64,000 bases of DNA, taken from Lachnospiraceae bacterium (GTDB taxonomy: Bacteria; Bacillota_I; Bacilli_A; RFN20; CAG-449). How positions within the stretch are numbered: the stretch's first letter is position 1; each line of letters opens with the position of its first letter. The notes below the pieces were generated by a model. It made no database searches and was not told where the DNA came from. It worked only from the letters and a program-made list of their open reading frames with translations. The position numbers were made by a program, and so were the translations under genes. Below are positions 1 to 64,000 of the stretch, piece by piece. Where the stretch lies: NCBI GenBank assembly GCA_963648895.1, contig CAVJGK010000001.1, positions 26,745 through 90,744 of the forward strand, written 5' to 3'.

Positions 1-10
1 GCGATTTTAA

Positions 11-292
11 TTAAAACCAGTTCTCAAAGAACCAATCAAATAATGAATTACTGTTATTTACAGTTGTATGGAAACTTCCATATTTCTTTAAGAACTCATC
101 TAGCTTTGCTTTAGCGTCTTTGTATGCTTCATTAGCTTTGTTATAAGCTTCTTCAACCTCTTTTGCTGCTTTAGCTCTTTCTTCCTTAGCAACAAGGTCT
201 TTCTTCTTTTTTTCGTCTAAAGCTAATTCAGCTTTTTCAAGTTCTTCAGTTGTGTCATAAACTTTATTAAGTTTTTCAGAAAAGTATTTCAT
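11..292 (-). CDS. hypothetical K/E-rich coiled-coil protein
   Basis: 93 aa ORF from the track. Low-complexity charged sequence with no recognisable motif. Confidence 0.35.
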   Translation of the reverse strand: MKYFSEKLNKVYDTTEELEKAELALDEKKKKDLVAKEERAKAAKEVEEAYNKANEAYKDAKAKLDEFLKKYGSFHTTVNNSNSLFDWFFENWF

Positions 293-374
293 TTTTTAAT
301 CCTCCTATTGATTAATTTTCAGCTGATCCTGTTCAGCTTTTATCTATATTTAAAAATAGACACTGAGGCGCTAT

Positions 375-587
375 CTATTCTAAACCCTTGATATCTTTAT
401 AATATACATAGTAGTCTTCAAAAGTATTAAATTCTTTTTTTAAATTTTTACTATTATTATAGCATTCTAATAATTGTTCTCTACTAAAAAAATTAGGATT
501 ATTTGTACCGACTATCAATGTTTCTTTTGCCCTATTGTATACTCTTTTGTTGTCATTCTCAATATGTCCCCATGGTGTTTTCTTCAT
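375..587 (-). CDS. hypothetical protein
   Basis: 70 aa ORF. Preceded by a GGAGG RBS and an AGTTTACA-N17-TATTAT promoter at about 600-650. Confidence 0.4.
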   Translation of the reverse strand: MKKTPWGHIENDNKRVYNRAKETLIVGTNNPNFFSREQLLECYNNSKNLKKEFNTFEDYYVYYKDIKGLE

Positions 588-650
588 CTAAAGTACCTCC
601 ATTTAACATAATTATAATAACGTAAATAGTTTAAATTGTAAACTATGTTT

Positions 651-920
651 TTATGATAGCTTAAAATCTTTGCCTTCATTTCTAATAATTAAATTTGGGT
701 ATTGTTTTAAAACGGCGAGTCTTAGTAAGGCATTGTCCAAATTCTCTTCTGTATTGATGATAATTTCATGGTATGTTTTATGTCTAAATAAGCTAATAAT
801 AGATATTAATTCAGGTGTAGAACCTTTAACTGTTAGGTCAAAAATTTCTATACTATCGCCTTCATTATAGTTATCAACTAGATTGCGAATATTATTTAAA
901 TCTGTCGAAAATATTTTCAT
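651..920 (-). CDS. hypothetical protein
   Basis: 89 aa ORF on the coding strand, flush with its neighbours. Confidence 0.35.
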   Translation of the reverse strand: MKIFSTDLNNIRNLVDNYNEGDSIEIFDLTVKGSTPELISIISLFRHKTYHEIIINTEENLDNALLRLAVLKQYPNLIIRNEGKDFKLS

Positions 921-966
921 GCTGTTTTCCTCCTACAAAAAAAGAGCAGTACTGCTCTTTTAATTT

Positions 967-1593
967 CTATTCTTTGGCAAGATCCTCTATCATTTCTTCA
1001 AATGAATCATATGTGCGGTTCACTATGGTTCTGTGTAATGAACGGTCATAGACATAAAATTTATAAAATGAAATAGCTTGGTCTATTGCCGATTGTTCTA
1101 ATAAAATAATTCCAATTTCTTTTTTATCAGGAAATCCTGATGTTAATTGGTAGCTTAATTGGGATAGCGATGGTACATGCTCTAATCCCAATTCAAGGAG
1201 TTGTTTCTCTTCCTCGGCAAAGGGCTTAGCCTCAACATCAGCTTTGACCTTTTGTGCCGCTTTATAGCAAGTATCAAAAGCAGACAATAAGTCTTCACAT
1301 TCATTAGGTCGACACTGTGCTTTTAATAAATAAGACCCGGCAGCGTTTTTAGGAAGATACCAGTAATTACGCAGACGCGAATATTTATTATAAATTAAGC
1401 TATAGCGAGGTCCATTAGGAGTGCTATCTAAAGTAAGTGTCAATCTAGGAATTGCCACTGTAACCGGTCTAAGCGTATTTTTAACTTCTATTCCAAAATC
1501 AAATGTCCATTTATCTGGAGCGGAGCTGGCATAGCTAATCTCAAACTCTGGATATTTATGTTCTACTTCATCTAATAATTCATTTATTTCCAT
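967..1593 (-). CDS. hypothetical protein
   Basis: 208 aa ORF with tight spacing to flanking genes. Confidence 0.45.
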   Translation of the reverse strand: MEINELLDEVEHKYPEFEISYASSAPDKWTFDFGIEVKNTLRPVTVAIPRLTLTLDSTPNGPRYSLIYNKYSRLRNYWYLPKNAAGSYLLKAQCRPNECEDLLSAFDTCYKAAQKVKADVEAKPFAEEEKQLLELGLEHVPSLSQLSYQLTSGFPDKKEIGIILLEQSAIDQAISFYKFYVYDRSLHRTIVNRTYDSFEEMIEDLAKE

Positions 1594-1596
1594 CTT

Positions 1597-2133
1597 TTAC
1601 CTCACTAAATACACATCGAAATAACCGTTGTAGTTATCCGAATAAGTTTCCGCATGACTTCCAACGAAAATGTCTATATGATAGTTATTTATACCACCAC
1701 CAACATCTTCTGCCACATATTCTATTCCATTAATAATTACATGTGAACCTAATGGAATTATATTAGGATCCACTGCAATTGTGTGATTAACCTGTGGTGC
1801 AACTCCTAAAGCGGTTGTTCCTATAAACTCTTCTTGACACTCGTAACAGTCATCATAAGCGGTTATTAAAAATTCTCCAAGATATAATACAGAAGATTGC
1901 TTTTCTTCTAATTTAGCAATTTTTGAAAGAATATTATTTGTAAATTCTTTAATATTAGGCGTTTCTGTCGCTTCTGGCAAACAAATAGTATTTAGGTAAG
2001 TAAATTGCTTAGGCTCTTCTTTTCGTGCAAATATGAAGACGAAAACACTTCCTATAATAATAAAAGGAATTAAGAGTATAAATACATGAAACCAATTTAT
2101 TTTTCTTTTCTTTTTCATGTACTTATTATACAC
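1597..2133 (-). CDS. membrane-anchored 3D-domain (MltA-like) protein
   Basis: N-terminal hydrophobic segment (FHVFILLIPFIIIGSVFVFIF). C-terminal D..G..I.G..IDIF(VG) pattern typical of 3D domains. Confidence 0.45.
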   Translation of the reverse strand: MYNKYMKKKRKINWFHVFILLIPFIIIGSVFVFIFARKEEPKQFTYLNTICLPEATETPNIKEFTNNILSKIAKLEEKQSSVLYLGEFLITAYDDCYECQEEFIGTTALGVAPQVNHTIAVDPNIIPLGSHVIINGIEYVAEDVGGGINNYHIDIFVGSHAETYSDNYNGYFDVYLVR

Positions 2134-2408
2134 CTAATTCCTATTTTTGTAAATCGTCTATTAGATCTTTTTGCAATAATTCAATTCACTCATCTATAGT
2201 ATGAGGAGTTTCATTATTATCTTCTTCCTCTTTTTGAAGAAGCTTAATTACATTATTTACAATCTTTTCATAGTTTACCATTCTTCTTTTGGTCTCTCTT
2301 TCTTTCGTGCTACTCTCGCATTTATTTCATTCTCAAGTAATCGATTCATTTTAGAAAGTGTAGTAAGAGTTTTTAAATCAGTATTAGCATCACTTAATAA
2401 AGTCATAA

Positions 2409-2786
2409 TTATTCCTCTATCTCACAATCTGGCTCAAATACTATTTCATTATCAGTAGAGTATAAACCTGCACAGATAAGATTTGTATGAACATCATTAA
2501 ATAAAATTGTTAGCAAAGATGAATAGTTCGCCATAAAATCGCATAGAATTTCTTGTGAAAATTCTTGAATTTGGTCTAAACCGTACGAATAGATAATAGC
2601 GTGCGTTAGTTCATGCTTTAGTGTCCGTTTAAATGCTCCACTGGATAAATCTTCTTCAATTGTAATTGTTTGATGACGATAATCAGTCAGTCCAATGTTA
2701 TCTCCTTCTAGAGGTTGTACCTCTACCATCCATGAAAGTCCATTGATTTCACAACTAGTATTTAAAGTTGTTGTTTCAGGTGTCAT
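2409..2786 (-). CDS. HExxH zincin-like metallopeptidase-domain protein
   Basis: LKHELTHAII motif in a 125 aa ORF. A promoter motif lies upstream at about 2800-2840. Confidence 0.4.
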   Translation of the reverse strand: MTPETTTLNTSCEINGLSWMVEVQPLEGDNIGLTDYRHQTITIEEDLSSGAFKRTLKHELTHAIIYSYGLDQIQEFSQEILCDFMANYSSLLTILFNDVHTNLICAGLYSTDNEIVFEPDCEIEE

Positions 2787-2850
2787 TTATTTTAACCCTC
2801 CATTTACATAATTATTATAGAGCTTAAAATAAAAATAGTAAACTAAGAAA

Positions 2851-3417
2851 TTAGCTTACTATTTGTTCAATTACTTCTTGTAGGGTATCACCTGTTATTT
2901 CTGTAACCTTTCCATCAGCAGAGGTTATTAACATAAATTTAGAATACATAGCAAATTTATCAAATCCAGGCATATAGATACGTACAGATACTAATGGGAG
3001 TGCGCGTCTACCCTCACCAAATATATCCAGCTCAAACTGAGACTTTGACCGCTTATACTGGGTAAATCTGTAGTCTTGGAGAAATTTGATATCTTCCTTA
3101 TATTGATCTGACTCCAAATATTTAATCAAATTATTATAGGTAGGAATCAATTTATCTAAGTAATCTATAATATCATCTTCAGAGCATTGATTTTTGCTCT
3201 CTTTATTTATTATAAACGGATAAGAATATGTTTCTAGATAAGCATCTATTGTGTACGCAGGAAAATCATTTTTTGAACTATGATACTCTGAGATTGTGCA
3301 CAATTTTAAGTTTTTATATTCAAATTCTGCTTTTGGATCAAATGTTCCAGTTAAAGTAAATTCAGGGTAGTTATCACAAATAAATTGTAAAAAATCTTTT
3401 GAATCTTTATACGACAT
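2851..3417 (-). CDS. hypothetical protein
   Basis: 188 aa ORF. Confidence 0.45.
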   Translation of the reverse strand: MSYKDSKDFLQFICDNYPEFTLTGTFDPKAEFEYKNLKLCTISEYHSSKNDFPAYTIDAYLETYSYPFIINKESKNQCSEDDIIDYLDKLIPTYNNLIKYLESDQYKEDIKFLQDYRFTQYKRSKSQFELDIFGEGRRALPLVSVRIYMPGFDKFAMYSKFMLITSADGKVTEITGDTLQEVIEQIVS

Positions 3418-3464
3418 ATTTTACCTCTTATTATACTATACAAATTTATACGGTTAAAGTTTCT

Positions 3465-3704
3465 TTATGACATCAGTTTAGTTATTACTTCTTCTACTGA
3501 ACTTTCGTAAACTGACATTATAAGTAATCCATTTTTCAAAATTTCTCCACGCCATGGATGAAATTTTACTGCCTTAGATATTGTTATAATAAGTTCTTCT
3601 AGATTGAGTACATAGCAGTCTAATGGGTTTAGAGTACTTCCGGACCATACATAGACAAATCCTAAGCTGTTTAAGTACTCTCTTTCTTCTTGTGAACATT
3701 CCAT
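3465..3704 (-). CDS. small LGF-motif family paralog
   Basis: LNSLGF motif and C-terminal VEEVITKLMS, shared with the family at 7258-11666. Confidence 0.5.
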   Translation of the reverse strand: MECSQEEREYLNSLGFVYVWSGSTLNPLDCYVLNLEELIITISKAVKFHPWRGEILKNGLLIMSVYESSVEEVITKLMS

Positions 3705-3713
3705 ACTTTCTTC

Positions 3714-3950
3714 TTACTCCATAAGTTTAGTTACTACTTCTTCTACTGATATCCCACCAGTTGCTTTTATAACAGATAGATTTTTCCAAATTTGTCCAAA
3801 CCACATACCAGTATCCATTTCTTTTCTTATCTGTATATTAAGTTCACCTAAGTTAAACTCATAGCGATTATCTTGCCTTAAATAACCACCATAATATACA
3901 AACTCAAACCCTAAACTGTAGAGGAAGTCATTTTCTTCCTGCGTAATCAT
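3714..3950 (-). CDS. small LGF-motif family paralog
   Basis: LYSLGF motif and C-terminal VEEVVTKLME. Tandem to 3465-3704. Confidence 0.5.
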   Translation of the reverse strand: MITQEENDFLYSLGFEFVYYGGYLRQDNRYEFNLGELNIQIRKEMDTGMWFGQIWKNLSVIKATGGISVEEVVTKLME

Positions 3951-4447
3951 TATGCGTCTTTCTTTTTAAGAAGTTTGAATGTATTACTCATAATTGTTTC
4001 ATAGTCTGTAGATTCAAATAAGCATGCGGGACACATTTTAGTATTACCTTCGAAGTCTTTTTCTTCAACTTCTACTAGACCTGTTAATTTATATCCATTT
4101 TTATCAAATGCAAGCGCTAGATTTTGAAAACCTGAGAAACCAGAAGAAATTGTAAATTCATTAATATTTTGTTCTTTTAGTATTTCAGCGTATGCTTCAG
4201 CTTGATTATCAAATATTGCTTCCTTAAAATCTAAATATTTTGCTTCATTTCTGCGTTGCTGCTCGTAAGCTCTGTAGATAGCGCAAGCAGCAATCTTCTT
4301 TTCTTCAGTATTGTAACTATTTATTAAATCATTATACACTTTATTTACTTGTGCTTTTGCAGTTGTTGTATCTATTTTATTGGCATCAAAATCCTTTTGT
4401 GTTTGTGTTACGATTTCATAAATGTTTTCAAAAATATTCATCCTCAA
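3950..4447 (-). CDS. hypothetical protein
   Basis: 165 aa ORF. Promoter-like TAGTTTAT...TATAAT motif upstream at about 4455-4500. Confidence 0.45.
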   Translation of the reverse strand: MRMNIFENIYEIVTQTQKDFDANKIDTTTAKAQVNKVYNDLINSYNTEEKKIAACAIYRAYEQQRRNEAKYLDFKEAIFDNQAEAYAEILKEQNINEFTISSGFSGFQNLALAFDKNGYKLTGLVEVEEKDFEGNTKMCPACLFESTDYETIMSNTFKLLKKKDA

Positions 4448-4499
4448 TTTCCTCTTTTCTTTACGTATTTATTATACCATGAATGAATAAAAAATAAAC

Positions 4500-5266
4500 T
4501 AAAAAACTCCGTAAATTTAAAAAACCCCCGGACCCGAAGGACACCGGAGGATAAACTGGAAAAATTTATCCAATTTAATAAGAAAAGATAGGGTTTAAAT
4601 TTTTGAGCGTACCTTAAAAACCCTTATAAGAAAGTATATTTGAGTCTTCACCCTGCATACTGTTATATCGGAACTATATTCTGCCATACCGAGAACATAT
4701 GTGAGCTATAAGTAGCGATCTTATAACTATATGCCCCTTTCGAGCGGTAAGAGGATTGATTACCCCTAGCTTTCATCAATCATTCACTTTCTAAAATCTT
4801 GCAATTCTTTAACCAAAGAATAAACAGGTTTTACCCTATTAGATTTTTCCAAATTATGACTACTCGAACCGTAAACTCGTCTTATACCTAGATTGCTCTA
4901 GTTCAATTGGAAATCTCGTTATTCGCATTTCCTAGGTTTGTCAAGTTGCGAAGCTTAAACCTAACTAGGATTCGGCAATGCTGTTAACACTGCTTTCTAT
5001 TGCCGAGACGACAAGAATCGTGCCATTAATTTCGATATTGTATGTACCACCAACACCACAAAATTCTCATTTAAGAACCTGAATAACTATATCACTATAG
5101 AAACCCATTAACTATTATTAGCTATCGTTAATAAATTGCCAATTGTGTAACCAAAGTATTGTTGATGTCTCAGCTGTATAACCTTACATCTTCACTGAGT
5201 TAAAATACTTTCTTATAAGAATTTTCAAAGAACTTTAAATAATATACAGGAAAATTTGTTTTCCTT
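4500..5266 (-). ncRNA. candidate structured stable RNA(s) downstream of the tRNA cluster
   Basis: About 770 nt with no ORF in any frame, even allowing TGA read-through. Locally GC-rich, with several perfect stems. CCGG..(12 nt)..CCGG near 4528-4547. AGGGTTT..(20 nt)..AAACCCT near 4580-4625. TCGGCAAT..(19 nt)..ATTGCCGA near 4971-5005. Co-oriented with, and immediately 3' of, the tRNA genes. Confidence 0.25.
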
Positions 5267-5356
5267 TGGCGTCCGTGGCAGGGTTTGAACCTGCGCACCG
5301 ATTGCTCGATCTAACAGTTTAGCAAACTGTCCTCTTAACCACTTGAGTACACGGAC
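5267..5356 (-). tRNA. tRNA-Ser (anticodon GCT)
   Basis: Cloverleaf folded by hand. Acceptor GTCCGTG/CACGGAC, anticodon loop TTGCTAA, long variable arm, T loop TTCAAAC, encoded GCCA 3' end. Confidence 0.8.
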
Positions 5357-5362
5357 ATTTTT

Positions 5363-5439
5363 TGGTAGGCGTAGCAGGAATTGAACCTACGATCTTACCC
5401 TTATCAGGGGCATATTCTAACCAACTGAACTATACGCCT
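5363..5439 (-). tRNA. tRNA-Ile (anticodon GAT)
   Basis: Acceptor AGGCGTA/TACGCCT, anticodon stem TGCCC/GGGTA with loop CTGATAA, T loop TTCAATT, ACCA 3' end. Confidence 0.8.
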
Positions 5440-5443
5440 ATAA

Positions 5444-5469
5444 TTTGACAGTTACATGTAACTGTCAAA
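5444..5469. repeat. perfect 26-nt palindrome TTTGACAGTTACATGTAACTGTCAAA
   Basis: Self-complementary over its whole length. Sits between tRNA-Ile and tRNA-Pro. Confidence 0.9.
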
Positions 5470-5498
5470 TAACGATTGATTCATTTCAATTGCTTCCA

Positions 5499-5576
5499 TG
5501 GTCTGGATAATAGGATTTGAACCTATAACCTCCTGATCCCAGGCCAGGCGCTCTACCAAGTTGAGCTATATCCAGA
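5499..5576 (-). tRNA. tRNA-Pro (anticodon TGG, less likely GGG)
   Basis: Acceptor CTGGATA/TATCCAG plus discriminator A and CCA. D arm GCTC..GAGC, anticodon arm CCTGG-CCTGGGA-TCAGG, T loop TTCAAAT. Confidence 0.7.
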
Positions 5577-5787
5577 TAATTGAAGGGGTTTTCAGTCTCC
5601 CTTCTCGACCTCTCGGATATGTTTTCAGTCTCTATCCCGACCAGCGTACGCTGCTGTTACGTCAGCGAATTGCTCATTTGTCTAATTGGCATTTTTTGAG
5701 CCTGACCTTATTTGAGTTGCATATCAGGTAGCAACATGCATTTGTGCGCGTAACTTTGCTAATGCGAACATGTCCTTACGCAGGACT

Positions 5788-5861
5788 GGTGCTGATTGAG
5801 AGAATCGAACTCCCACTAGATGCTTACAAGACAACTGTTCTACCATTAAACTAAATCAGTA
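5788..5861 (-). tRNA. tRNA-Thr (anticodon TGT), slightly irregular
   Basis: Acceptor ACTGATT/AATCAGC with an A1:C72 mismatch. D arm GTTT-AATGGTA-GAAC. Anticodon arm GTTGT-CTTGTAA-GCATC with one U:U mismatch. T arm GGGAG-TTCGATT-CTCTC, then ACCA. Confidence 0.5.
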
Positions 5862-5905
5862 TATGGCAGGGACTAAATAATATACAGAAAATAAATTTAT
5901 AATTT

Positions 5906-6799
5906 TTAGACCCTTCCCTTAGTAAACCCCGCAGGGCATGTATTAGCTAAAATATTAACTTTACCATCAGTATACCAATGCTTTCCATACGCGGGATTAG
6001 CACTTCCAGCATTCCAAGAAGTCATTTTTGGTTTTTCGTGTAGTTTGTGGTATTCTTCCGTTGACATAGTCAAGCGCTCATAGAAATCACGAGGGGATTT
6101 TACATTATAAGTTGTTTTGCAATATAATCACATATCTTCTAAATCGTAACCATATAATAACTTATATGAAAAGTCTTTAGGAACAGAATTAGCTTTTGCT
6201 TCAACTAAGTTTTTATCTGCGCGTTCTGATTTTAATTCTACAATAGTATTAGTATCAGGAAGATAAAAATCAGGAATATACACATGTGGACTATTTTGCC
6301 ACACATACTCAAAAGTAAATTTACAGCGCTCTATTTTAATGTCATGGTCTAAGCAATACACCAAAAAGATCAATTCATAACTAGATTGAAATGGCAAATC
6401 TTTGTAATAACCGTGATAACTGGAACTGCAATTTGTACTTCCACAAGCGATAGCAATTTTTTGTTTAGTTTCTAGCGAGTGTGGGCGTGAGCTCGAACAA
6501 GAACGAGAGCAATAAATACCGGTTCCAATTTTTTTATAAAATTGTTTACCGCAAGTCTTGCAAAAATGCTGCTCGCTATCCCACTGCGCTTGTTTTGCAT
6601 CTCGTACTGCTTTACACTTCGCTTTATAAGCTGCAGTTGCTAATGCCAGGTTCTGTTTAGCACATCTCATTCGTGCTTCCCATTTTTCATCCCCAAGATT
6701 AACTCGGCAATTAGATTTGTGGGCATTGAAACTCTGAGCATTTGTATAAGTTTTTCCGCATTTACATGTGTAAATGCCTGCGTATTTAGATGTCTTCAT
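5906..6799 (-). CDS. homing-endonuclease-like protein inside the tRNA cluster, read through one in-frame TGA
   Basis: Starts MKTSKYAGIYTCKCGK at 6799, 10 nt after the suppressor tRNA. Zn-finger-like CKCGK..HKSNC, a NUMOD-like SLETKQKIAIA element, and a PD-(D/E)XK-like IPDFYLPDTNTIVELK. TGA at 6128-6130 is followed in frame by 74 more codons ending in the conserved homing-endonuclease C-terminal motif SWNAGS..HWYTDGKVNILANTCPAGFTKGR. The track N-terminus MCSVMVAH... is a translation of the tRNA and is spurious. Confidence 0.55.
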
Positions 6800-6809
6800 A
6801 GTTAAAATC

Positions 6810-6903
6810 TGGCAAGTGTGATAGGACTCGAACCTACTCCCGCGGTTGTGGGCGCCGCTACCCGGTTTTGAAGACCGGTGTGCTACCATTACACTACACA
6901 CTT
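6810..6903 (-). tRNA. suppressor tRNA with anticodon UCA (reads UGA), class II with long variable arm
   Basis: Hand-folded. Acceptor AAGTGTG/CACACTT with G73 and encoded CCA. D arm GTGT-AATGGTA-GCAC. Anticodon stem CCGGT/ACCGG with loop CUUCAAA (U33, anticodon UCA, A37). Roughly 24-nt variable arm with GCGG/CCGC stem. T arm GTAGG-TTCGAGT-CCTAT. Confidence 0.8.
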
Positions 6904-7018
6904 ATTAATGCTGGATTCACTATTTATGATACCAGCTAGACCCAAACAGTTCCTAGCTCTCTCCACAGAACATGACTCCGATCCCGAGACGTCACTGATA
7001 ACCGAGTGCGTACGCTTT

Positions 7019-7093
7019 TGGTTGCGGATGGAAGATTCGAACTTCCGACCTCCAGGTTATGAGCCTAGCGAACTACCTCTGTTCTAATCCGCG
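7019..7093 (-). tRNA. tRNA-Met (anticodon CAT), initiator-like
   Basis: C1:A72 mismatch (CGCGGAT...ATCCGCA-ACCA). Anticodon loop CTCATAA, T loop TTCGAAT. Shows the bacterial initiator features. Confidence 0.8.
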
Positions 7094-7122
7094 ATATTAA
7101 GAAGTTCCTTAACTTCTTCTTT

Positions 7123-7151
7123 ATTATAATATACGACTTTAAATTTGTAAA
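7123..7151 (-). promoter_or_regulatory. sigma-70-type promoter TAGTTTACA-N17-TATAAT driving the tRNA cluster
   Basis: Coding-strand reading gives TTTACA (7151-7146), a 17-nt spacer and TATAAT (7128-7123). It is about 30 nt upstream of tRNA-Met. Confidence 0.5.
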
Positions 7152-7257
7152 CTATTTTTTACTTATTTTTTCGTATATTTTTCGTGCTTTACCTTAAGCA
7201 CATAAATATAATAACATGAAAGAATAAAAAAAGAAACTAGTTTTTAACTAATTTCTT

Positions 7258-7611
7258 CTATTTAGTTATTTGCTCAATTAATTCCTTAAGTGTCTTGTAG
7301 AAAGCATAATCATCTTTAGGAATTTGTATTGACTTATTTTCAGTATCAATAGTTGCAGTATATTGAGTTGGGAATCCATTATTAAATACTGTAATATTAA
7401 TAGTTACTACTATCCATTTTCCAAATTCTTTTTCAAATCTACCATTATCGATGACCGCAATATTCATAAACTCATGAGGTTCGTAGTACCCTGATGAATC
7501 CATAACATCCCATTTAGTAAAACCTAAATCATCTAATAAAGATAAATCTTCAGTAAAATCAATTTTTAGATAGTCACTTATTTGTTTTGAAATTTCTTCT
7601 GATATTTTCAT
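7258..7611 (-). CDS. small LGF-motif family paralog
   Basis: Likely start MKISEEISKQ (the track ORF is extended upstream). LDDLGF motif and C-terminal LKELIEQITK. Confidence 0.5.
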   Translation of the reverse strand: MKISEEISKQISDYLKIDFTEDLSLLDDLGFTKWDVMDSSGYYEPHEFMNIAVIDNGRFEKEFGKWIVVTINITVFNNGFPTQYTATIDTENKSIQIPKDDYAFYKTLKELIEQITK

Positions 7612-7613
7612 AT

Positions 7614-7917
7614 TTACTTCATTAACTCCTCTAATGCCTGTTCCAGCGTATCTGCATAGCAAAATTCAGCACCATTAACCCAGATCGCTATATGCGCAGT
7701 ACCTTGTATAAACCTCTCCTTATTTCGTATACGTATAGTTATAAAAAGAGGAACATCCTCAGTTAGGAGTATTTTTTTTACGATAGTCCAGCGAATGTGA
7801 AAACGCATATTCTAGGGCAAACCCTAGTTCGGACATGGTAGTGATTTCTTTTTCTGCTTGCTTCTTCTTGTCATCAGTAGATAAATTTTCTATATATTTA
7901 AGTTCGGTTTTGGTCAT
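7614..7917 (-). CDS. LGF-motif family paralog interrupted by a +1 frameshift at an A8 tract
   Basis: N-terminal frame MTKTELKYIENL...MSELGFALEYAFSHSLDYRKK runs to the A8 run at 7772-7779. C-terminal frame ILLTEDVPLFITIRIRNKERF...HIAIWVNGAEFCYADTLEQALEELMK follows it. Removing one A restores a full-length family member that aligns to 9859-10161 and 10771-11070. Confidence 0.4.
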
Positions 7918-7919
7918 AT

Positions 7920-8243
7920 TTATTTAATTAATTCCTCTATTACTTTATCTAATGAGTCTTTTTCTATATGATGTTGACTCCCATTAATAAATCCATGATA
8001 GCGCTCTATGTCATTGGCATAGTCATAGTCGAAGTAGATATTAATTCTAATCCTTTGTAGTTTTTTACCAAAACCCATAATGCATTCGCCAGTGTCTGGG
8101 TCTAGCCCACGCAATCCTGATTCGTCGATACCCAAATTTTCTAGTTCTTCTCCAAACTCAATGAATTCATTTATAATTTCTTTGCTAACACCAGCATTCA
8201 CAAGCGCTTCCATAAAAGATTTTTGAGTTGTGTAATACATCAT
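7920..8243 (-). CDS. small LGF-motif family paralog (subtype B)
   Basis: ENLGIDES motif and C-terminal LDKVIEELIK. Aligns with 8247-8582. Confidence 0.5.
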   Translation of the reverse strand: MMYYTTQKSFMEALVNAGVSKEIINEFIEFGEELENLGIDESGLRGLDPDTGECIMGFGKKLQRIRINIYFDYDYANDIERYHGFINGSQHHIEKDSLDKVIEELIK

Positions 8244-8246
8244 AAT

Positions 8247-8582
8247 CTAAGCTTCTCCTACATCAGTTAACACTTTTATTAATTCGTCAAGGGTGTCTCT
8301 TTCAAATCTCTGATAATGCCCAATAATTCCTACATAATATGTTCTATTATTAATACTTCCGGAATCATAGACACACTGGAGTTTAACTCTGATCCCTTGT
8401 ATATATTTAGAGTACCCTAGAAAAAATTCTCCTGTATGATCGTTAGAGGTTAGGTCAATCAAACCATCCATACCGAGGTATTTTATTTCGCGCTGAAAAT
8501 CAAGAAAATTATTTATAACTTCATCATCCGCGCCTGCACTTACTGCTGCATTTAAAAAAGCTCCTCCATCTTTATAAATCAT
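8247..8582 (-). CDS. small LGF-motif family paralog (subtype B)
   Basis: YLGMDGL motif and C-terminal LDELIKVLTD. Confidence 0.5.
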   Translation of the reverse strand: MIYKDGGAFLNAAVSAGADDEVINNFLDFQREIKYLGMDGLIDLTSNDHTGEFFLGYSKYIQGIRVKLQCVYDSGSINNRTYYVGIIGHYQRFERDTLDELIKVLTDVGEA

Positions 8583-8585
8583 ATT

Positions 8586-8915
8586 TTAATCTCCTGTCTC
8601 ATCAGTTAACACTTTTATTAATTCGTCAAGGGCGCTTCTTTTGAATCGTTGGAAATTTCAAATAATTCTCTCATAATATGTTGTATTGTTTGCAGAATCA
8701 TAGACACACTGGAGTTTAACTCTGATCCCTTGTATATAGTTAGAGAATCTAAGCAAAAATTCACCTGTACGATCGTTAACGGTCAAGCTTATGTAACCCT
8801 CCATGCCAAGGTCCTTCATTTCACCCTCAAAATTGGTGAATTGCTGTATAGTATCTTCATTAGCGCCCGCCTTCCGTGCTGCTTCAAAAAAAGACGCTTT
8901 ATCTCAATATATCAT
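8586..8915 (-). CDS. subtype-B paralog containing two in-frame TGA codons
   Basis: Starts MIY[TGA]DKASFFEAARKAG... Second TGA at 8658-8660. The full-length alignment to 8247-8582 continues through both TGAs to a conserved C-terminus ALDELIKVLTDETGD and a TAA stop. Identical 34-40 nt stretches are shared with the neighbouring copy. Confidence 0.5.
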
Positions 8916-8918
8916 ATT

Positions 8919-9269
8919 TTAACCCCCTAAAACTTGGTTCATCAGTTCATCAAAAGTATTCGTGGTATATCCTTCTATAACTTCATATACTCCATCTTCG
9001 TCCTCTTTATAAATCCCACACATAAATGGAGAGTAATCCTCAGGAATTTCATCCGGCGTAACAAAAATTACTTCTATATAGGTTGATTCTATCTGAGTGC
9101 TAAAAATTGCACAATGACTATTGAACTCATTATAATCGCCCATATCGGGTTCTTGTAGTGATTCTTGAACATTATCGAAACCTAGATTAAGTAAAGTATC
9201 CCGATAGTAAGAATATTCTTTTATTTGATTAGCATCTTTTAACTTTTCACAAAATTCATTAAATTTCAT
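8919..9269 (-). CDS. small LGF-motif family paralog
   Basis: LLNLGFDNV motif and C-terminal FDELMNQVLGG. Confidence 0.5.
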   Translation of the reverse strand: MKFNEFCEKLKDANQIKEYSYYRDTLLNLGFDNVQESLQEPDMGDYNEFNSHCAIFSTQIESTYIEVIFVTPDEIPEDYSPFMCGIYKEDEDGVYEVIEGYTTNTFDELMNQVLGG

Positions 9270-9273
9270 TAGT

Positions 9274-9579
9274 TTACTCCATTAGTTGTCGTAAGAGCGA
9301 GTCTAGATCGTCTGCCATGAATTCAGCAGCATCATGGGATGTAAATGCGACAAATCGTTTCTCACGGGGAATCAGCCTCAACTCGTCGTTTGTATTTATG
9401 TATACTTTTAATGGAGGGTAGTGATAGGAGATCCAGTAACTTTGTGAGTTGCTGATACTAGCATCTGAATATACAAACCCCAGATCATGTAACTGATTGA
9501 TAGCATCTTCTATCTCTTTTCTAGCAGATTCATCTTTAAAAGTTTGCACAAACTTAACTTCTATTTCATTAAATTCCAT
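9274..9579 (-). CDS. small LGF-motif family paralog
   Basis: QLHDLGF motif and C-terminal LDSLLRQLME. Confidence 0.5.
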   Translation of the reverse strand: MEFNEIEVKFVQTFKDESARKEIEDAINQLHDLGFVYSDASISNSQSYWISYHYPPLKVYINTNDELRLIPREKRFVAFTSHDAAEFMADDLDSLLRQLME

Positions 9580-9580
9580 A

Positions 9581-9856
9581 TTATTTCATTACCTCAGCGA
9601 TCATCTCTTCAAAATTTTTGCTTGAGCTAATAAGCACACCCTTAAACGAAGCAGAATACACTATACCAGTTGCAAAGGAGTCAATTTTTATAGCTAACCA
9701 ATTATCACCGAGATCATATAAATAACCTAGATAGTCTGGTCTACCGCATTGAAATTTAACCCCAAATTCATGCAAAGTTTTTATGTTTTGCTTAACTATA
9801 TTTCTTTGTGCTTCATCGGGAAGACGATCTAGAAAATCTAATTCTATTAAGTTCAT
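9581..9856 (-). CDS. small LGF-motif family paralog (subtype A1)
   Basis: TLHEFGV motif and C-terminal NFEEMIAEVMK. Confidence 0.5.
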   Translation of the reverse strand: MNLIELDFLDRLPDEAQRNIVKQNIKTLHEFGVKFQCGRPDYLGYLYDLGDNWLAIKIDSFATGIVYSASFKGVLISSSKNFEEMIAEVMK

Positions 9857-9858
9857 AA

Positions 9859-10161
9859 TTACTTCGTAAGCAACTCCAATGCTTGTTTTAATGTGTTTGT
9901 TTTACAAAAGTCAGTTCCGTTAACCATAACTGCTATATGACTACATTTAGGGTAAGGGTATCTCTCACGATTACCTAAATATATGTCCACCAGAAATGTT
10001 TTATCCCCGCCTCGCACCATTCTATGATATTCTATCCCGTATGGGTCACTATACTTAAGCTTGAATCCAAGTGAGCGCAAAGTAGTTATCTCTTCTTCTG
10101 CCTCTTCGAGCGCTCCAGTATTAGGTAGGTTTTTTGCATATATAAGTTCACGACTATTCAT
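9859..10161 (-). CDS. small LGF-motif family paralog (subtype A2)
   Basis: TLRSLGF motif, then HIAVMVNGTDFCKTNTLKQALELLTK. Confidence 0.5.
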   Translation of the reverse strand: MNSRELIYAKNLPNTGALEEAEEEITTLRSLGFKLKYSDPYGIEYHRMVRGGDKTFLVDIYLGNRERYPYPKCSHIAVMVNGTDFCKTNTLKQALELLTK

Positions 10162-10163
10162 AT

Positions 10164-10469
10164 TTAGTTTATTAGCTCCTCGAGCATTTCTTCAAAATTT
10201 TGCCCTTTATAAATAAGTTTTGCGGTAAAAAAAGCATCAGGTTTTGTATTAAGAAAAGCAGTATATGATATATGGGAATTGTCCAATGCTGCAATGATCA
10301 CCTGTAAATAAGTGTTTTCTACAACGTCAAAGTCATAAAATAGATTACTTTCATCGCCTATCCCAAATGTAAATCCAAATTCAGTCAGTCTTTCTATGTT
10401 AGCTTTAGTTGTATTTCTTAATTCCTCACCACGAAGACTATCTAAAAAATCTAATTCTATTCCATTCAT
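10164..10469 (-). CDS. small LGF-motif family paralog (subtype A1)
   Basis: RLTEFGF motif and C-terminal NFEEMLEELIN. Confidence 0.5.
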   Translation of the reverse strand: MNGIELDFLDSLRGEELRNTTKANIERLTEFGFTFGIGDESNLFYDFDVVENTYLQVIIAALDNSHISYTAFLNTKPDAFFTAKLIYKGQNFEEMLEELIN

Positions 10470-10472
10470 ACT

Positions 10473-10768
10473 TATTTTGTTATCTCCTCAAGTGCCTGTT
10501 CTAAATTATTTGCATCGCAAAATCTTGTTCCATTCACCATGACTTTTATATGAGGACCAAGTGAGTCATACTCACAATTTCTTACGCGTATAACGATAGG
10601 AAATCCTCTTCCATCCACTTGTATCCTTCTGATGTAATCGATTCAGTACGTACCACTGTATCTAAATTGAAACCCTAAATCGTACAAAGTAGTTATTTCT
10701 TCTTCTACCTGTTTTCTCATTTCTTTATTAGAGAAATCTTTTATAAATTTACGTTCATCATTATTCAT
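10473..10768 (-). CDS. subtype-A2 paralog containing one in-frame TGA
   Basis: MNNDERKFIKDFSNKEMRKQVEEEITTLYDLGFQFRYSGTY[TGA]IDYIRRIQVDGRGFPIVIRVRN...VMVNGTRFCDANNLEQALEEITK. Full-length alignment to 9859-10161 passes through the TGA at 10643-10645. Confidence 0.5.
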
Positions 10769-10770
10769 AT

Positions 10771-11070
10771 TTAGTCCACCAGTTCCTCCAGTGCTTGATC
10801 CAACGTGTCAGTGTTACAAACAGCATTTCCATTAATCCAGACTGCTATATGTTGAACGCCAGGTTTATATAGTACAGGATTTCTCAAAAAAATAATTACA
10901 GGTTGTATTCTGTTGTCACCATATACTACCTTGGTATATTTTAATACGTTAGGAGTATAATTTTTAAGTGCAAACCCAAGTTCAGATAAAGTAAGTATTT
11001 CGTCTTCTACCTGTGTCTTTAATTCCTCGCCATCCAGGTTTTTTGTAAATTCTAGTTCATTTTTATTCAT
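10771..11070 (-). CDS. small LGF-motif family paralog (subtype A2)
   Basis: TLSELGF motif, then HIAVWINGNAVCNTDTLDQALEELVD. Confidence 0.5.
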   Translation of the reverse strand: MNKNELEFTKNLDGEELKTQVEDEILTLSELGFALKNYTPNVLKYTKVVYGDNRIQPVIIFLRNPVLYKPGVQHIAVWINGNAVCNTDTLDQALEELVD

Positions 11071-11071
11071 T

Positions 11072-11347
11072 TTAATTCATCAGCTCCTTCAATACTTGCG
11101 CTAAGTCAGCGCCTTCACAAATAGTATTGTCGAAGTGCTGCACTTGAATGCGAGAGTCTTTATTAAAACTATAAATAGCAAGTTCTAGTTGTGCTTTGGG
11201 ATAAGCATAAAATACTACGTAAAAATTTGCACTATAACCAGCATAGTTAAAACCAAGCTCATGCAAAAGGGTAATCTCTTCTTCTGCCTGATGCTTCATT
11301 TCATCAGTGGGCATCTTTTTTATAAACTCTAGCTCATCTTTATTCAT
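11072..11347 (-). CDS. small LGF-motif family paralog (subtype A1)
   Basis: LLHELGF motif and C-terminal LAQVLKELMN. Confidence 0.5.
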   Translation of the reverse strand: MNKDELEFIKKMPTDEMKHQAEEEITLLHELGFNYAGYSANFYVVFYAYPKAQLELAIYSFNKDSRIQVQHFDNTICEGADLAQVLKELMN

Positions 11348-11348
11348 C

Positions 11349-11666
11349 TTAGTTCATTACCTCCTGGAGTACTTGGGTTAAATCATTGCCTTCACCAATG
11401 ATAGTAAAAAAGTGTGCTAGTTCAATGCGAGCTTTTTGACCTGTTACTTTCTCTAAATTATAAATATAAAGTGCTATATTAGGCACTTTTGGATATTTAT
11501 AGTGTATCATGCTAAATAGTATAGTACTGCCACCATACACAAAACCAAGTTCATGCAAAAGGTCCATGTCTTCTATTGTTTGTTCTTGCATTTTTTTCGA
11601 TTGAAATCCCTCTATAAATTTGATTTCATTATAATCATAACTTTTCTTCATACATTTATTATACAA
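11349..11666 (-). CDS. small LGF-motif family paralog (subtype A1)
   Basis: LLHELGF motif and C-terminal LTQVLQEVMN. Confidence 0.5.
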   Translation of the reverse strand: MYNKCMKKSYDYNEIKFIEGFQSKKMQEQTIEDMDLLHELGFVYGGSTILFSMIHYKYPKVPNIALYIYNLEKVTGQKARIELAHFFTIIGEGNDLTQVLQEVMN

Positions 11667-11670
11667 TAAA

Positions 11671-11710
11671 AATAAAAATATGTAAAATAAAAAGCTGATT
11701 GCTCAGCTTT
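11671..11710 (-). terminator. rho-independent terminator
   Basis: Hairpin AAAGCTGA-(GCAA)-TCAGCTTT (11691-11710), followed on the coding strand by TTATTTTACATATTTTTATTTT. Confidence 0.55.
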
Positions 11711-11722
11711 GTTAAATAGTTT

Positions 11723-12073
11723 TTAGCTTAATTTTTCTATTAAGTAAACAGTTACACTTGCGTTTTTGGTCTCTGAGCCCATTACAGCACCATTATATTT
11801 ACCATATGCAGTTACGCCGTAATAGCAACTTAATACTCCTGTTGAAGCATTATATGATTTTGTGAAGGAACCCTTGCCATAAGGGTGTTCCTGAATACCT
11901 GAAACACTTACTTCAAAATCACCAACACCACTTACGGATTTAATAAAGAAATTATCAGCAGTTAGCTTTGTATAGTCTACATTAGGCACTAATGTTTTTA
12001 CATTAAAAGATGTTGCTGTTCCTAATAATATTGGGATATTTCCCCCCCCCTTGATCTTAATTAAATTTTTCAT
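11723..12073 (-). CDS. small MKNLIK-family protein (fibre-tip/receptor-binding candidate) with G9 tract
   Basis: 116 aa. Shares the N-terminus MKNLIK with the next gene. Codons 8-11 (KGGGN) are encoded by a G9 homopolymer. Confidence 0.5.
   Translation of the reverse strand: MKNLIKIKGGGNIPILLGTATSFNVKTLVPNVDYTKLTADNFFIKSVSGVGDFEVSVSGIQEHPYGKGSFTKSYNASTGVLSCYYGVTAYGKYNGAVMGSETKNASVTVYLIEKLS
12042..12050 (-). repeat. G9 homopolymeric tract (C9 on the plus strand)
   Basis: tccccccccc at 12041-12050. A 9-nt G/C run inside a coding region of a roughly 30% GC genome. Confidence 0.9.
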
Positions 12074-12084
12074 TTTTTCTCCTT

Positions 12085-12417
12085 TTATTCAAGTACTATC
12101 TTCGAACAACTCATTGAGGTTGTCCAGTTATTTTGACCAAAATATACATTCGCAGTTTGCCCTTTTTCACATATTGCAATTAAATTACCAGTATAACCAT
12201 AAGAAGTGGTATTAATACGTCTTAATAAGGTGACTCCTGTGCTTTCAAGCGTTTGTGCTATAGCACCACTACCAGTCGAAGTTACATTTACGAACACAAT
12301 ACATTTTTCAGTCGCTGTATAAGTGTAACTGTAAACGTAGTTTTGGGTAGCACCAGTTGAAACAAGTGTTGCATTTCCTAGATCTAAACCATTATCATTT
12401 TTAATTAAATTTTTCAT
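12085..12417 (-). CDS. small MKNLIK-family protein, paralog of 11723-12073
   Basis: 110 aa with N-terminus MKNLIKNDNG. The S/T/G/Y-rich composition is typical of fibre-tip proteins. Confidence 0.5.
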   Translation of the reverse strand: MKNLIKNDNGLDLGNATLVSTGATQNYVYSYTYTATEKCIVFVNVTSTGSGAIAQTLESTGVTLLRRINTTSYGYTGNLIAICEKGQTANVYFGQNNWTTSMSCSKIVLE

Positions 12418-12436
12418 TTATTTTTACTCCATTACT

Positions 12437-13150
12437 TTATACAGGTCCACTGCTATAGGTGAAATATCCAGGTGTGCTTGCTGTATCAATTCTAGCATAA
12501 GTTTTATCAATATAGCTTGAATTGTATGTAGTACCATTCTCTCCAACTAGGGATGTGCAACCATAGAACATATTACTTGACGTTGTTACGTTAGTTGTTA
12601 CAAAGCTTGACTTTACATAGATTGCTGTTAAACTTGAGCAATCACCAAACATATAAAACATATTAGTAACATCGCTAGTATCAAAGGTAGACAAATTCAA
12701 GGTTGTTAATTTTGAGCAATAATCGAACATATAGCTCATGCCAGTAACTTTGCCTGTGCTAGTGCTGGACAGATCTAGTGATGTTAAGCCTGAGCACCTA
12801 TAGAACATACCTTGCATATTAGTAACATTGCTTGTATCAAGGTTGGATAAATTTAATGCTACTAAATTGCTACGGTTATAGAACAAATGACTTAAATTAG
12901 TGGCACAAACCACGCCCGCTTCAAAGTTTAAACTAGTGATTGTTCCGGTTGCTAACTGAACAGAATAATTGTCAGCCCAATTACCGATTTTTGTTATATA
13001 AGTCTTACCTACAATCGTTGCTGAAGCAGGTACTGTATAGGAAGTTGAAGAACCGTTATATGCATGTAACCAAATATATCTATCATCTGTTAATTCATAA
13101 TCCCAATCATTTTGTCATGTTGTAGTTGGGAGTCATGTATCCCAATACAT
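12437..13150 (-). CDS. BspA/DUF285-type leucine-rich-repeat protein with two in-frame TGA codons near the N-terminus
   Basis: ATG at 13150-13148 overlaps the TAA of the upstream gene. Reads MYWDT[TGA]LPTTT[TGA]QNDWDYELTDDRYIWLHAYNGSS... into the track ORF. Repeats of the MFxxCxxLTxLDLSxFDTSxVTNM type. Confidence 0.55.
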
Positions 13151-14154
13151 TAGCTTACCTCCGTAGTTACTAAAGTATAAATAGTACCACTTAGTGCCGT
13201 TGCATCTTCTGTATAGAAGGTTAAGCTATTAGCACCAGTATCAACCACATGTGCTACGCTGTCCAGTAGCGCATCATTCATAACTAGATTTTGAACCATT
13301 GAATTAGCAGTTAAACCACTTATGGTAACAGTAGCAGAATATCCATATTTACTATCACTATCCCATTCGCAATAAGAACTCATTTGTGTAGGTGTAACAG
13401 ATACTGTAATATTTGAATGGATAACTGATTTATTTTGCTTAGCTTCTAATGCAGTATTAATTACTTTATTTTGCACTGGGTTAGTCGAGGAACTGCTTAA
13501 TGCACTATCGACAGTTACTTTAGTAGCGCCACTAGCAATACCATCTAGCTTAGATTTATCGCTCGAAGACATCAAACCATTAGCGCTTGTAGTCGCTACG
13601 CTTGAAGTAGGTGGTGTATAGCCTAAAGCGGAGGTAACGTTTGTCTTAGAGACGCTGATTGTTCCGCTTGAGTTTGTTATATTAGAACCTGTTTTCACGC
13701 CACCTAATATGCTTGATGTTGCAGTAGGCAATGAGTAATTATTTGCATTTGCTGCCACACCATCCAACTTAGATTTATCCGATGCTGACATCAATCCAGC
13801 GGCACTAGTAGTTGCATTTGAATAAGTTGTATCCGGTGTAACAATATTACCACTACCTAGGATTGAAGTACCATTAACAGTTTTGATATTAGTTCCTGAT
13901 ACCAATGTAGCTTGCTTACCATTTAAAGTATTAGTAATTACTTTATTCTGAACAGGATTAGTAGAGGATGTACTTAGCGCATCATCAACTGTCACAGTAA
14001 CCGCAATATCCCCACTTCCTAATAATGATTCACCACTAATAGTTTTTATATTAGTTCCACTAACTAATTTATCTTGTTTATTGCCTAAAGTAGACTCAAC
14101 TCATTCTTTGGTTATGAGATCTTTGGTATCTGAAATTTTACCTAAATATTTCAT
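13150..14154 (-). CDS. tail-fibre repeat protein with one in-frame TGA
   Basis: AAGGAG RBS 9 nt upstream of ATG at 14154. MKYLGKISDTKDLITKE[TGA]VESTLGNKQDKLVSGTNIKTISGESLLGSGDIAV joins the track ORF. Reiterated L.NKQ..LVSGTNIKT..G.S.LGSG and SSTNPVQNKVI motifs resemble phage tail-fibre repeats. Confidence 0.55.
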
Positions 14155-14241
14155 TAGCTTTTTCTCCTTATTTAGTGCACAAAATAAAAATGTGCTTATT
14201 ATACACTATATTATATAGATTTAGTAATCTAATTAGGTTTC

Positions 14242-14559
14242 TTAGTACACCTGCATTATTTGATTCAGTAGCTCATCTAAAGTATCAGCATAATACTCTG
14301 CAATACACTCATAGTTTTTGTTAATATAACCTGTATACTGCATTCGGGGCGAGAAATAGATAGCAATATGAAATGCTTTTTTTGGATCCAAATCCAAGTC
14401 AAACCATATACATAAATCCCTATCATTCAAGTATGTCCCTTGTGGTTCAAATCCTAAATCATGTAATGTCTGTATATCTGCCTCATACCTGGACTTATTA
14501 TTTTCAGACACACAATTGTTTAAAAACCCCTGCTCAATTTTACTGTGCGCTACATCCAT
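14242..14559 (-). CDS. small LGF-motif family paralog
   Basis: TLHDLGFEP motif and C-terminal LDELLNQIMQVY. Confidence 0.5.
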   Translation of the reverse strand: MDVAHSKIEQGFLNNCVSENNKSRYEADIQTLHDLGFEPQGTYLNDRDLCIWFDLDLDPKKAFHIAIYFSPRMQYTGYINKNYECIAEYYADTLDELLNQIMQVY

Positions 14560-14562
14560 ATG

Positions 14563-14877
14563 TTACACTCCTTTTTGCATTAGTTGGTCTAGTAGACTCT
14601 CCAGTGTATTGGTGCTAACATTCAACACTATATCTCTGCCATTATAAGCAGTAGCGTCACACATTAAGGTATCATGTAGGTCAATGACAACATCAATTGA
14701 GTCATTCACTTTTAAATAAGTAATCAAACCACGCTGCGGTCCACACCACTTGTCATTAATCATAAACGTCTGACCGGGTTTAAATCCTAAGTCACGCAAT
14801 GTTTGAATATTTGCTTTTTGCTGAGGTTTGTCTTTCTCTGCAGTCCAATCTAGTAAAGCTTGCTCATTTACATCCAC
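14563..14877 (-). CDS. small LGF-motif family paralog
   Basis: TLRDLGFKP motif and C-terminal LESLLDQLMQKGV. Confidence 0.5.
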   Translation of the reverse strand: MDVNEQALLDWTAEKDKPQQKANIQTLRDLGFKPGQTFMINDKWCGPQRGLITYLKVNDSIDVVIDLHDTLMCDATAYNGRDIVLNVSTNTLESLLDQLMQKGV

Positions 14878-15317
14878 GGAATACTCTCCTTATATTTTTT
14901 AAAGCAATAATCACATATTGGAAATCCAACTTCTCTGTGAACTACCGCTTGCTCTCCGCATAATATACAATATTTTTCTGAGCACATTTCATACTTTCTT
15001 ATAATTGCATCGATGTTATCATCTGTGCGGTAATAATCATACATACCATATATACGTAGTTGTCCGTATTTCTCTTTAACTTCTAAAATTTTATAATTAT
15101 TTAAATTACCTTGCTTAATTAGTTCTTGACTAAGCTCTTCGCACAGTTGTATACCAAAAGCGATTCTCCAACCAACAGGCATATCATCTAATTGAGTCCA
15201 AGAATTATCATCACGAATTTTTAAAAATGGGAACTTAGAGCATAATTCATCATTATATACTTTAACTTCTTCTTCAGATAATTCAAATCTTTTTTCTATA
15301 AACTCTTTATCAGTCAT
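14868..15317 (-). CDS. hypothetical protein with C-terminal CxxC...CxxC zinc ribbon
   Basis: YCILCGEQ...ICDYCFKKY. Promoter motif at about 15330-15362. Confidence 0.4.
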   Translation of the reverse strand: MTDKEFIEKRFELSEEEVKVYNDELCSKFPFLKIRDDNSWTQLDDMPVGWRIAFGIQLCEELSQELIKQGNLNNYKILEVKEKYGQLRIYGMYDYYRTDDNIDAIIRKYEMCSEKYCILCGEQAVVHREVGFPICDYCFKKYKESIPWM

Positions 15318-15384
15318 ATATATAGGTACTCCTTATAATAATATTATACTATAATTAATCTAAAAAGTAAATAAAAAGATGAAC

Positions 15385-16281
15385 CTAAAATAGCTCATCT
15401 TTTAGTACTTCCTTAACTCGCATATCAGAAGATTTCCTCATCTTCACAAAGTTGATTGCACAATTCTTATTTTTACGAACGACTGTAATCAAATCTTCTT
15501 CAATAAAAGTATCATACACTGAATTTAAAAGTCTTCCAATTAATTCATTACGTTTAGCGTCAGGAAATTCATTAAGAATTTTAGCATACTCTTTTCTAAT
15601 AACTGAATCAGTTATATACTCAAGTGCAACTTTTAACTCAAAATCATCCTTTGCTTCATGATTTTGTACTCTTAGATTACTCTTCTTATTAAAGAACTCT
15701 TCGCTAATTACTTTACCCCATACAGCATGACCCCATTTATTTTTATAATTATAGTTTTTAACTACAACTCCTTCTGGTGTGCAACCTTCAGGCATTAAAT
15801 AATGAGTTTTATTAATATAAGTAGCAACCTCTTCAATTGTTGGATTTTCTAACCTAGCAATCTCTGGAATGTAAGTTAGGTTAAACTCTTCTAGCATTGG
15901 AACATACTCATCGTAAGATAGGTATCTTTCTTCCACTGCGTCAAATACATCAAAGATGTAGAACTTTCTCCAAGCGTCTTCGTTGTATGACTTAATTGAA
16001 TGTGGTACTAACCATTCTCCATACACTAAGTGGGTAGGATGTTTTAATAAATATGCTTTAATATTTTCATCCTTTTCTATTGTATTATAGAAACCTGCAT
16101 TGTCATCATGCAAAGATAATTCTCTTTTTCTAGAACCGGCATGAACTAATCCATCATCTCCTAAAAAGACTACAGAATTAGTTCCATCAATTTTAGGTTG
16201 GATAGTAACGGTTCCATTTAAAATGCCATCGCACTCATTTCTTCCTAGTTTCTCTATGTGTTGATAACTCTTATATTGCAT
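15385..16281 (-). CDS. ATP-dependent RNA/DNA ligase (Rnl2-like nucleotidyltransferase)
   Basis: Motif I KIDGTN (compare KIHGTN in T4 Rnl2). 298 aa, with GEW and EG(V)V(V)K-like downstream motifs. Confidence 0.55.
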   Translation of the reverse strand: MQYKSYQHIEKLGRNECDGILNGTVTIQPKIDGTNSVVFLGDDGLVHAGSRKRELSLHDDNAGFYNTIEKDENIKAYLLKHPTHLVYGEWLVPHSIKSYNEDAWRKFYIFDVFDAVEERYLSYDEYVPMLEEFNLTYIPEIARLENPTIEEVATYINKTHYLMPEGCTPEGVVVKNYNYKNKWGHAVWGKVISEEFFNKKSNLRVQNHEAKDDFELKVALEYITDSVIRKEYAKILNEFPDAKRNELIGRLLNSVYDTFIEEDLITVVRKNKNCAINFVKMRKSSDMRVKEVLKDELF

Positions 16282-16290
16282 ATTATCCTC

Positions 16291-16512
16291 CTAATCACTA
16301 TTGCATACCTGATCCTGTAAGCGTTCTATTTCTTCGTATAACCACGTATTATCGTAGACTTTGTCTGCTATTACTTCACAATCTGCTTCTATACTATCAA
16401 GCAGCTCAGAAATAGAGTTTAGTAAATTTCTTATAGTATTGTCATCCATCGCTATTATATACAAGTCTTCTAAGTTTGACCTAATTTGATTAAGTTTAGT
16501 ATTTATTGCCAT
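16291..16512 (-). CDS. hypothetical protein
   Basis: 73 aa ORF. Confidence 0.35.
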   Translation of the reverse strand: MAINTKLNQIRSNLEDLYIIAMDDNTIRNLLNSISELLDSIEADCEVIADKVYDNTWLYEEIERLQDQVCNSD

Positions 16513-16934
16513 AAATCTAAGTCCTCCAAATCGTATGCCATATACAGTTCCATTTCCTTATACATAGTGCCTTTGGCAAACATAGGCAATTTTATTGGAT
16601 CATTCAGAAAGTCACCGCATATTGTAATTACTATATATTCATCCTTATAATCAATACCACCACTTTTCTTTTCAATCAGAATATGATTTTTTTTGTTCTG
16701 TCTAAATGGTGCAATAATATTTCTTAAATATTCTCTTTCTACATCATCTAATATCGATTCTTTGTGCTCCTCATACAGCCAATCTAATATAGATATATCT
16801 TCATTATGGTACTTTGCCCAAATCTTATATAAAGTGTTTGCTATGTCCTCTACGTATGAAGTATAATTTGACGAATATTGTCTGTAGGCAAATGTCGTTT
16901 TAATTTCATCTTTATAGAATTCAAAATTGTTCAT
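16503..16934 (-). CDS. hypothetical protein
   Basis: 143 aa ORF. Promoter motif at 16975-17010. Confidence 0.4.
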   Translation of the reverse strand: MNNFEFYKDEIKTTFAYRQYSSNYTSYVEDIANTLYKIWAKYHNEDISILDWLYEEHKESILDDVEREYLRNIIAPFRQNKKNHILIEKKSGGIDYKDEYIVITICGDFLNDPIKLPMFAKGTMYKEMELYMAYDLEDLDLWQ

Positions 16935-17015
16935 CTGTTTTTCTCCTGTTATTTACATATTTATTATACCGTGTATAAATTAGAAGTAAACTAAAAAAGA
17001 TATTTTTCAGTATCT

Positions 17016-17711
17016 TTAATAATCGCATTCTTCAAGAATTACAATTTCATATTTATTTCTATCTTCCCAATTATATAGGTAATAGAGCATGTCCTCAAAA
17101 GAACTTCCTAGTGTGCTCAGCTCAAAGTTTAAATACTCTTTACTATTGTAATCTGGGAAAGCATAGTAAGAATAATCCTCATAACCGTGCTTTGTATACT
17201 CATAACCTTCCTCATCTTTTGCAGTAGTTGTTTTAATTTTCTTTGCGCACATATTGGCATAGGAAACAGCGCTTATAGGATTATAAAATATTCCTTCTGT
17301 ATCTTTATATTCTGAATTTTCGTACTCATCAATTTCATCTACTAAGTAGTATCCTTTTTTGATAAAGTCTAAACCTAGCTTTCTTAAATCAGATAAAGAA
17401 ATTAAATTTACATCAGCAAAGCTTGTTTCACCACGCCAGTCTGTTCCTGTAAAAGTTTCTTTAATTACATCGTCTACATCAGTTTTATTCAAGTGATACC
17501 AATCGTCAATATAACCTTCAGGCATAAAACTTCCTGTACGATATAAAATACAATTCATTACTGTTTTAAGCTCAAGAGTGTCTTCTTCTTTATCCGGTTT
17601 AACTGTGTGTGTTAACCCAGGGAAGTGAACTACTTTACCTGTTTCTTTTTCTCTAATTGCTACATAAAAATTATAATAAGTTGACATTTTATTTTTCCTT
17701 TCTACCACCAC
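17016..17711 (-). CDS. hypothetical protein
   Basis: 231 aa ORF. Confidence 0.45.
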   Translation of the reverse strand: MVVERKNKMSTYYNFYVAIREKETGKVVHFPGLTHTVKPDKEEDTLELKTVMNCILYRTGSFMPEGYIDDWYHLNKTDVDDVIKETFTGTDWRGETSFADVNLISLSDLRKLGLDFIKKGYYLVDEIDEYENSEYKDTEGIFYNPISAVSYANMCAKKIKTTTAKDEEGYEYTKHGYEDYSYYAFPDYNSKEYLNFELSTLGSSFEDMLYYLYNWEDRNKYEIVILEECDY

Positions 17712-18049
17712 ATAGCTGGTAATACCTTAAACCACCATTTACCAAATTCTTCAAGAGTTTCCATATATTTTTTGTTAGCTTCTTTATAATCTATGTTTTC
17801 CCCCCATAGCTCAAGGTCTACCATCTTTTGGATTTTCTCTACCAACTCAATCATATGAATAATTGCTTCTTTCTGGGTCAAGGTAGTACCATCAACAGTA
17901 AATTTTTGATAGTCTAAATCAACTATACTGTTTGCATCTTTTAGATAAGTTTTTAGATGCTCATCTGCCCACTTATAAAATGCGCAATCCATACTCCAAC
18001 AATCTTCTGAAACTTTCTTCTTATGCTTTAAATATTGCCTGTGCTTCAT
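17702..18049 (-). CDS. hypothetical protein
   Basis: 115 aa ORF. Confidence 0.4.
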   Translation of the reverse strand: MKHRQYLKHKKKVSEDCWSMDCAFYKWADEHLKTYLKDANSIVDLDYQKFTVDGTTLTQKEAIIHMIELVEKIQKMVDLELWGENIDYKEANKKYMETLEEFGKWWFKVLPAMWW

Positions 18050-18276
18050 GTGGTGTCTTCCTCCTTACATTTATATTATAATAAATAACCGTTAAAAAGT
18101 AAACCTAAAATTCATCTGGAAAAAACCAATCGAAAATTTCAGTTAATAGGAAAACAAATAAAAATGCTGCAGTAAGTATTCCAATAGAAACTAACATATT
18201 TGGTATATCTGTACCAAATCCCAAAATAATTATAATGTAGAATGGCAACCAAGTAAGATAATATTTTCTTTTCATA

Positions 18277-18771
18277 TTAGTCCTCAGGTAATTTTTCTAT
18301 TTCTGAAACTATTTCATTAACCATATCATTTAAGCTAGGGATTTTTCTTAGCGAATTTACTTCAAACTTTATTTTATTAATTAATTCTCTAACTTCGCGA
18401 TTACCCACATCATCTAAACAAAGTCTTTCTGCAAGGGCAGTTAATAAAGTATATAATTCCCGTATATCACAAATATTTTCAATTGATAACTCTCGCATAG
18501 CTAGAACTGTCTCACCAAGTAATTCTGAAAGGCGCTCTAAGCGATAGTAAACTTTAATAAAATTACTTGCAGTACATTCCATATTTCTAACATCTGAAAG
18601 TCCGTCTACGCTCTCAGCATCTTTGCTATAATCAGCGCATAACCAATCAACTACAAGTTCGTCCTTAAGAGGTTGACATATATCATAATGATTTACTAAG
18701 CAATAAACTTTATAAAATCCTAATGATTTAATTTCATCTTTGTAAAATTCTAAGTTTGTCATAGGAAGCAC
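18277..18771 (-). CDS. hypothetical protein
   Basis: 164 aa ORF. Confidence 0.4.
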   Translation of the reverse strand: MLPMTNLEFYKDEIKSLGFYKVYCLVNHYDICQPLKDELVVDWLCADYSKDAESVDGLSDVRNMECTASNFIKVYYRLERLSELLGETVLAMRELSIENICDIRELYTLLTALAERLCLDDVGNREVRELINKIKFEVNSLRKIPSLNDMVNEIVSEIEKLPED

Positions 18772-18780
18772 TTCCTTTCT

Positions 18781-19044
18781 TTATAATTCGATGCTTTCGA
18801 TAAATGCTCTTTGTTGTAATAAATTTAAATAATATCTCATGTTATCTAACTGTTCTATTAACATTCCTACAGGACAGTCATGAGCTGGCATTCGATCTTC
18901 AGTTTCGAAATACTGACATGCTTTAATCTTATTTACAAATTTCTCCAACTTGTCATATCTTATTTTTGTTTGATAATATTCAGCCTTAAAACGTTCCTTA
19001 TAATCAGAACTGTTCATCATTTCAACTGTATCTTTTAGTTCCAT
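18781..19044 (-). CDS. hypothetical protein
   Basis: 87 aa ORF. Confidence 0.35.
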   Translation of the reverse strand: MELKDTVEMMNSSDYKERFKAEYYQTKIRYDKLEKFVNKIKACQYFETEDRMPAHDCPVGMLIEQLDNMRYYLNLLQQRAFIESIEL

Positions 19045-19049
19045 TTAAT

Positions 19050-19304
19050 TTAATCTCCTAATCTATATTTTGCAATATCTTTACGAATGTATCTAAAATC
19101 TTTATCAATATATCCATCTGATTCTAATGCTGCACCCAAGTCATCTTTTAGCGTTTGAACATCATCTAGAAGAGTACCTAAATATTCATTACCGGTTAAA
19201 TCAGATGCTTCTAATTCGGTAACAATACTATCAATATCCGCTAAAGCATTTTCTAGGGTATCTTTAATAGTATCTATTTTGGTTTCAAGTTCAGTAATAG
19301 TCAT
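19050..19304 (-). CDS. hypothetical protein
   Basis: 84 aa ORF. Confidence 0.35.
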   Translation of the reverse strand: MTITELETKIDTIKDTLENALADIDSIVTELEASDLTGNEYLGTLLDDVQTLKDDLGAALESDGYIDKDFRYIRKDIAKYRLGD

Positions 19305-19627
19305 TATGCTGTATACCTCGTTCCTTCTTCTTTAAATGCTTCTATGGTCTCATCAAAAAATTCCATTAGCGTTTCTGCTGTACCTATTGCACTCTTTAAT
19401 AATGCTGGATTTAATTTCTTGAATTCTTTTTGATATGCTTGTAGAACCATAAGATAGATAGTAGCGGAACTTAACTTATCAGCACCAGCTTCTAACTGTG
19501 CCTGCGCATAGTCCATAATGGCATTAAATGCGTTATCAGCAATTTTTGTCACACTTGCGAGCGTTTTCTCAAAGTCTTCGGTCGCTTCATCCATCATATC
19601 ATCAGTAAGTTTTAAGCTAATATTCAT
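19304..19627 (-). CDS. hypothetical protein
   Basis: 107 aa ORF. Promoter motif at 19660-19695. Confidence 0.4.
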   Translation of the reverse strand: MNISLKLTDDMMDEATEDFEKTLASVTKIADNAFNAIMDYAQAQLEAGADKLSSATIYLMVLQAYQKEFKKLNPALLKSAIGTAETLMEFFDETIEAFKEEGTRYTA

Positions 19628-19691
19628 AATTTTCAGTCTCCTTTACGTATTTTTATTATAAGCCAATAGTTTGTATTTGTAAACTAAATTA

Positions 19692-20093
19692 TTATTGACC
19701 TGCATACCAATTAGTTATTCTGAAATAATCGAAGTCTCCAAAGGATGACTTCTTATAACACTTTTCCTTAGGGTCATACTCTGATAGTGTATACATCCCG
19801 AATAATGCTATACCAATGTCATCCTGTTCTGTATACGCATGCGCTCTCAACGACACAGTATCACTTTTAAATCGGTCATAGATTTCTTCGTCATTTAGTC
19901 CACGCACACTGGAGTCATCTAATATAAAAGACTTACATAATTCTCTTGAATTGAAATATTTCAAAAATGTATCAAGATCAGCAACATGCTCTCTAAAATC
20001 CTCTGGTAAATCATCTTTAAAATCTTCAAAGCAAACCGGATTCGCTCTTAATCTCTCTATTGCATACCAGTCGGTATCATACCATTCTCGCAT
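19692..20093 (-). CDS. hypothetical protein
   Basis: 133 aa ORF. Promoter TAGTTTACC-N17-TATAAT at about 20105-20140. Confidence 0.4.
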   Translation of the reverse strand: MREWYDTDWYAIERLRANPVCFEDFKDDLPEDFREHVADLDTFLKYFNSRELCKSFILDDSSVRGLNDEEIYDRFKSDTVSLRAHAYTEQDDIGIALFGMYTLSEYDPKEKCYKKSSFGDFDYFRITNWYAGQ

Positions 20094-20308
20094 ATTTTAC
20101 CTCCTATAATAATTATAAACTAACTTTTATCTAAGGTAAACTAGAATCTAGTACTTGAGATGCCAGTTTGGCGTTTCAAGTTTAAACTTGGGATCACAAT
20201 TTGTTGCATCAAGTTCAGCTCCGTAAAATAAAAAGTCCCACCGGGTTGCGCATAACTATCAAAGATAGACCTAGGCGTGGTGGGTTCTATTATAATTAGT
20301 ATACAGTT

Positions 20309-20893
20309 TTAAATTCTACCGGGGACAAATCCCTCTGGACAAATCTCTTTGCGCACATTTATAGTTCCATTATTAAACCATTTTAATTTGTGCATTGTTT
20401 CTTTTCTTTTATCTTTCGTCACCTGCGTTTGTTTTTTGCCTAAATTAGCAGCACGTAGTTTTTCTTTGGTTTCTTCTGAAACAGATTTTCCTTTATTTCA
20501 TGGAACTTTTCCTTTATGTGCTTCGCTCATTTTCTGTCTTGCTTCTGTAGATCGCTTTTGACCTTTTAAGCTATTATTCATCTTTTCCTGTGTCTCAGCA
20601 GACCTTTTATACTGGACATTTCTTACTTTTTCTTTAAAGTCATTAGTTCTGTAAACAGATGGAAACTTAATATAATCAGGATGTTCAATATTAAGGCTTA
20701 CGCACTCTAACGAGTTATATTCTATCAAATTTCTCTGCCATTTATCTGGAGAACATCGCCATAATAGGTAATTGCATCTAAGGTGCTCTTCTAAAGGTAA
20801 TTCATCCACAAGCTTAAAATAAGATTCTAGCACATCAGGTAATTCCATTTTAGTGATAAGTTGTTTATAACATGCGTTATACTCAAGTTTCAT
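20309..20893 (-). CDS. NUMOD-repeat homing-endonuclease-like protein with one in-frame TGA
   Basis: The track ORF ends with TGA at 20498-20500. In-frame continuation NKGKSVSEETKEKLRAANLGKKQ (another NUMOD3-like repeat) ends in the conserved C-terminal motif WFNNGTINVRKEICPEGFVPGRI and TAA. Confidence 0.5.
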
Positions 20894-22048
20894 TTATACT
20901 TTCTCCCATACATATATTTTATTACCTGCGCCATAAATCTTGCTCACTGCTTCTTCAGCATATTCTGAAACAATATCTTTATTAGGTAGCATATACCATA
21001 CATTAGGTTCTGTATAACCTACAAGGCGCATTCCTAATACTTCATATTCATGCCCAGCAAACTTATTAAAATCGCAGTAAGCAGTTATTTTATTCGGGCG
21101 ATGCTGTTGTATAAAGTAATTAAACAACTTAGACATTCCACCAGTGACCAAAATGCTATTCTTAGTAGTGTTTTGTGTCAGTTCCCAATCATCATTAACT
21201 TTGCCAAAAGACATTGTCTGAACTAATTCATTATTATAAAATAACCCATAAGTAATCAGCACGCCTGGAATTTCTCGTATTGCGCATTCACTTGCATCTA
21301 TACGCGTTTCCACTTTATTTAAAACAGCACGCAATAACGACTTTATAGTTTCCCTAGTAGCATCATCATTTCATTCCCATTCATAAATATGAATTAAATG
21401 TATTCCTTTATTAGCACATTTTATACTTTTATTTAAGTGATAATACTTATCTGTTCCTGCAATATCGCTATGATAGTACTGCCCATTAAACTCTATTGCA
21501 ACTTGGGCACCAGGAATATAAATATCTAATTCTTGTGGCGGAATAACATTTCTTACATGTGTTAAAACTTCCCCATCATAAATACTTTGTACATAGTTAA
21601 ATATTTCTTGTTCCGGATGTGAACCAGTATGAGTAATTCCGTTGTTAAGATCATCAAAAGAATCCTTTAGTCTTTCGTAATCGTCCTTAGAAATATAAGC
21701 AATATTGCCATTTTTATATGTTTTGATATTCCGATTATTAAGTGTAGCAGCTAATCTACATCGCTTTATCTTATCATTATAATCTACAATATCTTTTAGT
21801 ACTACTATATCAGGATTACTGTGTAATTCATTTATTATTGCCTGCTTATTCTTCTCGGTTGTTATTTTATTAAATAGCGTAGCACAGTTGTGTGTATCAT
21901 AAAATTGTTTTACTTTAGGTAAAGAATCTATAGGAAATTCTCCATTAGCGTTAGGTGCTATTTCCAAGTATTCAAAAATATTCTTTACTGTTCCTTTTGA
22001 TATTCTGAGAGCATCAGAAAACCACCTAACCTTTTTATAAACCATCAT
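20894..22048 (-). CDS. DUF559/Vsr-like (PD-(D/E)XK) endonuclease-domain protein, two track ORFs fused through an in-frame TGA
   Basis: ELDIYIPGAQVAIEFNGQYYH motif. The track ORF ends at TGA 21371-21373. The next 12 codons NDDATRETIKSL run straight into ORF 20894-21334 in the same frame. Confidence 0.5.
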
Positions 22049-22052
22049 AATT

Positions 22053-22084
22053 ATTATAAATTAATTATCGGGTATTGTAAACTA
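22053..22084 (-). promoter_or_regulatory. early promoter TAGTTTACA-N17-TATAAT
   Basis: -35 TTTACA at 22081-22076, 17-nt spacer, -10 TATAAT at 22058-22053. Sits immediately after a terminator hairpin. Confidence 0.5.
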
Positions 22085-22109
22085 AAAAGAGAACTTTTAC
22101 AAGTTCTCT
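22084..22109 (-). terminator. rho-independent terminator
   Basis: AGAGAAC-(7 nt)-GTTCTCT hairpin, followed by TTTTT on the coding strand. Overlaps the nrdD stop. Confidence 0.55.
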
Positions 22110-22614
22110 AAATAAAATTATCTATGTGGGTTACGCGATCCCATATCTCGTCGGTACGCCCGCGGTTCCAGAAGTTGCTTCCTATATAACCGCAAGTGCG
22201 ACGAGCTATGTTTAATCGCTTATGATCTCTGTTACCACAAATAGGACACTGCCAATCTTTTACCCCATTTTCATCCTCAGCATATCCAATTTCGCCTTCA
22301 TATCCGCAATTCATACAATAATCAGATTTAATATTTAATTCAGCATACATAATTGTATTATAAATAAATTTAATTACTTCTAGAACTGCTTCTATGTTCT
22401 TTTCTAGGTTAGGACACTCTATATAAGAGATTGCTCCGCCTGGACTTAATCTTTGAAATTCTGCTTCAAATGATAATTTATCAAAAGCATCTATAGGTTC
22501 TGTTACATGGATGTGGTAACTGTTTGTAATATAATCTTTATCAGTTATTCCTTTTATTACGCCAAATCTTTTCTTTAAGCATTTAGCAAATTTAAATGTT
22601 GTGGATTCCAACAT
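22108..22614 (-). CDS. nrdD: anaerobic ribonucleoside-triphosphate reductase NrdD, C-terminal segment (Zn ribbon plus glycyl-radical domain)
   Basis: CMNCGYEGE...WQCPICGN zinc ribbon followed by the glycyl-radical motif RRTCGYIGSNFWNRGRTDEIWDRVTH. GGAISYIE segment upstream. Confidence 0.7.
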   Translation of the reverse strand: MLESTTFKFAKCLKKRFGVIKGITDKDYITNSYHIHVTEPIDAFDKLSFEAEFQRLSPGGAISYIECPNLEKNIEAVLEVIKFIYNTIMYAELNIKSDYCMNCGYEGEIGYAEDENGVKDWQCPICGNRDHKRLNIARRTCGYIGSNFWNRGRTDEIWDRVTHIDNFI

Positions 22615-23637
22615 TGATACCCTCGGTTTCCCGATATTTTCTGTATTTGCAATCAGATGTCATTATTTGACAGGGGATTAGACTATATTTTAAGCTTGAT
22701 ATCTGTTACCAATATCAAGTCAATCCGTCTTTCCGCCCTTTGATGGGCGTACATACATTTTTTATAAAATGCGTTACTGTTAATTCAGTCTACTTGCTGA
22801 AATATCGTATTTCTCGAATATTTCAGTTTTGGATAGTCGTTAGAGATTTAAGTATCTTGAAATTCGAAATAGTAACCAGTTCTGGTTTTTGTTTTTATTT
22901 CGTGGTTACAATGTCTAAATATAGTGCTTTTACTAATTCCCAATGCTTTGCTACATTCAGATGCTGAACCAAACCTTGCAATTTCATGATGGTTTTTGTC
23001 ATATGCAATTACAGGTATTGATTGTGAGTCCACATATCCTTTGTCGTTTTTCAAAAGACCATCGTTCACCGCTTTTTGAATATTTTCTGAATTGGTTGTC
23101 CAATATAGATTTTCAACATTACAGTGTGTTTTGATGTTGTCTTTGTGTCCGACAATTGGATAATTGTTTGGATTTGGAATGTATGCTTTTGCAACAAGTC
23201 GATGAAGTCGATGCGATACCTTGTGACCATTCGATTCAACAATTGTTATATATACATATCCATTTTTCTTATCCGTATGTGTTTTTCGAGGTAGATACCC
23301 ATTCGGATATTCTCGATATACATTTCCAGAGGGTGTGATGAAATAATCATCAGTTACATCTATTATTTTTAGAGGTTCTGTTATTTGAGATTTGTCAATT
23401 AACAGATGTTTTCGTTTCGGTGCAAATTTTGAAATCATTTATCTCCTTTCATGATTTCAAGATACTATTTACTACGGGATTTGCAATGTCCATATGTGTG
23501 GATTTAGCATTCCTTACCGATATGATTCGTCTATGATTGATAATCATCTGAGGTTCACATTTGACTTTTAGTCACGCAGTGAACAGTCTTATTTTTATCA
23601 GCCCGTTTAGCGGATTTAATTTTTCGCAATATTGCTA
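22615..23637 (-). mobile_element. intervening sequence splitting nrdD (group I intron candidate) carrying an HNH homing endonuclease
   Basis: About 1 kb sits between the two NrdD segments, which are in different frames. The 5' portion contains GACUAAAAGUCAAAUGUGAACC, reminiscent of a group I core. No splicing has been demonstrated. Confidence 0.4.
22849..23438 (-). CDS. HNH homing endonuclease (I-HmuI-like, with C-terminal HTH)
   Basis: GYVYITIVESNGHKVSHRLHRLVAKAYIPNPNNYPIVGHKDNIKTHCNVENLYWTTNSEN (NUMOD4/HNH) and C-terminal ..FGSASECSKALGISKSTIFRHCN. Confidence 0.65.
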
Positions 23638-25365
23638 TTACGCCACCCTTGAACTCTTAGGTGTGCCATACAAACTATAACCTATATTTTCTGCTGCTCT
23701 CCATTGCTCACATTTATCATTAAGTTTTTGCATTATTTGTAAACCGAATACTTTGCCCTCATCAGTAGTAAGCTTTTTACCTATTACTGCTAAGACGCAT
23801 TCCCACAAACCTGCGTATCCTAATGATAATGTAGAGTAATTATCAAATAATAATTTATCTATTGTTTCACCAGATTTTAATCTAGCTAAACCTCCATATT
23901 GCCAATGGATAGGAGAAATATCTGACTTAGTACCTCTTAATCTTTCATGTCTGCACTTTAATGCTTTATGGCATAATTCTGTTCGCTCTTCAAATAATTC
24001 CCAGAACTTCTCTATGTCGTGACCTGCAGATAAACCTAAATCAACTAGATTTAAAGTAACCACTCCAGCATTCCAGCGTCCATAATATTTCTTACCTTTG
24101 ACCCAGTTATCGGCATTTGCCAGATTTTCAGTTGTAGTATCTGGTGTTAAGAAACTTCTACAACCCATGCAAGGATAACAATCCCCTTTTAATTCTAACA
24201 TTATCTTTTCGGAAATATAATCTGGTACCATTCTTTTAGCAGTGCATTTTGCTGCTAATTCAGTTAACCACCAATATTCCGAACCTTCTGTTATATTATC
24301 TTCTTCAAGGACATAAAGCAATTTAGGGAATGCCGGTGTTATATATGCGCCAACTTCATTCTTTGTGCCCTGAATTCTTTGATTTAATACTTCTGCAATA
24401 AACATTGCTAAATCATCTTTTTCTTGTTTTGATTTAGCTTCATTTAAATACATAAATAAAGATGAAAATGGAGTTTGTCCATTACTTGTATTTAATGTAT
24501 TTATTTGATATTGCATTATTTGTACACCACGCTCAATTTCTTTCTTTAAGCGCTTCTCAACAATTTCATCTATGCGTTCTTCAGAAACTTGAATACCATC
24601 AAACTCTTCCAGCGTTTCTTTCTTTATCTTTTGTCGTGAAATATCTATAAAAGGTGCTAGGTGCGCTAATGACATAGTTTGTCCACCATATTGCCCGCTT
24701 GCAATGCATGCCATTATTTGTGTCGCGATGTTACAAGCAGTACTGAACGAATGCGGTTTCTCTATTAATGTGCCATTAATAACCGTTCCGTTCTGTAGCA
24801 TATCTTCCAGATTAACTAAACAGCAGTTACCGATGCGCTCAATGAAGTAATCAATGTCATGGAAATGAATAATTCCCTCATCATGCGCTTTAACTACGTC
24901 TGTGGGTAATAGTTGTCTACGCGAAATATCTTCTGAAATACAACCTGCTAAATAGTCTCTTTGAGTACTCGCTAGCATTGCATTTTTATTAGAATTCTCT
25001 GAGGTCCAATATTCGCTAGCACCATTAACAATTTCATTAACAGTTTTATCTGTAGTATTACCTCTGGTTCGCGTGCGCTCGTCACGATACAAGATATATT
25101 GTTTGGCAACTTTCTTATAATCGCCCTTAAGATTCATTAGTCCTTTTTCTACGAGATTGCTTATCTCTTCTGCGGATACCTTATTATTATCTTTTGTTTG
25201 CTCTTCTACATAATCAGCAATCTTAGCTATTTTATCATTTACATAATTATCTAATGTAATTTCTGACGCTTCGAAAGTACGTTCTAATGAATCAATTAAT
25301 TTTTCTCGTTTATATTTTTGGCGTCTTCCGTCTAATTTAATAATCCATAATTTATTAGAATCCAT
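23638..25365 (-). CDS. nrdD: anaerobic ribonucleoside-triphosphate reductase NrdD, N-terminal segment
   Basis: 575 aa with N-terminal ATP-cone-like region. Class III RNR body. Ends abruptly with TAA before the glycyl-radical domain, which is encoded at 22108-22614. Confidence 0.65.
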   Translation of the reverse strand: MDSNKLWIIKLDGRRQKYKREKLIDSLERTFEASEITLDNYVNDKIAKIADYVEEQTKDNNKVSAEEISNLVEKGLMNLKGDYKKVAKQYILYRDERTRTRGNTTDKTVNEIVNGASEYWTSENSNKNAMLASTQRDYLAGCISEDISRRQLLPTDVVKAHDEGIIHFHDIDYFIERIGNCCLVNLEDMLQNGTVINGTLIEKPHSFSTACNIATQIMACIASGQYGGQTMSLAHLAPFIDISRQKIKKETLEEFDGIQVSEERIDEIVEKRLKKEIERGVQIMQYQINTLNTSNGQTPFSSLFMYLNEAKSKQEKDDLAMFIAEVLNQRIQGTKNEVGAYITPAFPKLLYVLEEDNITEGSEYWWLTELAAKCTAKRMVPDYISEKIMLELKGDCYPCMGCRSFLTPDTTTENLANADNWVKGKKYYGRWNAGVVTLNLVDLGLSAGHDIEKFWELFEERTELCHKALKCRHERLRGTKSDISPIHWQYGGLARLKSGETIDKLLFDNYSTLSLGYAGLWECVLAVIGKKLTTDEGKVFGLQIMQKLNDKCEQWRAAENIGYSLYGTPKSSRVA

Positions 25366-25431
25366 TAATTTTTTTCCTTTCTCAAGTAAATATATAGGTC
25401 TGAGAATAAATTGGAAAATTAGTATTGTAGT

Positions 25432-25905
25432 TTAGAAATTATCTACAACGTAATACTTCTTATCAAATTTAACCAAATTATATGCAATCAAATCAGGATG
25501 CTTTTCTTTTATTTGGTTGATAAGCTGATCAAAAGTTCTAAATGTTGTTACAGTATTATAGTCTACCTTATAGTAAACATTTTTATTCTTTGCAACAAGA
25601 ATTGTATGACAATCATTTATATTAGGTACCATGTATGTTAATAAAACACAATCGATATCTGATTCCTTTAATATTTGCATAATGCAAGCATGGAATCCAT
25701 CACAGTCATCTTCTAATGTACCTTGGGCATAATCAAAATAACACTCAGCAGGTGTTCTCATACAATCAAATAGATCTTCTGCTTTATCCATCGTCCAAGT
25801 AAATTTTGAGTATACCTGTTTAGTTAATGTTCTAAGATTAGTTAAAAATGAAGTACTATTCTTATCTATTGTTTCTGTTGGAACTATAGATGTCATATGA
25901 TTCAA
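25432..25905 (-). CDS. hypothetical protein
   Basis: 157 aa ORF. Confidence 0.4.
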   Translation of the reverse strand: MNHMTSIVPTETIDKNSTSFLTNLRTLTKQVYSKFTWTMDKAEDLFDCMRTPAECYFDYAQGTLEDDCDGFHACIMQILKESDIDCVLLTYMVPNINDCHTILVAKNKNVYYKVDYNTVTTFRTFDQLINQIKEKHPDLIAYNLVKFDKKYYVVDNF

Positions 25906-25971
25906 ATTTCTAAAATTAGACCAGCTAACTCTTCATGCTAACCATTTTTTCAAAAACCATTTCATAATTTG

Positions 25972-26220
25972 CTATTCCTTTTCTCTATCTCTTACTAAGC
26001 TGACTGTTCCATCCCCATAGCAATAAATACGACCATTATGGTCTAACGTGATATCGGTATTCTTATTATAGTAACCGGCGTACCCTTTTTTGTAATTAAT
26101 TGCTTGGATTTGCGAACCAACATCCCTAATTACGCCAATAGCAATTCTGTTTTTATTATAAACAATTATATCAGGCATAAAAGCATAGGTCTCCTTTCTT
26201 TGATTATTATAATTATACAA
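25972..26220 (-). CDS. hypothetical protein
   Basis: 82 aa ORF. A terminator-plus-promoter unit lies at 26221-26270. Confidence 0.35.
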   Translation of the reverse strand: MYNYNNQRKETYAFMPDIIVYNKNRIAIGVIRDVGSQIQAINYKKGYAGYYNKNTDITLDHNGRIYCYGDGTVSLVRDREKE

Positions 26221-26272
26221 TAAAAAAAGGTCTATGTAAACCTAATTACATAGACCAGAGGGGAGAGTCAAT

Positions 26273-26611
26273 TTATTTCTTTTTCTTTTTCTTAGCAGGT
26301 GTTTCTTCCGCTGTTTCTTCATGAACTTCTTCTACAGGTTCACATGCTTCTTCTTCGCACTCAATAACAGGTTCTTCATGCGCAACCTCAGCGGCAGGTT
26401 CTTCTTCTTTAATCGCTTCGACAACTTCTGCTACTGCAGGCTCTTTACCTGCTTCTCTAACAAAAATTGCGTGATAACCATTTCTACCTGAAAGAACTTC
26501 AAATCTACTATCAGTACATTCAAATAATACACCCGCAGGAACGATTCTTCCTAATTCTGCAATAACAACACCTAATACTTGTGATTGCTCAGTAGTTACA
26601 ACTTGTTTCAT
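26273..26611 (-). CDS. acidic protein with C-terminal poly-lysine tail
   Basis: 112 aa with an E/A/V-rich C-terminal half ending PAKKKKKK. Confidence 0.4.
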   Translation of the reverse strand: MKQVVTTEQSQVLGVVIAELGRIVPAGVLFECTDSRFEVLSGRNGYHAIFVREAGKEPAVAEVVEAIKEEEPAAEVAHEEPVIECEEEACEPVEEVHEETAEETPAKKKKKK

Positions 26612-27312
26612 TATTTTCTTCCTCCGATTTTCTTTAATGATTTTAAAAACTTATTTAATTTTTTCTTTTTTCTATTACTTAGTTCTGGTTTTTCTAATTC
26701 TACAGTTCCTTCAGAAATACCTTTAAGGAACTTAGCACCATTCCATTGATCTCTTGTTTCAGCGTCCTCAGATAATTCTTTATCTAATTCTTCAGATGTT
26801 TTCATTAAGCTCTTAGTATACGCTTCTAATACTTCAGCTTTTTCATCTTCAGTTGCTTCATCAAATTCTGGTAATATTTCTAAACCATAATCTGCAACAA
26901 GGATTCCATTTAGAGCATCCATTGCTTCACACATTATAATACTTGCTGCTTCATTCATTTTTAATGCTTTAGGTTTTGCTTCTATATCTTGATATGTAAT
27001 TGTTATATCTGTAAATCTAGGTATAAAATATTCTTTACCTGTTAACCAATCTTTTTCTCTGAAAATAATCATTGTATTTCTTTCAGTAATCGCTGGATTA
27101 AACATAACAACTACTCTATCTTTAAACTTAATTGCGATTGCTCTTTCTGAGTAACCAATTTGATTTGATGTTAGATATAGTCTATCGTCCTTTGCTTGGA
27201 GCGTATCGCATAGGTCTTCCATAATTTGAAGAGATTTATCTGTATCTTTTACATCAAATTCTCTCGCTCTTTCTGAAAGTTTTGTAACACTTCTTATTAT
27301 TCTTTTCTTCAT
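26611..27312 (-). CDS. hypothetical protein
   Basis: 233 aa with a basic C-terminus. Confidence 0.45.
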   Translation of the reverse strand: MKKRIIRSVTKLSERAREFDVKDTDKSLQIMEDLCDTLQAKDDRLYLTSNQIGYSERAIAIKFKDRVVVMFNPAITERNTMIIFREKDWLTGKEYFIPRFTDITITYQDIEAKPKALKMNEAASIIMCEAMDALNGILVADYGLEILPEFDEATEDEKAEVLEAYTKSLMKTSEELDKELSEDAETRDQWNGAKFLKGISEGTVELEKPELSNRKKKKLNKFLKSLKKIGGRK

Positions 27313-27321
27313 ATTGTCTGT

Positions 27322-27591
27322 CTATCTCTCCTCTACAGAAATACTATACTGATTTGTTTCGAAGTTACCTTTAAGGACTACTTCAAATTCACCATCTGTA
27401 TATCTATATAAACTCTCTGTAGAATCTATATCATCTTCTAATAGTTCTAGCTCTCTGTTATTGCTCCATAAAGCAAGTATATCAGCAAATTCATCACTAG
27501 AATCTAAACTAACTGTAAATTGATTATTATTAAATGTTCCAGAGTCAAAATCAATTGCTAAGACATTTTCTATAAATTCTCTGATTGACAT
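27322..27591 (-). CDS. hypothetical protein
   Basis: 89 aa ORF. Confidence 0.35.
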   Translation of the reverse strand: MSIREFIENVLAIDFDSGTFNNNQFTVSLDSSDEFADILALWSNNRELELLEDDIDSTESLYRYTDGEFEVVLKGNFETNQYSISVEER

Positions 27592-27953
27592 TCTTCATGC
27601 TCCTCTGGAAGAGTATCCTTAATTTTAGCTAATGTTTCTTCATTTTCTTCTAGCACTTGATCTAGTGTAGCATTTTTAGCTTCAAACTCTTTTAATGCTT
27701 TTTGTTGATCTCTTAATGCTTTCTCATTCCTTAAGTTTTGAATAAATTTAGGTGGTTGATACATTAAATGTACTATATAAGCAACCCTATCGTAATTTGC
27801 TTTTACATTCATGTAATAGTTTTCAAAATTAGTTTTTTGCTCTTCTGAAACTAAACCTTGCTCAATTTCTTTGTTTACTTTGTCCAGCATCTTATTCAGT
27901 TCGTTATACTGTTTTTGGAGTTGAACAAAATAATTTTGTACATCTTTCTTCAT
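27570..27953 (-). CDS. hypothetical coiled-coil protein
   Basis: 127 aa ORF. Confidence 0.4.
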   Translation of the reverse strand: MKKDVQNYFVQLQKQYNELNKMLDKVNKEIEQGLVSEEQKTNFENYYMNVKANYDRVAYIVHLMYQPPKFIQNLRNEKALRDQQKALKEFEAKNATLDQVLEENEETLAKIKDTLPEEHEECQSENL

Positions 27954-27954
27954 C

Positions 27955-28479
27955 TTAGTTCTCCTCTTTCTTAACTGCTTCTACATCTATTGCATCTGTC
28001 TCATTATTTATATTACCTAATATATCTTGTACTGCTGCTAATACTTTTCTTCTAGATTCTCTATTTAAACCCATACTAGAAGCATCTACAGAAATATTAG
28101 GACCTTGATTTATATTGATTTGTGTTATTTGTGTACCAGCTTGTTCACCAACATTTATTGCTTCTTGTGCTGCTTGCATATACTTAACTAAGTCTTGGTC
28201 TTTGATTAAATCAGGAGTTGATGCCATTCTATTAATGATTTCATCATCTATCATAGTTAACATGTTAGATAATTTATTTGCCCTAACGATATCTTTCTTA
28301 CGCCTGTTCAACTCAAAGAGTTTAGTTAAATCGTTTAATTCATTTGCATCAGTTGCACCTATGATTTTATCGGTTAATTGATTTCCTTCTCTAGCTAATT
28401 TTGCTGTTGTAGATAACTCTTCTGTTTTTGTAAGCTCTAACGCTTTATCTTGTTCTTCTTGTAATTCAATATCTGCCAT
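27955..28479 (-). CDS. hypothetical protein
   Basis: 174 aa ORF. Confidence 0.4.
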   Translation of the reverse strand: MADIELQEEQDKALELTKTEELSTTAKLAREGNQLTDKIIGATDANELNDLTKLFELNRRKKDIVRANKLSNMLTMIDDEIINRMASTPDLIKDQDLVKYMQAAQEAINVGEQAGTQITQININQGPNISVDASSMGLNRESRRKVLAAVQDILGNINNETDAIDVEAVKKEEN

Positions 28480-28808
28480 TAGAAGAACTCCTTATATACA
28501 TTAGTTATCTTATCTGCTAGAGATTGCTCTAGAGCTAATTGTAATGGATTCTGTTCATCTACAATTGCTTTATTAATACTATTTTCAAATGTTGGTTTAG
28601 GCACAAACCTGTATCTAACCCCTTCATTATCAAATTTAATCTTTAGAATACCAAATCCAAAATCAATATCAACTTGATCATCTTTATTTTGTACTGCATT
28701 TTCTACTGCATCACAAATAATCCACATCGCTTGTTTTGCCAATCTATTAATAGAAGCAAGTTGAATTGTGGTTAATTGAGATAAATCTTCTGCTAAGTTA
28801 ACTCGCAC
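28479..28808 (-). CDS. hypothetical protein
   Basis: 109 aa ORF. Confidence 0.4.
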   Translation of the reverse strand: MRVNLAEDLSQLTTIQLASINRLAKQAMWIICDAVENAVQNKDDQVDIDFGFGILKIKFDNEGVRYRFVPKPTFENSINKAIVDEQNPLQLALEQSLADKITNVYKEFF

Positions 28809-28993
28809 TTTGTAATCCTCCTTGCTACATATGTAATATTTTCTTTTGCTTTAATTTCAGTTCTTTCAACTGAATTATTTAAATTGTGTACGTAATTAAT
28901 TAATGTCTTATCTAGTCTATCTTTTATACTGTCTGTTAATTTATAATTCTCAAATTTATATATATCTGCTCTAACAGATTCTAAGCTAGTCAT
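28793..28993 (-). CDS. hypothetical protein
   Basis: 66 aa ORF. Confidence 0.3.
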   Translation of the reverse strand: MTSLESVRADIYKFENYKLTDSIKDRLDKTLINYVHNLNNSVERTEIKAKENITYVARRITKCELT

Positions 28994-29348
28994 ATTCTTC
29001 TAGAATTTCTGAAAAAGCTTGATACCTATCAAATAGTTCCTTCTTACCGTCTACTGTAATATCAACTTCTTGATACGCTTTTTCAAAAGACATTCCTTCA
29101 TGAACTTTCTGATAAACTAATAAAACATTAATCATTTTCTTTAACTCGGTCATAGTAGGCACTGTAATTGTTGTACCCCCATATACAGAACATAACTTAA
29201 ATAAACTTTCTTTATCTAGCACATAAATTAATTCGCATAGAGAACTATATTCAGGTTTATCACTTAATTTATATATGCCATATAACAATAAGTTTATTAA
29301 ATCAGTATCTGCCAAGTTATTTAAATCTTTTGTTAATTGTCTTTGCAT
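28986..29348 (-). CDS. hypothetical protein
   Basis: 120 aa ORF. Confidence 0.4.
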   Translation of the reverse strand: MQRQLTKDLNNLADTDLINLLLYGIYKLSDKPEYSSLCELIYVLDKESLFKLCSVYGGTTITVPTMTELKKMINVLLVYQKVHEGMSFEKAYQEVDITVDGKKELFDRYQAFSEILEEYD

Positions 29349-30157
29349 AAATCATTATTATCCCCATAGGTAGAATTCATTATGGCATTAAAATCATCTA
29401 CATTAATGCTTTCATCAACTATAATTTCTTTAATCTCTTCTAGCATTGCATTTTTAGCTTTGTTAATTGTTACCTGTACAATAGTTGCATAAGACTCATC
29501 TAAATGCCATAAAATAATATCTTTGTCTCTATACTTATTTAAAAACTTTGCCTCATCGAAAGATTCTTTATTTTGTCTTTCTGTATAATCAGCTTGTTTA
29601 CGCCTATCTAATGTAATTTGATTTACAAATGTTAATAAGCAAGAAGTATATAAATTTTGATATATAGCATCATGTTGCAAAGATTTGGGAATACTTCTTT
29701 TAACTATTTTAGGCGTAGCACGTAGTAGTTCTTCCATTAGATCTACAGTACGTTGATGATTTGCTTTTTCCAATGTTGCTCTACAAGTTTCTAAATATTT
29801 ATCATTATCCCAGTCAACATACTCATTCAGCAATTCTTGATGACGCTCTTTTTCATATGCCATACGTCTAAAAGAGGCAACTGATTTAATATAATTAAGA
29901 CTTGACTTTAAGTTAGATAATTCTTCATTATGTCGTCTTTTAAATACATCATATGCCATAAAAGATGCAAATCCTTCATAGTCTTTAGATGATCTAAAAT
30001 ATCTTCTTTTACATGCAACCATATAAGACAAGCACCACAAATAAACATATGCTTTTTCTAAATCACAATCTTCTTTGTAGAAATTAGCATCAAGTCATAT
30101 GCTCATTTGTGTGTAAGTTACATCTTTAGGTTTAGTTATTAATTGTGGTATTGCCAT
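29333..30157 (-). CDS. hypothetical regulator-like protein with one in-frame TGA in the N-terminal extension
   Basis: ATG at 30157, directly after TAA-TGA. Reads MAIPQLITKPKDVTYTQMSI[TGA]LDANFYKEDCDLEKAYVYL, then joins the track ORF (WCLSYMVACKRR...). The true start is uncertain because no SD is visible. Confidence 0.35.
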
Positions 30158-30173
30158 TCATTATAATATACAA

Positions 30174-32045
30174 CTAATGAGCAGTAATATGTGAAATTCC
30201 ATCCTCTCCCTTTTCAACAATTAATTTACTATCATAAGAAATAGATAAATCATTAATATGGTGGGAAATAATAAATACACTTTCAATATTAGATAAATTG
30301 GTTATAACTGATAAAATCTTTTGGCAACCCTTAGCATCTAAAAAGTCGAAAATTTCATCAATAACTAATATATTGCTTGTAATACCTAACTGAGAGCTTA
30401 ATAAATCACGTAAAGCAAGCTGGATAATAATGTCTACCTTTTGTTTTTCACCGCCTGATAATGCTTCGTAATATTTATTATCATAAATAATATCTATATA
30501 GTTCTCATTTAAACTAAATGATAAAGCATCAGAATCAAATACTTCTTTTGAATAAAAACCTACTCGCTGATTTATATAATTAATTACATTTTCTAGAAGT
30601 ATTCCTCTAAACTCACGCTTAGCTAATGAAATCAAATTGGTGATAACCTGTATATGCTCATTGTCTACTACAATAGAAGACTCAATATTTTTTAGTTCTT
30701 TCTTTAACTTAGCAATATTTACCTCTAGTTCGTCTTTAGCACTTATAAGTTTATTATAGTTATCAGCTAATGTTTTTAATCTTACTTGTTCTTGTAGTTG
30801 TTGTTGCTGCTCTTTAGTTAATTGCTTTAAATCAGAGTCTAACTTTTTTAAAGTGTCATTTTTTTGTTTTTTATCTGCTAGATAATCGGCGTCTGCACTT
30901 TTTTGCTTTTCTGTATATTGAGACTCTATTTCTTTTATATTAGCACGCAAGCTCGTGATTTCCTTTTGCTTCTCCGTAATTGCTAGACTCTTAACCCGAG
31001 TCTCTTCCCATGCAGCACTGGTATCTATTTTAGTAACATTTAATAATTTTTGACCACAGGTTGGACAAATATCTGTAACTGCATCTAATTTCATTAATCT
31101 ATTAATTTCTGTAGTAAGCTCAGCTTTCCATGCAATATATTCATTATTGGCGAGTTCTACTGCTTTCTTTGGTTCTATCAATGCTTCTCGCAAACTGCTT
31201 TGTAGGTCTACTTTTGCTTGGTTATAACTTTCGTCCAATACCTGTAAACTATCCTTTTCTCTATTTAGTTGTTCTTTGATATTCGTGCAATCTGAAGAAA
31301 GTTGTTTAATATCAGTGTCTAAAACATTTAAAAAATCATTTAAAGAACCATTTCGAGCGTACTTATCAAATTCTTTTAAATCTGCTTTAGCTACTTTTAA
31401 TTGGTCCTGATATATAGATAATTGTGTATTTAAACTTACTTTAGAATCTTCATGTGCTCTTAATTGTCCTGCAAGCTCTAGCTTACGGTCATCTAGTTTA
31501 GTTCTTACCGACTGAATCATATAATCTGACTTAGTTAACTTTTCTAGCTTTTCTTTTCGTAACCCTGGATGACCTTCCGTAAATTTACATGGTAAACCTT
31601 GACCTAGAATGATAACGCTTCCTAATAGCATTGAGGTTAAATCAGGTACATATTTTGCTAAGATTTGATTTGATTCTTTAATGCCTTTGCCAGATTTGTC
31701 TATACCATTAATATAGATTTTTAATTCTTGCTTTGGAGTTTTTACTCTTTTGATAACAAATTGATCATCATTAATATTAAACTCTAATTCTACCCAGCAA
31801 TCATTTGGATCAGCATAAATATTTTCTAAATTCTTAGATAATCCTTGAATTGTTTCTCCAGTTAAAGCAAAACTGATAGCATTGAAAACAGAAGATTTTC
31901 CTGACCCATTCGAAATAGCGTTATCTATTGTCCTATTATTTTTACCAGAAACAATCGTATACCCTAAACTATCGAGCAATACTTCTGCATGGTCAAAGCA
32001 AAGAAAATTGTGCATTGTTGCTTTTTTAAATTTGATATTAATCAT
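30174..32045 (-). CDS. sbcC: SbcC/Rad50-like ATPase
   Basis: Walker A SNGSGKSSVFNAI, long coiled coils with a CPTCGQ zinc hook, signature LSGGEKQKVDII, Walker B LVIDEIFDFLD. Confidence 0.75.
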   Translation of the reverse strand: MINIKFKKATMHNFLCFDHAEVLLDSLGYTIVSGKNNRTIDNAISNGSGKSSVFNAISFALTGETIQGLSKNLENIYADPNDCWVELEFNINDDQFVIKRVKTPKQELKIYINGIDKSGKGIKESNQILAKYVPDLTSMLLGSVIILGQGLPCKFTEGHPGLRKEKLEKLTKSDYMIQSVRTKLDDRKLELAGQLRAHEDSKVSLNTQLSIYQDQLKVAKADLKEFDKYARNGSLNDFLNVLDTDIKQLSSDCTNIKEQLNREKDSLQVLDESYNQAKVDLQSSLREALIEPKKAVELANNEYIAWKAELTTEINRLMKLDAVTDICPTCGQKLLNVTKIDTSAAWEETRVKSLAITEKQKEITSLRANIKEIESQYTEKQKSADADYLADKKQKNDTLKKLDSDLKQLTKEQQQQLQEQVRLKTLADNYNKLISAKDELEVNIAKLKKELKNIESSIVVDNEHIQVITNLISLAKREFRGILLENVINYINQRVGFYSKEVFDSDALSFSLNENYIDIIYDNKYYEALSGGEKQKVDIIIQLALRDLLSSQLGITSNILVIDEIFDFLDAKGCQKILSVITNLSNIESVFIISHHINDLSISYDSKLIVEKGEDGISHITAH

Positions 32046-33088
32046 TATAGAACTCCTCGTAATCTCATTAATTCATCAGATAAAGCTGGACTTGCCTCAA
32101 ACTTAGTATTTGCTAAATCAATAAATTGTTGAATATGGTCTACTTTTGTAGAAAGTATTGAATCTTCGCTTGAAAATTCCGTACTGCTATAAATTGAATT
32201 TAACCTATATTCTAAAATGTTAGGCGCATTATAAATTTTATTTAAAGTAGTCTCTTTTAAATTATTACTGCAAATAATTGAAACAACTGCATTTTGTTTT
32301 AAATTATCGAGAATAGTTAAATCTTTTTCTTCATTTAAAGTTAGCTTATAAAAATTAATAGCATGTGGATTTTCAACTGCATCTAAAATAATTGCGCCAT
32401 CATCTGTTACGGTTAATAAATACGCTAAATGTTCATATTTTAAAGCATCTTCATTAAAATTTTGACCAGTTAAATTTCCTATTAATACTATTTTCTTTTC
32501 TATTGTTTGTCCATTATGTAAATGTCCATCTAAGAATAAAGTACAATTCTCTAGAATATCTTTGATATCCATGCCTGTTTGACTGGTATATTTCCCGTAT
32601 TGAAGACCTGCAATATCTAAATGTGCAAAAACTACATTCTTTTTATTCTTATCCACAATAATGTCTGCTAATTTAGGTAATCTATCATCTGTTAAATAAG
32701 GAATAAAGTAAAAATCCACATAATTATTTATTATTCTTCTTTGAATTGTGCTATAAACATTAGCACCAATACTTTCAAAAAACTTTGTAGAAGAGAACTC
32801 TAAACTACTCACATTTGATTCATGGTTACCTACAATAAATGAATGATGATTTTTAGACCAATTTACATCTTGTAACGCTGAAATCTCTTCGCAATTTAAC
32901 GACTCTTTATCAAAAAAATCTCCTGCTGAAATAACATCTTCGCATCCTGTTTGACACGCTAAGTCTTCAACCCAGTTCATAGAATCTATTAAATTTTCTA
33001 GACGAACTGAATACTTATTACCTCTTCGTCTTAAAATAGAACTATATTGAGACCAATGAGGATCTGTATATACTAAGAACTTATGCAT
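32045..33088 (-). CDS. sbcD: SbcD/Mre11-like nuclease
   Basis: Calcineurin-like phosphoesterase motifs DPHW, GDFFD, GNHES and GHLH. Confidence 0.7.
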   Translation of the reverse strand: MHKFLVYTDPHWSQYSSILRRRGNKYSVRLENLIDSMNWVEDLACQTGCEDVISAGDFFDKESLNCEEISALQDVNWSKNHHSFIVGNHESNVSSLEFSSTKFFESIGANVYSTIQRRIINNYVDFYFIPYLTDDRLPKLADIIVDKNKKNVVFAHLDIAGLQYGKYTSQTGMDIKDILENCTLFLDGHLHNGQTIEKKIVLIGNLTGQNFNEDALKYEHLAYLLTVTDDGAIILDAVENPHAINFYKLTLNEEKDLTILDNLKQNAVVSIICSNNLKETTLNKIYNAPNILEYRLNSIYSSTEFSSEDSILSTKVDHIQQFIDLANTKFEASPALSDELMRLRGVL

Positions 33089-33413
33089 CTATATCACACC
33101 ACTCTTCTATATTTAAACCTAATGCGGTAAAAAATGTTAGATAATCTTTTTCTTTTTCTTTAAATGCTTCTGTGTGTTTTGCTGCTGCCAAATTAAGAAG
33201 AAAATTTAGGTCTTTTAGGGGCATATCGTCAGTTCTAAGCGCTTGATTCATTAAATCTTCCGGTTCTTGATAATAATTATGATTTAATAATTTTTCTCCT
33301 AATCTATAATAGTTATCTACATCATACCCTGCTTCAAGCATACTCCTTAATTCATTAACAATTACTGCTAATAATCTTTCACCGCATGGGTCTTGTTTTG
33401 TTCTGTCTAGCAT
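33081..33413 (-). CDS. hypothetical protein
   Basis: 110 aa ORF. Confidence 0.4.
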   Translation of the reverse strand: MLDRTKQDPCGERLLAVIVNELRSMLEAGYDVDNYYRLGEKLLNHNYYQEPEDLMNQALRTDDMPLKDLNFLLNLAAAKHTEAFKEKEKDYLTFFTALGLNIEEWCDIDA

Positions 33414-34282
33414 ATATAATTAACCTCCAATACTTTGCAGACAATATAATCAATAATGTCTTCTACTTCTAACTCTCCGAATTTAAATTTATTTTCAATA
33501 CTACATAGCATTTTATATATCTTTATTAATTGTTCTTGTGAGTAAAATCCACAATTATATTTTTTTATTACCCATAACTGCTTATCGCTAATTCCTAAAC
33601 TTTGTGCTGTAGCATGTGTGTCTAACTGTACCCTGATAACATTTTTAAAATTATTTAGTGTAATTGTCCAAAAGTGCATAGGGGTTAAATCTATATAGGG
33701 TTTTACTTTTAGAACTTCATTTATCTTCTTTATATCTTTTTTAACCAAAGCACCTGTTAAATCAAATACTGTTGCATCTGATAAGGTATCGTAACAACCA
33801 TCTTTTACAGTTTGCTCCAAAATACTTAGTTGTTCATCTGAATTAAAAATACTTATCTTTTCCATATCAGAAATAAATCTAGCGTAATTAGTTGTATACT
33901 GTGTTATTAATGCTTCCAGATATGATTCAGGAATACCCGGTAATTTGGTAGCAACATAATCTATAACTTGCCATCTTTCTAATTTAGGAAATACAACTGC
34001 ATCCTTATTTTTAGATTCTTCACAAATCACAATGCAATTATCATGTGTATCTTCGCTTGCCCATTTTTTGATTTTTACTATATATAAGTTTGGGTCTTGA
34101 ATAAATGATTCATCAGGAATAGCGCTTAATTGGTCAATAAACTTAATATCTAAGTGTTTGTTCTCACTAATAGACTTAAGGTATTGATCAACTATTATAT
34201 TATCCTCGGTAGCAACCCAAATCATAAATGAATTATCTAAAGTATTATTTTCTATTTGTGATTTTAGTTTCTTAATATCCAT
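33407..34282 (-). CDS. hypothetical protein
   Basis: 291 aa ORF. Confidence 0.4.
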   Translation of the reverse strand: MDIKKLKSQIENNTLDNSFMIWVATEDNIIVDQYLKSISENKHLDIKFIDQLSAIPDESFIQDPNLYIVKIKKWASEDTHDNCIVICEESKNKDAVVFPKLERWQVIDYVATKLPGIPESYLEALITQYTTNYARFISDMEKISIFNSDEQLSILEQTVKDGCYDTLSDATVFDLTGALVKKDIKKINEVLKVKPYIDLTPMHFWTITLNNFKNVIRVQLDTHATAQSLGISDKQLWVIKKYNCGFYSQEQLIKIYKMLCSIENKFKFGELEVEDIIDYIVCKVLEVNYIC

Positions 34283-34307
34283 ATTTATATTATAACACTT
34301 TCTAATA

Positions 34308-35069
34308 CTATTGTAAACAGTTACATGCTTGCCACATCTCTGTTAGTAAATAATCAATCTGTATCTTTTTATTATTCATTTGCCAGATAACTTTATCTAC
34401 TTCTAAAATTTTCTTATATAATGATAAATTAGATTTTTCTAATAATACTAAACGCATCATCTTAAGAAATAAATATAAATCATACTTACTGTATTCATCG
34501 CTATAATTAATCTTCTCTGAAATTGATAGTGTGTTAGTATAGGACGCTTGAGACATTGAATCTACAATAGCATTACATAATCCATATAATTTTTGAATAT
34601 CAGTATGAGATGCAAGCTCAAGCTGACCTGGAGTATGACAAATCTTATATGCTAACGGATCAATATTACTATTATAATTGTATAAAACAGAATCAGTATA
34701 GGTATCCATTTTTAATGTATACGACCTAGTTAAGATAGTATCTAAGACTAAGCTCTCATTTTCAGCAAACAATAGAATATAAGTATATGGGGTAGGTTCT
34801 TCAAAGAATTTTAATAAAATATTCTGTTGTACTAAGTTCACCTTTAGAATATTAACAGTATATAAAGACATTGTATGACTTTCATATATTTGGTCTATAA
34901 ACTCTTTACTCAATACATCTGTTAACTCAAACGGAGTTAAATTAAATTTTTTTGTGATATAATCAATAACTTCAGATTCCTCACTACCTCTTTCACCTAT
35001 TAAAAGCAAAGAATGTGGTAAAGTTTTAAAGTTATCAATTGTTTTTAATAACTTCTCTTGTCCAATCAT
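34308..35069 (-). CDS. clamp-loader small subunit candidate (delta-prime-like)
   Basis: LLLIGERGSEESEV near the N-terminus. Lies adjacent to the clamp-loader ATPase. Confidence 0.35.
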   Translation of the reverse strand: MIGQEKLLKTIDNFKTLPHSLLLIGERGSEESEVIDYITKKFNLTPFELTDVLSKEFIDQIYESHTMSLYTVNILKVNLVQQNILLKFFEEPTPYTYILLFAENESLVLDTILTRSYTLKMDTYTDSVLYNYNSNIDPLAYKICHTPGQLELASHTDIQKLYGLCNAIVDSMSQASYTNTLSISEKINYSDEYSKYDLYLFLKMMRLVLLEKSNLSLYKKILEVDKVIWQMNNKKIQIDYLLTEMWQACNCLQ

Positions 35070-35078
35070 TTAATGCTC

Positions 35079-36098
35079 CTATTGCGAAATTAATGCAACC
35101 TCAATAGTTGTCTTTATATCGCTATCATTTTTAATCATACACTTCAAGTCTAAAATTTTATCAAGATACTTACTAAACCATTGCGCATTATTTTCAATAC
35201 CCACAGTATACTTAACTTTTTCCTCGAAGTAAACAGGAATATCAATAGCACTCATTGATTTTAATAAAATGTATTTATCTAATTGTAAAATAAATTTTAG
35301 ATAGTTAGCAATAAATAATTTTAAGTCTGTACCTTGGTTGTAGCAATATTCTATAGTCTTAATTACTTGCTCTTTATTCCCATCAATTACATAATTAGTT
35401 AAAGCAAAGTATATATCAAAACTATAATTCCCTAAACAGGCAACAACCGAATCCATATTTAATGCATTTGAATAATCTTTGCATTTATCTAAATAAGAAA
35501 TTGCTTGGCGTAATGATCCATCAGCTAACTTTGCAATATAATCAAGAGATGCTTCGTCAGCTTGTATACTTTCTTTTAAGCATATAAGGTCTAATCTTTT
35601 CTTAATTGACTCAACAGAAATTCTACCAAATGTATAAATTTGGCATCTATTCTGAACGGTCATAGGAATCTTTTGGGGATCTGTTGTACAGAAAATAAAA
35701 ATAGAATACTTAGGTGGTTCTTCTACTAGCTTTAATAAAGCGTTCCATGCTGAATTGGAAAGTAAATGACATTCATCAATAATAAAAACTTTATATTCGC
35801 TATCTAAGGATCTTTCTTGCGCTTGGTCAATAATTAAACGAACATTATCTACGCCATTATTACTAGCAGCATCTATTTCTATTGGTGTTCCAAGACCACC
35901 ATTAATTTTATTTGCAACTATTCTGGCAAGTGTAGTTTTACCAGAACCTGTAATACCTGCAAAAATTAAACAATTCTTAATTGCTTTTAATTCTATTTGT
36001 TTCTTTAAAATTGTAACTACTGATGATTGTTCTACAACATCTTCAAACTCAGTAGGTCTATATTTTGTCGCTAAACTCATATTCTTATCTCTCCTCAA
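35079..36098 (-). CDS. clamp-loader ATPase (DnaX/RFC-like AAA+)
   Basis: Walker A GITGSGKTTLARI, Walker B/sensor IIDECHLLS...LLKLVEEPP. Confidence 0.65.
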   Translation of the reverse strand: MRRDKNMSLATKYRPTEFEDVVEQSSVVTILKKQIELKAIKNCLIFAGITGSGKTTLARIVANKINGGLGTPIEIDAASNNGVDNVRLIIDQAQERSLDSEYKVFIIDECHLLSNSAWNALLKLVEEPPKYSIFIFCTTDPQKIPMTVQNRCQIYTFGRISVESIKKRLDLICLKESIQADEASLDYIAKLADGSLRQAISYLDKCKDYSNALNMDSVVACLGNYSFDIYFALTNYVIDGNKEQVIKTIEYCYNQGTDLKLFIANYLKFILQLDKYILLKSMSAIDIPVYFEEKVKYTVGIENNAQWFSKYLDKILDLKCMIKNDSDIKTTIEVALISQ

Positions 36099-36141
36099 TA
36101 ATTATTATAACAAAAAAAGGTTACAAAGTAAACTGTAACCT

Positions 36142-36510
36142 TTATAGCTCTTTTAATACTTTTATATGTTCAAACGGTAACCAACCAAAGAATTGCTCAC
36201 CTTGCGCTTCGCCATTTACAATGCCAACCCCTATAACTTTTATCATTTTGTTCATTACCGATTGTAACTCAATATTGTAATGCTTACACTGCGGTAATTT
36301 TCCACCATTCCAATTAGCAGCAAGCGCATCATTAGACGCAGGATTTAATAAGCAATCATCTAACTCTATTAAATAGCAATGCTCTACTTTTAATGATGTT
36401 AAATTATAGGAAGTAGTTTTAGGGATAAATATTGATTTTGTATCATCATTATACTCTAAATCAACTGCAGTAATTTTTTCTAATTCTTTTTTAATCTTCT
36501 GACTTAGCAT
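36142..36510 (-). CDS. hypothetical protein
   Basis: 122 aa ORF. Confidence 0.4.
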   Translation of the reverse strand: MLSQKIKKELEKITAVDLEYNDDTKSIFIPKTTSYNLTSLKVEHCYLIELDDCLLNPASNDALAANWNGGKLPQCKHYNIELQSVMNKMIKVIGVGIVNGEAQGEQFFGWLPFEHIKVLKEL

Positions 36511-37135
36511 AATCCTTCATTAAGTATTGGTTTTCAGATAAATATACCGCGTGCATATCAGCAGTGTGCAATAAATAAGCTAACGGATATCTTGACATAA
36601 TCTCAGAAATATTACCTTGATTCGGAGTACCCCCTAAAGCAAAATGGTGGTTCATAATTGCGATTTGTTCTTCTTCAGTTAATTTAATAAAGCGACTTGC
36701 AATAAGTACAGAATCTACACAGTGTTCTAATCCCATAAAGCGATCTTGAGCATCCTTTACTCGGTATCCTGCAACTGATTGCCAATCATAATTACCAAGT
36801 TCATCCCATTTACTGCCTGTTGGTGAATACACCTTCTTATTTTGAACATAAGTTTCATAATAGTTTGTCTTTGAAAGATCGTGTAATAACCCACAAATAA
36901 TAACAGAATCTTGAGGAATATTAATATTATAATTTTTATACTGCTCCACTAATTCAAATAAATGATAATACACATTTAAACTATGCGCGCATAATCCGCC
37001 CTCAAAAGCAAAATGATACTTTGTTGACGCTGGTGCAATAAAAAAATCTGAGCTCTCTAAAAAATTAACAAGTTCCGGAATACCTTCTCTATCAACTGAT
37101 TCTAATACATCTAAAAATAATTGTTTGTTATCCAT
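36491..37135 (-). CDS. HD-domain phosphohydrolase
   Basis: H...HD motif (HSLNV...GLLHDLSK) with downstream MNHHF. 214 aa. Confidence 0.55.
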   Translation of the reverse strand: MDNKQLFLDVLESVDREGIPELVNFLESSDFFIAPASTKYHFAFEGGLCAHSLNVYYHLFELVEQYKNYNINIPQDSVIICGLLHDLSKTNYYETYVQNKKVYSPTGSKWDELGNYDWQSVAGYRVKDAQDRFMGLEHCVDSVLIASRFIKLTEEEQIAIMNHHFALGGTPNQGNISEIMSRYPLAYLLHTADMHAVYLSENQYLMKDYAKSED

Positions 37136-37144
37136 AGTTACTCC

Positions 37145-37339
37145 TTATTTAAATAGGCAATTGCAGTGGTTAGGATATTTTTCCCTATACCTATCTGCTA
37201 ACTTGTTTGCTTCTTCAAGCTCCAAATTTGTATTTACTTCATACTTCTTATAAGTCTTAAATCCTTGAACTTCTACATTGTACCTATTCCATTTTTCAGG
37301 CGTAGGCATGATACTAATACTTACTTTCTCGTCTGTCAT
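37145..37339 (-). CDS. hypothetical protein
   Basis: 64 aa ORF. A terminator hairpin GGAACCTTGTACGAGGACGCGAGGTTCC plus promoter lie at 37372-37440. Confidence 0.35.
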   Translation of the reverse strand: MTDEKVSISIMPTPEKWNRYNVEVQGFKTYKKYEVNTNLELEEANKLADRYREKYPNHCNCLFK

Positions 37340-37578
37340 CGTTTTTTAGTCTCCTTTTACATTAATAATTATAAGTCAATACATTATAAAAGTAAACTAA
37401 AAAAGGAACCTCGCGTCCTCGTACAAGGTTCCCAAAAGGAGTTACACTTGAAGCGCCTGCAACACTTCAAGCATATATTATGAAAAACCGTCATTTATTA
37501 GAAAGAAGAAAGTATATGATTTTAGCAGGTTTTGCTTTATTGTCCTACCTAAAACGGTTCAACATATTATACACCTTT

Positions 37579-38397
37579 TTAAATTTTTAAGCAAGCACTC
37601 TCAAGTGTATTCTCTAATAGTGCCAACCTAGTAAGCAACCCTACACCCCCAGGAACAGGAGTTACTCTATTTTTATCTAATGGATTAACATCTACGTCTC
37701 CACAGAGTTTACCATTTTCGTCAAAATTAATACCAACGTCTACAATAAATGCATTTAATGCGTCTTGACTGGAAATAAAATTTCTTTTACCAACAGCGCA
37801 GATAACAAGATCAGCATTCCTTAATAATCTGTCTCTAAGCTCTTTAGGTGTATGCGAGTTACATAAGGTAGTAGTACAATTACCTAATTGAAGCATTTTT
37901 GCCATCGGTCTTCCTACAATATCAGACCTTCCTAGAATAACTGCGTGCTTACCATCTAAATCAAATTTAATCCATTGTAAATATTCAAGGATACCCAAAG
38001 GTGTACATGGTTCAAATTCAGTTTCTGGACCAAATCCATCTACATCTAGTTCAGGTGGAATATGTTTAATTATTACATCTTTATCTATATGCTTAGGAAG
38101 TGGTAATTGCACAATAATCCCGTCAGCACCTTCATTTGCTACTTTATCAATATAATTACAAATAGTCTCTGTGGTAGTTGCTTCAGGCAAAGCGATTAAA
38201 TTAGCTTTAAAACCAACTTCTTCACAATCTTTTATTTTATTGCGTACATACCTAGTAGATGCTTCATTTTGACCTACTTGAATTATATATAATGTTGGGA
38301 TAAGTGGTTTCCTTGCAGTTGTAATTGCCTCTTTAATTAGCTCTTTTTTGAGCTTAACAAATGTCTTTATTGATTGTGTTTCTGGATTAATCTGCAT
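37579..38397 (-). CDS. folD: bifunctional methylenetetrahydrofolate dehydrogenase/cyclohydrolase FolD
   Basis: YVRNKIKDCEEVGF, IIVQLPLPKHID, GRSDIVGRPMAKML, NSHT and VGINF blocks, colinear with FolD. 272 aa. Confidence 0.7.
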   Translation of the reverse strand: MQINPETQSIKTFVKLKKELIKEAITTARKPLIPTLYIIQVGQNEASTRYVRNKIKDCEEVGFKANLIALPEATTTETICNYIDKVANEGADGIIVQLPLPKHIDKDVIIKHIPPELDVDGFGPETEFEPCTPLGILEYLQWIKFDLDGKHAVILGRSDIVGRPMAKMLQLGNCTTTLCNSHTPKELRDRLLRNADLVICAVGKRNFISSQDALNAFIVDVGINFDENGKLCGDVDVNPLDKNRVTPVPGGVGLLTRLALLENTLESACLKI

Positions 38398-38602
38398 TTA
38401 AACCCACCCATTGGTCTTTTGGAAGCGCTTTTAGCAGTTGTTTTTCTTCGTCACCTTCAGCAGTATAAGTATATACATCTGATTCATCTGTTAATGGACC
38501 TGCTTTTAAATCTTCTTTGATTGCATAGAATTTCTTTCTTGCCTTCTTAGGAATTAAAATATAGGTAATACCTTCTGATTTTAGCTGTTCAAACATGTTC
38601 AT
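38387..38602 (-). CDS. hypothetical protein
   Basis: 71 aa ORF. Confidence 0.35.
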   Translation of the reverse strand: MNMFEQLKSEGITYILIPKKARKKFYAIKEDLKAGPLTDESDVYTYTAEGDEEKQLLKALPKDQWVGLNAD

Positions 38603-38617
38603 AATTTCGTTTCTCCT

Positions 38618-39109
38618 TTATTTTACTACAGCATATAATGTGTGCTGTCCTCGTTTTTCTCCATTTTCCCAATAAACTTTTACCACTTTATACTTAGACA
38701 TTAATTCTGCCACGTCATCTGCCGAAGAAATCGGAAAACTTTTCATTTTATGCCTTTTAATATAATCAGACTTTCTTGGTTCTACCATTCGTCTACTGCG
38801 GTCATCACCACGTTTAAATTCCTGTAAAGCATTTGTAATAAATTTATTGGTTGTCTTAGTAATCTTTTTTGTGTCTTTTTTAGCACTCTTTTTGGGTGCT
38901 TCTTCTACATAAGACTTATGCAATGTATAACCAAAATTATCTGTTTCATCATACTCTCTAATAAGAATAATTTCTTCTTTTGTTAACCCATACATTTCTG
39001 CAATTCTTCTAAAGAAAGCAGATTTAGAGTCCGCTGATAATAGCATTGTTTTTACTTTCTTATTGTTAAATACTTGAAATTCATAAATCATATTATACCC
39101 TCTTTGCAT
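38618..39109 (-). CDS. hypothetical basic protein
   Basis: 163 aa ORF. Confidence 0.4.
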   Translation of the reverse strand: MQRGYNMIYEFQVFNNKKVKTMLLSADSKSAFFRRIAEMYGLTKEEIILIREYDETDNFGYTLHKSYVEEAPKKSAKKDTKKITKTTNKFITNALQEFKRGDDRSRRMVEPRKSDYIKRHKMKSFPISSADDVAELMSKYKVVKVYWENGEKRGQHTLYAVVK

Positions 39110-39283
39110 TAATTATAATAACATAAATAGGTTAAATTGTAAACTAACTCCAACTCGCTTTCGCTGCTTTTACCAAAAAATCAATTTCGTCCTCGCTACT
39201 AGGCATATCTAATGTATCTCTAGTATACACTTGCTCTTTTTCAGATTCAGCTTGCTTTTCAGTAGTTTTAGAAGTTTCTTCTT

Positions 39284-40075
39284 TTACCACAGACTAATTT
39301 CCTCCACGTGTTCTTCTTTTTTATCTTCGACAATTTGTTTCTTTTTTAGCTCAGATGTGTCCGCTCCATTTGTTTCACAAAACCTTCTGTATTCACAAAA
39401 ATAACATAACTTATTTTGTTTCTTTGGAAATTCAGTAGCATTAAGCATTAATTTTTTATGCGCTAAAAAGAAAGCGACTTGTTGAGGATCAAACTCTATT
39501 GGAATAAATTGAATATGACTATCTTTTAGCTTTTCAATAGATTCCCTTAATTGTATTTCAGATTTTGTTTTTAAAGTATCTGTACATTTTGGCACTAAGG
39601 CATAATACATATTACGTATGGTATTTCCTGTTGCCTTTTCATAATAATATTTATATAGATGAACTTGACCTGATTGCATATAATGCTCTACATTATTAGA
39701 ATACTTAAAATCATAAAGATCATACGTGGTATCATCTATTTTAACTAAAAGATCGATAAATCCAATAAAATCGTCTATTAATAGTTTGTGCTCGTATTCT
39801 CCTTCTGGGATTTCTTTAAAAGCAACAGGTAAAATAGTTTCTAATTTTAATACTTCTACTTCATTATCCCTTAACCAAATTGAATAATTTTCTTTATAAG
39901 AATTTACTGCTTCCTCAATAGATCTTGTTTCAATTCCTGTATGAATACTAGTTCCTAAATACAAAGGATTTGTTGGGCGTGTATCAGGTTTTGTTTCTAG
40001 CTTGTCCAGATATCTTAGTTTATACTTATATGGGCAAGTATGATATGTGTCTACTCTTGAATAACTTACTAACAT
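39284..40075 (-). CDS. Cas4/RecB-like PD-(D/E)XK exonuclease with C-terminal Cys cluster
   Basis: N-terminal CPYKYKLRY, DLLVKIDDTTYDLYDFKYS (D..ExK-like) and C-terminal CYFCEYRRFC. Confidence 0.5.
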   Translation of the reverse strand: MLVSYSRVDTYHTCPYKYKLRYLDKLETKPDTRPTNPLYLGTSIHTGIETRSIEEAVNSYKENYSIWLRDNEVEVLKLETILPVAFKEIPEGEYEHKLLIDDFIGFIDLLVKIDDTTYDLYDFKYSNNVEHYMQSGQVHLYKYYYEKATGNTIRNMYYALVPKCTDTLKTKSEIQLRESIEKLKDSHIQFIPIEFDPQQVAFFLAHKKLMLNATEFPKKQNKLCYFCEYRRFCETNGADTSELKKKQIVEDKKEEHVEEISLW

Positions 40076-40116
40076 AAATATATTATAATAAAAAAAGTAG
40101 TCTTTGTAAACTACTT

Positions 40117-41028
40117 TTATTTTTGGTATTTTCCTGAATCAAAGAGTCCCCTACGAATAGTTGTCCTACTGCAATTAAAATGATCTGCGCATTGGTACAG
40201 ACTTTGTGTATGACTTAAACCTGTAGCACGACCTTCTTGGTACATGGCATAAACGTCCACCCAAGGTAGTTCTAGTTTGCGATGAATATCAGAATTTGGA
40301 CTGCCTATTTGATACTGTACTAGGCGTTTAAAAATCACTGTTCTAGAACAACTAAAATGTTTTGCACATTGGTCCACTGCCTGTGTATGACTTAAAGTGG
40401 CGCGGTACTCTAAATAGTATTTGCACAGGTCATCTTTGTCAATTTTAATTGACACTGAGCGCTTTCTCTTCTTACTTTGATAAATATTATATTCTCGTAA
40501 AAAAGACAACATTGTATATGAGCTGCAATTAAAATGTTTTGCGCTTAATTCTAATGCCTCTAAGTGTGAATACGAAAGGCGCAATTGGGTGTAATACTCT
40601 TCTAATTCTTCCTTGCTTATGTGTTTTTGGCGCGCCCTATGCAATTCATCACCGGGTACCCTGATACCATTTGCTTTAAGCTGCTTTTGTATAACGCTAA
40701 CGCTACAATTGAAATAGTCTGCACACTCAGTATACACTTCACATTTAGACCTGGACTGCCGTAAATCTATATACATAGTAGCTAGCTTTGACACATCTAT
40801 GCTACACTTTCTGCTGTTTGTTAGGTCAAGTTCTTTCAGGCGCGAATAAATTGTACTTACACTGCAATTAAAATGATCTGCACATTGTTGTTGGGTCCAG
40901 CGACACTCACAGTACAAATATTGAAGTTCTTCACTTGAAATATTTAATAAACTTGGTTTACAAGTATCACCACCTGGAGTTAAATTAAATCCCTTATCAC
41001 TATCCATTGTATGAAATTCAGCGATCAA
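40117..41028 (-). CDS. protein with five tandem HTH repeats (xCAxHFNCSxxTIxxxL)
   Basis: QCADHFNCSVSTIYSRL, ECADYFNCSVSVIQKQL, AKHFNCSSYTMLSFL, CAKHFSCSRTVIFKRL and QCADHFNCSRTTIRRGL repeats. Confidence 0.5.
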   Translation of the reverse strand: MIAEFHTMDSDKGFNLTPGGDTCKPSLLNISSEELQYLYCECRWTQQQCADHFNCSVSTIYSRLKELDLTNSRKCSIDVSKLATMYIDLRQSRSKCEVYTECADYFNCSVSVIQKQLKANGIRVPGDELHRARQKHISKEELEEYYTQLRLSYSHLEALELSAKHFNCSSYTMLSFLREYNIYQSKKRKRSVSIKIDKDDLCKYYLEYRATLSHTQAVDQCAKHFSCSRTVIFKRLVQYQIGSPNSDIHRKLELPWVDVYAMYQEGRATGLSHTQSLYQCADHFNCSRTTIRRGLFDSGKYQK

Positions 41029-41260
41029 TTCTTGTTCTTTACTGCATGCTTCAGCTCGAGTTAAATTTTCGTATAGAATTTTATGCTCAAAAGCGTCCCA
41101 CCCATATTTTTTAATTGTATTTCAAAAATAAGTATTATCTTGGTAACCTCGACCGTGATTTCATCTTTTCTTTGGATTCACACTAGTTATGCCAAAATAT
41201 TTTCTTCCGTCTTGTATTAAAGTATGGCAATAGACACAATATTTCTTTTCAGAGTTCATA

Positions 41261-41830
41261 CTATTTTTGATATTTTCCTGAAACTCCAAATGCTTGTAAG
41301 CTCGCGATTTCGCTTGAAAGTATTTTAGATAATACTTTTAGCAATTCCTGTCCTGCCTCTACTTTAGCTTTCAGCACAGATGTAGCGTGAGAATAAATAA
41401 ACTTAATTAAATTCTCAGATAATGCTTCTTGGTCCGAGTGCGCTTTTAGTTGGTCTATAGTATATTTCTTATCTGCCACTGTAGTAGTCCCCTGCTTTGC
41501 TAAATATGCCTCATTATATCTATCTTTGTATCTCAGGTTAGCACAATCAGATAATAAATCAAGTTCTTCTACTCGTTCTTCTGTGTAATACAATGTGGTA
41601 CTTAGGTCTACACACATTCTTTGAAGTGAAGGAATATCAAAATTCAATTTATATTCTTGAATTTGTGCCAGATAACTTTTAATCTGCGACACTTTTGTAT
41701 CTAAATCTTGAGCAAACTCATCTACAACCGGTTTTCCTAATCTATTATAATAATCTAAATTACTTTTTAATTCTTCAGATTGCTTATTTAATTCATTGTC
41801 ATTAATAATTAAACTCATTACTGATTCCAA
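41261..41830 (-). CDS. hypothetical protein
   Basis: 189 aa ORF. Confidence 0.4.
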   Translation of the reverse strand: MESVMSLIINDNELNKQSEELKSNLDYYNRLGKPVVDEFAQDLDTKVSQIKSYLAQIQEYKLNFDIPSLQRMCVDLSTTLYYTEERVEELDLLSDCANLRYKDRYNEAYLAKQGTTTVADKKYTIDQLKAHSDQEALSENLIKFIYSHATSVLKAKVEAGQELLKVLSKILSSEIASLQAFGVSGKYQK

Positions 41831-42027
41831 TACTCCTTTAATTTATTAAAATCTTCATTTGTTATATAAACCTGATCCTTATTAATTAATTGAACAATTT
41901 TAAATCCTGGTCTTGTAAGTAAGAAACTTTCATGCACTGGCATTAATCCTACAATACAATTAGGCATTGCCATCCCAGCAGGAACCATTTTTTCATCTTC
42001 CACACTATATAATTTAATTATTGGCAT
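41818..42027 (-). CDS. hypothetical protein
   Basis: 69 aa ORF. Confidence 0.3.
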   Translation of the reverse strand: MPIIKLYSVEDEKMVPAGMAMPNCIVGLMPVHESFLLTRPGFKIVQLINKDQVYITNEDFNKLKEYWNQ

Positions 42028-42403
42028 CTTCGCTTATTCTCCTTATAAAATCAGAATAATTAGTTCTTAAAAAAGTTCTTAACTTTTCGCTCTCAATTTC
42101 AAAACTATAATAATTTGGATCATTTAACATTTTTATATGATAAGATTTTCCATCTTCCTTTTTAATCTTTTCTAATGTTTCTATAGGTATCCATACAATT
42201 TTATCATTTTTTACTGACCACCAAATAACACCAACATATAATCCCGGAACACCTTTTAATTCTAACATTCTTGGATATTGCCGGATATCTGCAAAGTTTA
42301 ATGTATTGCCACTCTTTGTTGATTTACAATCGATAATAAAACAATAAGGTTCTTTATAACAAATAAAATCGCCAGCATTTCCTACCGCATGGTATCCACC
42401 CAT
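42014..42403 (-). CDS. hypothetical protein
   Basis: 129 aa ORF. Confidence 0.4.
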   Translation of the reverse strand: MGGYHAVGNAGDFICYKEPYCFIIDCKSTKSGNTLNFADIRQYPRMLELKGVPGLYVGVIWWSVKNDKIVWIPIETLEKIKKEDGKSYHIKMLNDPNYYSFEIESEKLRTFLRTNYSDFIRRISEDANN

Positions 42404-42500
42404 CGTATCATATAACCTATAACATAAAGATTCAGGGACTGATTCTAGTCAGTCCTTCTTAAATCTTTCCTCAAACTTTTTTCCTTGTGATTGTGCCATA

Positions 42501-43604
42501 TTAGCTTGACACCTTCATTTCTGGAAGAATATCTGTAATTGTTTGTTTCTTAATTACAATCGCTTTATGGTCGCCAAAACACATTGTAATATAGTCTTCT
42601 TTGCTGCCCGCTAGAATTAAATTTAAATTATTCATATTAATAATCGCTGAGTAAGGCGTATTAACATTATCATTTTCTACCCTTAATTCTTCTATATTAT
42701 TACTAGACCAGTCACTAATAATTAATTTATTGGATTGGAACTCTATTCTTCCATAGTTCTTATCTTCGTTGAATAGCATTAATCTTCCTAAAGATTCCAT
42801 TAATTCTACCACATTTATTACAACCGAGTATCCGTAATCTTTTGCCGCCATGCCTCTAATTGCTTGTACAGGCACAGTAGAAATTAAATTACAATCAGCT
42901 AATATTGCAGATAGTGTAACATTATTAGATTTAAATCTTACTTTAGTTTGAATGATCTCATCAGAAATAGGGTCTTGCGCCATTTCAAACTCTACATTAG
43001 TTACATCCTTAAATAGTTTAAATAATTTAACTACCTTTTCACTTAATAGCATCTTTACTGGTTTCTCTAGTGTAAATGAATTAACACATGCTCCAGAAGT
43101 AAATGTAATAGCGCCACTTTCATCTATATAATAATAAGTTTGTACAGGTTTAGCAGCAATACCTCTTAATAATTCTTTACTATTGTGAGTTAAGATGCTC
43201 TGTAAAATATCACTATCAACTGAAAAATTATTTGTAATATTGTATAGCTCAATCTTAGGCAATTCTAGTATTGAATCCCCATTATAAATAATAGGTAGTT
43301 TATATTCACCATTACCCTTAACACAAACAAATCTCTCTTTAATTACTAAGCTAATAGTTTCTGAGGTCATTCTGCTAATTAAGTCTAAAAATAATTTTGC
43401 ATTTACCGCTGCTTTAAAATTAGTATCTTCCTCTAAGGGAAATTCTACATCTACTTTATATTCTCTATTAGTTACAGATAAAGTTAAAGTTGAGTCATGT
43501 GTTACGAGTTCTAGTGTTTCAGTATATAAGGAAACATTTTTAGAATCAATTGCATTTTTAATAATTGTGCAATTATTTTTAAATTCTTCTGTCTTTAATA
43601 TCAT
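42501..43604 (-). CDS. putative DNA polymerase sliding clamp
   Basis: 367 aa, a size and position compatible with a beta-clamp-like protein alongside the clamp-loader genes. No strong motif is visible. Confidence 0.3.
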   Translation of the reverse strand: MILKTEEFKNNCTIIKNAIDSKNVSLYTETLELVTHDSTLTLSVTNREYKVDVEFPLEEDTNFKAAVNAKLFLDLISRMTSETISLVIKERFVCVKGNGEYKLPIIYNGDSILELPKIELYNITNNFSVDSDILQSILTHNSKELLRGIAAKPVQTYYYIDESGAITFTSGACVNSFTLEKPVKMLLSEKVVKLFKLFKDVTNVEFEMAQDPISDEIIQTKVRFKSNNVTLSAILADCNLISTVPVQAIRGMAAKDYGYSVVINVVELMESLGRLMLFNEDKNYGRIEFQSNKLIISDWSSNNIEELRVENDNVNTPYSAIINMNNLNLILAGSKEDYITMCFGDHKAIVIKKQTITDILPEMKVSS

Positions 43605-44044
43605 TATTTATCTCCTGTACTTCCAAAACCACCAGCGCCACGCAAAGTATCTTTATCTAAAGACTTGACTTCTTCTAAAGCACCCATCCAAACTTCTCGC
43701 ATTACTAATTGGGAAATCTTATCACCTTTGTTAAAATGTACATCTTCATCTGAAAAATTGAAAAAGTGAATATGAACATTACCTGTGTAATCGCTGTCAA
43801 TCAATTCAGCACCTTTGAATAGTTTCTTTTTAGTTGATACTCCTGATTTATTATAAACTGCTAAATCCCAACCAAAAGGGATATCAAATGCAACATCAAT
43901 TGGAATTAAAGCATCCTGCCATGCTGGAACTGTAATATCTATTGGCGAAAATACATCTAATCCTGACGATCCCGGTGTTCCTCTCACCGGTGCTTTAGCA
44001 TCTTTACTTAATAATTTATACTTTAAATTTGGGTAATTCTTCAT
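43604..44044 (-). CDS. dut: dUTP diphosphatase
   Basis: GSSGLDV (motif I), IDSDYTGNVHI (motif III) and C-terminal RGAGGFGSTG (motif V). Confidence 0.75.
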   Translation of the reverse strand: MKNYPNLKYKLLSKDAKAPVRGTPGSSGLDVFSPIDITVPAWQDALIPIDVAFDIPFGWDLAVYNKSGVSTKKKLFKGAELIDSDYTGNVHIHFFNFSDEDVHFNKGDKISQLVMREVWMGALEEVKSLDKDTLRGAGGFGSTGDK

Positions 44045-44395
44045 CTAATCCTCCATGTCTAATATCTTATCCGTCTGTCTATTTACGTATTCTTGCTCTA
44101 GTTTATTCGCGATAACTCGTAATTCATCTATCCAGCTAGGGCAGTCATCTTTCAGTGTCTTATAGTCTATCTTAATAAAAGGAATTCCTTTTCCTAATGT
44201 CCAAAATTCCATCTCTCTAAAATAACCGTAATAAGGCATACCTTGGGCGCGTACCATTACTACCACGTCAACCTTTTTAGCATCTTCATCAAGGCAGACA
44301 AACTTAACCGGATGACCTTGCACAAAAATAGTTACTCCAGGAAAGTATTCTGTAATTTTATCCGCTATTTTTTGTTCATCTGTTAATACGTACAT
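44045..44395 (-). CDS. hypothetical protein
   Basis: 116 aa ORF. Confidence 0.4.
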   Translation of the reverse strand: MYVLTDEQKIADKITEYFPGVTIFVQGHPVKFVCLDEDAKKVDVVVMVRAQGMPYYGYFREMEFWTLGKGIPFIKIDYKTLKDDCPSWIDELRVIANKLEQEYVNRQTDKILDMED

Positions 44396-44683
44396 AATTT
44401 ATTTCATCTTTTTATAAAAATCTGCGCTATCATAAGCATCGTCTCGCTTTTTAGAGGCAACACATAAAGATGTAATTGATATACCACATAAGGTCCCAAC
44501 AATAAATCCTGTAAAAAAGTATAGCATAATTTTTATCTCTCCTTCTTTAATAATATTATAGCGCTTATTAGTGATAAAGTAAATAAAATTGGAATAACTA
44601 AATCAACTTTTCCTAAATTATCTAACCACTTTGTTCTTTTTACATTATATCGACGCTGTGGTTGATCTACTGCTTTGTATCTT

Positions 44684-44890
44684 CTAATCATTTCTTGTGC
44701 ATCCATTTATAATCCTATCTATTACAGCGTTTGATACACCAACCAGTATAATTGTCCAAAATGCTTTGCATGCAATATCCCAATTATACGCTGTTGCTGA
44801 AAAAATACTCACTATAGATGCAAAAGCTAACGCAAATAGCATAGCGATGCCAATATATAGCAAGCTTTTAAAAAATTTATCTGACATCAT
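44684..44890 (-). CDS. small membrane protein
   Basis: 68 aa with two hydrophobic helices. Two further small TM ORFs of 41 and 57 aa lie at about 44404-44706. Confidence 0.4.
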   Translation of the reverse strand: MMSDKFFKSLLYIGIAMLFALAFASIVSIFSATAYNWDIACKAFWTIILVGVSNAVIDRIINGCTRND

Positions 44891-45110
44891 ATAACTCCTT
44901 TAAATATTCTAATCTTAATTCTTTTAATGAGTATAAATTATCTTTATACATAAATAATCGATAATCTGTTGCTGGGTCAACAAATCTAGTTACAACTACT
45001 TTATTCTTTAAAACAGAATTAGGTGCTGTAAATTCACAAATATACGAAAGTACATCATCGTCATTAAGTTTACCAAAACCTAGTTCAAACTTTCCTTCAT
45101 TCTTTAACAT
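44877..45110 (-). CDS. hypothetical protein
   Basis: 77 aa ORF. Confidence 0.35.
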   Translation of the reverse strand: MLKNEGKFELGFGKLNDDDVLSYICEFTAPNSVLKNKVVVTRFVDPATDYRLFMYKDNLYSLKELRLEYLKELYDVR

Positions 45111-45118
45111 AATTCCTC

Positions 45119-45355
45119 CTAGTTCTTCCTAAATAAACTGCCGAGTACATTAAGTACTATCATTGCTGCTAATACCTTTTTAAATAGTAAAGCAGTATAA
45201 GTTAGATTAAAAATAAAACTTATTAAATGTGCAACTATAAACGCTTCTAATAAAGCAAGTCCAAATGCAAATAATAATAATCCTAAATATATTCCAGCGA
45301 CTGATAAGGTCTCTTTCCATTTCTCACTCATTATTAATTTATCCTCCCAAATCAA
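45119..45355 (-). CDS. small membrane protein
   Basis: 78 aa with two hydrophobic helices. Confidence 0.4.
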   Translation of the reverse strand: MIWEDKLIMSEKWKETLSVAGIYLGLLLFAFGLALLEAFIVAHLISFIFNLTYTALLFKKVLAAMIVLNVLGSLFRKN

Positions 45356-45584
45356 GTAAATTGCCTAATTGTTCTAAAGCGGCGATTGCGTCTGCTTTTG
45401 TTTTATACTTACCATACTGGATTACCTCATTAGTAATTGTATATATAGTTACATTTTTTATGAATCCAGAGTCTGCAGGATTTAAAGAAGGCAAACATTG
45501 CTCTACATATGCACATTGAATATGGTCAGCATTAACTAATACTGGGTAATCTCTTGAGGTTGTCTCTACCATTATACTCCGCAT
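45339..45584 (-). CDS. hypothetical protein
   Basis: 81 aa ORF. Confidence 0.35.
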   Translation of the reverse strand: MRSIMVETTSRDYPVLVNADHIQCAYVEQCLPSLNPADSGFIKNVTIYTITNEVIQYGKYKTKADAIAALEQLGNLLDLGG

Positions 45585-45585
45585 T

Positions 45586-45825
45586 TTATTCTGTCTCCTT
45601 TTTTATGATTATGCAAGTCCCATTTAAAATCTTTTGTAAATTGAATATTTTAGAACTTAACCAAATAATCTTACTCTCTTTATTTGGATTTCTATATAAA
45701 ACATGTCCTTGACTGTCAATACAATACTCAACTAAATCACCATCATTACTTCTGCATTTTTTAATATAAAATGGTTCATTGACATGTAAATCTAATAATT
45801 CTAATACTTTCTCAATATAATTCAT
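45586..45825 (-). CDS. hypothetical protein
   Basis: 79 aa ORF. Confidence 0.35.
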   Translation of the reverse strand: MNYIEKVLELLDLHVNEPFYIKKCRSNDGDLVEYCIDSQGHVLYRNPNKESKIIWLSSKIFNLQKILNGTCIIIKKETE

Positions 45826-46289
45826 TATTCAATACCTAAATCTGTGGACCAATACACTACACCTAATTTCATATTGTCGTACATATGATCTTCTGCCATG
45901 AATGGTGGTAAATCGATATTATGAGTAAAGTTAAATTCGGATGTTACCCTAATTCTAATGAAGAAGTATCCAGTAAGTGAATTAGGCATTTTTTGAACAT
46001 TAACTTTATAACCTTTGTTTAAATAAGGCAATACAATAGTTTTTAGATATTTTCTTTCGATATCGTCTAAAATAGGTTCTTCATAAGGAGCTGCTAACCA
46101 CTTAATTAAATCTTCGCTTGAAGTATAAGATTGTTTAGTAAATCCTTTCGCACGCATAAAGTTTTCCACTGCGATATCAATGTAACTTAAGTAATCTGGA
46201 TAATCCAACTGTTCACACTTAATCTGTCTTATAATCTCATTTTTGTAATGTGTCAGATTAGTTTCACATACTGCTGTTTTTGTTTTCAT
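45825..46289 (-). CDS. hypothetical protein
   Basis: 154 aa ORF. Confidence 0.4.
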   Translation of the reverse strand: MKTKTAVCETNLTHYKNEIIRQIKCEQLDYPDYLSYIDIAVENFMRAKGFTKQSYTSSEDLIKWLAAPYEEPILDDIERKYLKTIVLPYLNKGYKVNVQKMPNSLTGYFFIRIRVTSEFNFTHNIDLPPFMAEDHMYDNMKLGVVYWSTDLGIE

Positions 46290-46347
46290 AGATATTCTCC
46301 TTTTATATGATTAATTATAGCGCAGAATAAAAAAAGAGTAAACTAAT

Positions 46348-47097
46348 TTACTCTTTATAAATCTTAGGAAAATCCTTCTTTAAGATTTCTGTTGGTGTCA
46401 TTGCTTTATCAATAATACTACCACAGGTCATCTTACCTTCAGTACAGTGGTCTTTTTGACAAGGTGCACCACAATTACCAAATAAAATAGGATTTTCATT
46501 ATATAATGCTTCCCAAATCTTTAACATCACATATCTGGTTTCCTTCGAGTTTCTTCTACAAATTCTTTGAGAAATCATATGTTTAAATTGATAAGGTGTT
46601 GCAGAAATAATAAGAATATTTCTTAAACCTTGTGGAGCTAAGAAACCGGCATCATCATGGTTAACACCACGATCTACCAAATTTTTATATTCAGTCATTG
46701 CTTTTTTGCATCCGTCTAAATAAGCGTTAGTCAAATCCTCATGCCCCAAAATGTCATAAGGAACTGTAAAATCATTAGAATCTGAATAGTCACTATATTG
46801 TAAGCTAGCGGACATAAATTTTACTTCATTTTGGTGTCTAGTAATTTGAGCTAAGAATCTTCGTGATGCTCCAACAATGACCACATTAATTACACCAAAC
46901 TTTTGAATAGTTGGATGTGGCAAATTAGTCATTACTTTTGCTGTAGACTCTTTATAATCTTTATTATACAAATCCATAAAATCATCCATATTTTTAATGG
47001 CGTGCCCGCGTTGTGTTAACCTTGCAGCACATACCATCATTTTTTCTGATTCTTTAATAACTTCTGGATTTAAAATTTTAACTTCTATCTTATTCAC
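46348..47097 (-). CDS. thyX: flavin-dependent thymidylate synthase (ThyX-like, divergent)
   Basis: 249 aa. ITRHQNEVKFMSASLQY resembles the ThyX RHRxxSxxxxSxRY signature with substitutions. Confidence 0.5.
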   Translation of the reverse strand: MNKIEVKILNPEVIKESEKMMVCAARLTQRGHAIKNMDDFMDLYNKDYKESTAKVMTNLPHPTIQKFGVINVVIVGASRRFLAQITRHQNEVKFMSASLQYSDYSDSNDFTVPYDILGHEDLTNAYLDGCKKAMTEYKNLVDRGVNHDDAGFLAPQGLRNILIISATPYQFKHMISQRICRRNSKETRYVMLKIWEALYNENPILFGNCGAPCQKDHCTEGKMTCGSIIDKAMTPTEILKKDFPKIYKE

Positions 47098-47431
47098 TTG
47101 TTAGTTCCTCCAGCTCTTGCTCCTTTCCCTCTTCTACACTTGCTCTTAAAATACATAGATAATTAATTGCATCTGTAATTTTCTCATTCCAACGATCCAT
47201 ATCATATGTATCCTCTGTAACACACATATCACTAATTGATACTAAATGTTTTGCCATCATAGTAAATACAGCATAGTTTTGGGGTTCTCCTATTAAATTC
47301 GCTACTTTTTTAAAATGAGAAAGTCTGTCATCTTCGGCACCTACATTGTATTCCTCTTTTTTACGTAATAAAACAGATTTACATCTATCCATCTGTTCTT
47401 CAACAATTTTGTTAAACTTATCACTCGTCAT
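47090..47431 (-). CDS. hypothetical protein
   Basis: 113 aa ORF. Confidence 0.4.
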   Translation of the reverse strand: MTSDKFNKIVEEQMDRCKSVLLRKKEEYNVGAEDDRLSHFKKVANLIGEPQNYAVFTMMAKHLVSISDMCVTEDTYDMDRWNEKITDAINYLCILRASVEEGKEQELEELTSE

Positions 47432-47450
47432 AATATTACCTCCTTTTGTA

Positions 47451-47804
47451 TTATTCGTCTCCAGTCATTTCATTCATATATCGAATGTTCATTGCAATTT
47501 TATTCACCGCAGCAACACCTTGAAGATCTTTACTTTGAATTTCATTTGTGCTGAATGTAAAATTTAGTGGAATATATTCCTCACTATGTCCTAACAAATA
47601 ATCTTCAGTACATCCAAACAAACTGCATAACTTATCAATCATAGTTACACTTAAAACTCTTGTGCCATTCTCAATTTTTGTTATCAAACTCTGATCAACA
47701 CCCATGTATTTTGCCATTTGTTCTTGTGTTAAATTGTTGTTTTTTCTCAATTCCTTTAACCTTGAGCTAACCTCCATTTGCTCTATTCGTTCCTCCTTTT
47801 GCAT
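47451..47804 (-). CDS. XRE-family helix-turn-helix transcriptional regulator
   Basis: LTQEQMAKYMGVDQSLITKIENG is a Cro/C1-type HTH. The gene appears leaderless because the -10 ends 5 nt before the ATG. Confidence 0.6.
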   Translation of the reverse strand: MQKEERIEQMEVSSRLKELRKNNNLTQEQMAKYMGVDQSLITKIENGTRVLSVTMIDKLCSLFGCTEDYLLGHSEEYIPLNFTFSTNEIQSKDLQGVAAVNKIAMNIRYMNEMTGDE

Positions 47805-47809
47805 CTATT

Positions 47810-47838
47810 ATTATAAACCAAACATATTAAAAAGTAAA
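47810..47838 (-). promoter_or_regulatory. promoter TTTACT-N17-TATAAT producing a leaderless mRNA for the XRE regulator
   Basis: -35 at 47838-47833, 17-nt spacer, -10 at 47815-47810. The start codon lies at 47804. Confidence 0.45.
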
Positions 47839-48036
47839 TTACTTTTTTAAATCATTACTAACATTTAGAATATCTTCTATAATGTCTTGTTCAAACTTTT
47901 CTCCTTTATCTGCATAAAGGTGTCTATCTGTTTCGCCATCAGTTATTATAATGTGTTCAGGCGAAAAATATTTCAAATACAGCATATTTAGTTTCTCCTT
48001 TATATTTATAATAGCGTAAAATAAAAGGAAAGTAAA

Positions 48037-49020
48037 CTACTTTCCTAAATAATATTTTGGTCCATAAATTAAACTATCAACACCTATTTCATACTCTTTA
48101 TTACATATTAATTTAATACTGTCAGGATTAAACATTGAATAAGTATCTTGAGCTAACTTTAGTGCTTCCTCTTCAGTTTTACCCTTTTTAATTGCCTTCT
48201 CATAAGTTTCATGAATCTTAGATTGGTTCTCATCTTCATACCAACCATCACATACAATATAAGGGTCGACTGACCATGGAGTAAAAGAACATTTTTCATT
48301 TGCTGCTTGTACCATTAATTCGCAAAGACGCTCTGCAACTCTTTCTTGATTCTGTAGAGGTGCTTCACAGAAAACTTCATCATGGATGGTAACCAGCAAT
48401 CTAGCACCTAACTGTTTTAATTCTTCGTCATTATTAATTAAAATCATTGCAGATTTTGTCATTGTAGCAGCAGAAGATTGAATTCTAGCATTTAATGTTT
48501 GTCTTAATGCTCTACTAATAAACGCACTATTATTACGTACTTTTAATCCATCTGTCTCTGCACGCTCCTGAACACTTTGCCTTGCTATTTTAGTTTTAGC
48601 TTTTTCGAGTTCTTTTGTATATTTTTTAATCTTTACTTCTAACTGCTTATCTTGATGCTCCCGTGCGCCAATAAAAGGATTAAAATAATCTTTCTTAACT
48701 TTTTCTTCTATTGTATATAGGGGTAATTGCGCATCAGGTAAATGTCTTCTTCTACCATAGATATTAGTGACGTATCCAAGTTTCTTTGCCATTTCCTGTG
48801 AATCTTTTGTAAATTTATCAACTGCTTTAAATCCATCATAATACGCATCAATAATAGAATTTGCTTCAGTTACAGGTAATTGCATTCTTTTTGCAAGTGT
48901 TGGTGCAGACATTCCATAGTTAACACCGAGGAATACCTGTTTCGCTTTTGATCTTCGCTCCTTACCTTCTTGTGATTGTATTACTGTAACATTTGAATGT
49001 CGTTTTACTTTTATTTGCAT
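48037..49020 (-). CDS. DNA polymerase I (family A), C-terminal segment (motifs B and C)
   Basis: RSKAKQVFLGVNYGMS (motif B, R..K...FG..YG) and LLVTIHDEVFCEAP (motif C). Confidence 0.7.
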   Translation of the reverse strand: MQIKVKRHSNVTVIQSQEGKERRSKAKQVFLGVNYGMSAPTLAKRMQLPVTEANSIIDAYYDGFKAVDKFTKDSQEMAKKLGYVTNIYGRRRHLPDAQLPLYTIEEKVKKDYFNPFIGAREHQDKQLEVKIKKYTKELEKAKTKIARQSVQERAETDGLKVRNNSAFISRALRQTLNARIQSSAATMTKSAMILINNDEELKQLGARLLVTIHDEVFCEAPLQNQERVAERLCELMVQAANEKCSFTPWSVDPYIVCDGWYEDENQSKIHETYEKAIKKGKTEEEALKLAQDTYSMFNPDSIKLICNKEYEIGVDSLIYGPKYYLGK

Positions 49021-49039
49021 ACATATCCTACTTTCTTCT

Positions 49040-50089
49040 TCATATACAATTATACACTGTTTTATCCGTATTTAACACATTAATTATCTTTTTGCCCACA
49101 TTTCTATAATGAATATTATCTAAACCTAAACTTAAGATATATTTAGCAGCTTGATTAACAGAAACAAATTCCATCTGGTCGTTATTTTCATCTATCATAA
49201 TAATATGATATCCATGAATGCCTGCTACAACGCTTTTAATTTTCTTCATACTATCTTCAGAATACTCTTTTGATTTCTTGGTACTTTCTTCAATCTGTCA
49301 AGTATATCCATTGAGTAGTAATTCGTTTTTAGATGCTCTCTTTAAAGTTTCAGGACTTGTTTTTATACACTGACACACGCTTTTAATTGAATTAAATTCT
49401 AGTACCTCTGTTTCGTTGTATGCTTTAACCTTAAGACTATTCTTTGATGCAATACTATTTTTAGTTTCTATTGAATGAGACTTACCATAAAATCCATTCT
49501 TTTTGCCTATTCTCTGCTTACTTATTTCAGACAGTTTAGCTCTAGTTTCTTTAGAAGGACAATAACCTTTTTTACCCTCACTAATATGTTGACACCAAGA
49601 CTTATAAGAATCTGATTCCTTATCAATATCCTTATAATAAGCTAATAATGACTGTTTTTGTTTATTTCTACATTCTTCTGTGGAAGTAACCTGCAATATC
49701 ATTTCTCTATATTCTAAATAATATTGTTCAATGTTATCTAATAAGCTAATAAATTCTTCATATTCAGGTAAGTTATTGAGCTGTTTATTTCTTAAAATGT
49801 ATTGAATACTAGCATAGTTCTTGCCTTTATATTGGTCGGTACTGCACCTACAAAGAAAATAATGAGCTAAAATATGGTCTTTAATGCTAAGATTTACTAA
49901 ATTATTAGCTGAATTATCGACTGCTAAGTTATTAAGTTTATAATAAAATCTAGGTACAATATGATGCTTTTGAGTTTTATTAACACAATGCTCTGTATAT
50001 CTATTATTTTCTATTAGATTTGCATATTTGTCGAGTCATTCATTATCTATTACTAAACCAATAGTGATTAATTTTTCTTTTGTCTGCAT
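49040..50089 (-). CDS. HNH homing endonuclease with NUMOD repeats and C-terminal HTH, containing two in-frame TGA codons
   Basis: MQTKEKLITIGLVIDNE[TGA]LDKYANLIENNRYTEHCVNKTQKHHIVPRFYY...NLVNLSIKDHILAH (HNH). NUMOD-like SKETRAKLSEISKQRIGKKNGFYGKSHSIETKNSIASKNS. The TGA at 49298-49300 links in frame to QIEESTKKSKEYSEDSMKKIKS...FVSVNQAAKYILSLG (IENR-type HTH). Confidence 0.55.
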
Positions 50090-50490
50090 TTCTCTATTTC
50101 AAATTCTACATTTGCTGCTTTGCCTGGATGCACCAATGCGATAAAATAAGGTTCATCCTCAACTAATATCTCATCATTTACTGATAAATCCTTTGCATAT
50201 TTCCAACCATTAGGAGTTTCTAATTCATCATCAAGATTTACTGTAAAAGCATGGTCTATGATATCAACAGCAGCATCACAAGGTTCTATCGACTCTTTAA
50301 CCGGTTTAAATTCTAGATTATCCTCATACTCATTGTGATAACATTTTGATGCAATCTTTGCGTACAAGTCTTGTTGTTGCTGATATGCTTCCTGCATATC
50401 TTTATCTTGCGCAAAAGCGCACAAAGAGCGGGGTTCCTGACCACTAAAATCCCCACCAATAATCGCATATCGTTTTCTTACTCTAATCAT
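50068..50490 (-). CDS. DNA polymerase I (family A), middle segment (motif A)
   Basis: IIGGDFSGQEPRSLCAFAQDKD matches the polA motif A DYSQIELR...HLS.D. The C-terminal 60 aa are Hint-like (see findings). Confidence 0.6.
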   Translation of the reverse strand: MIRVRKRYAIIGGDFSGQEPRSLCAFAQDKDMQEAYQQQQDLYAKIASKCYHNEYEDNLEFKPVKESIEPCDAAVDIIDHAFTVNLDDELETPNGWKYAKDLSVNDEILVEDEPYFIALVHPGKAANVEFEIEKCRQKKN

Positions 50491-51118
50491 CTACTTTCTC
50501 CCATTTAATATAATCTATTATAACATCTTTATATGTTGGTTGCGAACCCTTTAAAAATTGTTTTATCTTTCTTTGATACATTGCTTCATTGAATGGATAA
50601 CCTGGTTTTAATGGACGTGTATTATACCACCAAATAGCGCCTTCTCTGATAGAATCGAAATAATATTCTTTTCCTTCGTAATAGCATTTAACTTTTATAG
50701 ACCTTGTAGCATATTGTTGATTTTGACCGCATTCACCATTTTCTCTAATCTTGGTACCATAATAGTTTAATCCTTGAGCTTTATTATCTTCTAAACGTTT
50801 TTCTCTAGAATCTTTTATCTTTTGTTTATGCTCTTCGCTAAAACCATTTTCTTTTCTATAATCCGATAAACTTTGCGAAATTTTATCTCGTACCTCTTGC
50901 GAAGCAACTTTTGCATCATGTTTTGCTTTCCACACAGGGTCCCACATAGGATTAACTGGATTATCACTCAAATATCCATAAGCAACTTTGAGCTTAAAAT
51001 TATCTGGGTATTTTTCACAAAGTAATCTATGCGCTTCTACGTGTTCTTCATGAGTCAACCTAATAATATTTTTATCTTTTTGCCGAGATTTACCTTCACC
51101 ACCCATACATTTCGGCAC
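50483..51118 (-). CDS. HNH homing endonuclease within polA intervening sequence 1
   Basis: IIRLTHEEHVEAHRL (HNH) and a NUMOD-like SEEHKQKIKDSREKR. Confidence 0.5.
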   Translation of the reverse strand: MPKCMGGEGKSRQKDKNIIRLTHEEHVEAHRLLCEKYPDNFKLKVAYGYLSDNPVNPMWDPVWKAKHDAKVASQEVRDKISQSLSDYRKENGFSEEHKQKIKDSREKRLEDNKAQGLNYYGTKIRENGECGQNQQYATRSIKVKCYYEGKEYYFDSIREGAIWWYNTRPLKPGYPFNEAMYQRKIKQFLKGSQPTYKDVIIDYIKWEKVDD

Positions 51119-51209
51119 TATATGGTGTCCTTCCCAGTTACATTTTAAATTAGCTCATTGTCCCCGTTCTCTTTTAATACTATTTATGTATTCATCATAA
51201 TTCATTAAG

Positions 51210-52916
51210 TTAAACCTCCAACAAATAATAATTATCTTGCTTTATTATATTTTTAATAGTCTCAACATTATCTTCTGATTCCAGCTTATCACCAACTTTT
51301 AATTGATTTACAAATACCCAACCATTATCAGTTAGTACTTCTTCTGTATCCTCAATCTTATAAGTAGAATCTACGCTTTCTACTTGACGCTCATCTATAG
51401 TTGGTTCAAAAATCATTCTAACTGTTTTATCATGAGATGGAATATTTTGTAAGTTAGGATTTGATGACGCAAATCTTCCTGTAACAGTACCAATAGGGTC
51501 AAATCTACCATGTACTCTGTGATTTTTATCTACGCCCGCAGGAATAGCATCAATGAATGTAGTAATAAGAATGTCTACCGCTCTTTTTTCTTTAATTAAT
51601 TCACAAACTTTAATATGCTCTTCTTCAGCTAATTGGTCTAAGATTTCTTTACCTGTTCCGCGTGGTTTATCCTTATTAACACTTGGTGCTTTAAGAATGT
51701 CATATAAAAATATTGCTAATTGAGTATCTGAATTTAAATCAATAGGATCAGATAATTTTTCTGCGGGAGTTTTACTTGCCCACTTATACCTCTTCTTTAA
51801 TTTTTGGTCATAATAAGGGTATTGCTTTTCAATCTCTGCTTCTGATAATTTAGTCTTCTTTGGAGCATACACGGGTTGTCTAGTGTTTGCTTCAGGAGTT
51901 AACTTCCAATCATCAATTAATTTTTGATTTGCTTTTACTTCTTCATCAATCTCTCTTTGTTTCTCATCAGACTTTGCATGATAAATAGTAGACATCTTAT
52001 CTGCATACTCTGTGTTAACATAAACACCTGCTGTTTCCATATCGACTACAACATCTAAAATTGGGATTTCTACTTTATATAATAAATCTAATAGTTCTTT
52101 ATTTTCAGGTCTAGTTAAAATCTCAAATTGATATTCTTGTAATTTAAAAGTATCATAACTATCTGTAGCAGCATATAGTGCAAATAGTTCAGGGTCAAAC
52201 ATAGCATAAGGAAAACCTGCAAATAAATGCTCTATGTCGTATCTTTCTTGCGTTGGATCAATATGTAATCTGTATTGTGCTTTTAAACCTTTAAGCTCAT
52301 TTTCATTTATTAGATGTGCACCTACTTGAGTATCCCAATCAACATGTACTCTTGTTCCAGTTGTTTGCTGAAGAACTTCAATATCAAATATTGCGTTATG
52401 AAATATAGTATAAGTATTACCTAAACGTTTAAGTTGTTCTGCTATTTGTGATTCTGTAAGTTGTCCTTCTACTAAATCACCCATAATAACTTGCTCTTTA
52501 CCTTTTTCATCATATTCAACTGTAAATTTTCTATGATTAACAGGAACATATGCTGCTTTCATGCCTGGAGTATATAAACAAAGACCCATCAATTTACAAT
52601 CTTTAAAAACTTCTAATGTATTATTAGTTTCGGTATCTATTGCAATCTTTCCGTTTTCTAACGCTTTATCAATATACTTTTTATAATCTTCATAAGTTCT
52701 AATTACAATAGTATTTTCGGCATATCTTCCTAAAATCTGATACACTTGTTCCCTAATTAATTGCATCTTATCATAGATAGAAATATAAGAAGATTTTAGT
52801 TTTTGTTGAACTGTTAAATTTTCTAACTTTTTAGGTGCTCTCGCTTTTTTAAGAATAGACTGAGTATCTTCTTCTTTTAAAGTAAATTCTTCACCCCACA
52901 GAGATAATTGTTCCAT
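51210..52916 (-). CDS. DNA polymerase I (family A), N-terminal segment (3'-5' exonuclease plus N-terminal polymerase domain)
   Basis: 568 aa. Conserved SSNPNLQNIPSHDKTVRMIF block just before the expected position of motif A. Ends with a TAA. Confidence 0.7.
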   Translation of the reverse strand: MEQLSLWGEEFTLKEEDTQSILKKARAPKKLENLTVQQKLKSSYISIYDKMQLIREQVYQILGRYAENTIVIRTYEDYKKYIDKALENGKIAIDTETNNTLEVFKDCKLMGLCLYTPGMKAAYVPVNHRKFTVEYDEKGKEQVIMGDLVEGQLTESQIAEQLKRLGNTYTIFHNAIFDIEVLQQTTGTRVHVDWDTQVGAHLINENELKGLKAQYRLHIDPTQERYDIEHLFAGFPYAMFDPELFALYAATDSYDTFKLQEYQFEILTRPENKELLDLLYKVEIPILDVVVDMETAGVYVNTEYADKMSTIYHAKSDEKQREIDEEVKANQKLIDDWKLTPEANTRQPVYAPKKTKLSEAEIEKQYPYYDQKLKKRYKWASKTPAEKLSDPIDLNSDTQLAIFLYDILKAPSVNKDKPRGTGKEILDQLAEEEHIKVCELIKEKRAVDILITTFIDAIPAGVDKNHRVHGRFDPIGTVTGRFASSNPNLQNIPSHDKTVRMIFEPTIDERQVESVDSTYKIEDTEEVLTDNGWVFVNQLKVGDKLESEDNVETIKNIIKQDNYYLLEV

Positions 52917-52997
52917 AATTAAGCTCCTTTTCTTTACTTTACTATTGTAACATATAAAATAAAAAAAAGAAACTAAAAAAGAGACATTTAAGTCTCT

Positions 52998-53834
52998 TTA
53001 ATAAGTAACTCTTCTAACTGGATTTCCTGCGTTAGGAACCGCAGCTGAATAATTTTCAGCAGCGAATACTGGTGAAGTTTGCTCTTCATATGCAGGAATT
53101 GGTGTTCTAGGCACTTCTTGGTAAACTTCTCCATATTGATTTGCAGTTGCTGTAGAATTAACAGTACTCGTATTTGTAGTAGTATTTGCCAACGGTGCTT
53201 TACCATTAGCGATTAATAATTGATTTGCTAAGTCAGCAACTTCATTATAAGGTTTATCTAAAATAAATTTCATTGGATTGAAATTTTCAAATAGCTTAAA
53301 ATCAGCTGGATATGCTTGTTTATTAAAAATAGTAGCATTCTTTATTAGTAAATTATATCTAGTATCTTGTGTTGTTGAACCAATTCTTTCTAAAGTAAAC
53401 ACTTGGTCTGCTAGATTTCCGTACTCTGTGTAGCAACTTTTTAATGTGTTTAAGAATCCTGATGGTCTTTCAAATACTACTGAATGAGTTTCTTTTAATT
53501 GTCCATTTTCATCAACAACATATTTTAAAGCAGGAATAAATACTGTTTGCTTATATCGCTCGCCTGCTGCACACAATGGGCATGCCGCAATAGGATCATA
53601 AAAACCTCTTAAACAGTTAACTTTTCTAAATTTTCCACCAATATTAATTCCATGAACTGTATATCTAGGTAATTCATCTGGCGAATTAAAAGCAAATCTA
53701 ATTAATACTTTTTCCCCTGGATTTAATTTTAGAAATGAAACTGAATTTGTGTGATCATACTTAGTTACTGCACCAGTTGGTTGTGCTTGTCGTTCTGCTT
53801 GCATTTTTAAAAATTCTTCGTGTGTAAATTGCAT
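52998..53834 (-). CDS. single-stranded DNA-binding protein candidate (gp32-like zinc-containing)
   Basis: H...C..CPLC zinc-site-like spacing (HGIN...CLRGF...CPLCAAGE). Low-complexity T/N/S-rich tail and acidic C-terminus. Sits between the primase and the polymerase. Confidence 0.4.
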   Translation of the reverse strand: MQFTHEEFLKMQAERQAQPTGAVTKYDHTNSVSFLKLNPGEKVLIRFAFNSPDELPRYTVHGINIGGKFRKVNCLRGFYDPIAACPLCAAGERYKQTVFIPALKYVVDENGQLKETHSVVFERPSGFLNTLKSCYTEYGNLADQVFTLERIGSTTQDTRYNLLIKNATIFNKQAYPADFKLFENFNPMKFILDKPYNEVADLANQLLIANGKAPLANTTTNTSTVNSTATANQYGEVYQEVPRTPIPAYEEQTSPVFAAENYSAAVPNAGNPVRRVTY

Positions 53835-53902
53835 AAAATAAAATTTTCTCCTTAAATAACGTGCATACTACTTTTCGTGGGATGCTACCACTTTATATTT
53901 AC

Positions 53903-53931
53903 ATTATACTATACAACAATTCATTTGTAAA
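53903..53931 (-). promoter_or_regulatory. early promoter TAGTTTACA-N17-TATAAT
   Basis: -35 at 53931-53926, -10 at 53908-53903. Lies upstream of the SSB-like gene. Confidence 0.45.
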
Positions 53932-54872
53932 CTATCAAATTCCTCTTTTGTAAGGTCTGCCACATCTTTTCCGTTTGGCATAGTAATATCAGTTACAAAT
54001 TTAGAACTGCCTATATATTTTTTAAAACGTTCTGCGCCCGTTCTTCCCGCAGAATCACCATCATAACATAACTTAAAACTTATAATATTAGATTCTCTTA
54101 ATTCTTTTAATTGCCCGGGTGTAGTACCTGCGCCTAATAATGCAACTGCAGGATATCCCCAAGACCACAATACTAAACAATTTATTTGTGACTCAACCAC
54201 ATATACTTCAGAATAGTTTTGCGCTTTATCTAAAGCGTAAACAATATCTTTATTAGCACCCGCATCAATATAAAATTGTTTGCTATCAACAGATCTTCTT
54301 GTTAAAAATGATAGTTGATGCCTAGTATTATAAACAGGAAATACAATTGACCTCTTGTTTTGGTCATATTTTAAATTAAAATCCTTAATTACTTGGTCTG
54401 AAATCCCACGCTTTGTCATGTATGGGTGATAAGATTCAAATTTATCTAAGATAGATTCATCTAATATTTTAGGTTTTTCTACTATGTTTTCGCTTAAATC
54501 AATTGGTTTTAGGTTAAATTTGTTATCTATAATAACATCAGCATACTTTGATAACAACCAATGTTGCCCAAATGATTCATTTTTATTAAAACATGCACCT
54601 ACGAATTTACTAAATGACCCTTTAAAACCACATGTAAAACAGTGCGCTGTTCCATAAGAAATTTGTTTATTTGGATTTATACTTATAAAACATGAAGGAT
54701 GTGATTCTTGACCATGTGCATGTACAGGGCAGGTAACTTGAATATTGTCACCTGATTTGTGCATATCTTTTAATTTATCAGGATTCTGAGTCTTTACTTC
54801 CTCTAAAATCTGAAAAATATCTTTTTGAATTACTTGGTCATTAATAGTTATCATAAGGATTGCTTCCTTCAC
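53904..54872 (-). CDS. DNA primase (DnaG-like: zinc-binding plus Toprim)
   Basis: CPVHAHGQESHPSCF...CFTCGFKG zinc ribbon. Toprim-like ESQINCLVLWSWGYPAVALLGAG and DGDSAG. Confidence 0.65.
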   Translation of the reverse strand: MKEAILMITINDQVIQKDIFQILEEVKTQNPDKLKDMHKSGDNIQVTCPVHAHGQESHPSCFISINPNKQISYGTAHCFTCGFKGSFSKFVGACFNKNESFGQHWLLSKYADVIIDNKFNLKPIDLSENIVEKPKILDESILDKFESYHPYMTKRGISDQVIKDFNLKYDQNKRSIVFPVYNTRHQLSFLTRRSVDSKQFYIDAGANKDIVYALDKAQNYSEVYVVESQINCLVLWSWGYPAVALLGAGTTPGQLKELRESNIISFKLCYDGDSAGRTGAERFKKYIGSSKFVTDITMPNGKDVADLTKEEFDSLQMNCCIV

Positions 54873-56142
54873 TTACTTGTGGTGCATATTGGTATTCAGC
54901 GGGTTCTTCTGCTTGATATCCTGAATTCAAATCATCTTCATCAGGTATATAATTAAAAATACCTTTATCATAATCAACTTCATAAGAAAGCTCATATTTC
55001 TTTGCACCATCTCTTGCTTTTGCAATATTAAATGTCATAATATTATCTTTCTTACTTATAAATAAAACTTCTGTAGCGTCTTGACCAATTCTATCTGACA
55101 ATGATAAATTTTGAGTTCCTGCCATTCCACCTTCTTCTACTGCAGTTCTATTTTGTTGAGATGCAACAACAATAGGAATATGTTTTTGTACCTGTAAATT
55201 CTTTAACGCTTTACTTATTTCTGCTGCTTGCTCAAATGATTTTGAATAACTTTTAGTACTATCTAATAATGAAATTTGGTCAACAAATAGCATATCTAAC
55301 TCATATTTATCAACAAAAGTTCTTAATGTATCTACTGTTACTTTATCTTCTTTGATCATATCCCGAGTTAAAACAAATAGTTTACCTTTAGAATTTTTTA
55401 AGTTTTCTAAATACATTTTATATTGGTTAGCAATATTCATGCCACCCCGAGAAATGGCAGTGTTAGAAATATGACTAACTAAAGTATCGTAACGACCTGC
55501 AATCTTATTAGCAGTCATTTCACCTTCGTAAAAACCTACTCTTAATCCTTTTTGGACTGCTGCAGTAGCAAATTTAATCATTACTAATGTTTTGCCTATG
55601 CCTGCTCTAGCTGAAATTACAAAATAAGCATTATCCCTGTCAATTCCACCACCAAATGAATTATCTAGCTCTTTAAAACCAGTGCTTACAAAGTGATCTT
55701 CAAAGTTATTACATTTGTCAACATACTCATTATAACGTGAGATATCTTGAAATATATCAACTGCTTCTAAATTCTTTGAAACTGTAATATTAGCGGCAGA
55801 TTTATTTAAAACATTTATTGCTTCATCTGTTTTACCATTAATTAGTAACTCTCTAATTCTATTAAAGGATTTCGCTAACGCATTGGCATTAAATTCTTTA
55901 TAGAGTTCATTTAGCAAATAATCAATAGACTCATCTACTTCGATGACCTCAAATTCAGGAAATACTTTTAAAAATGTTGTTAAATCAGGTAATTGGTTAT
56001 AAGTATTATAATGATTAACTAAAAATTCAAATTCTGCTTTATATTTAGGAAAATAGGCACTTGTTAATCCTTTAGATAATAATGTATTAGTATCTTTTTT
56101 TGCAATGATTCTATTTATTATCTGTAATTGTATTAATGACAT
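54841..56142 (-). CDS. replicative DNA helicase (DnaB-like)
   Basis: Walker A SARAGIGKTLVM, Walker B LFVDQISLL. RecA-like core with an N-terminal DnaB-type domain. Confidence 0.7.
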   Translation of the reverse strand: MSLIQLQIINRIIAKKDTNTLLSKGLTSAYFPKYKAEFEFLVNHYNTYNQLPDLTTFLKVFPEFEVIEVDESIDYLLNELYKEFNANALAKSFNRIRELLINGKTDEAINVLNKSAANITVSKNLEAVDIFQDISRYNEYVDKCNNFEDHFVSTGFKELDNSFGGGIDRDNAYFVISARAGIGKTLVMIKFATAAVQKGLRVGFYEGEMTANKIAGRYDTLVSHISNTAISRGGMNIANQYKMYLENLKNSKGKLFVLTRDMIKEDKVTVDTLRTFVDKYELDMLFVDQISLLDSTKSYSKSFEQAAEISKALKNLQVQKHIPIVVASQQNRTAVEEGGMAGTQNLSLSDRIGQDATEVLFISKKDNIMTFNIAKARDGAKKYELSYEVDYDKGIFNYIPDEDDLNSGYQAEEPAEYQYAPQVSEGSNPYDNY

Positions 56143-56732
56143 CTAGCGTCTCCTCCTTTGATTTCTTTAGAAATAGAATAGTTAATTACTCTAGAAAAAA
56201 CTCTAGGGTCTAGAATAGATTGTAATTGTTTTGGAGCAAGATTTGAAGTATAAATACTGCTCTTCACATTACTTGTTCTTTCATCAATCCAATAGTATAA
56301 GCTATTCATTTCATAGGGAGATATATCCTTAACACCTAAGTCATCAAAAACTACTAAGTTTGCATGTAAAATTTTCTGCTCAGTATCATGCACTTCATCT
56401 AATAAAGAAGGATTAGAAATAGCTAATTTTTTCTTATTTAAAAAATTACTAACATTAATAAATAATCCTGGACATGCGTTAGCAAACATTACTTTACTAT
56501 TTAAATTAATATATTCTAGTAGAATTTTAGTTGCCCAACTAGTTTTACCATTGCCTGTATGTGCTGAATAAATCAACAAGTTATCTCCATTTGTTACAAA
56601 TTGATTTACGTTTAATTTTATTTGATTTAGTTCTGCAAAAGTTTGTTCATCTTCTGAAGAAGGACTTAATCTATTTTCACTTTGATACCTTTTAGGAATA
56701 TTTGAATTACGTAAATATGTGTCAATTAGCAT
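56133..56732 (-). CDS. DnaC/IstB-like helicase-loader ATPase
   Basis: Walker A HTGNGKTSWA, Walker B LVVFDDLG. Confidence 0.5.
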   Translation of the reverse strand: MLIDTYLRNSNIPKRYQSENRLSPSSEDEQTFAELNQIKLNVNQFVTNGDNLLIYSAHTGNGKTSWATKILLEYINLNSKVMFANACPGLFINVSNFLNKKKLAISNPSLLDEVHDTEQKILHANLVVFDDLGVKDISPYEMNSLYYWIDERTSNVKSSIYTSNLAPKQLQSILDPRVFSRVINYSISKEIKGGDARCH

Positions 56733-56934
56733 AATAACCCTCTTTCTTTCACACTAATATATTAGCTTATTTATGTCAGAAAGTAAACTATCTTTTTAAA
56801 TTTTACCTAAGAAACTATCATAAAACTCCATCATAAGTAAATAAAGGTACCAAATTTGAACGTTTACACTTTTTAAGTATATTTATACTCTTTTTACAAA
56901 TTCTCGAATACGGTACCTTAAAACACTTCTGGGA

Positions 56935-57810
56935 CTAATACACTATATCTAATACCTTTGAAGGGTCTCGTTTTTCTGAAACAATACCAAATTCATTACT
57001 ACATCTAGTAACTGTAGTTGTTTTATTTGCTTGTTGTAAATACTCGTCCATCTTATCTCCAAATAAAATAGAGGGTCTTAATAAGCTTACTGTAGTATCT
57101 CCACTTGATAAACGTCTAGGATTAATTCCCCATTCATTATATTTATAATCTATTATCTTAATAAAGTCATTTTCAGTGAATCCTTCTTTTAGTTTAGAAT
57201 AAATCACCTTCTGCAACCCTTTGGAATTTCGGTAGGCAGTTCCGCACACCTCATTGAAGTGCCCTACTACGCGCCCCAGAATTTCCGCATTATTTTTATT
57301 TTGTGCATATCTATTGATATGCACTTTATTATCTAAAGTATCTATTACCTTAGATGTATCAAGCGCATGCGCTTCTATATTATCTTCTTTAGTATTATTA
57401 GATATATATTCTATATTATTGTGTAAACTATCTTTACATGCATGTAAACTTTCTTTACATTGATGTAAAGTATCTTTACGCTCTTGTAAACTTTCTTTAC
57501 ACTCTTCTGTATCATCTTTTTTAGTATTTTTAGTAGGATCATCTGCAAAAACAATATAATATTTGTTATTAGGATATCCTTTTTCTTTTCTAATTAGTCC
57601 CATTTCACAAAGTTGTGCTAAGCAACCACTGACAGATTGTCTAGTACTTTGTGTCCATTCTGCTAAATAAGCGATACTTCCATGATAATTACTTTCTCTA
57701 TCTTGACAAAAACCATAAATAATAGAGTAAATTAAAAGCATATTACCTTTTAGTTGTAATTTGTTTAATACCCAACCAGGTATTACCACATAAGAATCAT
57801 CTCTAATCAT
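56935..57810 (-). CDS. phage replisome organizer / replication initiator with internal iterons
   Basis: N-terminal winged-helix-like LAEWTQSTRQSVSGCLAQLCEMGLIRKE. The central protein repeats KESLH/KDSLH correspond to a DNA iteron array. Confidence 0.5.
   Translation of the reverse strand: MIRDDSYVVIPGWVLNKLQLKGNMLLIYSIIYGFCQDRESNYHGSIAYLAEWTQSTRQSVSGCLAQLCEMGLIRKEKGYPNNKYYIVFADDPTKNTKKDDTEECKESLQERKDTLHQCKESLHACKDSLHNNIEYISNNTKEDNIEAHALDTSKVIDTLDNKVHINRYAQNKNNAEILGRVVGHFNEVCGTAYRNSKGLQKVIYSKLKEGFTENDFIKIIDYKYNEWGINPRRLSSGDTTVSLLRPSILFGDKMDEYLQQANKTTTVTRCSNEFGIVSEKRDPSKVLDIVY
57423..57501. repeat. four 17-bp inverted-repeat iterons TGTAAAnnnnnTTTACA at about 21-bp spacing (candidate origin of replication)
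   Basis: Copies at 57423-57439, 57443-57459, 57464-57480 and 57485-57501, all inside the replisome-organizer gene. Confidence 0.6.
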
Positions 57811-58366
57811 TGTTCATAAACTCCTTTGTTCTTAGATTATATAATAATTTTTTTAATTGTACATTTAAATATTTTGAAGACATATTAGCGATATCATTTA
57901 GTGTTTTAATAAATACTTGTTTATCAGCGCCATAATCATGTTTATAGTACTCATAGTCTCTTAGTGAAACATCTCTAATAAAAGCAATTACCTGCTTCTT
58001 ATCATAGGTTCTACTATTAGAATAACAGATAGCGTCTAGCATTATTCCTTCTAGATAAGATTCTCCAGTAAAATAAGATGAAATAAAATAATACAACTTA
58101 TCTTGTTTTTCAGTTTCGTGGATATCTACTAACCAACCTTCCCCTGCATCATTATAATCATCTCTATATCCATCTAGACTTAAAGTATTAAAATTAGATT
58201 GTCTTCTATAAGCATTATATCTAGATAGCATTACGTTTTTTTGTCTTTTTAGCGCCATGTGCATTGCTTTATCTGGACCCTTAGGATCATTATATAAAGA
58301 ACTTTTAGGATCTTCCCAAACTCTTTTATCCAAGGTATATTTCATAGCGTCCATTACTACGTCCAT
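57803..58366 (-). CDS. hypothetical protein
   Basis: 187 aa ORF. Promoter at 58601-58629. Confidence 0.4.
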   Translation of the reverse strand: MDVVMDAMKYTLDKRVWEDPKSSLYNDPKGPDKAMHMALKRQKNVMLSRYNAYRRQSNFNTLSLDGYRDDYNDAGEGWLVDIHETEKQDKLYYFISSYFTGESYLEGIMLDAICYSNSRTYDKKQVIAFIRDVSLRDYEYYKHDYGADKQVFIKTLNDIANMSSKYLNVQLKKLLYNLRTKEFMNND

Positions 58367-58635
58367 ACATTCTTCAAAACTTACATGCCTATTACATTGG
58401 TTATATATTCTTCCAGAATGTCCCCAGAAACGACATACAATCGCTGCTATTCAGTTCTCATATTCTGCGTCATTTTCATGCTCTATACAATTAAAAAAGA
58501 GTTCACTATTGGAAAAGTCTTTCCAGTGAACTGCATCCGCATATTGTCTATAGTGTTGATAATTTAATTCTAACATAAAATTTCTCCTTTTACATTAGAT
58601 ATTATAGCACAACAAAAAGGGGTTGTAAACTAAAT

Positions 58636-60303
58636 TTACATTACCCCTAATAAATATTTTAATTCTTCTGTTTGGTCTGTATCACCATCTACTAGATAAT
58701 CAGACATACCTTTTTTAGTATCAATTAGGTATTGAACTCTTTCATCTATAGTTCCTTTAGCAATTAGATTATAAATAATAACAGGTTTTTCTGCCGATAT
58801 TCTCCAGATTCTGCTAAAACTTTGTTCATAATCCGACCAAGTCCAAGGGGTATCTAAGAATATTGCGTAAGAAGCAGCAGTTAATGTAAATCCCGTACCT
58901 GTTTTTTGTGCAGTACCTAATAATATAGGATAATTAGGATCATTTTGAAATAGATCCCTATTACGTGCTGCTACCGCATCTGCTAAATCACCTGATGATA
59001 CTAAAGGTTTGTATTCCGCTAACTCTTTTTCTAACTCTCTTAAAGGTTCTTTAAATTGTGAGAAGATGATAACTTTTTCACCTGAGTCTACAATTTCTGC
59101 GACTAAATCTTTTGCTCTTTCTAGCTTACAAGAAATTCCTTGCGTACTTGATAATACAGAAGGACAAGTTGCTGCTTGCCTTAATCTAGTAATTAAACCC
59201 AACATGCTTGTTGTTTTAATATTAACTCTATCTGCTTCTTCAACTACACCATTAGCAATATTTTCATAAAACTTAGCTTGATCATTCTCCATCTCCAGAT
59301 ATTCAGGAATAATTGTTAGCGGTGGAAGTTTAATCATACTCTTAGGTCTTCTTAGCATGAATTCCTGAAGAGTTTCTCTTAAAGTATTCATATTCTTAAA
59401 AGACACTATCTGGTTATGACCAAATTTCTTTTCAAATACACAATAATAATTTTTAAAATTAGTTAGTGTACCTTTCTCTGCCCCTACAAATTTTAAAGGT
59501 AAAAATGAATCTAACGGGTTATTAATTAATAATGTACCAGTTAATCCCCAATGATAAGAACCAACCTTAGCTAATTTTAGTAAGTTCTTACCACGTTGAG
59601 AAGTAACAGATTTACATTTATGAACTTCGTCTACACAAATGATATCAAACTTATTTTGAGATTCTCTTATTGCATCAACAACTAAATCACTTGTTAACAT
59701 TTCTACATTCATGATAACAAAAAATTCTTTAATTGGTTGATATAATTGCTCTGCTCTTTCCGCTATTGAAGCATATTTAACAGTACCTTTTGAATTAACT
59801 TGCTTACCGATAACGACACAATCTAAATCTGAGTGTTTCTTTATTTCATTTTCCCAGTTCGCTTTTAGTGAATTAATTCCGCAAATAATCAAGCAATGTT
59901 CCATATTTAGTTGTGCCTTTAGTTCTTCTGCGGCATAAGTAGTCATTAAAGTCTTTCCAAGCCCCGGTGGATCGCCTAAGATACCACTAGGATGATTTAT
60001 TAACCACGATATTCCATCTTTTTGATAATCGAATGGTTTTGTTTTATACTCTAGAGAACTTTCCAATAGGGTACCTTTATTTGCGTCTAGGAACGACATT
60101 TGAATATCATCTAGATAAGTTAATTTATCTACTAAATTAGCTAATTCTCCAAGAGGTAATTCCCACACTAAGTCTTTCTTATGCCAAATAGCATTTCCAG
60201 TATCTTTAACTGCGGTAACTATTAATGGATTATAATCAAAAGAAACAAATAAAGAAGTTTTTCCTATACTTTTCTTAGCAATATCTTCTTTAATAGTAAT
60301 CAT
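58636..60303 (-). CDS. SNF2/Rad54-family helicase
   Basis: GLGKTLMTT (motif I), VDEVHKCK (DEAH), C-terminal helicase domain with IIFSQF and QKTGTGFTLT. Confidence 0.65.
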   Translation of the reverse strand: MITIKEDIAKKSIGKTSLFVSFDYNPLIVTAVKDTGNAIWHKKDLVWELPLGELANLVDKLTYLDDIQMSFLDANKGTLLESSLEYKTKPFDYQKDGISWLINHPSGILGDPPGLGKTLMTTYAAEELKAQLNMEHCLIICGINSLKANWENEIKKHSDLDCVVIGKQVNSKGTVKYASIAERAEQLYQPIKEFFVIMNVEMLTSDLVVDAIRESQNKFDIICVDEVHKCKSVTSQRGKNLLKLAKVGSYHWGLTGTLLINNPLDSFLPLKFVGAEKGTLTNFKNYYCVFEKKFGHNQIVSFKNMNTLRETLQEFMLRRPKSMIKLPPLTIIPEYLEMENDQAKFYENIANGVVEEADRVNIKTTSMLGLITRLRQAATCPSVLSSTQGISCKLERAKDLVAEIVDSGEKVIIFSQFKEPLRELEKELAEYKPLVSSGDLADAVAARNRDLFQNDPNYPILLGTAQKTGTGFTLTAASYAIFLDTPWTWSDYEQSFSRIWRISAEKPVIIYNLIAKGTIDERVQYLIDTKKGMSDYLVDGDTDQTEELKYLLGVM

Positions 60304-60617
60304 TAGAATAACTCTTCTTCATTTAATTTAATCTTTTCAGGTTTATTTATCTTAGAAACATATTCTTCTTCAAAAGTATCTTTAGCTTCTTCTACTTTAA
60401 ATGATAATTTTGCTTCAATCTTTAATTTAGTTCCACAGTTATCGCAAGTATAGATTTCTTCTAAATCTGGGTCAGTACCATCATAAAACTCAATTTGTCC
60501 ATCAACTGTTTTAAAAATTTCTTTTTGTTTACCAAAAAATGATTCTGGCATAAATATTTCTGATAATAAGTATTGCTGACCGCATTTAGGACAACAAATA
60601 ATTGGTAAATCTTTCAT
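60303..60617 (-). CDS. zinc-ribbon protein
   Basis: CCPKCGQQ...CDNCGTKL in 104 aa. Confidence 0.4.
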   Translation of the reverse strand: MKDLPIICCPKCGQQYLLSEIFMPESFFGKQKEIFKTVDGQIEFYDGTDPDLEEIYTCDNCGTKLKIEAKLSFKVEEAKDTFEEEYVSKINKPEKIKLNEEELF

Positions 60618-60668
60618 TATTAAACTCCTTCATAATTATAATAACATACTCTATTTTATTTGTAAACT

Positions 60669-60696
60669 AAAAAAGAGAACCTTTTACAGTTCTCTT
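60669..60696 (-). terminator. rho-independent terminator overlapping an early promoter
   Basis: AGAGAACC-(7 nt)-GGTTCTCT plus T6 on the coding strand. A TTTACA-N17-TATTAT promoter follows at 60638-60666. Confidence 0.55.
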
Positions 60697-60697
60697 A

Positions 60698-62914
60698 TTA
60701 AATTTCATGCTTCCAACCAGATGATGTTTTTACCCACACATCAGTAACACGCTTCCAACCCGCATCCACTTTAATATATGCTGATTGAATGTCTACCCAT
60801 GCAGGGACATCTGTAGAAGATTTTTGTATTTTTATTTTCTTACCTGTTTTTACCCAAACACCATAATACTTAGGAATATTATCTTTGTTATCCCAAGGCA
60901 AATAGCGCTCTTTATCAGTAATAGAAACAGTATAAGAAGGAATTAAATTATTAGTAACACTTGCTTCAATATCATCTATTGACTCGTATACACCATAAGT
61001 ATTCCAGAAATCATTTGGTAATTGGGAAGTCCAACCTACGAATGAATGATCTTCCCATACTGGCGCATTCATTTTCCAAACAGAACTACTGGTAATCATT
61101 GAAGCGTCATACCACTGTCTGTCTGGATTTTTCCAAACACCATTATAATAAATAAAATCTACATAGTGCGGAACTTCTGACCAAGAAGCAACTAATTCAT
61201 ACTTAGTTTGTCCAGTAGCATAGAATGCATCATCTAAAGTTGCGCCTGGCGCATATGATAATCCATTGATTGTCCATGCTTTAAATAATCTACTATTATC
61301 ATTATAAGTAGGAGTTATAGTAGGCAAAGTTGCTGCAGTGCCATAAGTCTTACTAATAGAATCTATCTTAGTTGGTGTTATTGCACTTGATGTTGCATTT
61401 AAATTAAATGAAACTGTGTATGTAACAGGTGCCCATATCGCAATTAAAGTAGAATCTGCTTTAAACTTAGTCGTTGATGTAACCTTTATTCCATTATATT
61501 GCCATTCTTTAAATGTATAACCTGTTCTTGTAGGTGTTGGTAAGGTTCCTATCGCAGTTTCTGTTATTGAGCTTCCACTTTGTGCCCATTGAGCAATAAA
61601 TGAACCTGGTCTAACTACCCCGCTTCCACCAATTTGAACACCAGTATCTCCCCCAGAAGTGGTGTACCAATTACTTTTTGCAGTATAAGACGTTTTAGAA
61701 TTACAAGAAATAATTGAGTCCGAACAAGCAGAACCTCCATCACTATTATAATGAATAGTAACATTTGTTTTACCTGAAACATCATAAGTTAATTTATATA
61801 AACTTGGTCAAGAGGTGGAATTATTTTCTAGAACATTACTAATTTCCGCCTTAGTTGGTCTTGTTTGATCTGTGCCAGCACTAAATGTCATAATTGGATA
61901 CCATTTAGCATATAAGGTCATATTAGAATCAGTAGAAACAGAAGTAACTTTTGTTCCGTCCTCTTTATACCAACCAGCAAATTTATAACCATCTCTTGTT
62001 GGTGTTGGAAAACCTGAAAAAGATGCTTTAGATGTTACATCAGTAGTAGAACCGCCATTAGACCAGTTTGCCCAAACTTCTTGATTTGCAATACTAACTG
62101 TATCTCCTGCATTCTTACCATTATTCCAACCAGTAAAATTATATACAGTTGTAGTTCTAGTACTCGCTGAACCGGTTAAAGAACTTACCGAACTTCCACC
62201 ATTTGAATTAAAATATAAATAAACAGTTTTAGTTCCAGTAGAGGTCTCATTAATTGAAGAACTTGAGACACCTGGGCAAGTTACAGTTTTTCCGGTCCAT
62301 CCTGTGTAAGTTGATGTTCCAGAAACAGAACTTCTAGACGTTTTAAACGTCATTGTCATTTTATTACTGTCTGTAAAAGGTGATATAAGAGAAACTGTTG
62401 GGGTGCCGATTGTCATTGTGCCACTAGATGATGTGACTCCTTTATACATAGTTACATTGCCTGTCCAACTTTCAGTTGTTTTAGCACCTAGGGTAAATGT
62501 GTAAGAGTAGTAGGCATCACCTAGACCTCATTCTTGTTTTAAATCATTATAGCTACGAATACCAATATACCCGGATGTATAGGCATTACCCCCCTCAGAG
62601 GTTCCTCTTCTAAGTGTTATCGACGGTATTACCATTCGCAAGTCATACGCAAACGAGGCGCTACTATTCTTAGCAAGACATATATAGACGGTTACTGTAG
62701 TATTACCCGATCCATCACTTTGTGGGGAACACCTAACAGCTAATTGTGGTTGAATATAGCTGGGATTTGACACTTTTCCTGTTCCACCATACTCTGAAAA
62801 GGAAATGGTACAGTTATTATAAGCGAGGAACTGATCTCCATTAGTGCATGTTCATGATGTACTGCCACCACCATAGACTGATGAGTAATTGCCATTAGGA
62901 TAATAAACTGCCAT
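60698..62914 (-). CDS. receptor-binding/tail-fibre protein with Flg_new-type (Y.F.GW) repeats, containing three in-frame TGA codons
   Basis: AGGAG RBS 8 nt upstream of ATG at 62914. TGA at 62852-62854, 62528-62530 and 61808-61810 join track ORFs 62528-62773, 61808-62449 and 60698-61327 into one 738-codon frame. Repeats GFPTPTRDGYKFAGWYKEDGTKVTS, GTLPTPTRTGYTFKEWQYNGIKVTS and YNFTGWNNGKNAGDTVS. Confidence 0.55.
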
Positions 62915-62925
62915 AGGTTATTCTC

Positions 62926-63741
62926 CTATTCTGCATACTTTAACCATAGGTCACCAACATTTCCATCTGATGCTGTAGGATTTGTAGTACTTGCATACAT
63001 TGCTTGACCACCGGTTAAAATACCATTTTGAATAATCATTGCTTGTGATTTTACAACAGTTCCGCTAGTTTCGCCTTTACTACCGACAGTTGCGCCGCTG
63101 GCAGTTATTTTGCCTGAATCATTTGTATAGACAGGTTGAATAGCAGAACCGACACTTCTTTGTTCTGAATACTTAGGATAATCGCTTCCATCAAATGACA
63201 ATGCGCCATCATTTAATACTAATGGTTTTGAAACTTTTCCGGATAAACTATTTTGTTTACCGTCTAGAATTGTAGAAATAGTATCATCTGTTTCTTTATA
63301 TCTTACAGAGTCTGAAGAGAACTTAGCTTTATTTACTAAGCTTCCACTTGATAATAATTGTAATGAATAAATATTACAACCAGCAACAGAAATAGAAGTA
63401 GCAGACTCTGATAAATTTAAACCAGTAAATAATGATGCAACGTCTAACTCTATAGATCCAGAAGAGCAGTTAACTAAGCAACCAGTTTCTTTTTCTACCG
63501 CTATTGTTGCCCATAAATTATCATATGACTTATCTAAGGTTGCTTCAAAGTAATAACCATGTAAAATAAATTTAATTATGCTATTACTATAACTTAATGT
63601 ATACCCATCAGTTGTGCCTTTGTAGTCAACAAATGAATTAATGATATTGACAAAATTTTTCTCACTTGTGTACTTTCCAGATAGCTCACTTACACGATAA
63701 GTGGAAGGGAATACCTTTACACTATTTGAACTTAAATTCAT
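62926..63741 (-). CDS. tail-fibre/baseplate-associated structural protein
   Basis: 271 aa, S/T/G-rich and beta-rich. Directly upstream of the fibre gene. Confidence 0.45.
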   Translation of the reverse strand: MNLSSNSVKVFPSTYRVSELSGKYTSEKNFVNIINSFVDYKGTTDGYTLSYSNSIIKFILHGYYFEATLDKSYDNLWATIAVEKETGCLVNCSSGSIELDVASLFTGLNLSESATSISVAGCNIYSLQLLSSGSLVNKAKFSSDSVRYKETDDTISTILDGKQNSLSGKVSKPLVLNDGALSFDGSDYPKYSEQRSVGSAIQPVYTNDSGKITASGATVGSKGETSGTVVKSQAMIIQNGILTGGQAMYASTTNPTASDGNVGDLWLKYAE

Positions 63742-63762
63742 TTATTAAATCCTCCTAAAAAG

Positions 63763-64000
63763 CAATTCTTAAATTCCAACCAACACTTAAATTTGAATTT
63801 TGTACTAATTGGATTGGATCATTATGACAATCAACTTCCGCATAAAGTGTTTTGTCTTCATCTGCACTATATAATCTAAACCCATCGATTTGTTGTTTAC
63901 CTGATAAAACAATTGCAGGTATTAGAAATGTTAATGTATAATCTGCACCAGTTGAATCTTTATTTGTTTCAGATAAACCAGTATATAGAATACCATAACT
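63763..64000 (-). CDS. partial structural protein (C-terminal part; continues beyond the window)
   Basis: Open frame ...SVGWNLRIAF ends at a TAG at about 63763, with no start inside the window. Confidence 0.35.

Follow-up and report, generated by a model that had tools for sequence, protein, structure and literature searches.

The locus raises the question of what TGA means in a phage in which reading frames continue beyond it. The window (the whole stretch of 64,000 nucleotides that was analysed) is part of a phage genome of ~117 kb with 31% GC, and the host is probably a standard-code bacterium from the Bacillota. Here TGA serves as an infrequent Trp codon instead of a stop, and it is in all likelihood read as Trp through the phage's own tRNA. 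The recoding itself is already known in gut phages (Borges et al., 10.1101/2021.08.26.457843), and an arm of the tRNA is the new part. All genes and RNA features described below lie on the minus strand.

TGA inside genes and at gene ends

The counts of stop and Trp codons are based on a curated map of 101 genes in the window. These genes end in TAA (74) or TAG (27) and never in TGA (P = 2e-5, given 10% expected), and they contain 198 TGG versus 22 in-frame TGA, the latter spread over 15 genes; at most one or two TGAs are possibly true stops (49040-49042, and that of the doubtful 65-codon ORF 7720-7917). When minus-strand ORFs are called under table 11 with a minimum length of 60 aa, they end in TAA (72), TAG (26) or TGA (7), and the seven that end in TGA are upstream pieces of interrupted genes. 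A crude tally of ORF pairs joined by read-through did not distinguish TGA from TAA or TAG, so that the case is carried by homology, stop usage and the tRNA. All 15 TGAs listed in the original prediction read TCA on the plus strand and are in frame as TGA on the coding strand, but the list was incomplete, as seven more sites were found (41161-41163, 41122-41124, 42449-42451, 51155-51157, 58451-58453, 25933-25935 and 49040-49042), and it named 10 genes where it announced 11. The recoded genes have ribosome binding sites (RBS) at their upstream starts, and a usable start after the TGA is absent. Apparent upstream TGAs in the ORFs 11723, 45586, 47090 and 2275 were discarded, because they lie 5' of a better Shine-Dalgarno start and thus outside the genes.

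The endonuclease-like homing gene 5906-6799 (TGA 6128-6130, codon 224) matches PHROG endonuclease families, and in the NUMOD3 homing-endonuclease-like gene 20309-20893 (20498-20500, codon 132) the Pfam NUMOD3 match at 111-147 spans the TGA. The C-terminal homing-endonuclease motif W(F/Y)xxG..N......CP.GF..GR, which had been claimed to follow the TGA in two genes, is indeed found downstream of it in these two. Pfam GIY-YIG covers both TGAs (41161-41163 and 41122-41124) of the GIY-YIG homing endonuclease with HTH repeats, 40117-41259. The HNH/NUMOD3 homing endonuclease 49028-50089, recognised by Pfam and PHROG, has three (50036-50038, 49298-49300 and 49040-49042), the last of which is followed four codons later by TAG and could be a real stop; the gene sits between two DNA polymerase segments. 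In the HNH homing endonuclease 50483-51205 (51155-51157, codon 17) a GGAGG RBS precedes the ATG, the phrog_655 match begins at residue 1, and a later start would sever the HNH motif. The endonuclease-like gene 20894-22048 (21371-21373, codon 226) gives single-stretch matches across the TGA in more than 140 homologues.

The small paralogue 8586-8915 has TGAs at codons 4 (8904-8906) and 86 (8658-8660) and an RBS before its ATG; it aligns end to end with the neighbouring paralogue 8247-8582, the residues opposite the TGAs being variable (K, G, N), and the paralogue alignment of 10472-10768 likewise crosses its TGA (10643-10645, codon 42). The DUF285/BspA-type LRR protein 12437-13150 (Pfam DUF285, E = 6.6e-23) has TGAs at codons 6 and 12 (13133-13135 and 13115-13117), with a GGAGG RBS at its ATG and 67 codons past the TGAs without a start codon. 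The fibre-repeat protein 13150-14154 (14101-14103, codon 18) is supported by Pfam Phage_head_fibr, its RBS and start, and PHROG matches, and the tail-fibre-like protein with Pfam Flg_new repeats, 60698-62914, has TGAs at codons 21, 129 and 369 (62852-62854, 62528-62530 and 61808-61810). The remaining four genes encode a Holliday-junction resolvase (42014-42499; 42449-42451, codon 17; phrog_843), a conserved protein of no assigned function in the replication module (57803-58576; 58451-58453, codon 42) and two further proteins of no assigned function, 25432-25965 (25933-25935, codon 11; RBS at the upstream ATG, downstream TTG without RBS) and 29333-30157 (30095-30097, codon 21). The support for the last two sites consists of ORF continuity and start-site evidence, and 30095-30097, with ORF continuity, is the weakest site of all. 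The public annotation splits or truncates recoded genes: P0032 and P0034 are halves of 20894-22048, the resolvase is recorded as a truncated 129-aa P0001, and P0304 is a further case.

That these genes are pseudogenes or assembly errors whose products end at the TGA is hardly credible, for even though homing endonuclease genes often decay and the public annotation contains these split or truncated ORFs, the interruptions are exclusively TGA, never TAA or TAG, and fall on conserved Trp columns, frameshifts were not seen, the same TGA occurs in an independent assembly, a matching tRNA is present and gene ends are free of TGA.

The inserted residue and the suppressor tRNA

By homology, the residue inserted at TGA is tryptophan. 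The column of the TGA holds W in 142 of 148 homologues of gene 20894-22048, in 26 of 27 homologues of the resolvase, and in all five full-length homologues of the fibre protein at codon 369; at codon 42 of 57803-58576 it is W in the four nearest homologues and F or Y in the others. When 10 residues were tried at the TGA of 20309-20893, the NUMOD3 profile scored best with W (53.2 bits; Y 51.7, G 44.7), and gene 40117-41259 reached the curated GIY-YIG cut-off with no residue other than W, L or F at its TGAs, W being best (24.3 bits). Tryptophan is confirmable at informative columns only, and fibre codons 21 and 129, as well as the small paralogues, have their TGAs in variable columns. The original prediction had seen G, S, V, N or K opposite the TGAs in paralogues and had left the amino acid open; the residues are there, but they belong to such variable columns and do not leave the amino acid open. 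Phage tRNAs with anticodon UCA tested in E. coli extract inserted Trp at UGA in 13 of 13 cases (PMC12636597).

The suppressor tRNA that the phage was predicted to supply is found at 6810-6903, in the phage tRNA cluster. It is 94 nt long, has an encoded CCA end and the anticodon UCA (6869-6871), and folds into a cloverleaf whose acceptor, D and T stems measure 7, 4 and 5 bp, with A1-U72 and G73. It scores 59.4 bits with the Rfam tRNA model, above the other models of the clan, and 86.1 bits over its full length with a model of 22 related phage tRNAs from which it was itself left out; without its variable arm, its nearest neighbour among 369 tRNAs is tRNA-Trp(CCA). The anticodon arm, CCGGU-CUUCAAA-ACCGG (6862-6878), matches that of E. 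coli tRNA-Trp except for C34U. According to a review, the Trp identity elements in bacteria are G73, A1-U72, G5-C68 and the anticodon CCA (PMC9976931), every one of which is present here except C34.

ARAGORN labels this tRNA 'SeC', which is due to its anticodon and length alone, as it is Trp-like and not a tRNA-Sec: the bacterial tRNA-Sec has an 8/5 acceptor/T arrangement and a 6-bp D stem, unlike the 7/5 arrangement and 4-bp D stem seen here. A reading of TGA as selenocysteine, or else as serine or glycine (code 25), is highly improbable. SerRS does recognise a long variable arm with G73 (Mukai et al., PMC5389517), and G stands opposite two TGAs in paralogues, but informative sites align with W and not with C, S or G, the tRNA resembles tRNA-Trp in its acceptor and D arms, the general tRNA model beats the rest of the Rfam clan, and phage tRNAs(UCA) insert Trp in experiments.

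Distribution of TGA and a heavily recoded relative

The TGAs are unevenly distributed. Of the 22, 15 fall in genes for homing endonucleases and fibres (odds ratio 5.9, p = 1.7e-4), with TGA making up 9 of 32 Trp codons in the homing endonuclease genes, and replication and nucleotide-metabolism genes have none among ~100 Trp codons. This bears out the predicted recoding of a gene subset, but its confinement to accessory, mobile and late-type genes was too strong a claim, because the resolvase and the replication-module gene 57803-58576 carry TGA. The first 45 codons contain 13-14 of the 22 TGAs versus 12 of the 67 TGGs of the same genes (p = 1e-4, post hoc), and the base following the codon (+4) is A or C in 17 of 22 TGAs versus 36 of 118 TGGs (p = 6e-5, post hoc) and U in a single TGA. 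In E. coli, A or C at +4 is a weak context for termination by RF2, and U is the strongest, so that the bias would fit competition between the tRNA and RF2.

The tRNA would be transcribed from the phage tRNA cluster and charged with Trp by the host TrpRS, and at UGA the charged tRNA would outcompete RF2. Genes required before the tRNA builds up (replication, nucleotide metabolism) would then remain free of TGA, and it would be tolerated or exploited in the genes of homing endonucleases and fibres, in that of the resolvase and in a few more; with TGA inside these genes, their full-length products could be made only with the tRNA, a dependence like that in the late-gene gating model of Borges et al.

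A close, syntenic relative, L190, has structural genes that are far more heavily recoded, with 29 TGAs that account for roughly one in two of their Trp codons, and no TGA in the helicase and neighbouring genes. In the fibre orthologue, 13 of the 15 TGAs of L190 align with TGG in the window, and the window's TGA at codon 369 aligns with TGG in L190. The L190 orthologue of 57803-58576 (68% identity) has TGA at the same codon, 42, in an independent assembly from a different sequencing run. Neither the +4 bias nor the N-terminal bias of TGA is present in L190. As L190 is so much more recoded, the phage of the window stands for a sparse form of this process, probably an early one.

TGA-to-Trp recoded phages with suppressor tRNAs are reportedly also treated by Ivanova et al. 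2014. Like the Agate/Jade-type gut phages with code 4 (Borges et al., 10.1101/2021.08.26.457843), the window phage has low GC, has dropped TGA from its stops, reads in-frame TGA as Trp with its own tRNA(UCA), keeps the standard code in replication genes and has closely related standard and recoded forms. Unlike in those phages, its recoding is sparse (10% of Trp codons in the window), its TGAs concentrate in homing endonucleases and in the first 45 codons, and TrpRS and RF1 were not found by a motif search within the window, although the ~53 kb of genome outside it could encode either.

A host that itself uses code 4, Mollicutes-like and without RF2, with the phage following suit and its tRNA merely supplementing the host tRNA-Trp(UCA), is very unlikely, as the original prediction also held. 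TGA is never a stop here, GC is low and one recoded gene has DUF285, a family named after Mycoplasma, but TGG outnumbers TGA ~9:1 at 31% GC with TGA-free replication genes, such a host would not impose the mosaic of structural genes versus helicase in L190, and the avoidance of U at +4 (1/22) suggests that RF2 is present. Besides, the nearest annotated phages, with a helicase identity of only ~35%, have standard-code Bacillota as hosts (Clostridium, Bacillus and Streptococcus). The tRNA-Trp(UCA) of Mollicutes and mitochondria reads UGA with the same U34-C35-A36, but it is 75 nt long without an extra arm, and in those systems RF2 is missing and TGA occurs in all genes, unlike the pattern in the window.

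Possible, but rather unlikely, is that TGA means Trp with its distribution having no regulatory role, having arisen by import with mobile genes out of relatives with heavier recoding and by near-neutral drift from TGG to TGA in genes of low or late expression. In favour of this, the homing endonuclease genes (9 TGAs among 32 Trp codons) move horizontally, one relative is indeed heavily recoded, mutational pressure towards AT promotes G-to-A changes, and a 'detoxification' of TGA after acquisition of the tRNA has been proposed (Borges et al., 10.1101/2021.08.26.457843). Drift alone, however, would not be expected to yield the N-terminal clustering, the +4 bias or, in 57803-58576, a codon-42 TGA conserved in two phages at 68% identity in that protein.

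A variable arm with a CCA loop

The variable arm of the suppressor tRNA forms a hairpin, GCGG(C)-GCCCACA-(A)CCGC (6842-6858), with CCA at the loop centre (6849-6851). This CCA aligns with an invariant CCA in the variable-arm loop of related tRNAs, the nearest arm being that of L229 (GCGGU-CUCCAAA-GCCGC). The loop is N-U-CCA-A-N in all 32 other long Trp-like (A1-type) UCA tRNAs, 26 viral and six from metagenomes, which were recovered with seeds that left the variable arm unconstrained, and the CCA loop is absent from all ~30 Sec-type UCA tRNAs. The stem co-varies, with compensatory changes in three of four pairs and 92% of cells paired, and the CCA is invariant. One tRNA with the same CCA arm has the anticodon CUA and adjoins a tRNA-Trp(CCA). 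At loci with CCA-arm tRNAs, ORF coverage rises under code 4 and not under code 15. The loop of the window tRNA, GCCCACA with a C·A mismatch as its closing pair, deviates from the consensus CUCCAAA and may be decaying.

In its anticodon-loop geometry, the CCA of the arm may stand in for the Trp anticodon C34-C35-A36 that TrpRS normally requires, and this would free the true anticodon to be UCA. I put the chances at about even that the arm is such a decoy anticodon, recruiting the host TrpRS. No description of a CCA variable arm was found in the literature searched, and an extra hairpin that bears CCA and copies the normal Trp anticodon loop is apparently undescribed. The variable arm exits the tRNA core elsewhere than the anticodon arm, and TrpRS may be unable to reach the candidate decoy arm. 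Short UCA tRNAs without the CCA arm also occur in phages.

A serious contender, if short of an even chance, is that the arm is no TrpRS determinant but what is left of an anticodon arm after duplication, or else that it serves another partner, for instance by binding a modification enzyme, by diverting an anticodon nuclease or by signalling processing. Its likeness to a second copy of the tRNA-Trp anticodon arm (GGGU-CUCCAAA-ACCC next to GCGGU-CUUCAAA-ACCGU), the existence of the arm-less tRNAs and the fact that E. coli TrpRS can charge tRNAs with UCA anticodons speak for this. A relic, however, would not hold six loop positions invariant with a co-varying stem across at least 22 diverged sequences, and the diverged loop of the window retains CCA, as does the arm paired with another anticodon, CUA.

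The Jade-phage TrpRS:tRNA-Trp(UCA) pairs AP1 and HF2 (PMC12636597) share UCA, G73 and Trp at UGA with the window tRNA, but, compared by description only, those phages bring their own TrpRS, and the window phage shows none within the window and has the CCA-loop arm instead. Class II tRNAs (Ser, Leu, bacterial Tyr, Sec) and allo-tRNAs (Mukai et al., PMC5389517) have a long paired variable arm and 90-100 nt, as here, but the window tRNA differs in its Trp-type acceptor stem, D arm and discriminator base, in its 7/5 rather than 8/4 or 9/3 arrangement and in belonging to a type with a conserved, anticodon-like sequence in the loop of the variable arm; for tRNA-Ser, what counts is how large this arm is and not its sequence (PMC9976931).

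Mimicry of an anticodon arm that binds a synthetase is known from the E. coli thrS operator. In this operator and in the yeast HisRS mRNA mimic (PMC6542539), a hairpin with the cognate anticodon is proposed to recruit the synthetase, much as the decoy arm would; those mimics lie in mRNA and regulate translation, whereas the putative mimic in the window is part of a tRNA and would govern how that tRNA is charged.

Reading of the in-frame TGA codons

The original prediction held that TGA triplets occur systematically inside reading frames of this phage, and left the inserted amino acid open. Every triplet that it listed is TGA on the coding strand, and the frames do continue past these sites, as domain, homologue and paralogue matches run across them: the Pfam domains NUMOD3 and GIY-YIG extend across TGA positions, more than 140 homologues of the gene at 20894-22048 align in one stretch through its TGA, full-length homologues were found for the fibre (60698-62914), and alignments of the small paralogues pass through TGA positions. 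The observation is thus confirmed, and it extends beyond the sites listed. Two additional TGAs are located in the GIY-YIG endonuclease gene 40117-41259, and one each in the Holliday-junction resolvase gene (42014-42499), the HNH endonuclease gene 50483-51205, the gene 57803-58576, which encodes a conserved protein, and the gene 25432-25965, while the HNH gene at 49028-50089 has a third one near its end. The upstream TGAs of the ORFs 11723, 45586, 47090 and 2275 were rejected, as they lie outside genes, 5' of a better start that bears a ribosome-binding site.

In a curated map of 101 genes with TGA as a sense codon, trimmed of upstream extensions wherever a ribosome-binding site marks a better start further downstream, 74 genes end in TAA, 27 in TAG and none in TGA, with at most one or two ambiguous cases within the window. 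A genome in the standard code would be very unlikely to lack TGA stops altogether in 101 genes (p = 2e-5 if 10% were expected). Reading through stops to merge pairs of ORFs does not set TGA apart (8 pairs, against 6 for TAG and 12 for TAA); this statistic is uninformative because adjacent genes in the same frame merge too, and the case for continuity consequently stands on homology and stop usage.

At the informative sites the residue opposite the TGA is tryptophan, which resolves the question that had been left open, and lends support to an amino acid with which the sequence contexts had been judged compatible. Codon 17 of the resolvase is opposite W in 26 of 27 homologues, codon 226 of the gene at 20894-22048 in 142 of 148, and codon 369 of the fibre in all five full-length homologues; at codon 42 of the gene at 57803-58576, the four nearest homologues have W and the others F or Y. 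When ten residues were substituted at the TGA positions and scored with Pfam, tryptophan scored best for both NUMOD3 (53.2 bits vs. 44.7 for glycine) and GIY-YIG (24.3 vs. 20.1 for glycine). The strongest evidence for tryptophan comes from L190, a 21-kb contig from a different run of the same project (Logan SRR13434671) that is syntenic with positions 56133-63741. The orthologue of the fibre there, with 51% identity, contains 15 in-frame TGA and 14 TGG codons; 13 of these 15 TGAs are located opposite a TGG in the window, and the window's TGA at codon 369 is opposite a TGG in L190. TGA and TGG have thus been swapped at 14 codons, and are therefore interchangeable as tryptophan codons in this lineage. 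At the level of sequence comparison, these data show that TGA encodes tryptophan and has no stop function in the phage.

Other readings of the TGA codons do less well. The 22 in-frame TGAs of the window, spread over 15 genes, stand against 198 TGG codons at tryptophan positions, and the core genes are without TGA, which argues against a code 4 genome of the Mollicutes type. The variable residues G, S, V, N and K that had been noted opposite the TGAs do occur, but in poorly conserved columns (small paralogues and the N-terminus of the fibre). Code 25, in which TGA is read as glycine (phages of Absconditabacteria and Gracilibacteria), agrees neither with the W at the informative sites, nor with the profile test, where glycine was among the lowest-scoring substitutions, nor with the Trp-like tRNA. 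Selenocysteine was rejected because the TGAs align with Trp instead of Cys or Sec, and insertion of serine, a code-4 host and a pseudogene reading of the interrupted genes were discarded as well.

Distribution of TGA among and within genes

Fibre and homing-endonuclease genes are enriched in TGA (odds ratio 5.9, p = 1.7e-4) and the replication genes have none, in a comparison of gene classes that covers the window, the lysis genes lying outside it. The proposed restriction of recoding to accessory, mobile and late-type genes therefore holds as an enrichment combined with avoidance in replication genes, but not as a strict rule, since the resolvase and the protein at 57803-58576 are exceptions. 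A comparable division is observed in L190, where the structural genes have 29 TGAs, about half of their tryptophan codons, and the helicase module, with a helicase 76% identical to that of the window, has none. With sparse recoding in the window phage and heavy recoding in L190, the two make a natural pair for comparison.

Within genes, 13 or 14 of the 22 TGAs are located in the first 45 codons, compared to 12 of 67 TGG codons of the same genes (p = 1e-4, post hoc). Of the 22 TGAs, 17 are followed by A or C and a single one by U, while A or C follows 36 of 118 TGG codons (p = 6e-5, post hoc). In Escherichia coli, RF2 termination is poorest before C and strongest before U. Codon 42 of the gene at 57803-58576 is a TGA in L190 too. 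The early-codon bias, the bias at the +4 position and this conserved TGA fit selection rather than drift, in what is a post hoc interpretation. Both biases are absent from the heavily recoded L190, and may be specific to phages with weak or recent suppression.

A suppressor tRNA with a CCA-bearing variable arm

The phage was expected to supply its own suppressor tRNA, and a tRNA with a UCA anticodon is indeed present at 6810-6903(-). Its stems measure 7 bp (acceptor), 4 bp (D, with G18 G19) and 5 bp (T); it further has A1-U72 and G73, and its CCA end is encoded. In tRNA-Sec the acceptor and T stems are arranged 8/5 and the D stem has 6 bp, so that the 7/5 arrangement and 4-bp D stem of the window tRNA exclude this identity, and the Sec-type tRNAs with which it was compared look different. 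The bacterial tRNA-Trp identity set consists of G73, A1-U72, G5-C68, U31-A39 and the anticodon C34-C35-A36 (PMC9976931). The window tRNA has the first four of these elements; its anticodon is U34-C35-A36, so C34 is absent, and a CCA is found in the loop of the variable arm instead. The pairs G2-C71 and G4-C69 of the Bacillus subtilis set are A2-U71 and U4-A69 here. With the variable arm left out, its nearest neighbours among 369 tRNAs from the comparison loci are tRNA-Trp(CCA) and short UCA tRNAs. Phage tRNA(UCA) tested experimentally inserted Trp at UGA in 13 of 13 (PMC12636597). The exact 20-mer and 40-mer of the window tRNA are absent from viral_contigs and genome_contigs.

The tRNA owes its length of 94 nt to its variable region, which forms a hairpin of 17 nt, GCGG(C)-GCCCACA-(A)CCGC. 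In a scan of viral contigs whose only seed was the UCA anticodon arm (15 bases), I found 26 other distinct long (93-100 nt) UCA tRNAs with A1-U72 (G1·U72 in two) and G73, and all of them have a variable-arm hairpin with a shared motif in its loop: UCCAA (as in CUCCAAA, GUCCAAA or UUCCAAC), with UCCACA instead in one. In most of the 26 the loop has 7 nt with the CCA in its centre, which is both the sequence and the register of the tRNA-Trp anticodon loop, while nine distinct Sec-type tRNAs obtained with the same seed have unrelated variable-arm loops. A second scan, of metagenome contigs with a 19-mer of the anticodon arm, gave the loop in 6 of 6 long A1-type tRNAs and in none of about 30 Sec-type tRNAs. 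The scan of genome_contigs forced TCCAA and is thus biased; it also returned many true tRNA-Sec genes and chance matches in coding sequence, and was used only to list six MAG contigs with tRNAs of the family. A MAFFT alignment shows no variation in the six loop bases UCCAAA, and the stem of the variable arm shows compensatory changes in three of its four pairs, with 92% of cells paired; slid-register and shuffle controls of the whole structure are far lower.

This family of long, Trp-like tRNAs is defined by A1 (or G1)-U72, G73, the anticodon UCA and a hairpin in the variable arm whose loop has CCA in its middle. A covariance model was derived from 22 of them, with the window tRNA left out; against it the window tRNA scores 86.1 bits across its whole length (E = 1.7e-21), compared to 41 bits for the next tRNA of the window and 52-55 bits for ordinary phage tRNA-Trp(CCA). 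The window tRNA belongs to this family, and its CCA aligns with the CCA that is invariant there. Its loop deviates from the consensus, in which N-U-C-C-A-A-N has a closing pair of the Watson-Crick or G·U type; the window has G-C-C-C-A-C-A closed by C·A, so that the CCA is kept and C replaces both U33 and A37. A comparable loop, CUCCACA, is found at locus L111, and the nearest relative, at locus L229, is GCGGU-CUCCAAA-GCCGC. The loci with long CCA-arm tRNAs have a low GC content, and their ORF coverage rises when TGA is taken as sense (e.g. from 0.25 to 0.73 and from 0.36 to 0.72). There is no such gain with TAG as sense, nor with TGA as sense at the loci of Sec-type tRNAs. At six IMG/VR loci of recoded phages (L052, L031, L045, L039, L092 and L096), the long UCA tRNA is located 10-200 nt from an ordinary tRNA-Trp(CCA), which fits an origin of the two-arm tRNA by duplication of a Trp tRNA gene.

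A host that would use the standard code and RF2 is suggested by the mosaic use of TGA, by the bias at the +4 position and by the hosts of the nearest phages, which are Bacillota. Host TrpRS would then charge the phage UCA tRNA, the charged tRNA would compete with RF2, and genes with TGA would yield full-length protein only after the tRNA had become abundant; such gating has already been proposed for phages of this kind (Borges et al., 10.1101/2021.08.26.457843). A motif search of the window and the fetched loci for TrpRS (HIGH/KMSKS) and class-I release factors (GGQ) found none, which is a weak negative. As the anticodon bases are major identity elements for bacterial TrpRS (PMC9976931), the change of C34 to U should weaken charging. 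From the sequence conservation of the second arm, I hypothesize that it supplies the missing determinant by presenting CCA. It is conceivable, though I would put it somewhat short of probable, that the UGA suppressor represents a widespread and apparently undescribed class with two anticodon arms, in which the UCA (once CUA) arm decodes the stop and the variable arm keeps N-U-CCA-A-N as the site for host TrpRS. If so, amino-acid identity would be uncoupled from decoding, and reassignment of a stop to Trp in standard-code hosts could be explained without a phage synthetase. In the literature searched, no CCA-bearing variable arm was found in phage suppressor tRNAs, although absence there is no proof of novelty.

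If the second arm replaces the anticodon determinant, tRNAs with other anticodons could use it as well. One such tRNA came out of a targeted scan, at positions 7800-7892 of L245 (IMG/VR 3300028805_000058, 146 kb), which has the anticodon CUA, G1·U72, G73 and the variable-arm loop GUCCAAA, and directly follows an ordinary tRNA-Trp(CCA) at 7720-7791. Its two-arm design is that of the UCA family, but with an amber anticodon. Trp-isotype tRNA-Sup(CUA) of phages are mentioned in PMC10879173. Further, the homologue of the resolvase (42014-42499) at positions 1444-1923 of L241 (Logan SRR9184944) has five in-frame TAGs and ends in TGA. Three of these TAGs are located on near-invariant Trp columns, and a fourth where the nearest relatives have Trp. 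The public pipeline rendered them as Gln, but this looks like TAG-to-Trp rather than TAG-to-Gln.

Relation to known recoding and phage setting

The recoding itself is a known phenomenon. The code-4 phages described by Borges and co-workers (10.1101/2021.08.26.457843) agree with the window in having in-frame TGA codons, TGA as tryptophan, no TGA terminators, their own UCA suppressor tRNA and avoidance of TGA in replication genes; the recoding matches in all features that were compared. The interpretation offered in the original prediction is supported, with tryptophan as the amino acid. In the current evolutionary model TGA stops are lost first, a suppressor tRNA is acquired, and in-frame TGAs then spread from mobile and structural genes; the window is a clean example of the sparse stage which this model predicts, with a heavily recoded sister available. 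Borges and co-workers left open how hosts charge phage suppressor tRNAs, and suspected non-canonical tRNA structures. The larger point is the tRNA, as a variable arm with a conserved copy of the anticodon loop of tRNA-Trp offers a concrete and directly testable answer to the charging question. If right, it would be a natural route to an altered anticodon without loss of tRNA identity, which is relevant to the evolution of the genetic code, and a possible aid in engineering suppressor tRNAs where the synthetase reads the anticodon. This architecture, apparently undescribed, is the new element, and is worth experimental follow-up.

The recoding matters mainly for annotation. NCBI also has this genome, on a contig of 116,943 bp, and there the resolvase (P0001), the protein at 57803-58576 (P0304) and the gene at 20894-22048 (P0032 and P0034) are truncated or split. 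With three recoded genes affected, annotation was evidently done with table 11, and this copy needs re-annotation with table 4.

The long ORFs of the window are all on the minus strand, at a GC content of about 31%, and encode an anaerobic ribonucleotide reductase, SbcCD, a clamp and clamp loader, a primase and helicases of the DnaB and SNF2 types. Megablast of 20 kb of the window against an annotated phage collection gave no match, and sequence searches of the PDB with the GIY-YIG and resolvase proteins gave no useful ones; the most similar helicases (about 35% identity) belong to phages of Clostridium, Bacillus and Streptococcus. DNA polymerase I occupies two ORFs, 51210-52916(-) and 48037-49020(-), with three ORFs in between, two of which are HNH homing endonucleases with TGA; no Rfam match to a group I intron was found in this region (48037-52916(-)) at the gathering threshold. 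The UCA tRNA is part of a cluster (Ser, Ile, Pro, Thr, UCA and Met) at 5267-7093, directly beside a full-length ROOL RNA at 4622-5223(-) (Rfam RF03087, 256 bits vs. a gathering score of 99). At 7920-11666(-), twelve genes of about 100 codons each stand in tandem; they form two related groups of paralogues with a common C-terminal motif, ..L..(A/V/M)(L/I)(E/K)E(L/V).., and two of the twelve contain TGA.

Follow-up and report, generated by a model that had tools for sequence, protein, structure and literature searches.

A phage tRNA(UCA) of apparent tRNA-Trp descent that carries a second anticodon-type arm and may read TGA as tryptophan

The stretch of DNA analyzed here, referred to below as the window, is 64,000 nucleotides long and consists mostly of a replication module. 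According to our analysis, its minus strand encodes at 6810..6903 a 94-nt tRNA with anticodon UCA, which derives from tRNA-Trp and carries two anticodon-type arms. ARAGORN placed a tRNA at exactly these positions, with the anticodon tca at position 33 and the label "tRNA-SeC," while Rfam RF00005, the general tRNA model, matched 6813-6903 with 59.4 bits (gathering score, 29) and beat the tRNA-Sec model in clan competition. The covariance model R1, representing related phage tRNAs, gave it 95.7 bits, compared to at most 61 bits for ordinary tRNAs, and its minimum-free-energy fold is the same five-helix cloverleaf, with an energy z-score of −0.07, which is uninformative. The gene thus encodes a real tRNA, far beyond chance, and every structural element that the preliminary description had listed for a tRNA(UCA) with a long extra arm is present.

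As read from the sequence, the acceptor stem AAGUGUG/CACACUU has 7 bp and is followed by G73 (6813, minus strand) and an encoded CCA; together with A1-U72 (6903/6814), the discriminator constitutes bacterial TrpRS identity elements. The D stem GUGU/GCAC (4 bp) closes the 7-nt loop AAUGGUA, and the T stem GUAGG/CCUAU (5 bp) closes the loop UUCGAGU. The decoding anticodon arm CCGGU-CUUCAAA-ACCGG (6862..6878, minus strand), delimited by ARAGORN and by the sequence, presents UCA at 6869-6871. The insert of 24 nt has the stem GCGG/CCGC and forms the extra arm GCGG-CGCCCACAA-CCGC (6842..6858, minus strand), a putative pseudo-anticodon arm by covariation and family counts, whose conserved CCA lies at 6849-6851.

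The gene belongs to a minus-strand cluster which begins with a tRNA-Met(CAU) (7019..7093) and includes a tRNA-Thr(UGU) (5787-5860), a tRNA-Pro(UGG) (5499-5575), a tRNA-Ile(GAU) (5363-5439), and a tRNA-Ser(GCU) (5267-5356), all identified by ARAGORN and Rfam. An endonuclease-like gene (5906..6799, minus strand) starts, with its ATG at 6799-6797, 10 nt downstream of the 3′ CCA of tRNA(UCA), and the earlier report that this gene contains a TGA of its own proved correct (TGA 6128-6130). Co-transcription of the cluster had also been proposed. A near-consensus promoter-like site, TTTACA-17-TATAAT, with 11 of 12 matches lies upstream of tRNA-Met (7123..7151, minus strand), and downstream of ROOL there is a hairpin with a T run that resembles a terminator (4525..4540, minus strand) and possibly ends a tRNA/ROOL transcription unit. 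Both fit the proposal, but co-transcription is no more than a possibility because promoter-like sites are no more numerous than expected from shuffled sequence. The GC-rich spacers within the cluster had no Rfam match and gave only weak folding z-scores. Megablast of the cluster against cultured phages found no match, an exact search for the anticodon arm of tRNA(UCA) returned only unrelated tRNAs and true tRNA-Sec genes, and the closest relative of the DNA polymerase, 43% identical, comes from a human fecal sample.

The long arm had been taken as a variable arm and the tRNA as class II, Ser/Leu/Sec-like, and this assignment did not survive inspection of the core. With a 4-bp D stem, a 7-nt D loop, and 7/5 acceptor/T geometry, the core is class I-like, and for this reason we consider the tRNA neither class II nor tRNA-Sec. 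The acceptor/T domain of a tRNA-Sec spans 13 bp (8/5), against 7 plus 5 bp here, and its D arm pairs 6 bp around a 4-nt loop, against 4 bp and 7 nt here; the true tRNA-Sec genes that we found at two other loci (L004 and L006) do show the 8-bp acceptor, the 6-bp D stem, and the 4-nt loop. The UCA anticodon, G73, and the long variable arm are shared with tRNA-Sec, but they are common to other tRNAs as well and insufficient for the assignment. Class II tRNA-Ser is characterized by a 3-bp D stem, an enlarged D loop, and variable-arm linkers of 1 to 2 nt, none of which is found here. The linkers of the extra arm measure 3 and 4 nt (3 to 8 and about 5 nt across the family of related tRNAs described below), and, unlike tRNA(UCA), the tRNA-Ser(GCU) that the phage also encodes does have a large D loop.

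The 111 open reading frames (ORFs) of the window end in TAA (73), TAG (29), or TGA (9). Six of the nine TGA-ended ORFs run on in frame for 62 to 369 codons, and a genuine TGA stop is present in at most 3 of about 105 genes. We counted seven in-frame TGAs in six genes, all on the minus strand. Homing-endonuclease-like genes account for four of them, a tail-fiber-like gene for two, and a small ORF for the last. In the endonuclease-like gene adjoining tRNA(UCA), 73 further in-frame codons follow the TGA, and the three closest homologs (46 to 53% identical) span the site with Trp in 3/3. The nuclease-like gene at 20894..22048, with DUF7487 relatives, has its TGA at 21371-21373, where homologs spanning the site carry Trp in 106 of 119 cases, Leu in 9, Ile in 2, and Val in 2. 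The tail-fiber-like gene with InlB-B repeats (60698..62851; start uncertain) has five uninterrupted homologs of 729 to 735 amino acids; its TGA at 61808-61810 is opposite Trp in all five, whereas that at 62528-62530 is opposite Pro in all five, which speaks against a Trp reading there.

At the remaining sites the evidence is of other kinds. The NUMOD3 endonuclease-like gene at 20309..20893 (TGA 20498-20500) has a single Pfam NUMOD3 match, residues 111 to 147, which spans the TGA at residue 132, and the NUMOD3 repeats that best match the site read VPWMKGK and IPWNKGK. At 10472..10768, the gap between packed genes is filled only if the TGA at 10643-10645 is read through, giving a small gene of about 98 codons. 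The HNH/NUMOD3 endonuclease ORF at 49040..50035 contains its TGA at 49298-49300 (NGYT*QIEE) and lies between two parts of a DNA polymerase gene; no homologs covering this TGA were found, and the split polymerase region gave no group I intron match with Rfam. The NCBI copy of one of the proteins ends early at its in-frame TGA. At loci carrying tRNAs of the family, the gain in coding density with TGA as sense is larger (median, 0.124 versus 0.064; P = 5e-4). The comparative evidence shows TGA to be a sense codon of the phage, and the earlier proposal that tRNA(UCA) supplies the decoding part of a phage-borne recoding system is borne out, the in-frame TGAs being real and TGA stops nearly absent. 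TGG accounts for only 1.0% of codons in the window genes, and its 186 occurrences versus 7 of TGA would argue against a code 4 host.

Trp ancestry had been denied to this tRNA. When tRNA(UCA) and the family consensus were compared by BLAST with 50,697 phage records, all annotated matches were tRNA-Trp. The consensus aligns with tRNA-Trp genes in two pieces, its 5′ part with their 5′ halves and the portion from the extra arm to the 3′ end with their 3′ halves. When either arm is deleted, the remaining 74-nt tRNA shows 75 to 83% identity to two annotated phage tRNA-Trp genes and 64 to 73% to a third, more divergent one; without the extra arm, the window construct agrees at 58 of 75 positions with tRNA-Trp from Aeromonas phage Aes012. 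Among family members, the acceptor/D/T segments have tRNA-Trp as their best match in 18 of 50 cases, against a background of 3.4%.

The discriminator and the first acceptor pair point the same way. Bacterial TrpRS determinants include A1-U72 and G73 (PMC9976931), both of which are present in tRNA(UCA); G73 occurs in 45/45 UCA members of the family and A-U at 1:72 in 38/46. CCA is missing from the anticodon position, which holds UCA, and is present only in the extra arm. As to the Bacillus subtilis determinants G2-C71, G3-C70, G4-C69, and G5-C68, the window tRNA has A2-U71, G3-C70, U4-A69, and G5-C68, and most family members carry G-C pairs at 2:71 to 5:68. By mass spectrometry, 13/13 phage tRNA(UCA) tested, described there by anticodon, inserted Trp (PMC12636597). 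On this sequence evidence the tRNA is a predicted opal suppressor derived from tRNA-Trp, and tryptophan is strongly supported as the amino acid that it would put in at TGA. With Trp ancestry, TrpRS determinants, and Trp in homologs at three sites (106/119, 5/5, and 3/3, with Ser in none), the aminoacylation identity, previously described as open, is much less so.

As for the enzyme, no gene for TrpRS or a release factor was seen among window ORFs of at least 250 amino acids, and a TrpRS probe based on an approximate query had no match adjoining any family tRNA, a result that is only indicative. Because no synthetase gene is found in the window or beside the tRNA relatives, host TrpRS is presumed to be the charging enzyme.

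Comparative evidence marks the long "variable arm" as another anticodon stem-loop of the tRNA-Trp type, in which the wild-type CCA is retained and which likely arose by duplication of the anticodon arm. The family comprises at least 50 phage tRNA(UCA) sequences, and its alignment contains 46 sequences, 45 of them UCA; part of the alignment was picked with a pattern requiring the loop motif and fitted to the same model. The decoding loop is CUUCAAA in all 45 UCA members. The extra helix shows compensatory changes at 4/4 pairs, and the extra loop follows the consensus N-U-C-C-A-A-A, as strongly conserved as the real anticodon loop, with U, C, C, A, A, and A each in 44 to 45 of 46 sequences and CCA in 45/46. 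UCCA was present in the extra loop of 9/9 metagenome relatives found with nine loop positions left free, and CCA in 17 of the 21 sequences of an unbiased viral set. The hairpin thus has the shape of an anticodon arm (stem of 4 to 7 bp, loop of 7 nt) together with the cognate triplet. The window tRNA itself has the most degenerate loop of the family, GCCCACA, with a C·A closing mismatch and with C at the equivalents of both U33 and A37, but CCA is kept.

The order of the two arms is fixed, with the UCA arm 5′ and the CCA arm 3′. The forward order was found in 87 stretches, corresponding to at least 50 unique tRNAs, whereas the search for the reversed order gave 12 matches with no tRNA among them. 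One Trp-like long-arm tRNA(UCA) (L054) lacks the CCA loop. Conversely, true bacterial tRNA-Sec genes may carry UCCAAA in the variable-arm loop, although these were found with a pattern demanding that motif. The contig scan for the family was swamped by chance matches and by such tRNA-Sec genes; its family members are at four loci (L180, in a Phoenicibacter metagenome-assembled genome; L194 and L273, which include a Parabacteroides goldsteinii assembly; and L262), all of them probably phage DNA.

The same design recurs in other phage tRNAs, recovered in scans that placed no constraint on the extra arm. Long-arm phage tRNA(UAU) has GAU (Ile) in the extra loop in 28/32 cases, and long-arm phage tRNA(CUA) has CUG (Gln) in 10/10. 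Triplets cognate to the other two families are absent from the extra loops of the UCA and CUA sets, and the cross-matches in the UAU set (2 CUG and 14 CCA counts) come from the closing C beside the loop CAGAUUA. A cultured example is the tRNA-Ile-TAT at 104738-104829 of Stenotrophomonas phage DLP_6, accession KU682439.2. TrpRS, GlnRS, and IleRS all recognize the anticodon. We put at about even odds the generalization that phages have repeatedly evolved "split-identity" tRNAs, in which a new decoding anticodon is combined with a copy of the original anticodon stem-loop, which takes the place of the variable arm and serves the synthetase as a pseudo-anticodon. If so, UCA would be poorly accepted by TrpRS, CUA by GlnRS, and UAU by IleRS, amino acid identity would be uncoupled from codon reading, and the window tRNA would be a member of the Trp/UGA branch.

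For the window tRNA, the explanation that we favor, with a probability of roughly 0.6 for the whole, is that it is a Trp-derived opal suppressor whose extra arm serves as a pseudo-anticodon. A real tRNA with a UCA anticodon and a class I-type core would insert Trp at TGA, a sense codon of the phage that is in frame seven times in six genes, and its extra arm, a second Trp-type anticodon stem-loop with CCA, would act as a pseudo-anticodon for host TrpRS. The identity elements of bacterial TrpRS are C34-C35-A36, G73, and A1-U72, of which the decoding arm no longer has C34. Presentation of the spare CCA loop to TrpRS could keep charging efficient, so that the tRNA would hold its own against release factor 2, with the UCA arm pairing with UGA on the ribosome. 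TrpRS might touch the spare loop where the arm juts out at the variable region; alternatively, the CCA arm might move for a short time into the canonical anticodon position.

The first alternative keeps the Trp-inserting opal suppressor and assigns the CCA arm a role unrelated to the synthetase, be it as a structural element under selection, as a decoy or shield against host nucleases that cleave the anticodon loops of tRNAs, or as a handle for a modification or processing factor of phage or host. Many phage tRNAs for Asn, His, Gln, Thr, Cys, and Pro from similar contigs carry long extra arms with unrelated GNRA-like loops, and therefore extra arms as such must serve some other use. The window also encodes an RNA ligase (PF09414), and RNA ligases are the type of enzyme that phages use for tRNA repair. 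There is further a geometric objection to synthetase contact, the tip of the variable arm being far from the CCA end, as the author of the engineered system considered below points out (PMC7590224). Finally, E. coli TrpRS charges some ordinary tRNA(UCA) (PMC12636597; 10.1101/2021.08.26.457843), so Trp charging does not depend strictly on the extra arm. However, a role apart from the synthetase leaves unexplained why three independent families carry loops with the cognate anticodon (CCA, CUG, and GAU) with almost no cross-matches, and why the arm is present on tRNAs whose decoding anticodon departs from the one read by the synthetase. We deem this alternative unlikely, though worth keeping in view.

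A second alternative, which we consider very doubtful, is a two-headed tRNA, either arm of which could read (UGG through CCA, UGA through UCA), or a precursor from which one arm is excised to give tRNA-Trp(CCA) or tRNA-Trp(UCA). The canonical 74-nt tRNA-Trp-like sequence left by deletion of either arm would suit it, as would the RNA ligase gene, linkers longer than those of class II tRNAs, and the result that ARAGORN detected no ordinary tRNA-Trp(CCA) encoded in the window. Against it stands the strictly fixed arm order. Moreover, a UCA anticodon reads UGG too, by wobble, and the CCA head is therefore not needed for decoding and would be superfluous. A second head for codons already served by abundant host tRNAs would bring the tRNA(UAU) and tRNA(CUA) analogues little benefit. 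Excision would amount to the splicing of a small intron, for which neither phages nor bacteria are known to have a system, and processing signals were not found either.

The remaining alternative, a class II Ser-, Leu-, or Sec-like suppressor charged by SerRS through its long arm and G73 and putting Ser or Sec at UGA, can claim the ARAGORN label and the finding that arm size matters more to SerRS than arm sequence does (PMC9976931), but it is already largely refuted and is the least probable of all, since the homologs show Trp and not Ser, Leu, or Cys opposite the TGAs, the geometry is 7/5 and not 8/5 with a 4-bp D stem and 7-nt loop, Rfam favors the general tRNA model, the BLAST relatives are all tRNA-Trp, SerRS needs no conserved loop sequence, and the annotated large ORFs of the window include nothing that resembles SelA or SelB.

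Two further ideas were dropped. The CCA loop might act as a T-box decoy by pairing with a UGG specifier; we set this aside because the same architecture occurs in the Stenotrophomonas phage and, for Gln, in other phages, whose likely hosts, as far as we know, have no such T-boxes. Intramolecular pairing of CCA with the UGG of the D loop was also set aside because it cannot be extended to the loops with GAU and CUG.

Opal suppressors and TGA-to-Trp recoding are already known from phages, while a natural extra arm with the cognate anticodon is not described in the open-access literature that we searched, where the only precedent found for a pseudo-anticodon tRNA is engineered. How host synthetases are brought to charge such tRNAs efficiently was explicitly left open in previous work (10.1101/2021.08.26.457843), and a conserved second arm bearing the cognate anticodon offers a concrete, testable answer. 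Three tRNA families with the same design suggest a general rule for moving an amino acid identity to a new codon. If the pseudo-anticodon explanation is true, it would provide a natural precedent for the engineered principle and tRNA scaffolds for genetic code expansion, and it would account both for the Sec, Pyl, or undetermined labels wrongly given by tRNA finders and for the detection of suppressors in only 35 to 40% of recoded phages. Gene calling would benefit as well, as the deposited annotation of the source genome cuts proteins at TGA. A laboratory test is possible since the cultured Stenotrophomonas phage DLP_6 has the Ile version.

Among known systems, the closest in biology are the Jade and Agate "code 4" gut phages, whose tRNA(UCA) opal suppressors recode TGA to Trp (Borges et al., 10.1101/2021.08.26.457843; Seki et al., PMC12636597). 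Like the window, they combine a tRNA(UCA) with a low-GC genome depleted of TGA stops and in-frame TGAs aligned with Trp, their replication module mostly follows the standard code, and host TrpRS is the presumed charging enzyme. The papers on these phages give the suppressors by anticodon, some by discriminator base, and do not mention a second anticodon-type arm. The window differs in that, of its six genes with in-frame TGAs, four are of the homing-endonuclease-like kind, as opposed to lysis or structural genes.

Mycoplasma and Spiroplasma (genetic code 4) likewise have a Trp-derived tRNA, tRNA-Trp(UCA), whose UCA anticodon decodes UGA (and UGG) as Trp. It has the ordinary class I form with a short variable loop and belongs to a cellular lineage whose translation system is wholly adapted to code 4, whereas the window tRNA is phage-borne and has the added CCA arm, and TGG is still far above TGA in the genes around it. 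Bacterial tRNA-Sec (selC) resembles the window tRNA in the UCA anticodon, G73, the long extra arm, and the ARAGORN label and differs in its 8/5 geometry, 6-bp D stem, and 4-nt loop.

The proposed function of the extra arm has its nearest counterparts elsewhere. In the E. coli thrS mRNA operator, as cited in PMC7590224 (Torres-Larios 2002), an anticodon-arm mimic is bound by ThrRS through its anticodon-binding domain; this is an off-position stem-loop imitating the cognate anticodon arm for a synthetase, but, going by that citation, it lies in an mRNA leader and represses translation and yields no charged tRNA. Engineered allo-tRNAs with a pseudo-anticodon in the variable arm enhanced aminoacylation in vivo, a design that required a 9/3 allo-tRNA chassis and a HisRS with an extra fused anticodon-binding domain (Mukai 2020, PMC7590224). 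In both the allo-tRNAs and the window tRNA, a variable-arm hairpin mimics the cognate anticodon arm, and identity would be split from decoding; tRNAs of the window type differ in being natural, in having a 7/5 class I core, and in presumably being served by unmodified host enzymes.

The minus strand of the window carries six tRNAs between 5267 and 7093 according to ARAGORN, which called the one at 6810-6903 (-) with exact ends, placed its anticodon tca at position 33 and labelled it tRNA-SeC. The same sequence scores 59.4 bits against the Rfam general tRNA model, the tRNA-Sec model loses the clan competition, and the minimum-free-energy fold contains the same five helices. All elements listed in the preliminary description are present, namely the acceptor stem AAGUGUG/CACACUU with G73 and an encoded CCA, the anticodon arm CCGGU-CUUCAAA-ACCGG, the T loop UUCGAGU and an insert of 24 nt with a GCGG/CCGC stem, as read from the sequence. 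The ATG of the next gene lies 10 nt downstream, and that gene contains, as had been claimed, a TGA at 6128-6130.

Directly downstream of the tRNA cluster lies a full-length ROOL RNA (4622-5223 (-), Rfam RF03087, 256 bits), followed at 4525-4540 by the sole terminator-like hairpin of the region. Within the cluster, the tRNA-Met(CAU) at 7019-7093 (-) shows a C1.A72 mismatch in the Rfam alignment, an initiator-like feature, but only two G-C pairs at the base of its anticodon stem. Two comparatively GC-rich spacers, 6904-7018 and 5576-5786 (-), contain no ORFs and no Rfam matches; relative to shuffled controls, folding is slightly better for the former (z = -1.9) but not for the latter (z = -0.8). 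Theta ribozymes, described elsewhere beside phage suppressor tRNAs, were not detected in these two spacers.

The window has a GC content of 31.8% and closely packed minus-strand genes, including a replication module with NrdD, SbcCD, clamp and clamp loader, DnaB, primase and a split family-A DNA polymerase. Among its 111 ORFs, 73 end in TAA, 29 in TAG and only 9 in TGA. Six of these nine TGA "stops" are followed by 62 to 369 further in-frame codons, one has a TAG three codons further on, and the remaining two terminate questionable ORFs of some 52 codons. Another in-frame TGA, the seventh, lies at 10643-10645 and joins two segments that fill exactly a gap between abutting genes, and the TGA at 20498-20500 falls inside one single Pfam NUMOD3 domain. 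These stop counts, the gap-filling gene and the domain read across a TGA bear out the proposal that this phage recodes TGA. The NCBI copy of the protein encoded at 21371-22048 (-) (P0001) stops at the TGA, with 224 aa, which indicates that annotation of the deposited contig (116,943 bp) used the standard code and truncated its TGA-containing genes. TGG is still the main Trp codon (186 of 18,592 codons in window genes) and, together with the low number of in-frame TGAs, this points to a lightly recoded genome, as reported for the replication modules of TGA-recoded gut phages (10.1101/2021.08.26.457843).

Four of the six genes with an in-frame TGA are homing-endonuclease-like (5906-6799, 20309-20893, 20894-22048, and 49040-50035 (-)), one of them inside the tRNA cluster, and their predicted expression would depend on the suppressor tRNA. 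The DNA polymerase (48037-52916 (-)) is divided over two ORFs, 51210-52916 and 48037-49020, with three ORFs between them that include an HNH endonuclease, whose domain lies within 111 codons without an ATG, GTG or TTG start; an Rfam search found no group I intron in the split-polymerase region.

The residue inserted at TGA is, on the strong evidence of the homologs' alignment columns, probably tryptophan. At 21371-21373 the column holds Trp in 106 of 119 homologs (otherwise Leu in 9, Ile in 2, and Val in 2), and at 61808-61810, in a tail-fibre-like gene, all five full-length uninterrupted homologs have Trp. At 6128-6130, in the gene beside the tRNA, the three closest homologs (46 to 53% identical) have Trp, with variation among distant, poorly aligned ones, and the NUMOD3 repeats best matching the site at 20498-20500 read VPWMKGK and IPWNKGK. 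The TGA at 62528-62530 falls in a poorly conserved stretch where five of five homologs have Pro and the closest local match has Trp one column on; no homolog spanning 49298-49300 was found. Since Trp makes up about 1% of residues, Trp-dominated columns at three of five informative sites constitute strong evidence. In E. coli extract, all 13 phage tRNA(UCA) tested inserted Trp (PMC12636597).

The tRNA had been described as class II, Ser/Leu/Sec-like and not Trp-derived. Its core is instead that of class I, with a 4-bp D stem, a 7-nt D loop (AAUGGUA) and 7/5 geometry, and it possesses both A1-U72 and G73, which are determinants of bacterial TrpRS (PMC9976931). When the tRNA was searched by BLAST against 50,697 annotated phage records, the annotated features matched were of tRNA-Trp type only, and the same held for the consensus of a family of related long-arm phage tRNA(UCA). 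Positions 6 to 40 of this consensus align with the 5' halves of tRNA-Trp genes. The 3' halves are matched by positions 50 to 96, which span the extra arm at the variable-arm position, the T arm and the 3' strand of the acceptor stem; one of these matches is a phage attachment site that its record places within tRNA-Trp(CCA). Once either arm is deleted, the remaining 74 nt share 75 to 83% identity with the tRNA-Trp annotated in Proteus phage Stubb and in Aeromonas phage Aes012; for that of Bacillus phage Tsamsa, which is more divergent, the value is 64 to 73%. With both anticodon-type arms removed, tRNA-Trp was the best match for 18 of 50 family members versus a 3.4% background; the window tRNA alone gave a tie between tRNA-Trp and tRNA-Pro, which is due to its divergent acceptor stem. 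The tRNA derives from tRNA-Trp and not from a class II tRNA; the suppressor role assigned to it in the preliminary description stands, and the ancestry and class do not. We put the probability of a UGA decoder that is derived from tRNA-Trp and inserts Trp at about 0.85 to 0.9.

The family emerged from a viral-contig scan in which the UCA loop, the T loop and the distance were the only constraints, leaving the extra arm free. It comprises tRNAs of 93 to 98 nt whose extra arm is a 4- to 7-bp hairpin with the loop N-U-C-C-A-A/U-A/C; CCA occurs in the extra loop of 17 of the 21 sequences of this unbiased set and is lacking in that of the true tRNA-Sec genes (loci L004 and L006 of the scans). A second scan raised the total to 52 unique long tRNA(UCA), including two true tRNA-Sec genes. 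A covariance model of the family gives the window tRNA 95.7 bits versus at most 61 for ordinary tRNAs, which makes it a clear family member. Across 46 family sequences, in an alignment fitted to that model, all five helices covary, each of the 4 pairs in the extra-arm helix shows compensatory changes, and 44 to 45 of the 46 sequences have U, C, C, A, A, A in the extra loop, a conservation equal to that of the real anticodon loop. When metagenomes were scanned for the subfamily closest to the window tRNA, with nine loop positions left free, UCCA stood at the loop centre in 9 of 9 sequences. The window's own extra loop, CGCCCACAA, is the most divergent copy seen, keeping CCA with C at the U33 and A37 equivalents. 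A pattern scan for the reversed arm order gave 12 matches and no dual-arm tRNA; the order of the two arms is fixed. At loci with family tRNAs, the coding-density gain when TGA is read as sense has a median of 0.124 versus 0.064 (P = 5e-4), reaching up to 0.37 at single loci. The extra arm copies the Trp anticodon stem-loop and is conserved under selection.

One exception to the family rule is a Trp-like tRNA(UCA) at L054:2905-3002, misparsed by ARAGORN as Phe(aaa), with the acceptor AGGGGCU.../...AGCCCCU-G-CCA and a 29-nt extra region without the CCA loop. A genome scan with a pattern that had required TCCAAA also returned true bacterial tRNA-Sec with the variable-arm loop motif YCCAAAAGG (L185, L196, L208, L216, L226, L238, L250, L253, L269, L276, and L278), a motif that may reflect this selection.

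The same design recurs in other isotypes, in scans whose constraints were limited to the anticodon loop, the T loop and the gap. The 21 unique long UCA tRNAs have neither GAU nor CUG in the extra loop. Among 32 with anticodon UAU, GAU occurs in 28, CUG in 2 and CCA in 14, the last owing to the closing C beside the usual loop, CAGAUUA; all 10 with anticodon CUA contain CUG, and none CCA or GAU. These long-arm phage amber suppressors (L428, L444, L474, L479, L500, L504, L515, L535, L539, and L540), labelled "tRNA-Pyl" by ARAGORN, all carry CUGA(A/G) in the extra arm, usually as the loops CUCUGAA and UUCUGAGG. The tRNA-Ile(UAU) loci fall within L309 to L426 (e.g., L309, L314, L318, L319, and L394), and a cultured representative is Stenotrophomonas phage DLP_6, in whose annotated tRNA-Ile-TAT the arm reads CCGC-CAGAUUA-GCGG (L547:397-488; KU682439.2 104738-104829). 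Long extra arms were also observed in other phage tRNAs (Asn, His, Gln, Thr, Cys, Pro, and Met; L039, L061, L068, L077, L091, and L138), with GNRA-like loops such as GAGAAAU that are not anticodon-like.

The major tRNA-Ile has the anticodon GAU, and CUG is a tRNA-Gln anticodon; the anticodon is a major identity element for TrpRS, GlnRS and IleRS. Each of the decoding anticodons alters one of the determinants, C34 in the case of UCA, G36 for CUA, and G34 or lysidine 34 for UAU. The analysis shows a Trp-derived tRNA with anticodon UCA, TGA read as sense at Trp positions and a second arm with CCA that selection maintains. The spare arm may act as a pseudo-anticodon offering CCA determinants to the host TrpRS, which would allow the suppressor to be charged well enough to compete with RF2; we lean modestly toward this full explanation, pseudo-anticodon function included. 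Class Ic enzymes (TyrRS and TrpRS) approach the tRNA from its variable-arm side and GlnRS and IleRS do not, for which reason a transient exchange of the two arms, instead of a static contact, was considered and is a serious alternative. As regards a pseudo-anticodon read by the host enzyme, no TrpRS or release factor was found among window ORFs of at least 250 aa, and probing around all family tRNAs with an approximate query sequence found no adjacent TrpRS. An RNA ligase of the type used by phages to repair cleaved tRNAs is encoded at 15385-16281 (-) (PF09414, E = 3e-19) and may bear on host defences that target tRNAs or on how the dual-arm tRNA is processed.

Phage opal suppressors and TGA-to-Trp recoding are already established (PMC12636597; 10.1101/2021.08.26.457843). 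The open-access literature searched yielded no account of a cognate pseudo-anticodon arm in natural tRNAs, and an earlier one elsewhere is possible; what appears to be new here is the architecture of a phage Trp opal suppressor with such an arm. If the proposed function is true, the dual-arm architecture would represent a new general principle. An engineered pseudo-anticodon makes the principle of an extra identity arm plausible, although its author points to the large distance between the CCA end and the V-arm tip, and the design required an extra fused anticodon-binding domain (PMC7590224). The thrS operator, as cited there, mimics an anticodon arm and likewise lends the principle plausibility.

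Follow-up and report, generated by a model that had tools for sequence, protein, structure and literature searches.

The window, that is, the whole 64-kb stretch of DNA analyzed here, belongs to a large phage of about 117 kb. The locus of interest is a minus-strand cassette of four genes transcribed in the order fiber, LRR, A, B. The fiber gene (13150..14154) encodes head-fiber repeat motifs and contains an in-frame TGA at 14101-14103. The ATG of the next gene, which encodes a BspA-type LRR (DUF285) protein (12437..13150), overlaps the fiber stop codon (TAATG) and is preceded by a GGAGG site; two in-frame TGA codons in this gene (13133-13135 and 13115-13117) are read as Trp. Gene A (12085..12417) encodes a protein of 110 aa, and gene B (11723..12073), which ends in TAA, encodes a protein of 116 aa (MKNLIKIKGGGNIPILLG...). 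The ribosome-binding site of gene B, AAGGAG (12079..12084, minus strand), is a strong one; it lies 5 nt 5' of its ATG and abuts the gene A stop codon. An intrinsic terminator consisting of an 8-bp stem and a T run (11691..11710, minus strand) is located 13 nt past the gene B stop, and the strong promoter of the next gene (11686-11658) matches the sigma-70 consensus at 11 of the 12 positions. Given that the terminator comes right after gene B, this gene is the last of its transcription unit, so that a frameshift turning it off would have no polar effect. The initial annotation had placed the two small genes upstream of the LRR and fiber genes; because the cassette is on the minus strand, they are in fact downstream (3') of both.

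The cassette is flanked on both sides by an array of at least 12 paralogous genes of about 100 aa (7920-11666 and 14242-14877). The products of these genes share a ..L.ELGF.. motif near the N-terminus and an ..ALEEL.. motif at the C-terminus, and match no Pfam or PHROG family. The fiber cassette, whose GC skew is unlike that of the neighboring genes, looks like an insertion into the array. Within the window, the phage also encodes a family A DNA polymerase, a clamp, and a clamp loader. The polymerase is divided between two ORFs with some 2 kb separating them, one containing the exonuclease and the N-terminal part of the polymerase domain (48037-49020) and the other its C-terminal part (51210-52916); the interval, in which there are several TGA codons, could represent either an intervening element or a region of recoding. 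The types of lysin and holin, together with one relative found in a Roseburia MAG, suggest that the host is a Gram-positive anaerobe.

Besides the fiber and LRR genes, in-frame TGA codons are present at 62528-62530, 61808-61810, 21371-21373, 20498-20500, 10643-10645, and 8658-8660. The TGA-bearing genes include, in addition to the two in the cassette, those for a Flg_new-like protein of at least 740 aa, two endonuclease-like proteins, and two of the small array paralogs of about 100 aa, and no in-frame TGA was found in the replication genes. These codons read sensibly as Trp (..ITKEwVES.., MYWDTwLPTTTwQNDW.., ..HIYEWEwNDD.., and ..KVPwNKGK..). The phage encodes a tRNA with the anticodon UCA and an unusual extra arm of about 20 nt (6810-6903, minus strand). 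By comparison with Escherichia coli tRNA-Trp, this tRNA has what we take to be Trp-like identity features, namely, A1:U72, G5:C68, G73, and a Trp-type anticodon stem. Assignment of TGA to Gly (code 25) was considered, since two paralogs contain Gly at the aligned position, and was dropped in favor of Trp because of these identity features. Under the standard code, gene calls split the TGA-bearing genes. The overall pattern resembles partial recoding of TGA to Trp, a type that has been surveyed previously (bioRxiv 10.1101/2021.08.26.457843).

The gene B product consists of a leader, MKNLIKIK, three glycines, and an all-beta C-terminal domain (hereinafter C-domain) of about 105 aa. The sequence encoding MKNLIK, ATGAAAAATTTAATTAA(G/A) (12056..12073, minus strand), is identical to the start of gene A over 17 nt, and related phages retain this leader as MDNLIK. 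Beyond these 17 nt and an LGxAT motif, genes A and B have nothing in common: gene A encodes the same leader followed by an unrelated all-beta body, BLASTP aligned only residues 1-21 of the two proteins (E = 0.046), and the profile comparison yielded a probability of 0.2%, with no detectable homology between the bodies. The two genes had been described as paralogs of an MKNLIK family; the shared leader stands, and the paralogy of the bodies does not. The suggestion that gene A might complement gene B falls with it, given that the neighbor is not a true paralog.

On the plus strand, positions 12042-12050 read CCCCCCCCC (C9); with 83 of the 85 ORFs of at least 90 aa encoded on the minus strand, this run is G9 in the coding sense. 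Gene B starts ATG AAA AAT TTA ATT AAG ATC AAG GGG GGG GGA AAT (MKNLIKIKGGGN), and the tract falls on codons 8-11, where it is read AAG GGG GGG GGA AAT. The G9 run and the KGGGN sequence that it encodes near the N-terminus had been noticed in the initial annotation and are confirmed here, with the GC content, given there as about 30%, corrected to 31.8%. This is the sole G/C run of at least 7 nt within the 64 kb, the next longest being two C6 runs. The expected number of C9 runs is 0.014 under a model of independent, identically distributed bases; a run of this length appeared in 1 of 300 first-order Markov simulations (mean 0.003) and in 1 of 100 dinucleotide shuffles. Long A/T runs are depleted relative to the first-order Markov expectation (2 observed versus 16.6 expected for T runs of at least 8 nt, 0 versus 6.4 for T runs of at least 9 nt, and 1 versus 6.0 for A runs of at least 8 nt), so that no other homopolymer in the window, whatever its base, is as long as G9. 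This depletion suggests selection against slippage-prone runs everywhere except at the G9 tract. The codons of the tract are unusual, too: GGG is the rarest Gly codon here (9% of Gly codons), AAG accounts for 29% of the Lys codons in the window, and only 1 of the 36 Gly-Gly codon pairs is GGG-GGG, namely, that of the tract itself. The probability that K-G-G-G would be encoded as AAG GGG GGG GGN is about 0.002. The G9 run is therefore real, is not expected by chance, and consists of codons that are atypical of this genome. A scan of the locus for tandem repeats and notable RNA structure found none.

Loss of one G would convert the gene B product into a 16-aa peptide (MKNLIKIKGGEISQYY), and gain of one G would yield a 23-aa peptide, in accord with the truncation anticipated from inspection of the sequence; both truncations are identical under codes 11 and 4. 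Each of the two shifted frames meets a stop codon within 12 codons, whereas G6 and G12 would keep the gene in frame. The tract thus combines several features that fit a contingency locus: a G/C homopolymer above the usual threshold of at least 7 nt, a 5' coding position within the first dozen codons, early stops in the other frames, over-representation with respect to both composition and codon usage, and lack of polarity.

Searches of the Pfam, PHROG, and NCBIfam databases with the gene B product detected no match. The family of its C-domain includes 848 representative clusters at E ≤1e-3 and 260 at E ≤1e-10, in which this domain can stand by itself or in tandem copies, or else form the extreme C-terminus of a longer protein; several such longer proteins contain the glycine-rich domain PF12810, and one shows weak matches to tail-fiber PHROGs. 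The C-domain represents an uncharacterized family that is widespread in phage fiber modules. AlphaFold modeling of the gene B product yielded a confident (pLDDT 87), mostly beta structure with a disordered leader. In fold searches, the best PDB match was SecB (E = 0.095), with no receptor-binding fold matched, and the only BFVD matches were uncharacterized siphovirus proteins; a sequence profile search against the PDB was negative as well. The genomic context is more informative. The gene for P0002, a homolog with 50% identity to the gene B product, is located between the Dit/Tal and holin-lysin genes of a siphovirus contig (L002), and homologs of gene B likewise lie between Dit/Tal or fiber genes and holin-lysin genes in a second siphovirus (L223) and in a podovirus (L227). 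More generally, homologs of A and B are found at the distal end of tail/fiber modules, before holin and lysin, in both siphoviruses and podoviruses. This context in four phage contigs assigns gene B to the fiber, or host-recognition, module, and its product may be located in the virion. Behind the initial description of the product as fiber-tip-like stands its gene context; the predicted fold matches no known receptor-binding domain.

For gene A, a homolog with 67% identity (P0158) is encoded in the fiber module of a temperate siphovirus, and there are weak matches to tail-fiber PHROGs (E = 0.0045). In a low-confidence model of this protein (pLDDT 61), the best fold matches were to the receptor-binding head domain of Tuc2009 and to carbohydrate-binding modules, none of them significant. 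The idea that gene A is a homolog of the tract-bearing genes of loci L002 and L003 (see below) was entertained first and was not supported by BLASTP.

The gene located directly behind that for P0158 in the temperate siphovirus (about 44 kb) also carries a G tract. The respective contig is present in four assemblies (L223-L226), which are 100% identical over 810 nt. This gene starts ATG GAT AAT CTA ATT AAA ATT GGGGGGG T ATT AAA and thus has the same leader as gene B (MDNLIKIGG), with a G7 tract (6369-6375 in L223) at the same place that is out of frame. As it stands, the sequence encodes a 31-aa ORF, and G8 would restore an intact ORF of 118 aa, of which the 3' part is annotated as a separate gene of 76 aa. 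The protein cluster of this 76-aa fragment holds an intact 118-aa ortholog (P0160) from an 18-kb phi29-like podovirus (L227-L229), in which the corresponding site is GGG GCA GGT (GGGGCAGG), that is, the tract is interrupted and in frame. Over 360 nt, the siphovirus gene shares 90.3% identity with that of the podovirus; the two differ by 34 mismatches and a single gap, which lies in the tract. Once the missing G is added back, dN/dS comes to 0.14, and no further lesion is present. The position of the sole gap, the low dN/dS, and the absence of further lesions indicate that the siphovirus G7 gene is not a decayed pseudogene and so would represent a recent or reversible OFF state.

The podovirus gene is preceded by a gene for a 767-aa fiber, the last 107 aa of which are 65% identical to the C-terminus of the fiber encoded in the window; the siphovirus carries the same fiber C-terminal domain on a 151-aa gene. 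This shared domain, together with the homologs of A and B, points to a cassette of fiber, (A), and B that is common to three unrelated types of phages; to judge by their accessions, the assemblies behind all three stem from a single sequencing project. Structural variation within the host-recognition module of a single strain was also observed: compared with L223 (4721-6001), a deletion in L224 (1263-2060) fuses the 270-aa and 151-aa genes into one gene of 265 aa, the remainder of the locus being identical. In addition, L002 and L223 are contigs 7 and 1, respectively, of assembly GCA_963650535.1, each containing one fiber-module gene with an out-of-frame G7.

A second leader family is linked to the same C-domain. 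In P0002-P0004, the closest homologs of the gene B C-domain, the short leader is replaced by a 38-aa N-terminal module (MTLNELFANIANAIREKSGG...STT), and homology to the gene B product starts right after the tract, at PILLGTATSF. MAFFT aligned NLIKIKGG of the gene B product with NAIREKSGG, and at the aligned site, the gene for P0002 reads AGT GGT GGT, without a tract. No tract was found at this site in any of the nearest C-domain homologs (P0002-P0006), and it is absent from the C-domain family of gene B. The second leader, MTLTELF..IA.AIRSK.GG, occurs just upstream of orthologs of the gene B C-domain. The gene of L002 immediately upstream of that for P0002 has the same N-terminal module and is frameshifted by a G7 tract (9568-9574); with G8, it would be a 151-aa ORF with an N-terminus matching the module. 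The equivalent gene of L003 (Logan assembly of SRR13434624) contains G8 and is in frame and intact at 138 aa, and MAFFT aligned the tract site of both genes with that of the window. The initial annotation had named lack of a repeat at this site in homologs, combined with a non-structural protein, as evidence against a switch; P0002-P0006 have no tract there, and the siphovirus gene that shares the leader has G7.

Among the first 92 loci fetched (489 kb), there were five G/C runs of at least 7 nt, a count that precedes identification of the siphovirus tract of L223-L226; three of these runs (the window, L002, and L003) occupy the aligned leader site. The fourth, in an IMG/VR contig (L046; IMGVR_UViG_3300045988_170340), splits another fiber-module gene and is a similar out-of-frame G tract from an independent data set. 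There, a G7 run at 2428-2434 splits a 187-aa ORF (2204-2950; ..ILERIGLTTDVGG|ANTGTVLGKLNALF..) that would require G8 or a -1 shift to be read through; an IADAIRSK-module gene and the lysis genes follow it shortly downstream. The 83 matches to the IADAIRxK N-terminal module from 80 IMG/VR loci contained no G run longer than 5 nt, indicating that the tract is specific to a clade and is not a general feature of this module. A homology search with the tract-bearing gene of L003 returned only this gene itself. Because of such tracts, genes are missed or split in gene calling, and three of the homologous genes discussed here are uncalled or truncated in public annotations; conversely, G tracts could serve as cheap markers for accessory receptor-binding genes in viromes.

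Between lineages, the tract thus differs in length: it is G9 and in frame in the window, G7 and out of frame in the siphovirus, and interrupted and in frame in the podovirus, and in the second leader family, it is G7 or G8. Within lineages, no length polymorphism was seen in the material available, which comprises one sample and two assemblies for the window phage, both with G9, and four assemblies for the siphovirus, all four with G7. The independent Logan assembly of SRR13434711 is identical to the window base for base at this locus, including G9, and exact look-ups of the protein products of A, B, and the next gene recovered this one sample only. A Megablast comparison of the region with 50,697 phage records produced no match, and exact-flank DNA scans of the JGI metagenomes and IMG/VR that allowed any tract length detected no second copy of the window locus; a flank scan of IMG/VR for the L002/L003 type was negative, too. 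A degenerate scan (GCN ATH MGN NNN AAR NN G7) retrieved 130 loci from IMG/VR and JGI, all of which were dismissed as chance matches, and leader scans of IMG/VR with ATGRANAAYYTNATHAARATH(AAR)GG picked up nothing but unrelated 'MxNLIKIG' starts. For the hypothetical alleles G6 and G12 of the window gene, G5, G8, and G11 of the L223 gene, and G5 and G8 of the L002 gene, there were 0 matches in a collection of 15 billion catalogued proteins. The leader-linked tracts (the window, L002, L003, and L223-L226) come from Logan assemblies of runs within the range SRR13434624-SRR13434714 and from GCA_9636... assemblies; judging by these accessions, we take them to belong to one sequencing project, in which case the platform may have affected the G runs. 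Random error is made less likely by the fact that pipelines and runs agree.

Because related phages carry the tract at other lengths, one of them out of frame, a slippage-prone switch appears to be the most likely explanation of the G9 tract, and we consider it somewhat probable that the phage actually exploits it as such, with an elevated slippage rate and reversibility being presumed. Comparative features also fit a contingency locus: across diverged genes, the position of the tract seems to be kept while its length is not, and the apparent OFF allele is otherwise perfect. Under this scheme, slipped-strand mispairing during phage DNA replication would add or remove a G at a rate far above that of base mutation, the tract being replicated by the phage's own family A polymerase with its clamp and clamp loader. 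Alleles with G9, or with G6 or G12, would keep B on, those with G8 or G10 would encode a truncated B, and switching would hit B alone. The A and B proteins share an architecture in which the leader, M-K/D-N-L-I-K, is followed by a flexible Gly stretch and then by a variable beta domain, and the leader could dock both proteins onto the fiber. The progeny would then include both virions that carry the B domain and virions that lack it, which would amount to bet-hedging on host recognition. The phase-variable switch proposed in the initial annotation is accordingly upheld in its anatomy, since the tract is non-random, 5'-located, and truncating and its length differs between phages, but not in the respect of polymorphism within a lineage.

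The strongest competing explanation, which we regard as unlikely albeit worth serious consideration, is that the tract is an incidental Gly linker between leader and domain that arose by mutation or recombination at a module boundary and that may slip without being exploited by the phage; the frameshifted siphovirus G7 gene would then be a defective or dispensable copy. The tract does lie exactly at the junction of the conserved leader and the variable C-domain, the podovirus ortholog works with an interrupted tract, C-domain homologs lack it altogether, and G7 is fixed across the four siphovirus assemblies. However, GGG is the rarest Gly codon, and long homopolymers are purged from the genome. 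Furthermore, at least two leader families and three types of phages have long G runs at the same position of the leader, and such recurrence is unlikely for a neutral feature at 32-35% GC; also against this reading is an OFF allele that is an otherwise perfect ORF with a dN/dS of 0.14.

Programmed slippage of the ribosome or of RNA polymerase, which would either set the ratio of two products or rescue the G7 genes, is improbable. It draws some support from the fact that the out-of-frame tracts of L002, L046, and L223 are all G7 and all require a -1 shift, two of them being in the G_GGG_GGG phase. Against it, an efficient -1 site requires A or U at the YYY positions, and most of the documented polymerase stuttering concerns A/T runs of at least 9 nt. 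In gene B itself, reading in the 0 frame already yields the full protein, and the shifted frames stop within 12 codons, so that there is no second product. Structure z-scores are 0.03 for a segment that covers the window tract and -0.43 for the 80 nt that follow this tract, and the downstream z-scores for L223 (-0.28), L002 (-1.69), and L046 (-0.74) similarly indicate no stable structure. The lack of a second ORF and of downstream structure makes programmed slippage unlikely for the window. Even less credible is a sequencing or assembly artifact, that is, a miscalled run or poly-G from two-color chemistry: homopolymers are error-prone and the leader-linked examples apparently come from one project by their accession ranges, but G9 is in frame in a complete ORF in two independent assemblies, the siphovirus G7 is found in four assemblies from at least two runs, and the flanks are unique coding sequence in contigs with otherwise intact genes.

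A broader possibility, which we put forward tentatively and hold to be rather doubtful, is that leader and poly-G together form a portable module combining docking with a stochastic switch, which recombines in front of different small beta-domain adhesins and is common to podoviruses, siphoviruses, and large phages of one community, with A and B being alternative tips that compete for a single docking site on the fiber. If so, unrelated phages of the same host would hedge recognition with one exchangeable switch.

Several known systems resemble this locus. PolyG tracts in receptor-binding genes have been reported in Campylobacter phages (Sorensen et al. 2021, Cell Rep 35:109214, as cited in PMC10877375). 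As in those phages (Fletchervirus), to the extent that they are described in that source, G tracts occur here in low-GC phage genes of the receptor-recognition apparatus. There, according to the same account, frameshifting yields phenotypically mixed progeny, which we propose for the window phage by analogy. Unlike the Campylobacter phage genes as they are presented there, to which it shows no sequence relationship, gene B is an accessory gene of 116 aa and not a large receptor-binding protein gene. The contingency loci of T2 and T4 are similar in that a coding single-base repeat of at least 6 nt is involved, at which polymerase slippage shifts the frame; for a 9-nt repeat of T2 agt, a mutation rate of about 7e-4 per read is given (Gomez, Barrick and Waters, bioRxiv 10.1101/2025.10.21.683753), and the same preprint describes contingency loci of other phages as well. 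T2 alone contains 168 such repeats, most of them A/T, whereas the window contains a single outlier, G9, in a homopolymer-depleted genome, and its position, unlike that of the T2/T4 repeats, is conserved across unrelated types of phages. Simple repeats of coliphages are under-represented in tail-fiber genes (bioRxiv 10.1101/2025.10.21.683753), which counts against reading the tract as a switch.

The anatomy of the locus is also that of bacterial contingency genes (Campylobacter, Neisseria, Haemophilus; Orsi et al. 2010, PMC2831843), which are surface-interaction genes with a G/C run of at least 7 nt in the first codons and quick stops in both shifted frames. Unlike in bacteria, the polymerase here is a phage-encoded family A enzyme, and the unit of selection would be the virion population. 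Movement of a fiber gene and a small downstream gene as a cassette between morphotypes, which we see here in a large phage of about 117 kb, a 44-kb siphovirus, and an 18-kb phi29-like podovirus, has a parallel in Alteromonas phages (PMC10579305); in the available part of that report, the small gene encodes a chaperone ('cap'), with no mention of a homopolymer switch. The best, non-significant matches of the gene A model (E = 0.02-0.07) are the receptor-binding head domains of lactococcal phage Tuc2009 (BppL, PDB 5e7t/5e7f) and carbohydrate-binding-module-type beta sandwiches, which gene B, unlike the gene A model, does not match. The best reading of the locus, with switching as its presumed property, is therefore that of a further example of the known phage polyG/contingency loci, unrelated to them in sequence. 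If the tract does switch, this phage would join the short list of those that use homopolymer slippage to diversify host recognition, extending the phenomenon beyond Campylobacter phages and T-even coliphages to a phage of an uncultured community, with a switch that would travel with the host-recognition cassette between unrelated phage morphotypes.
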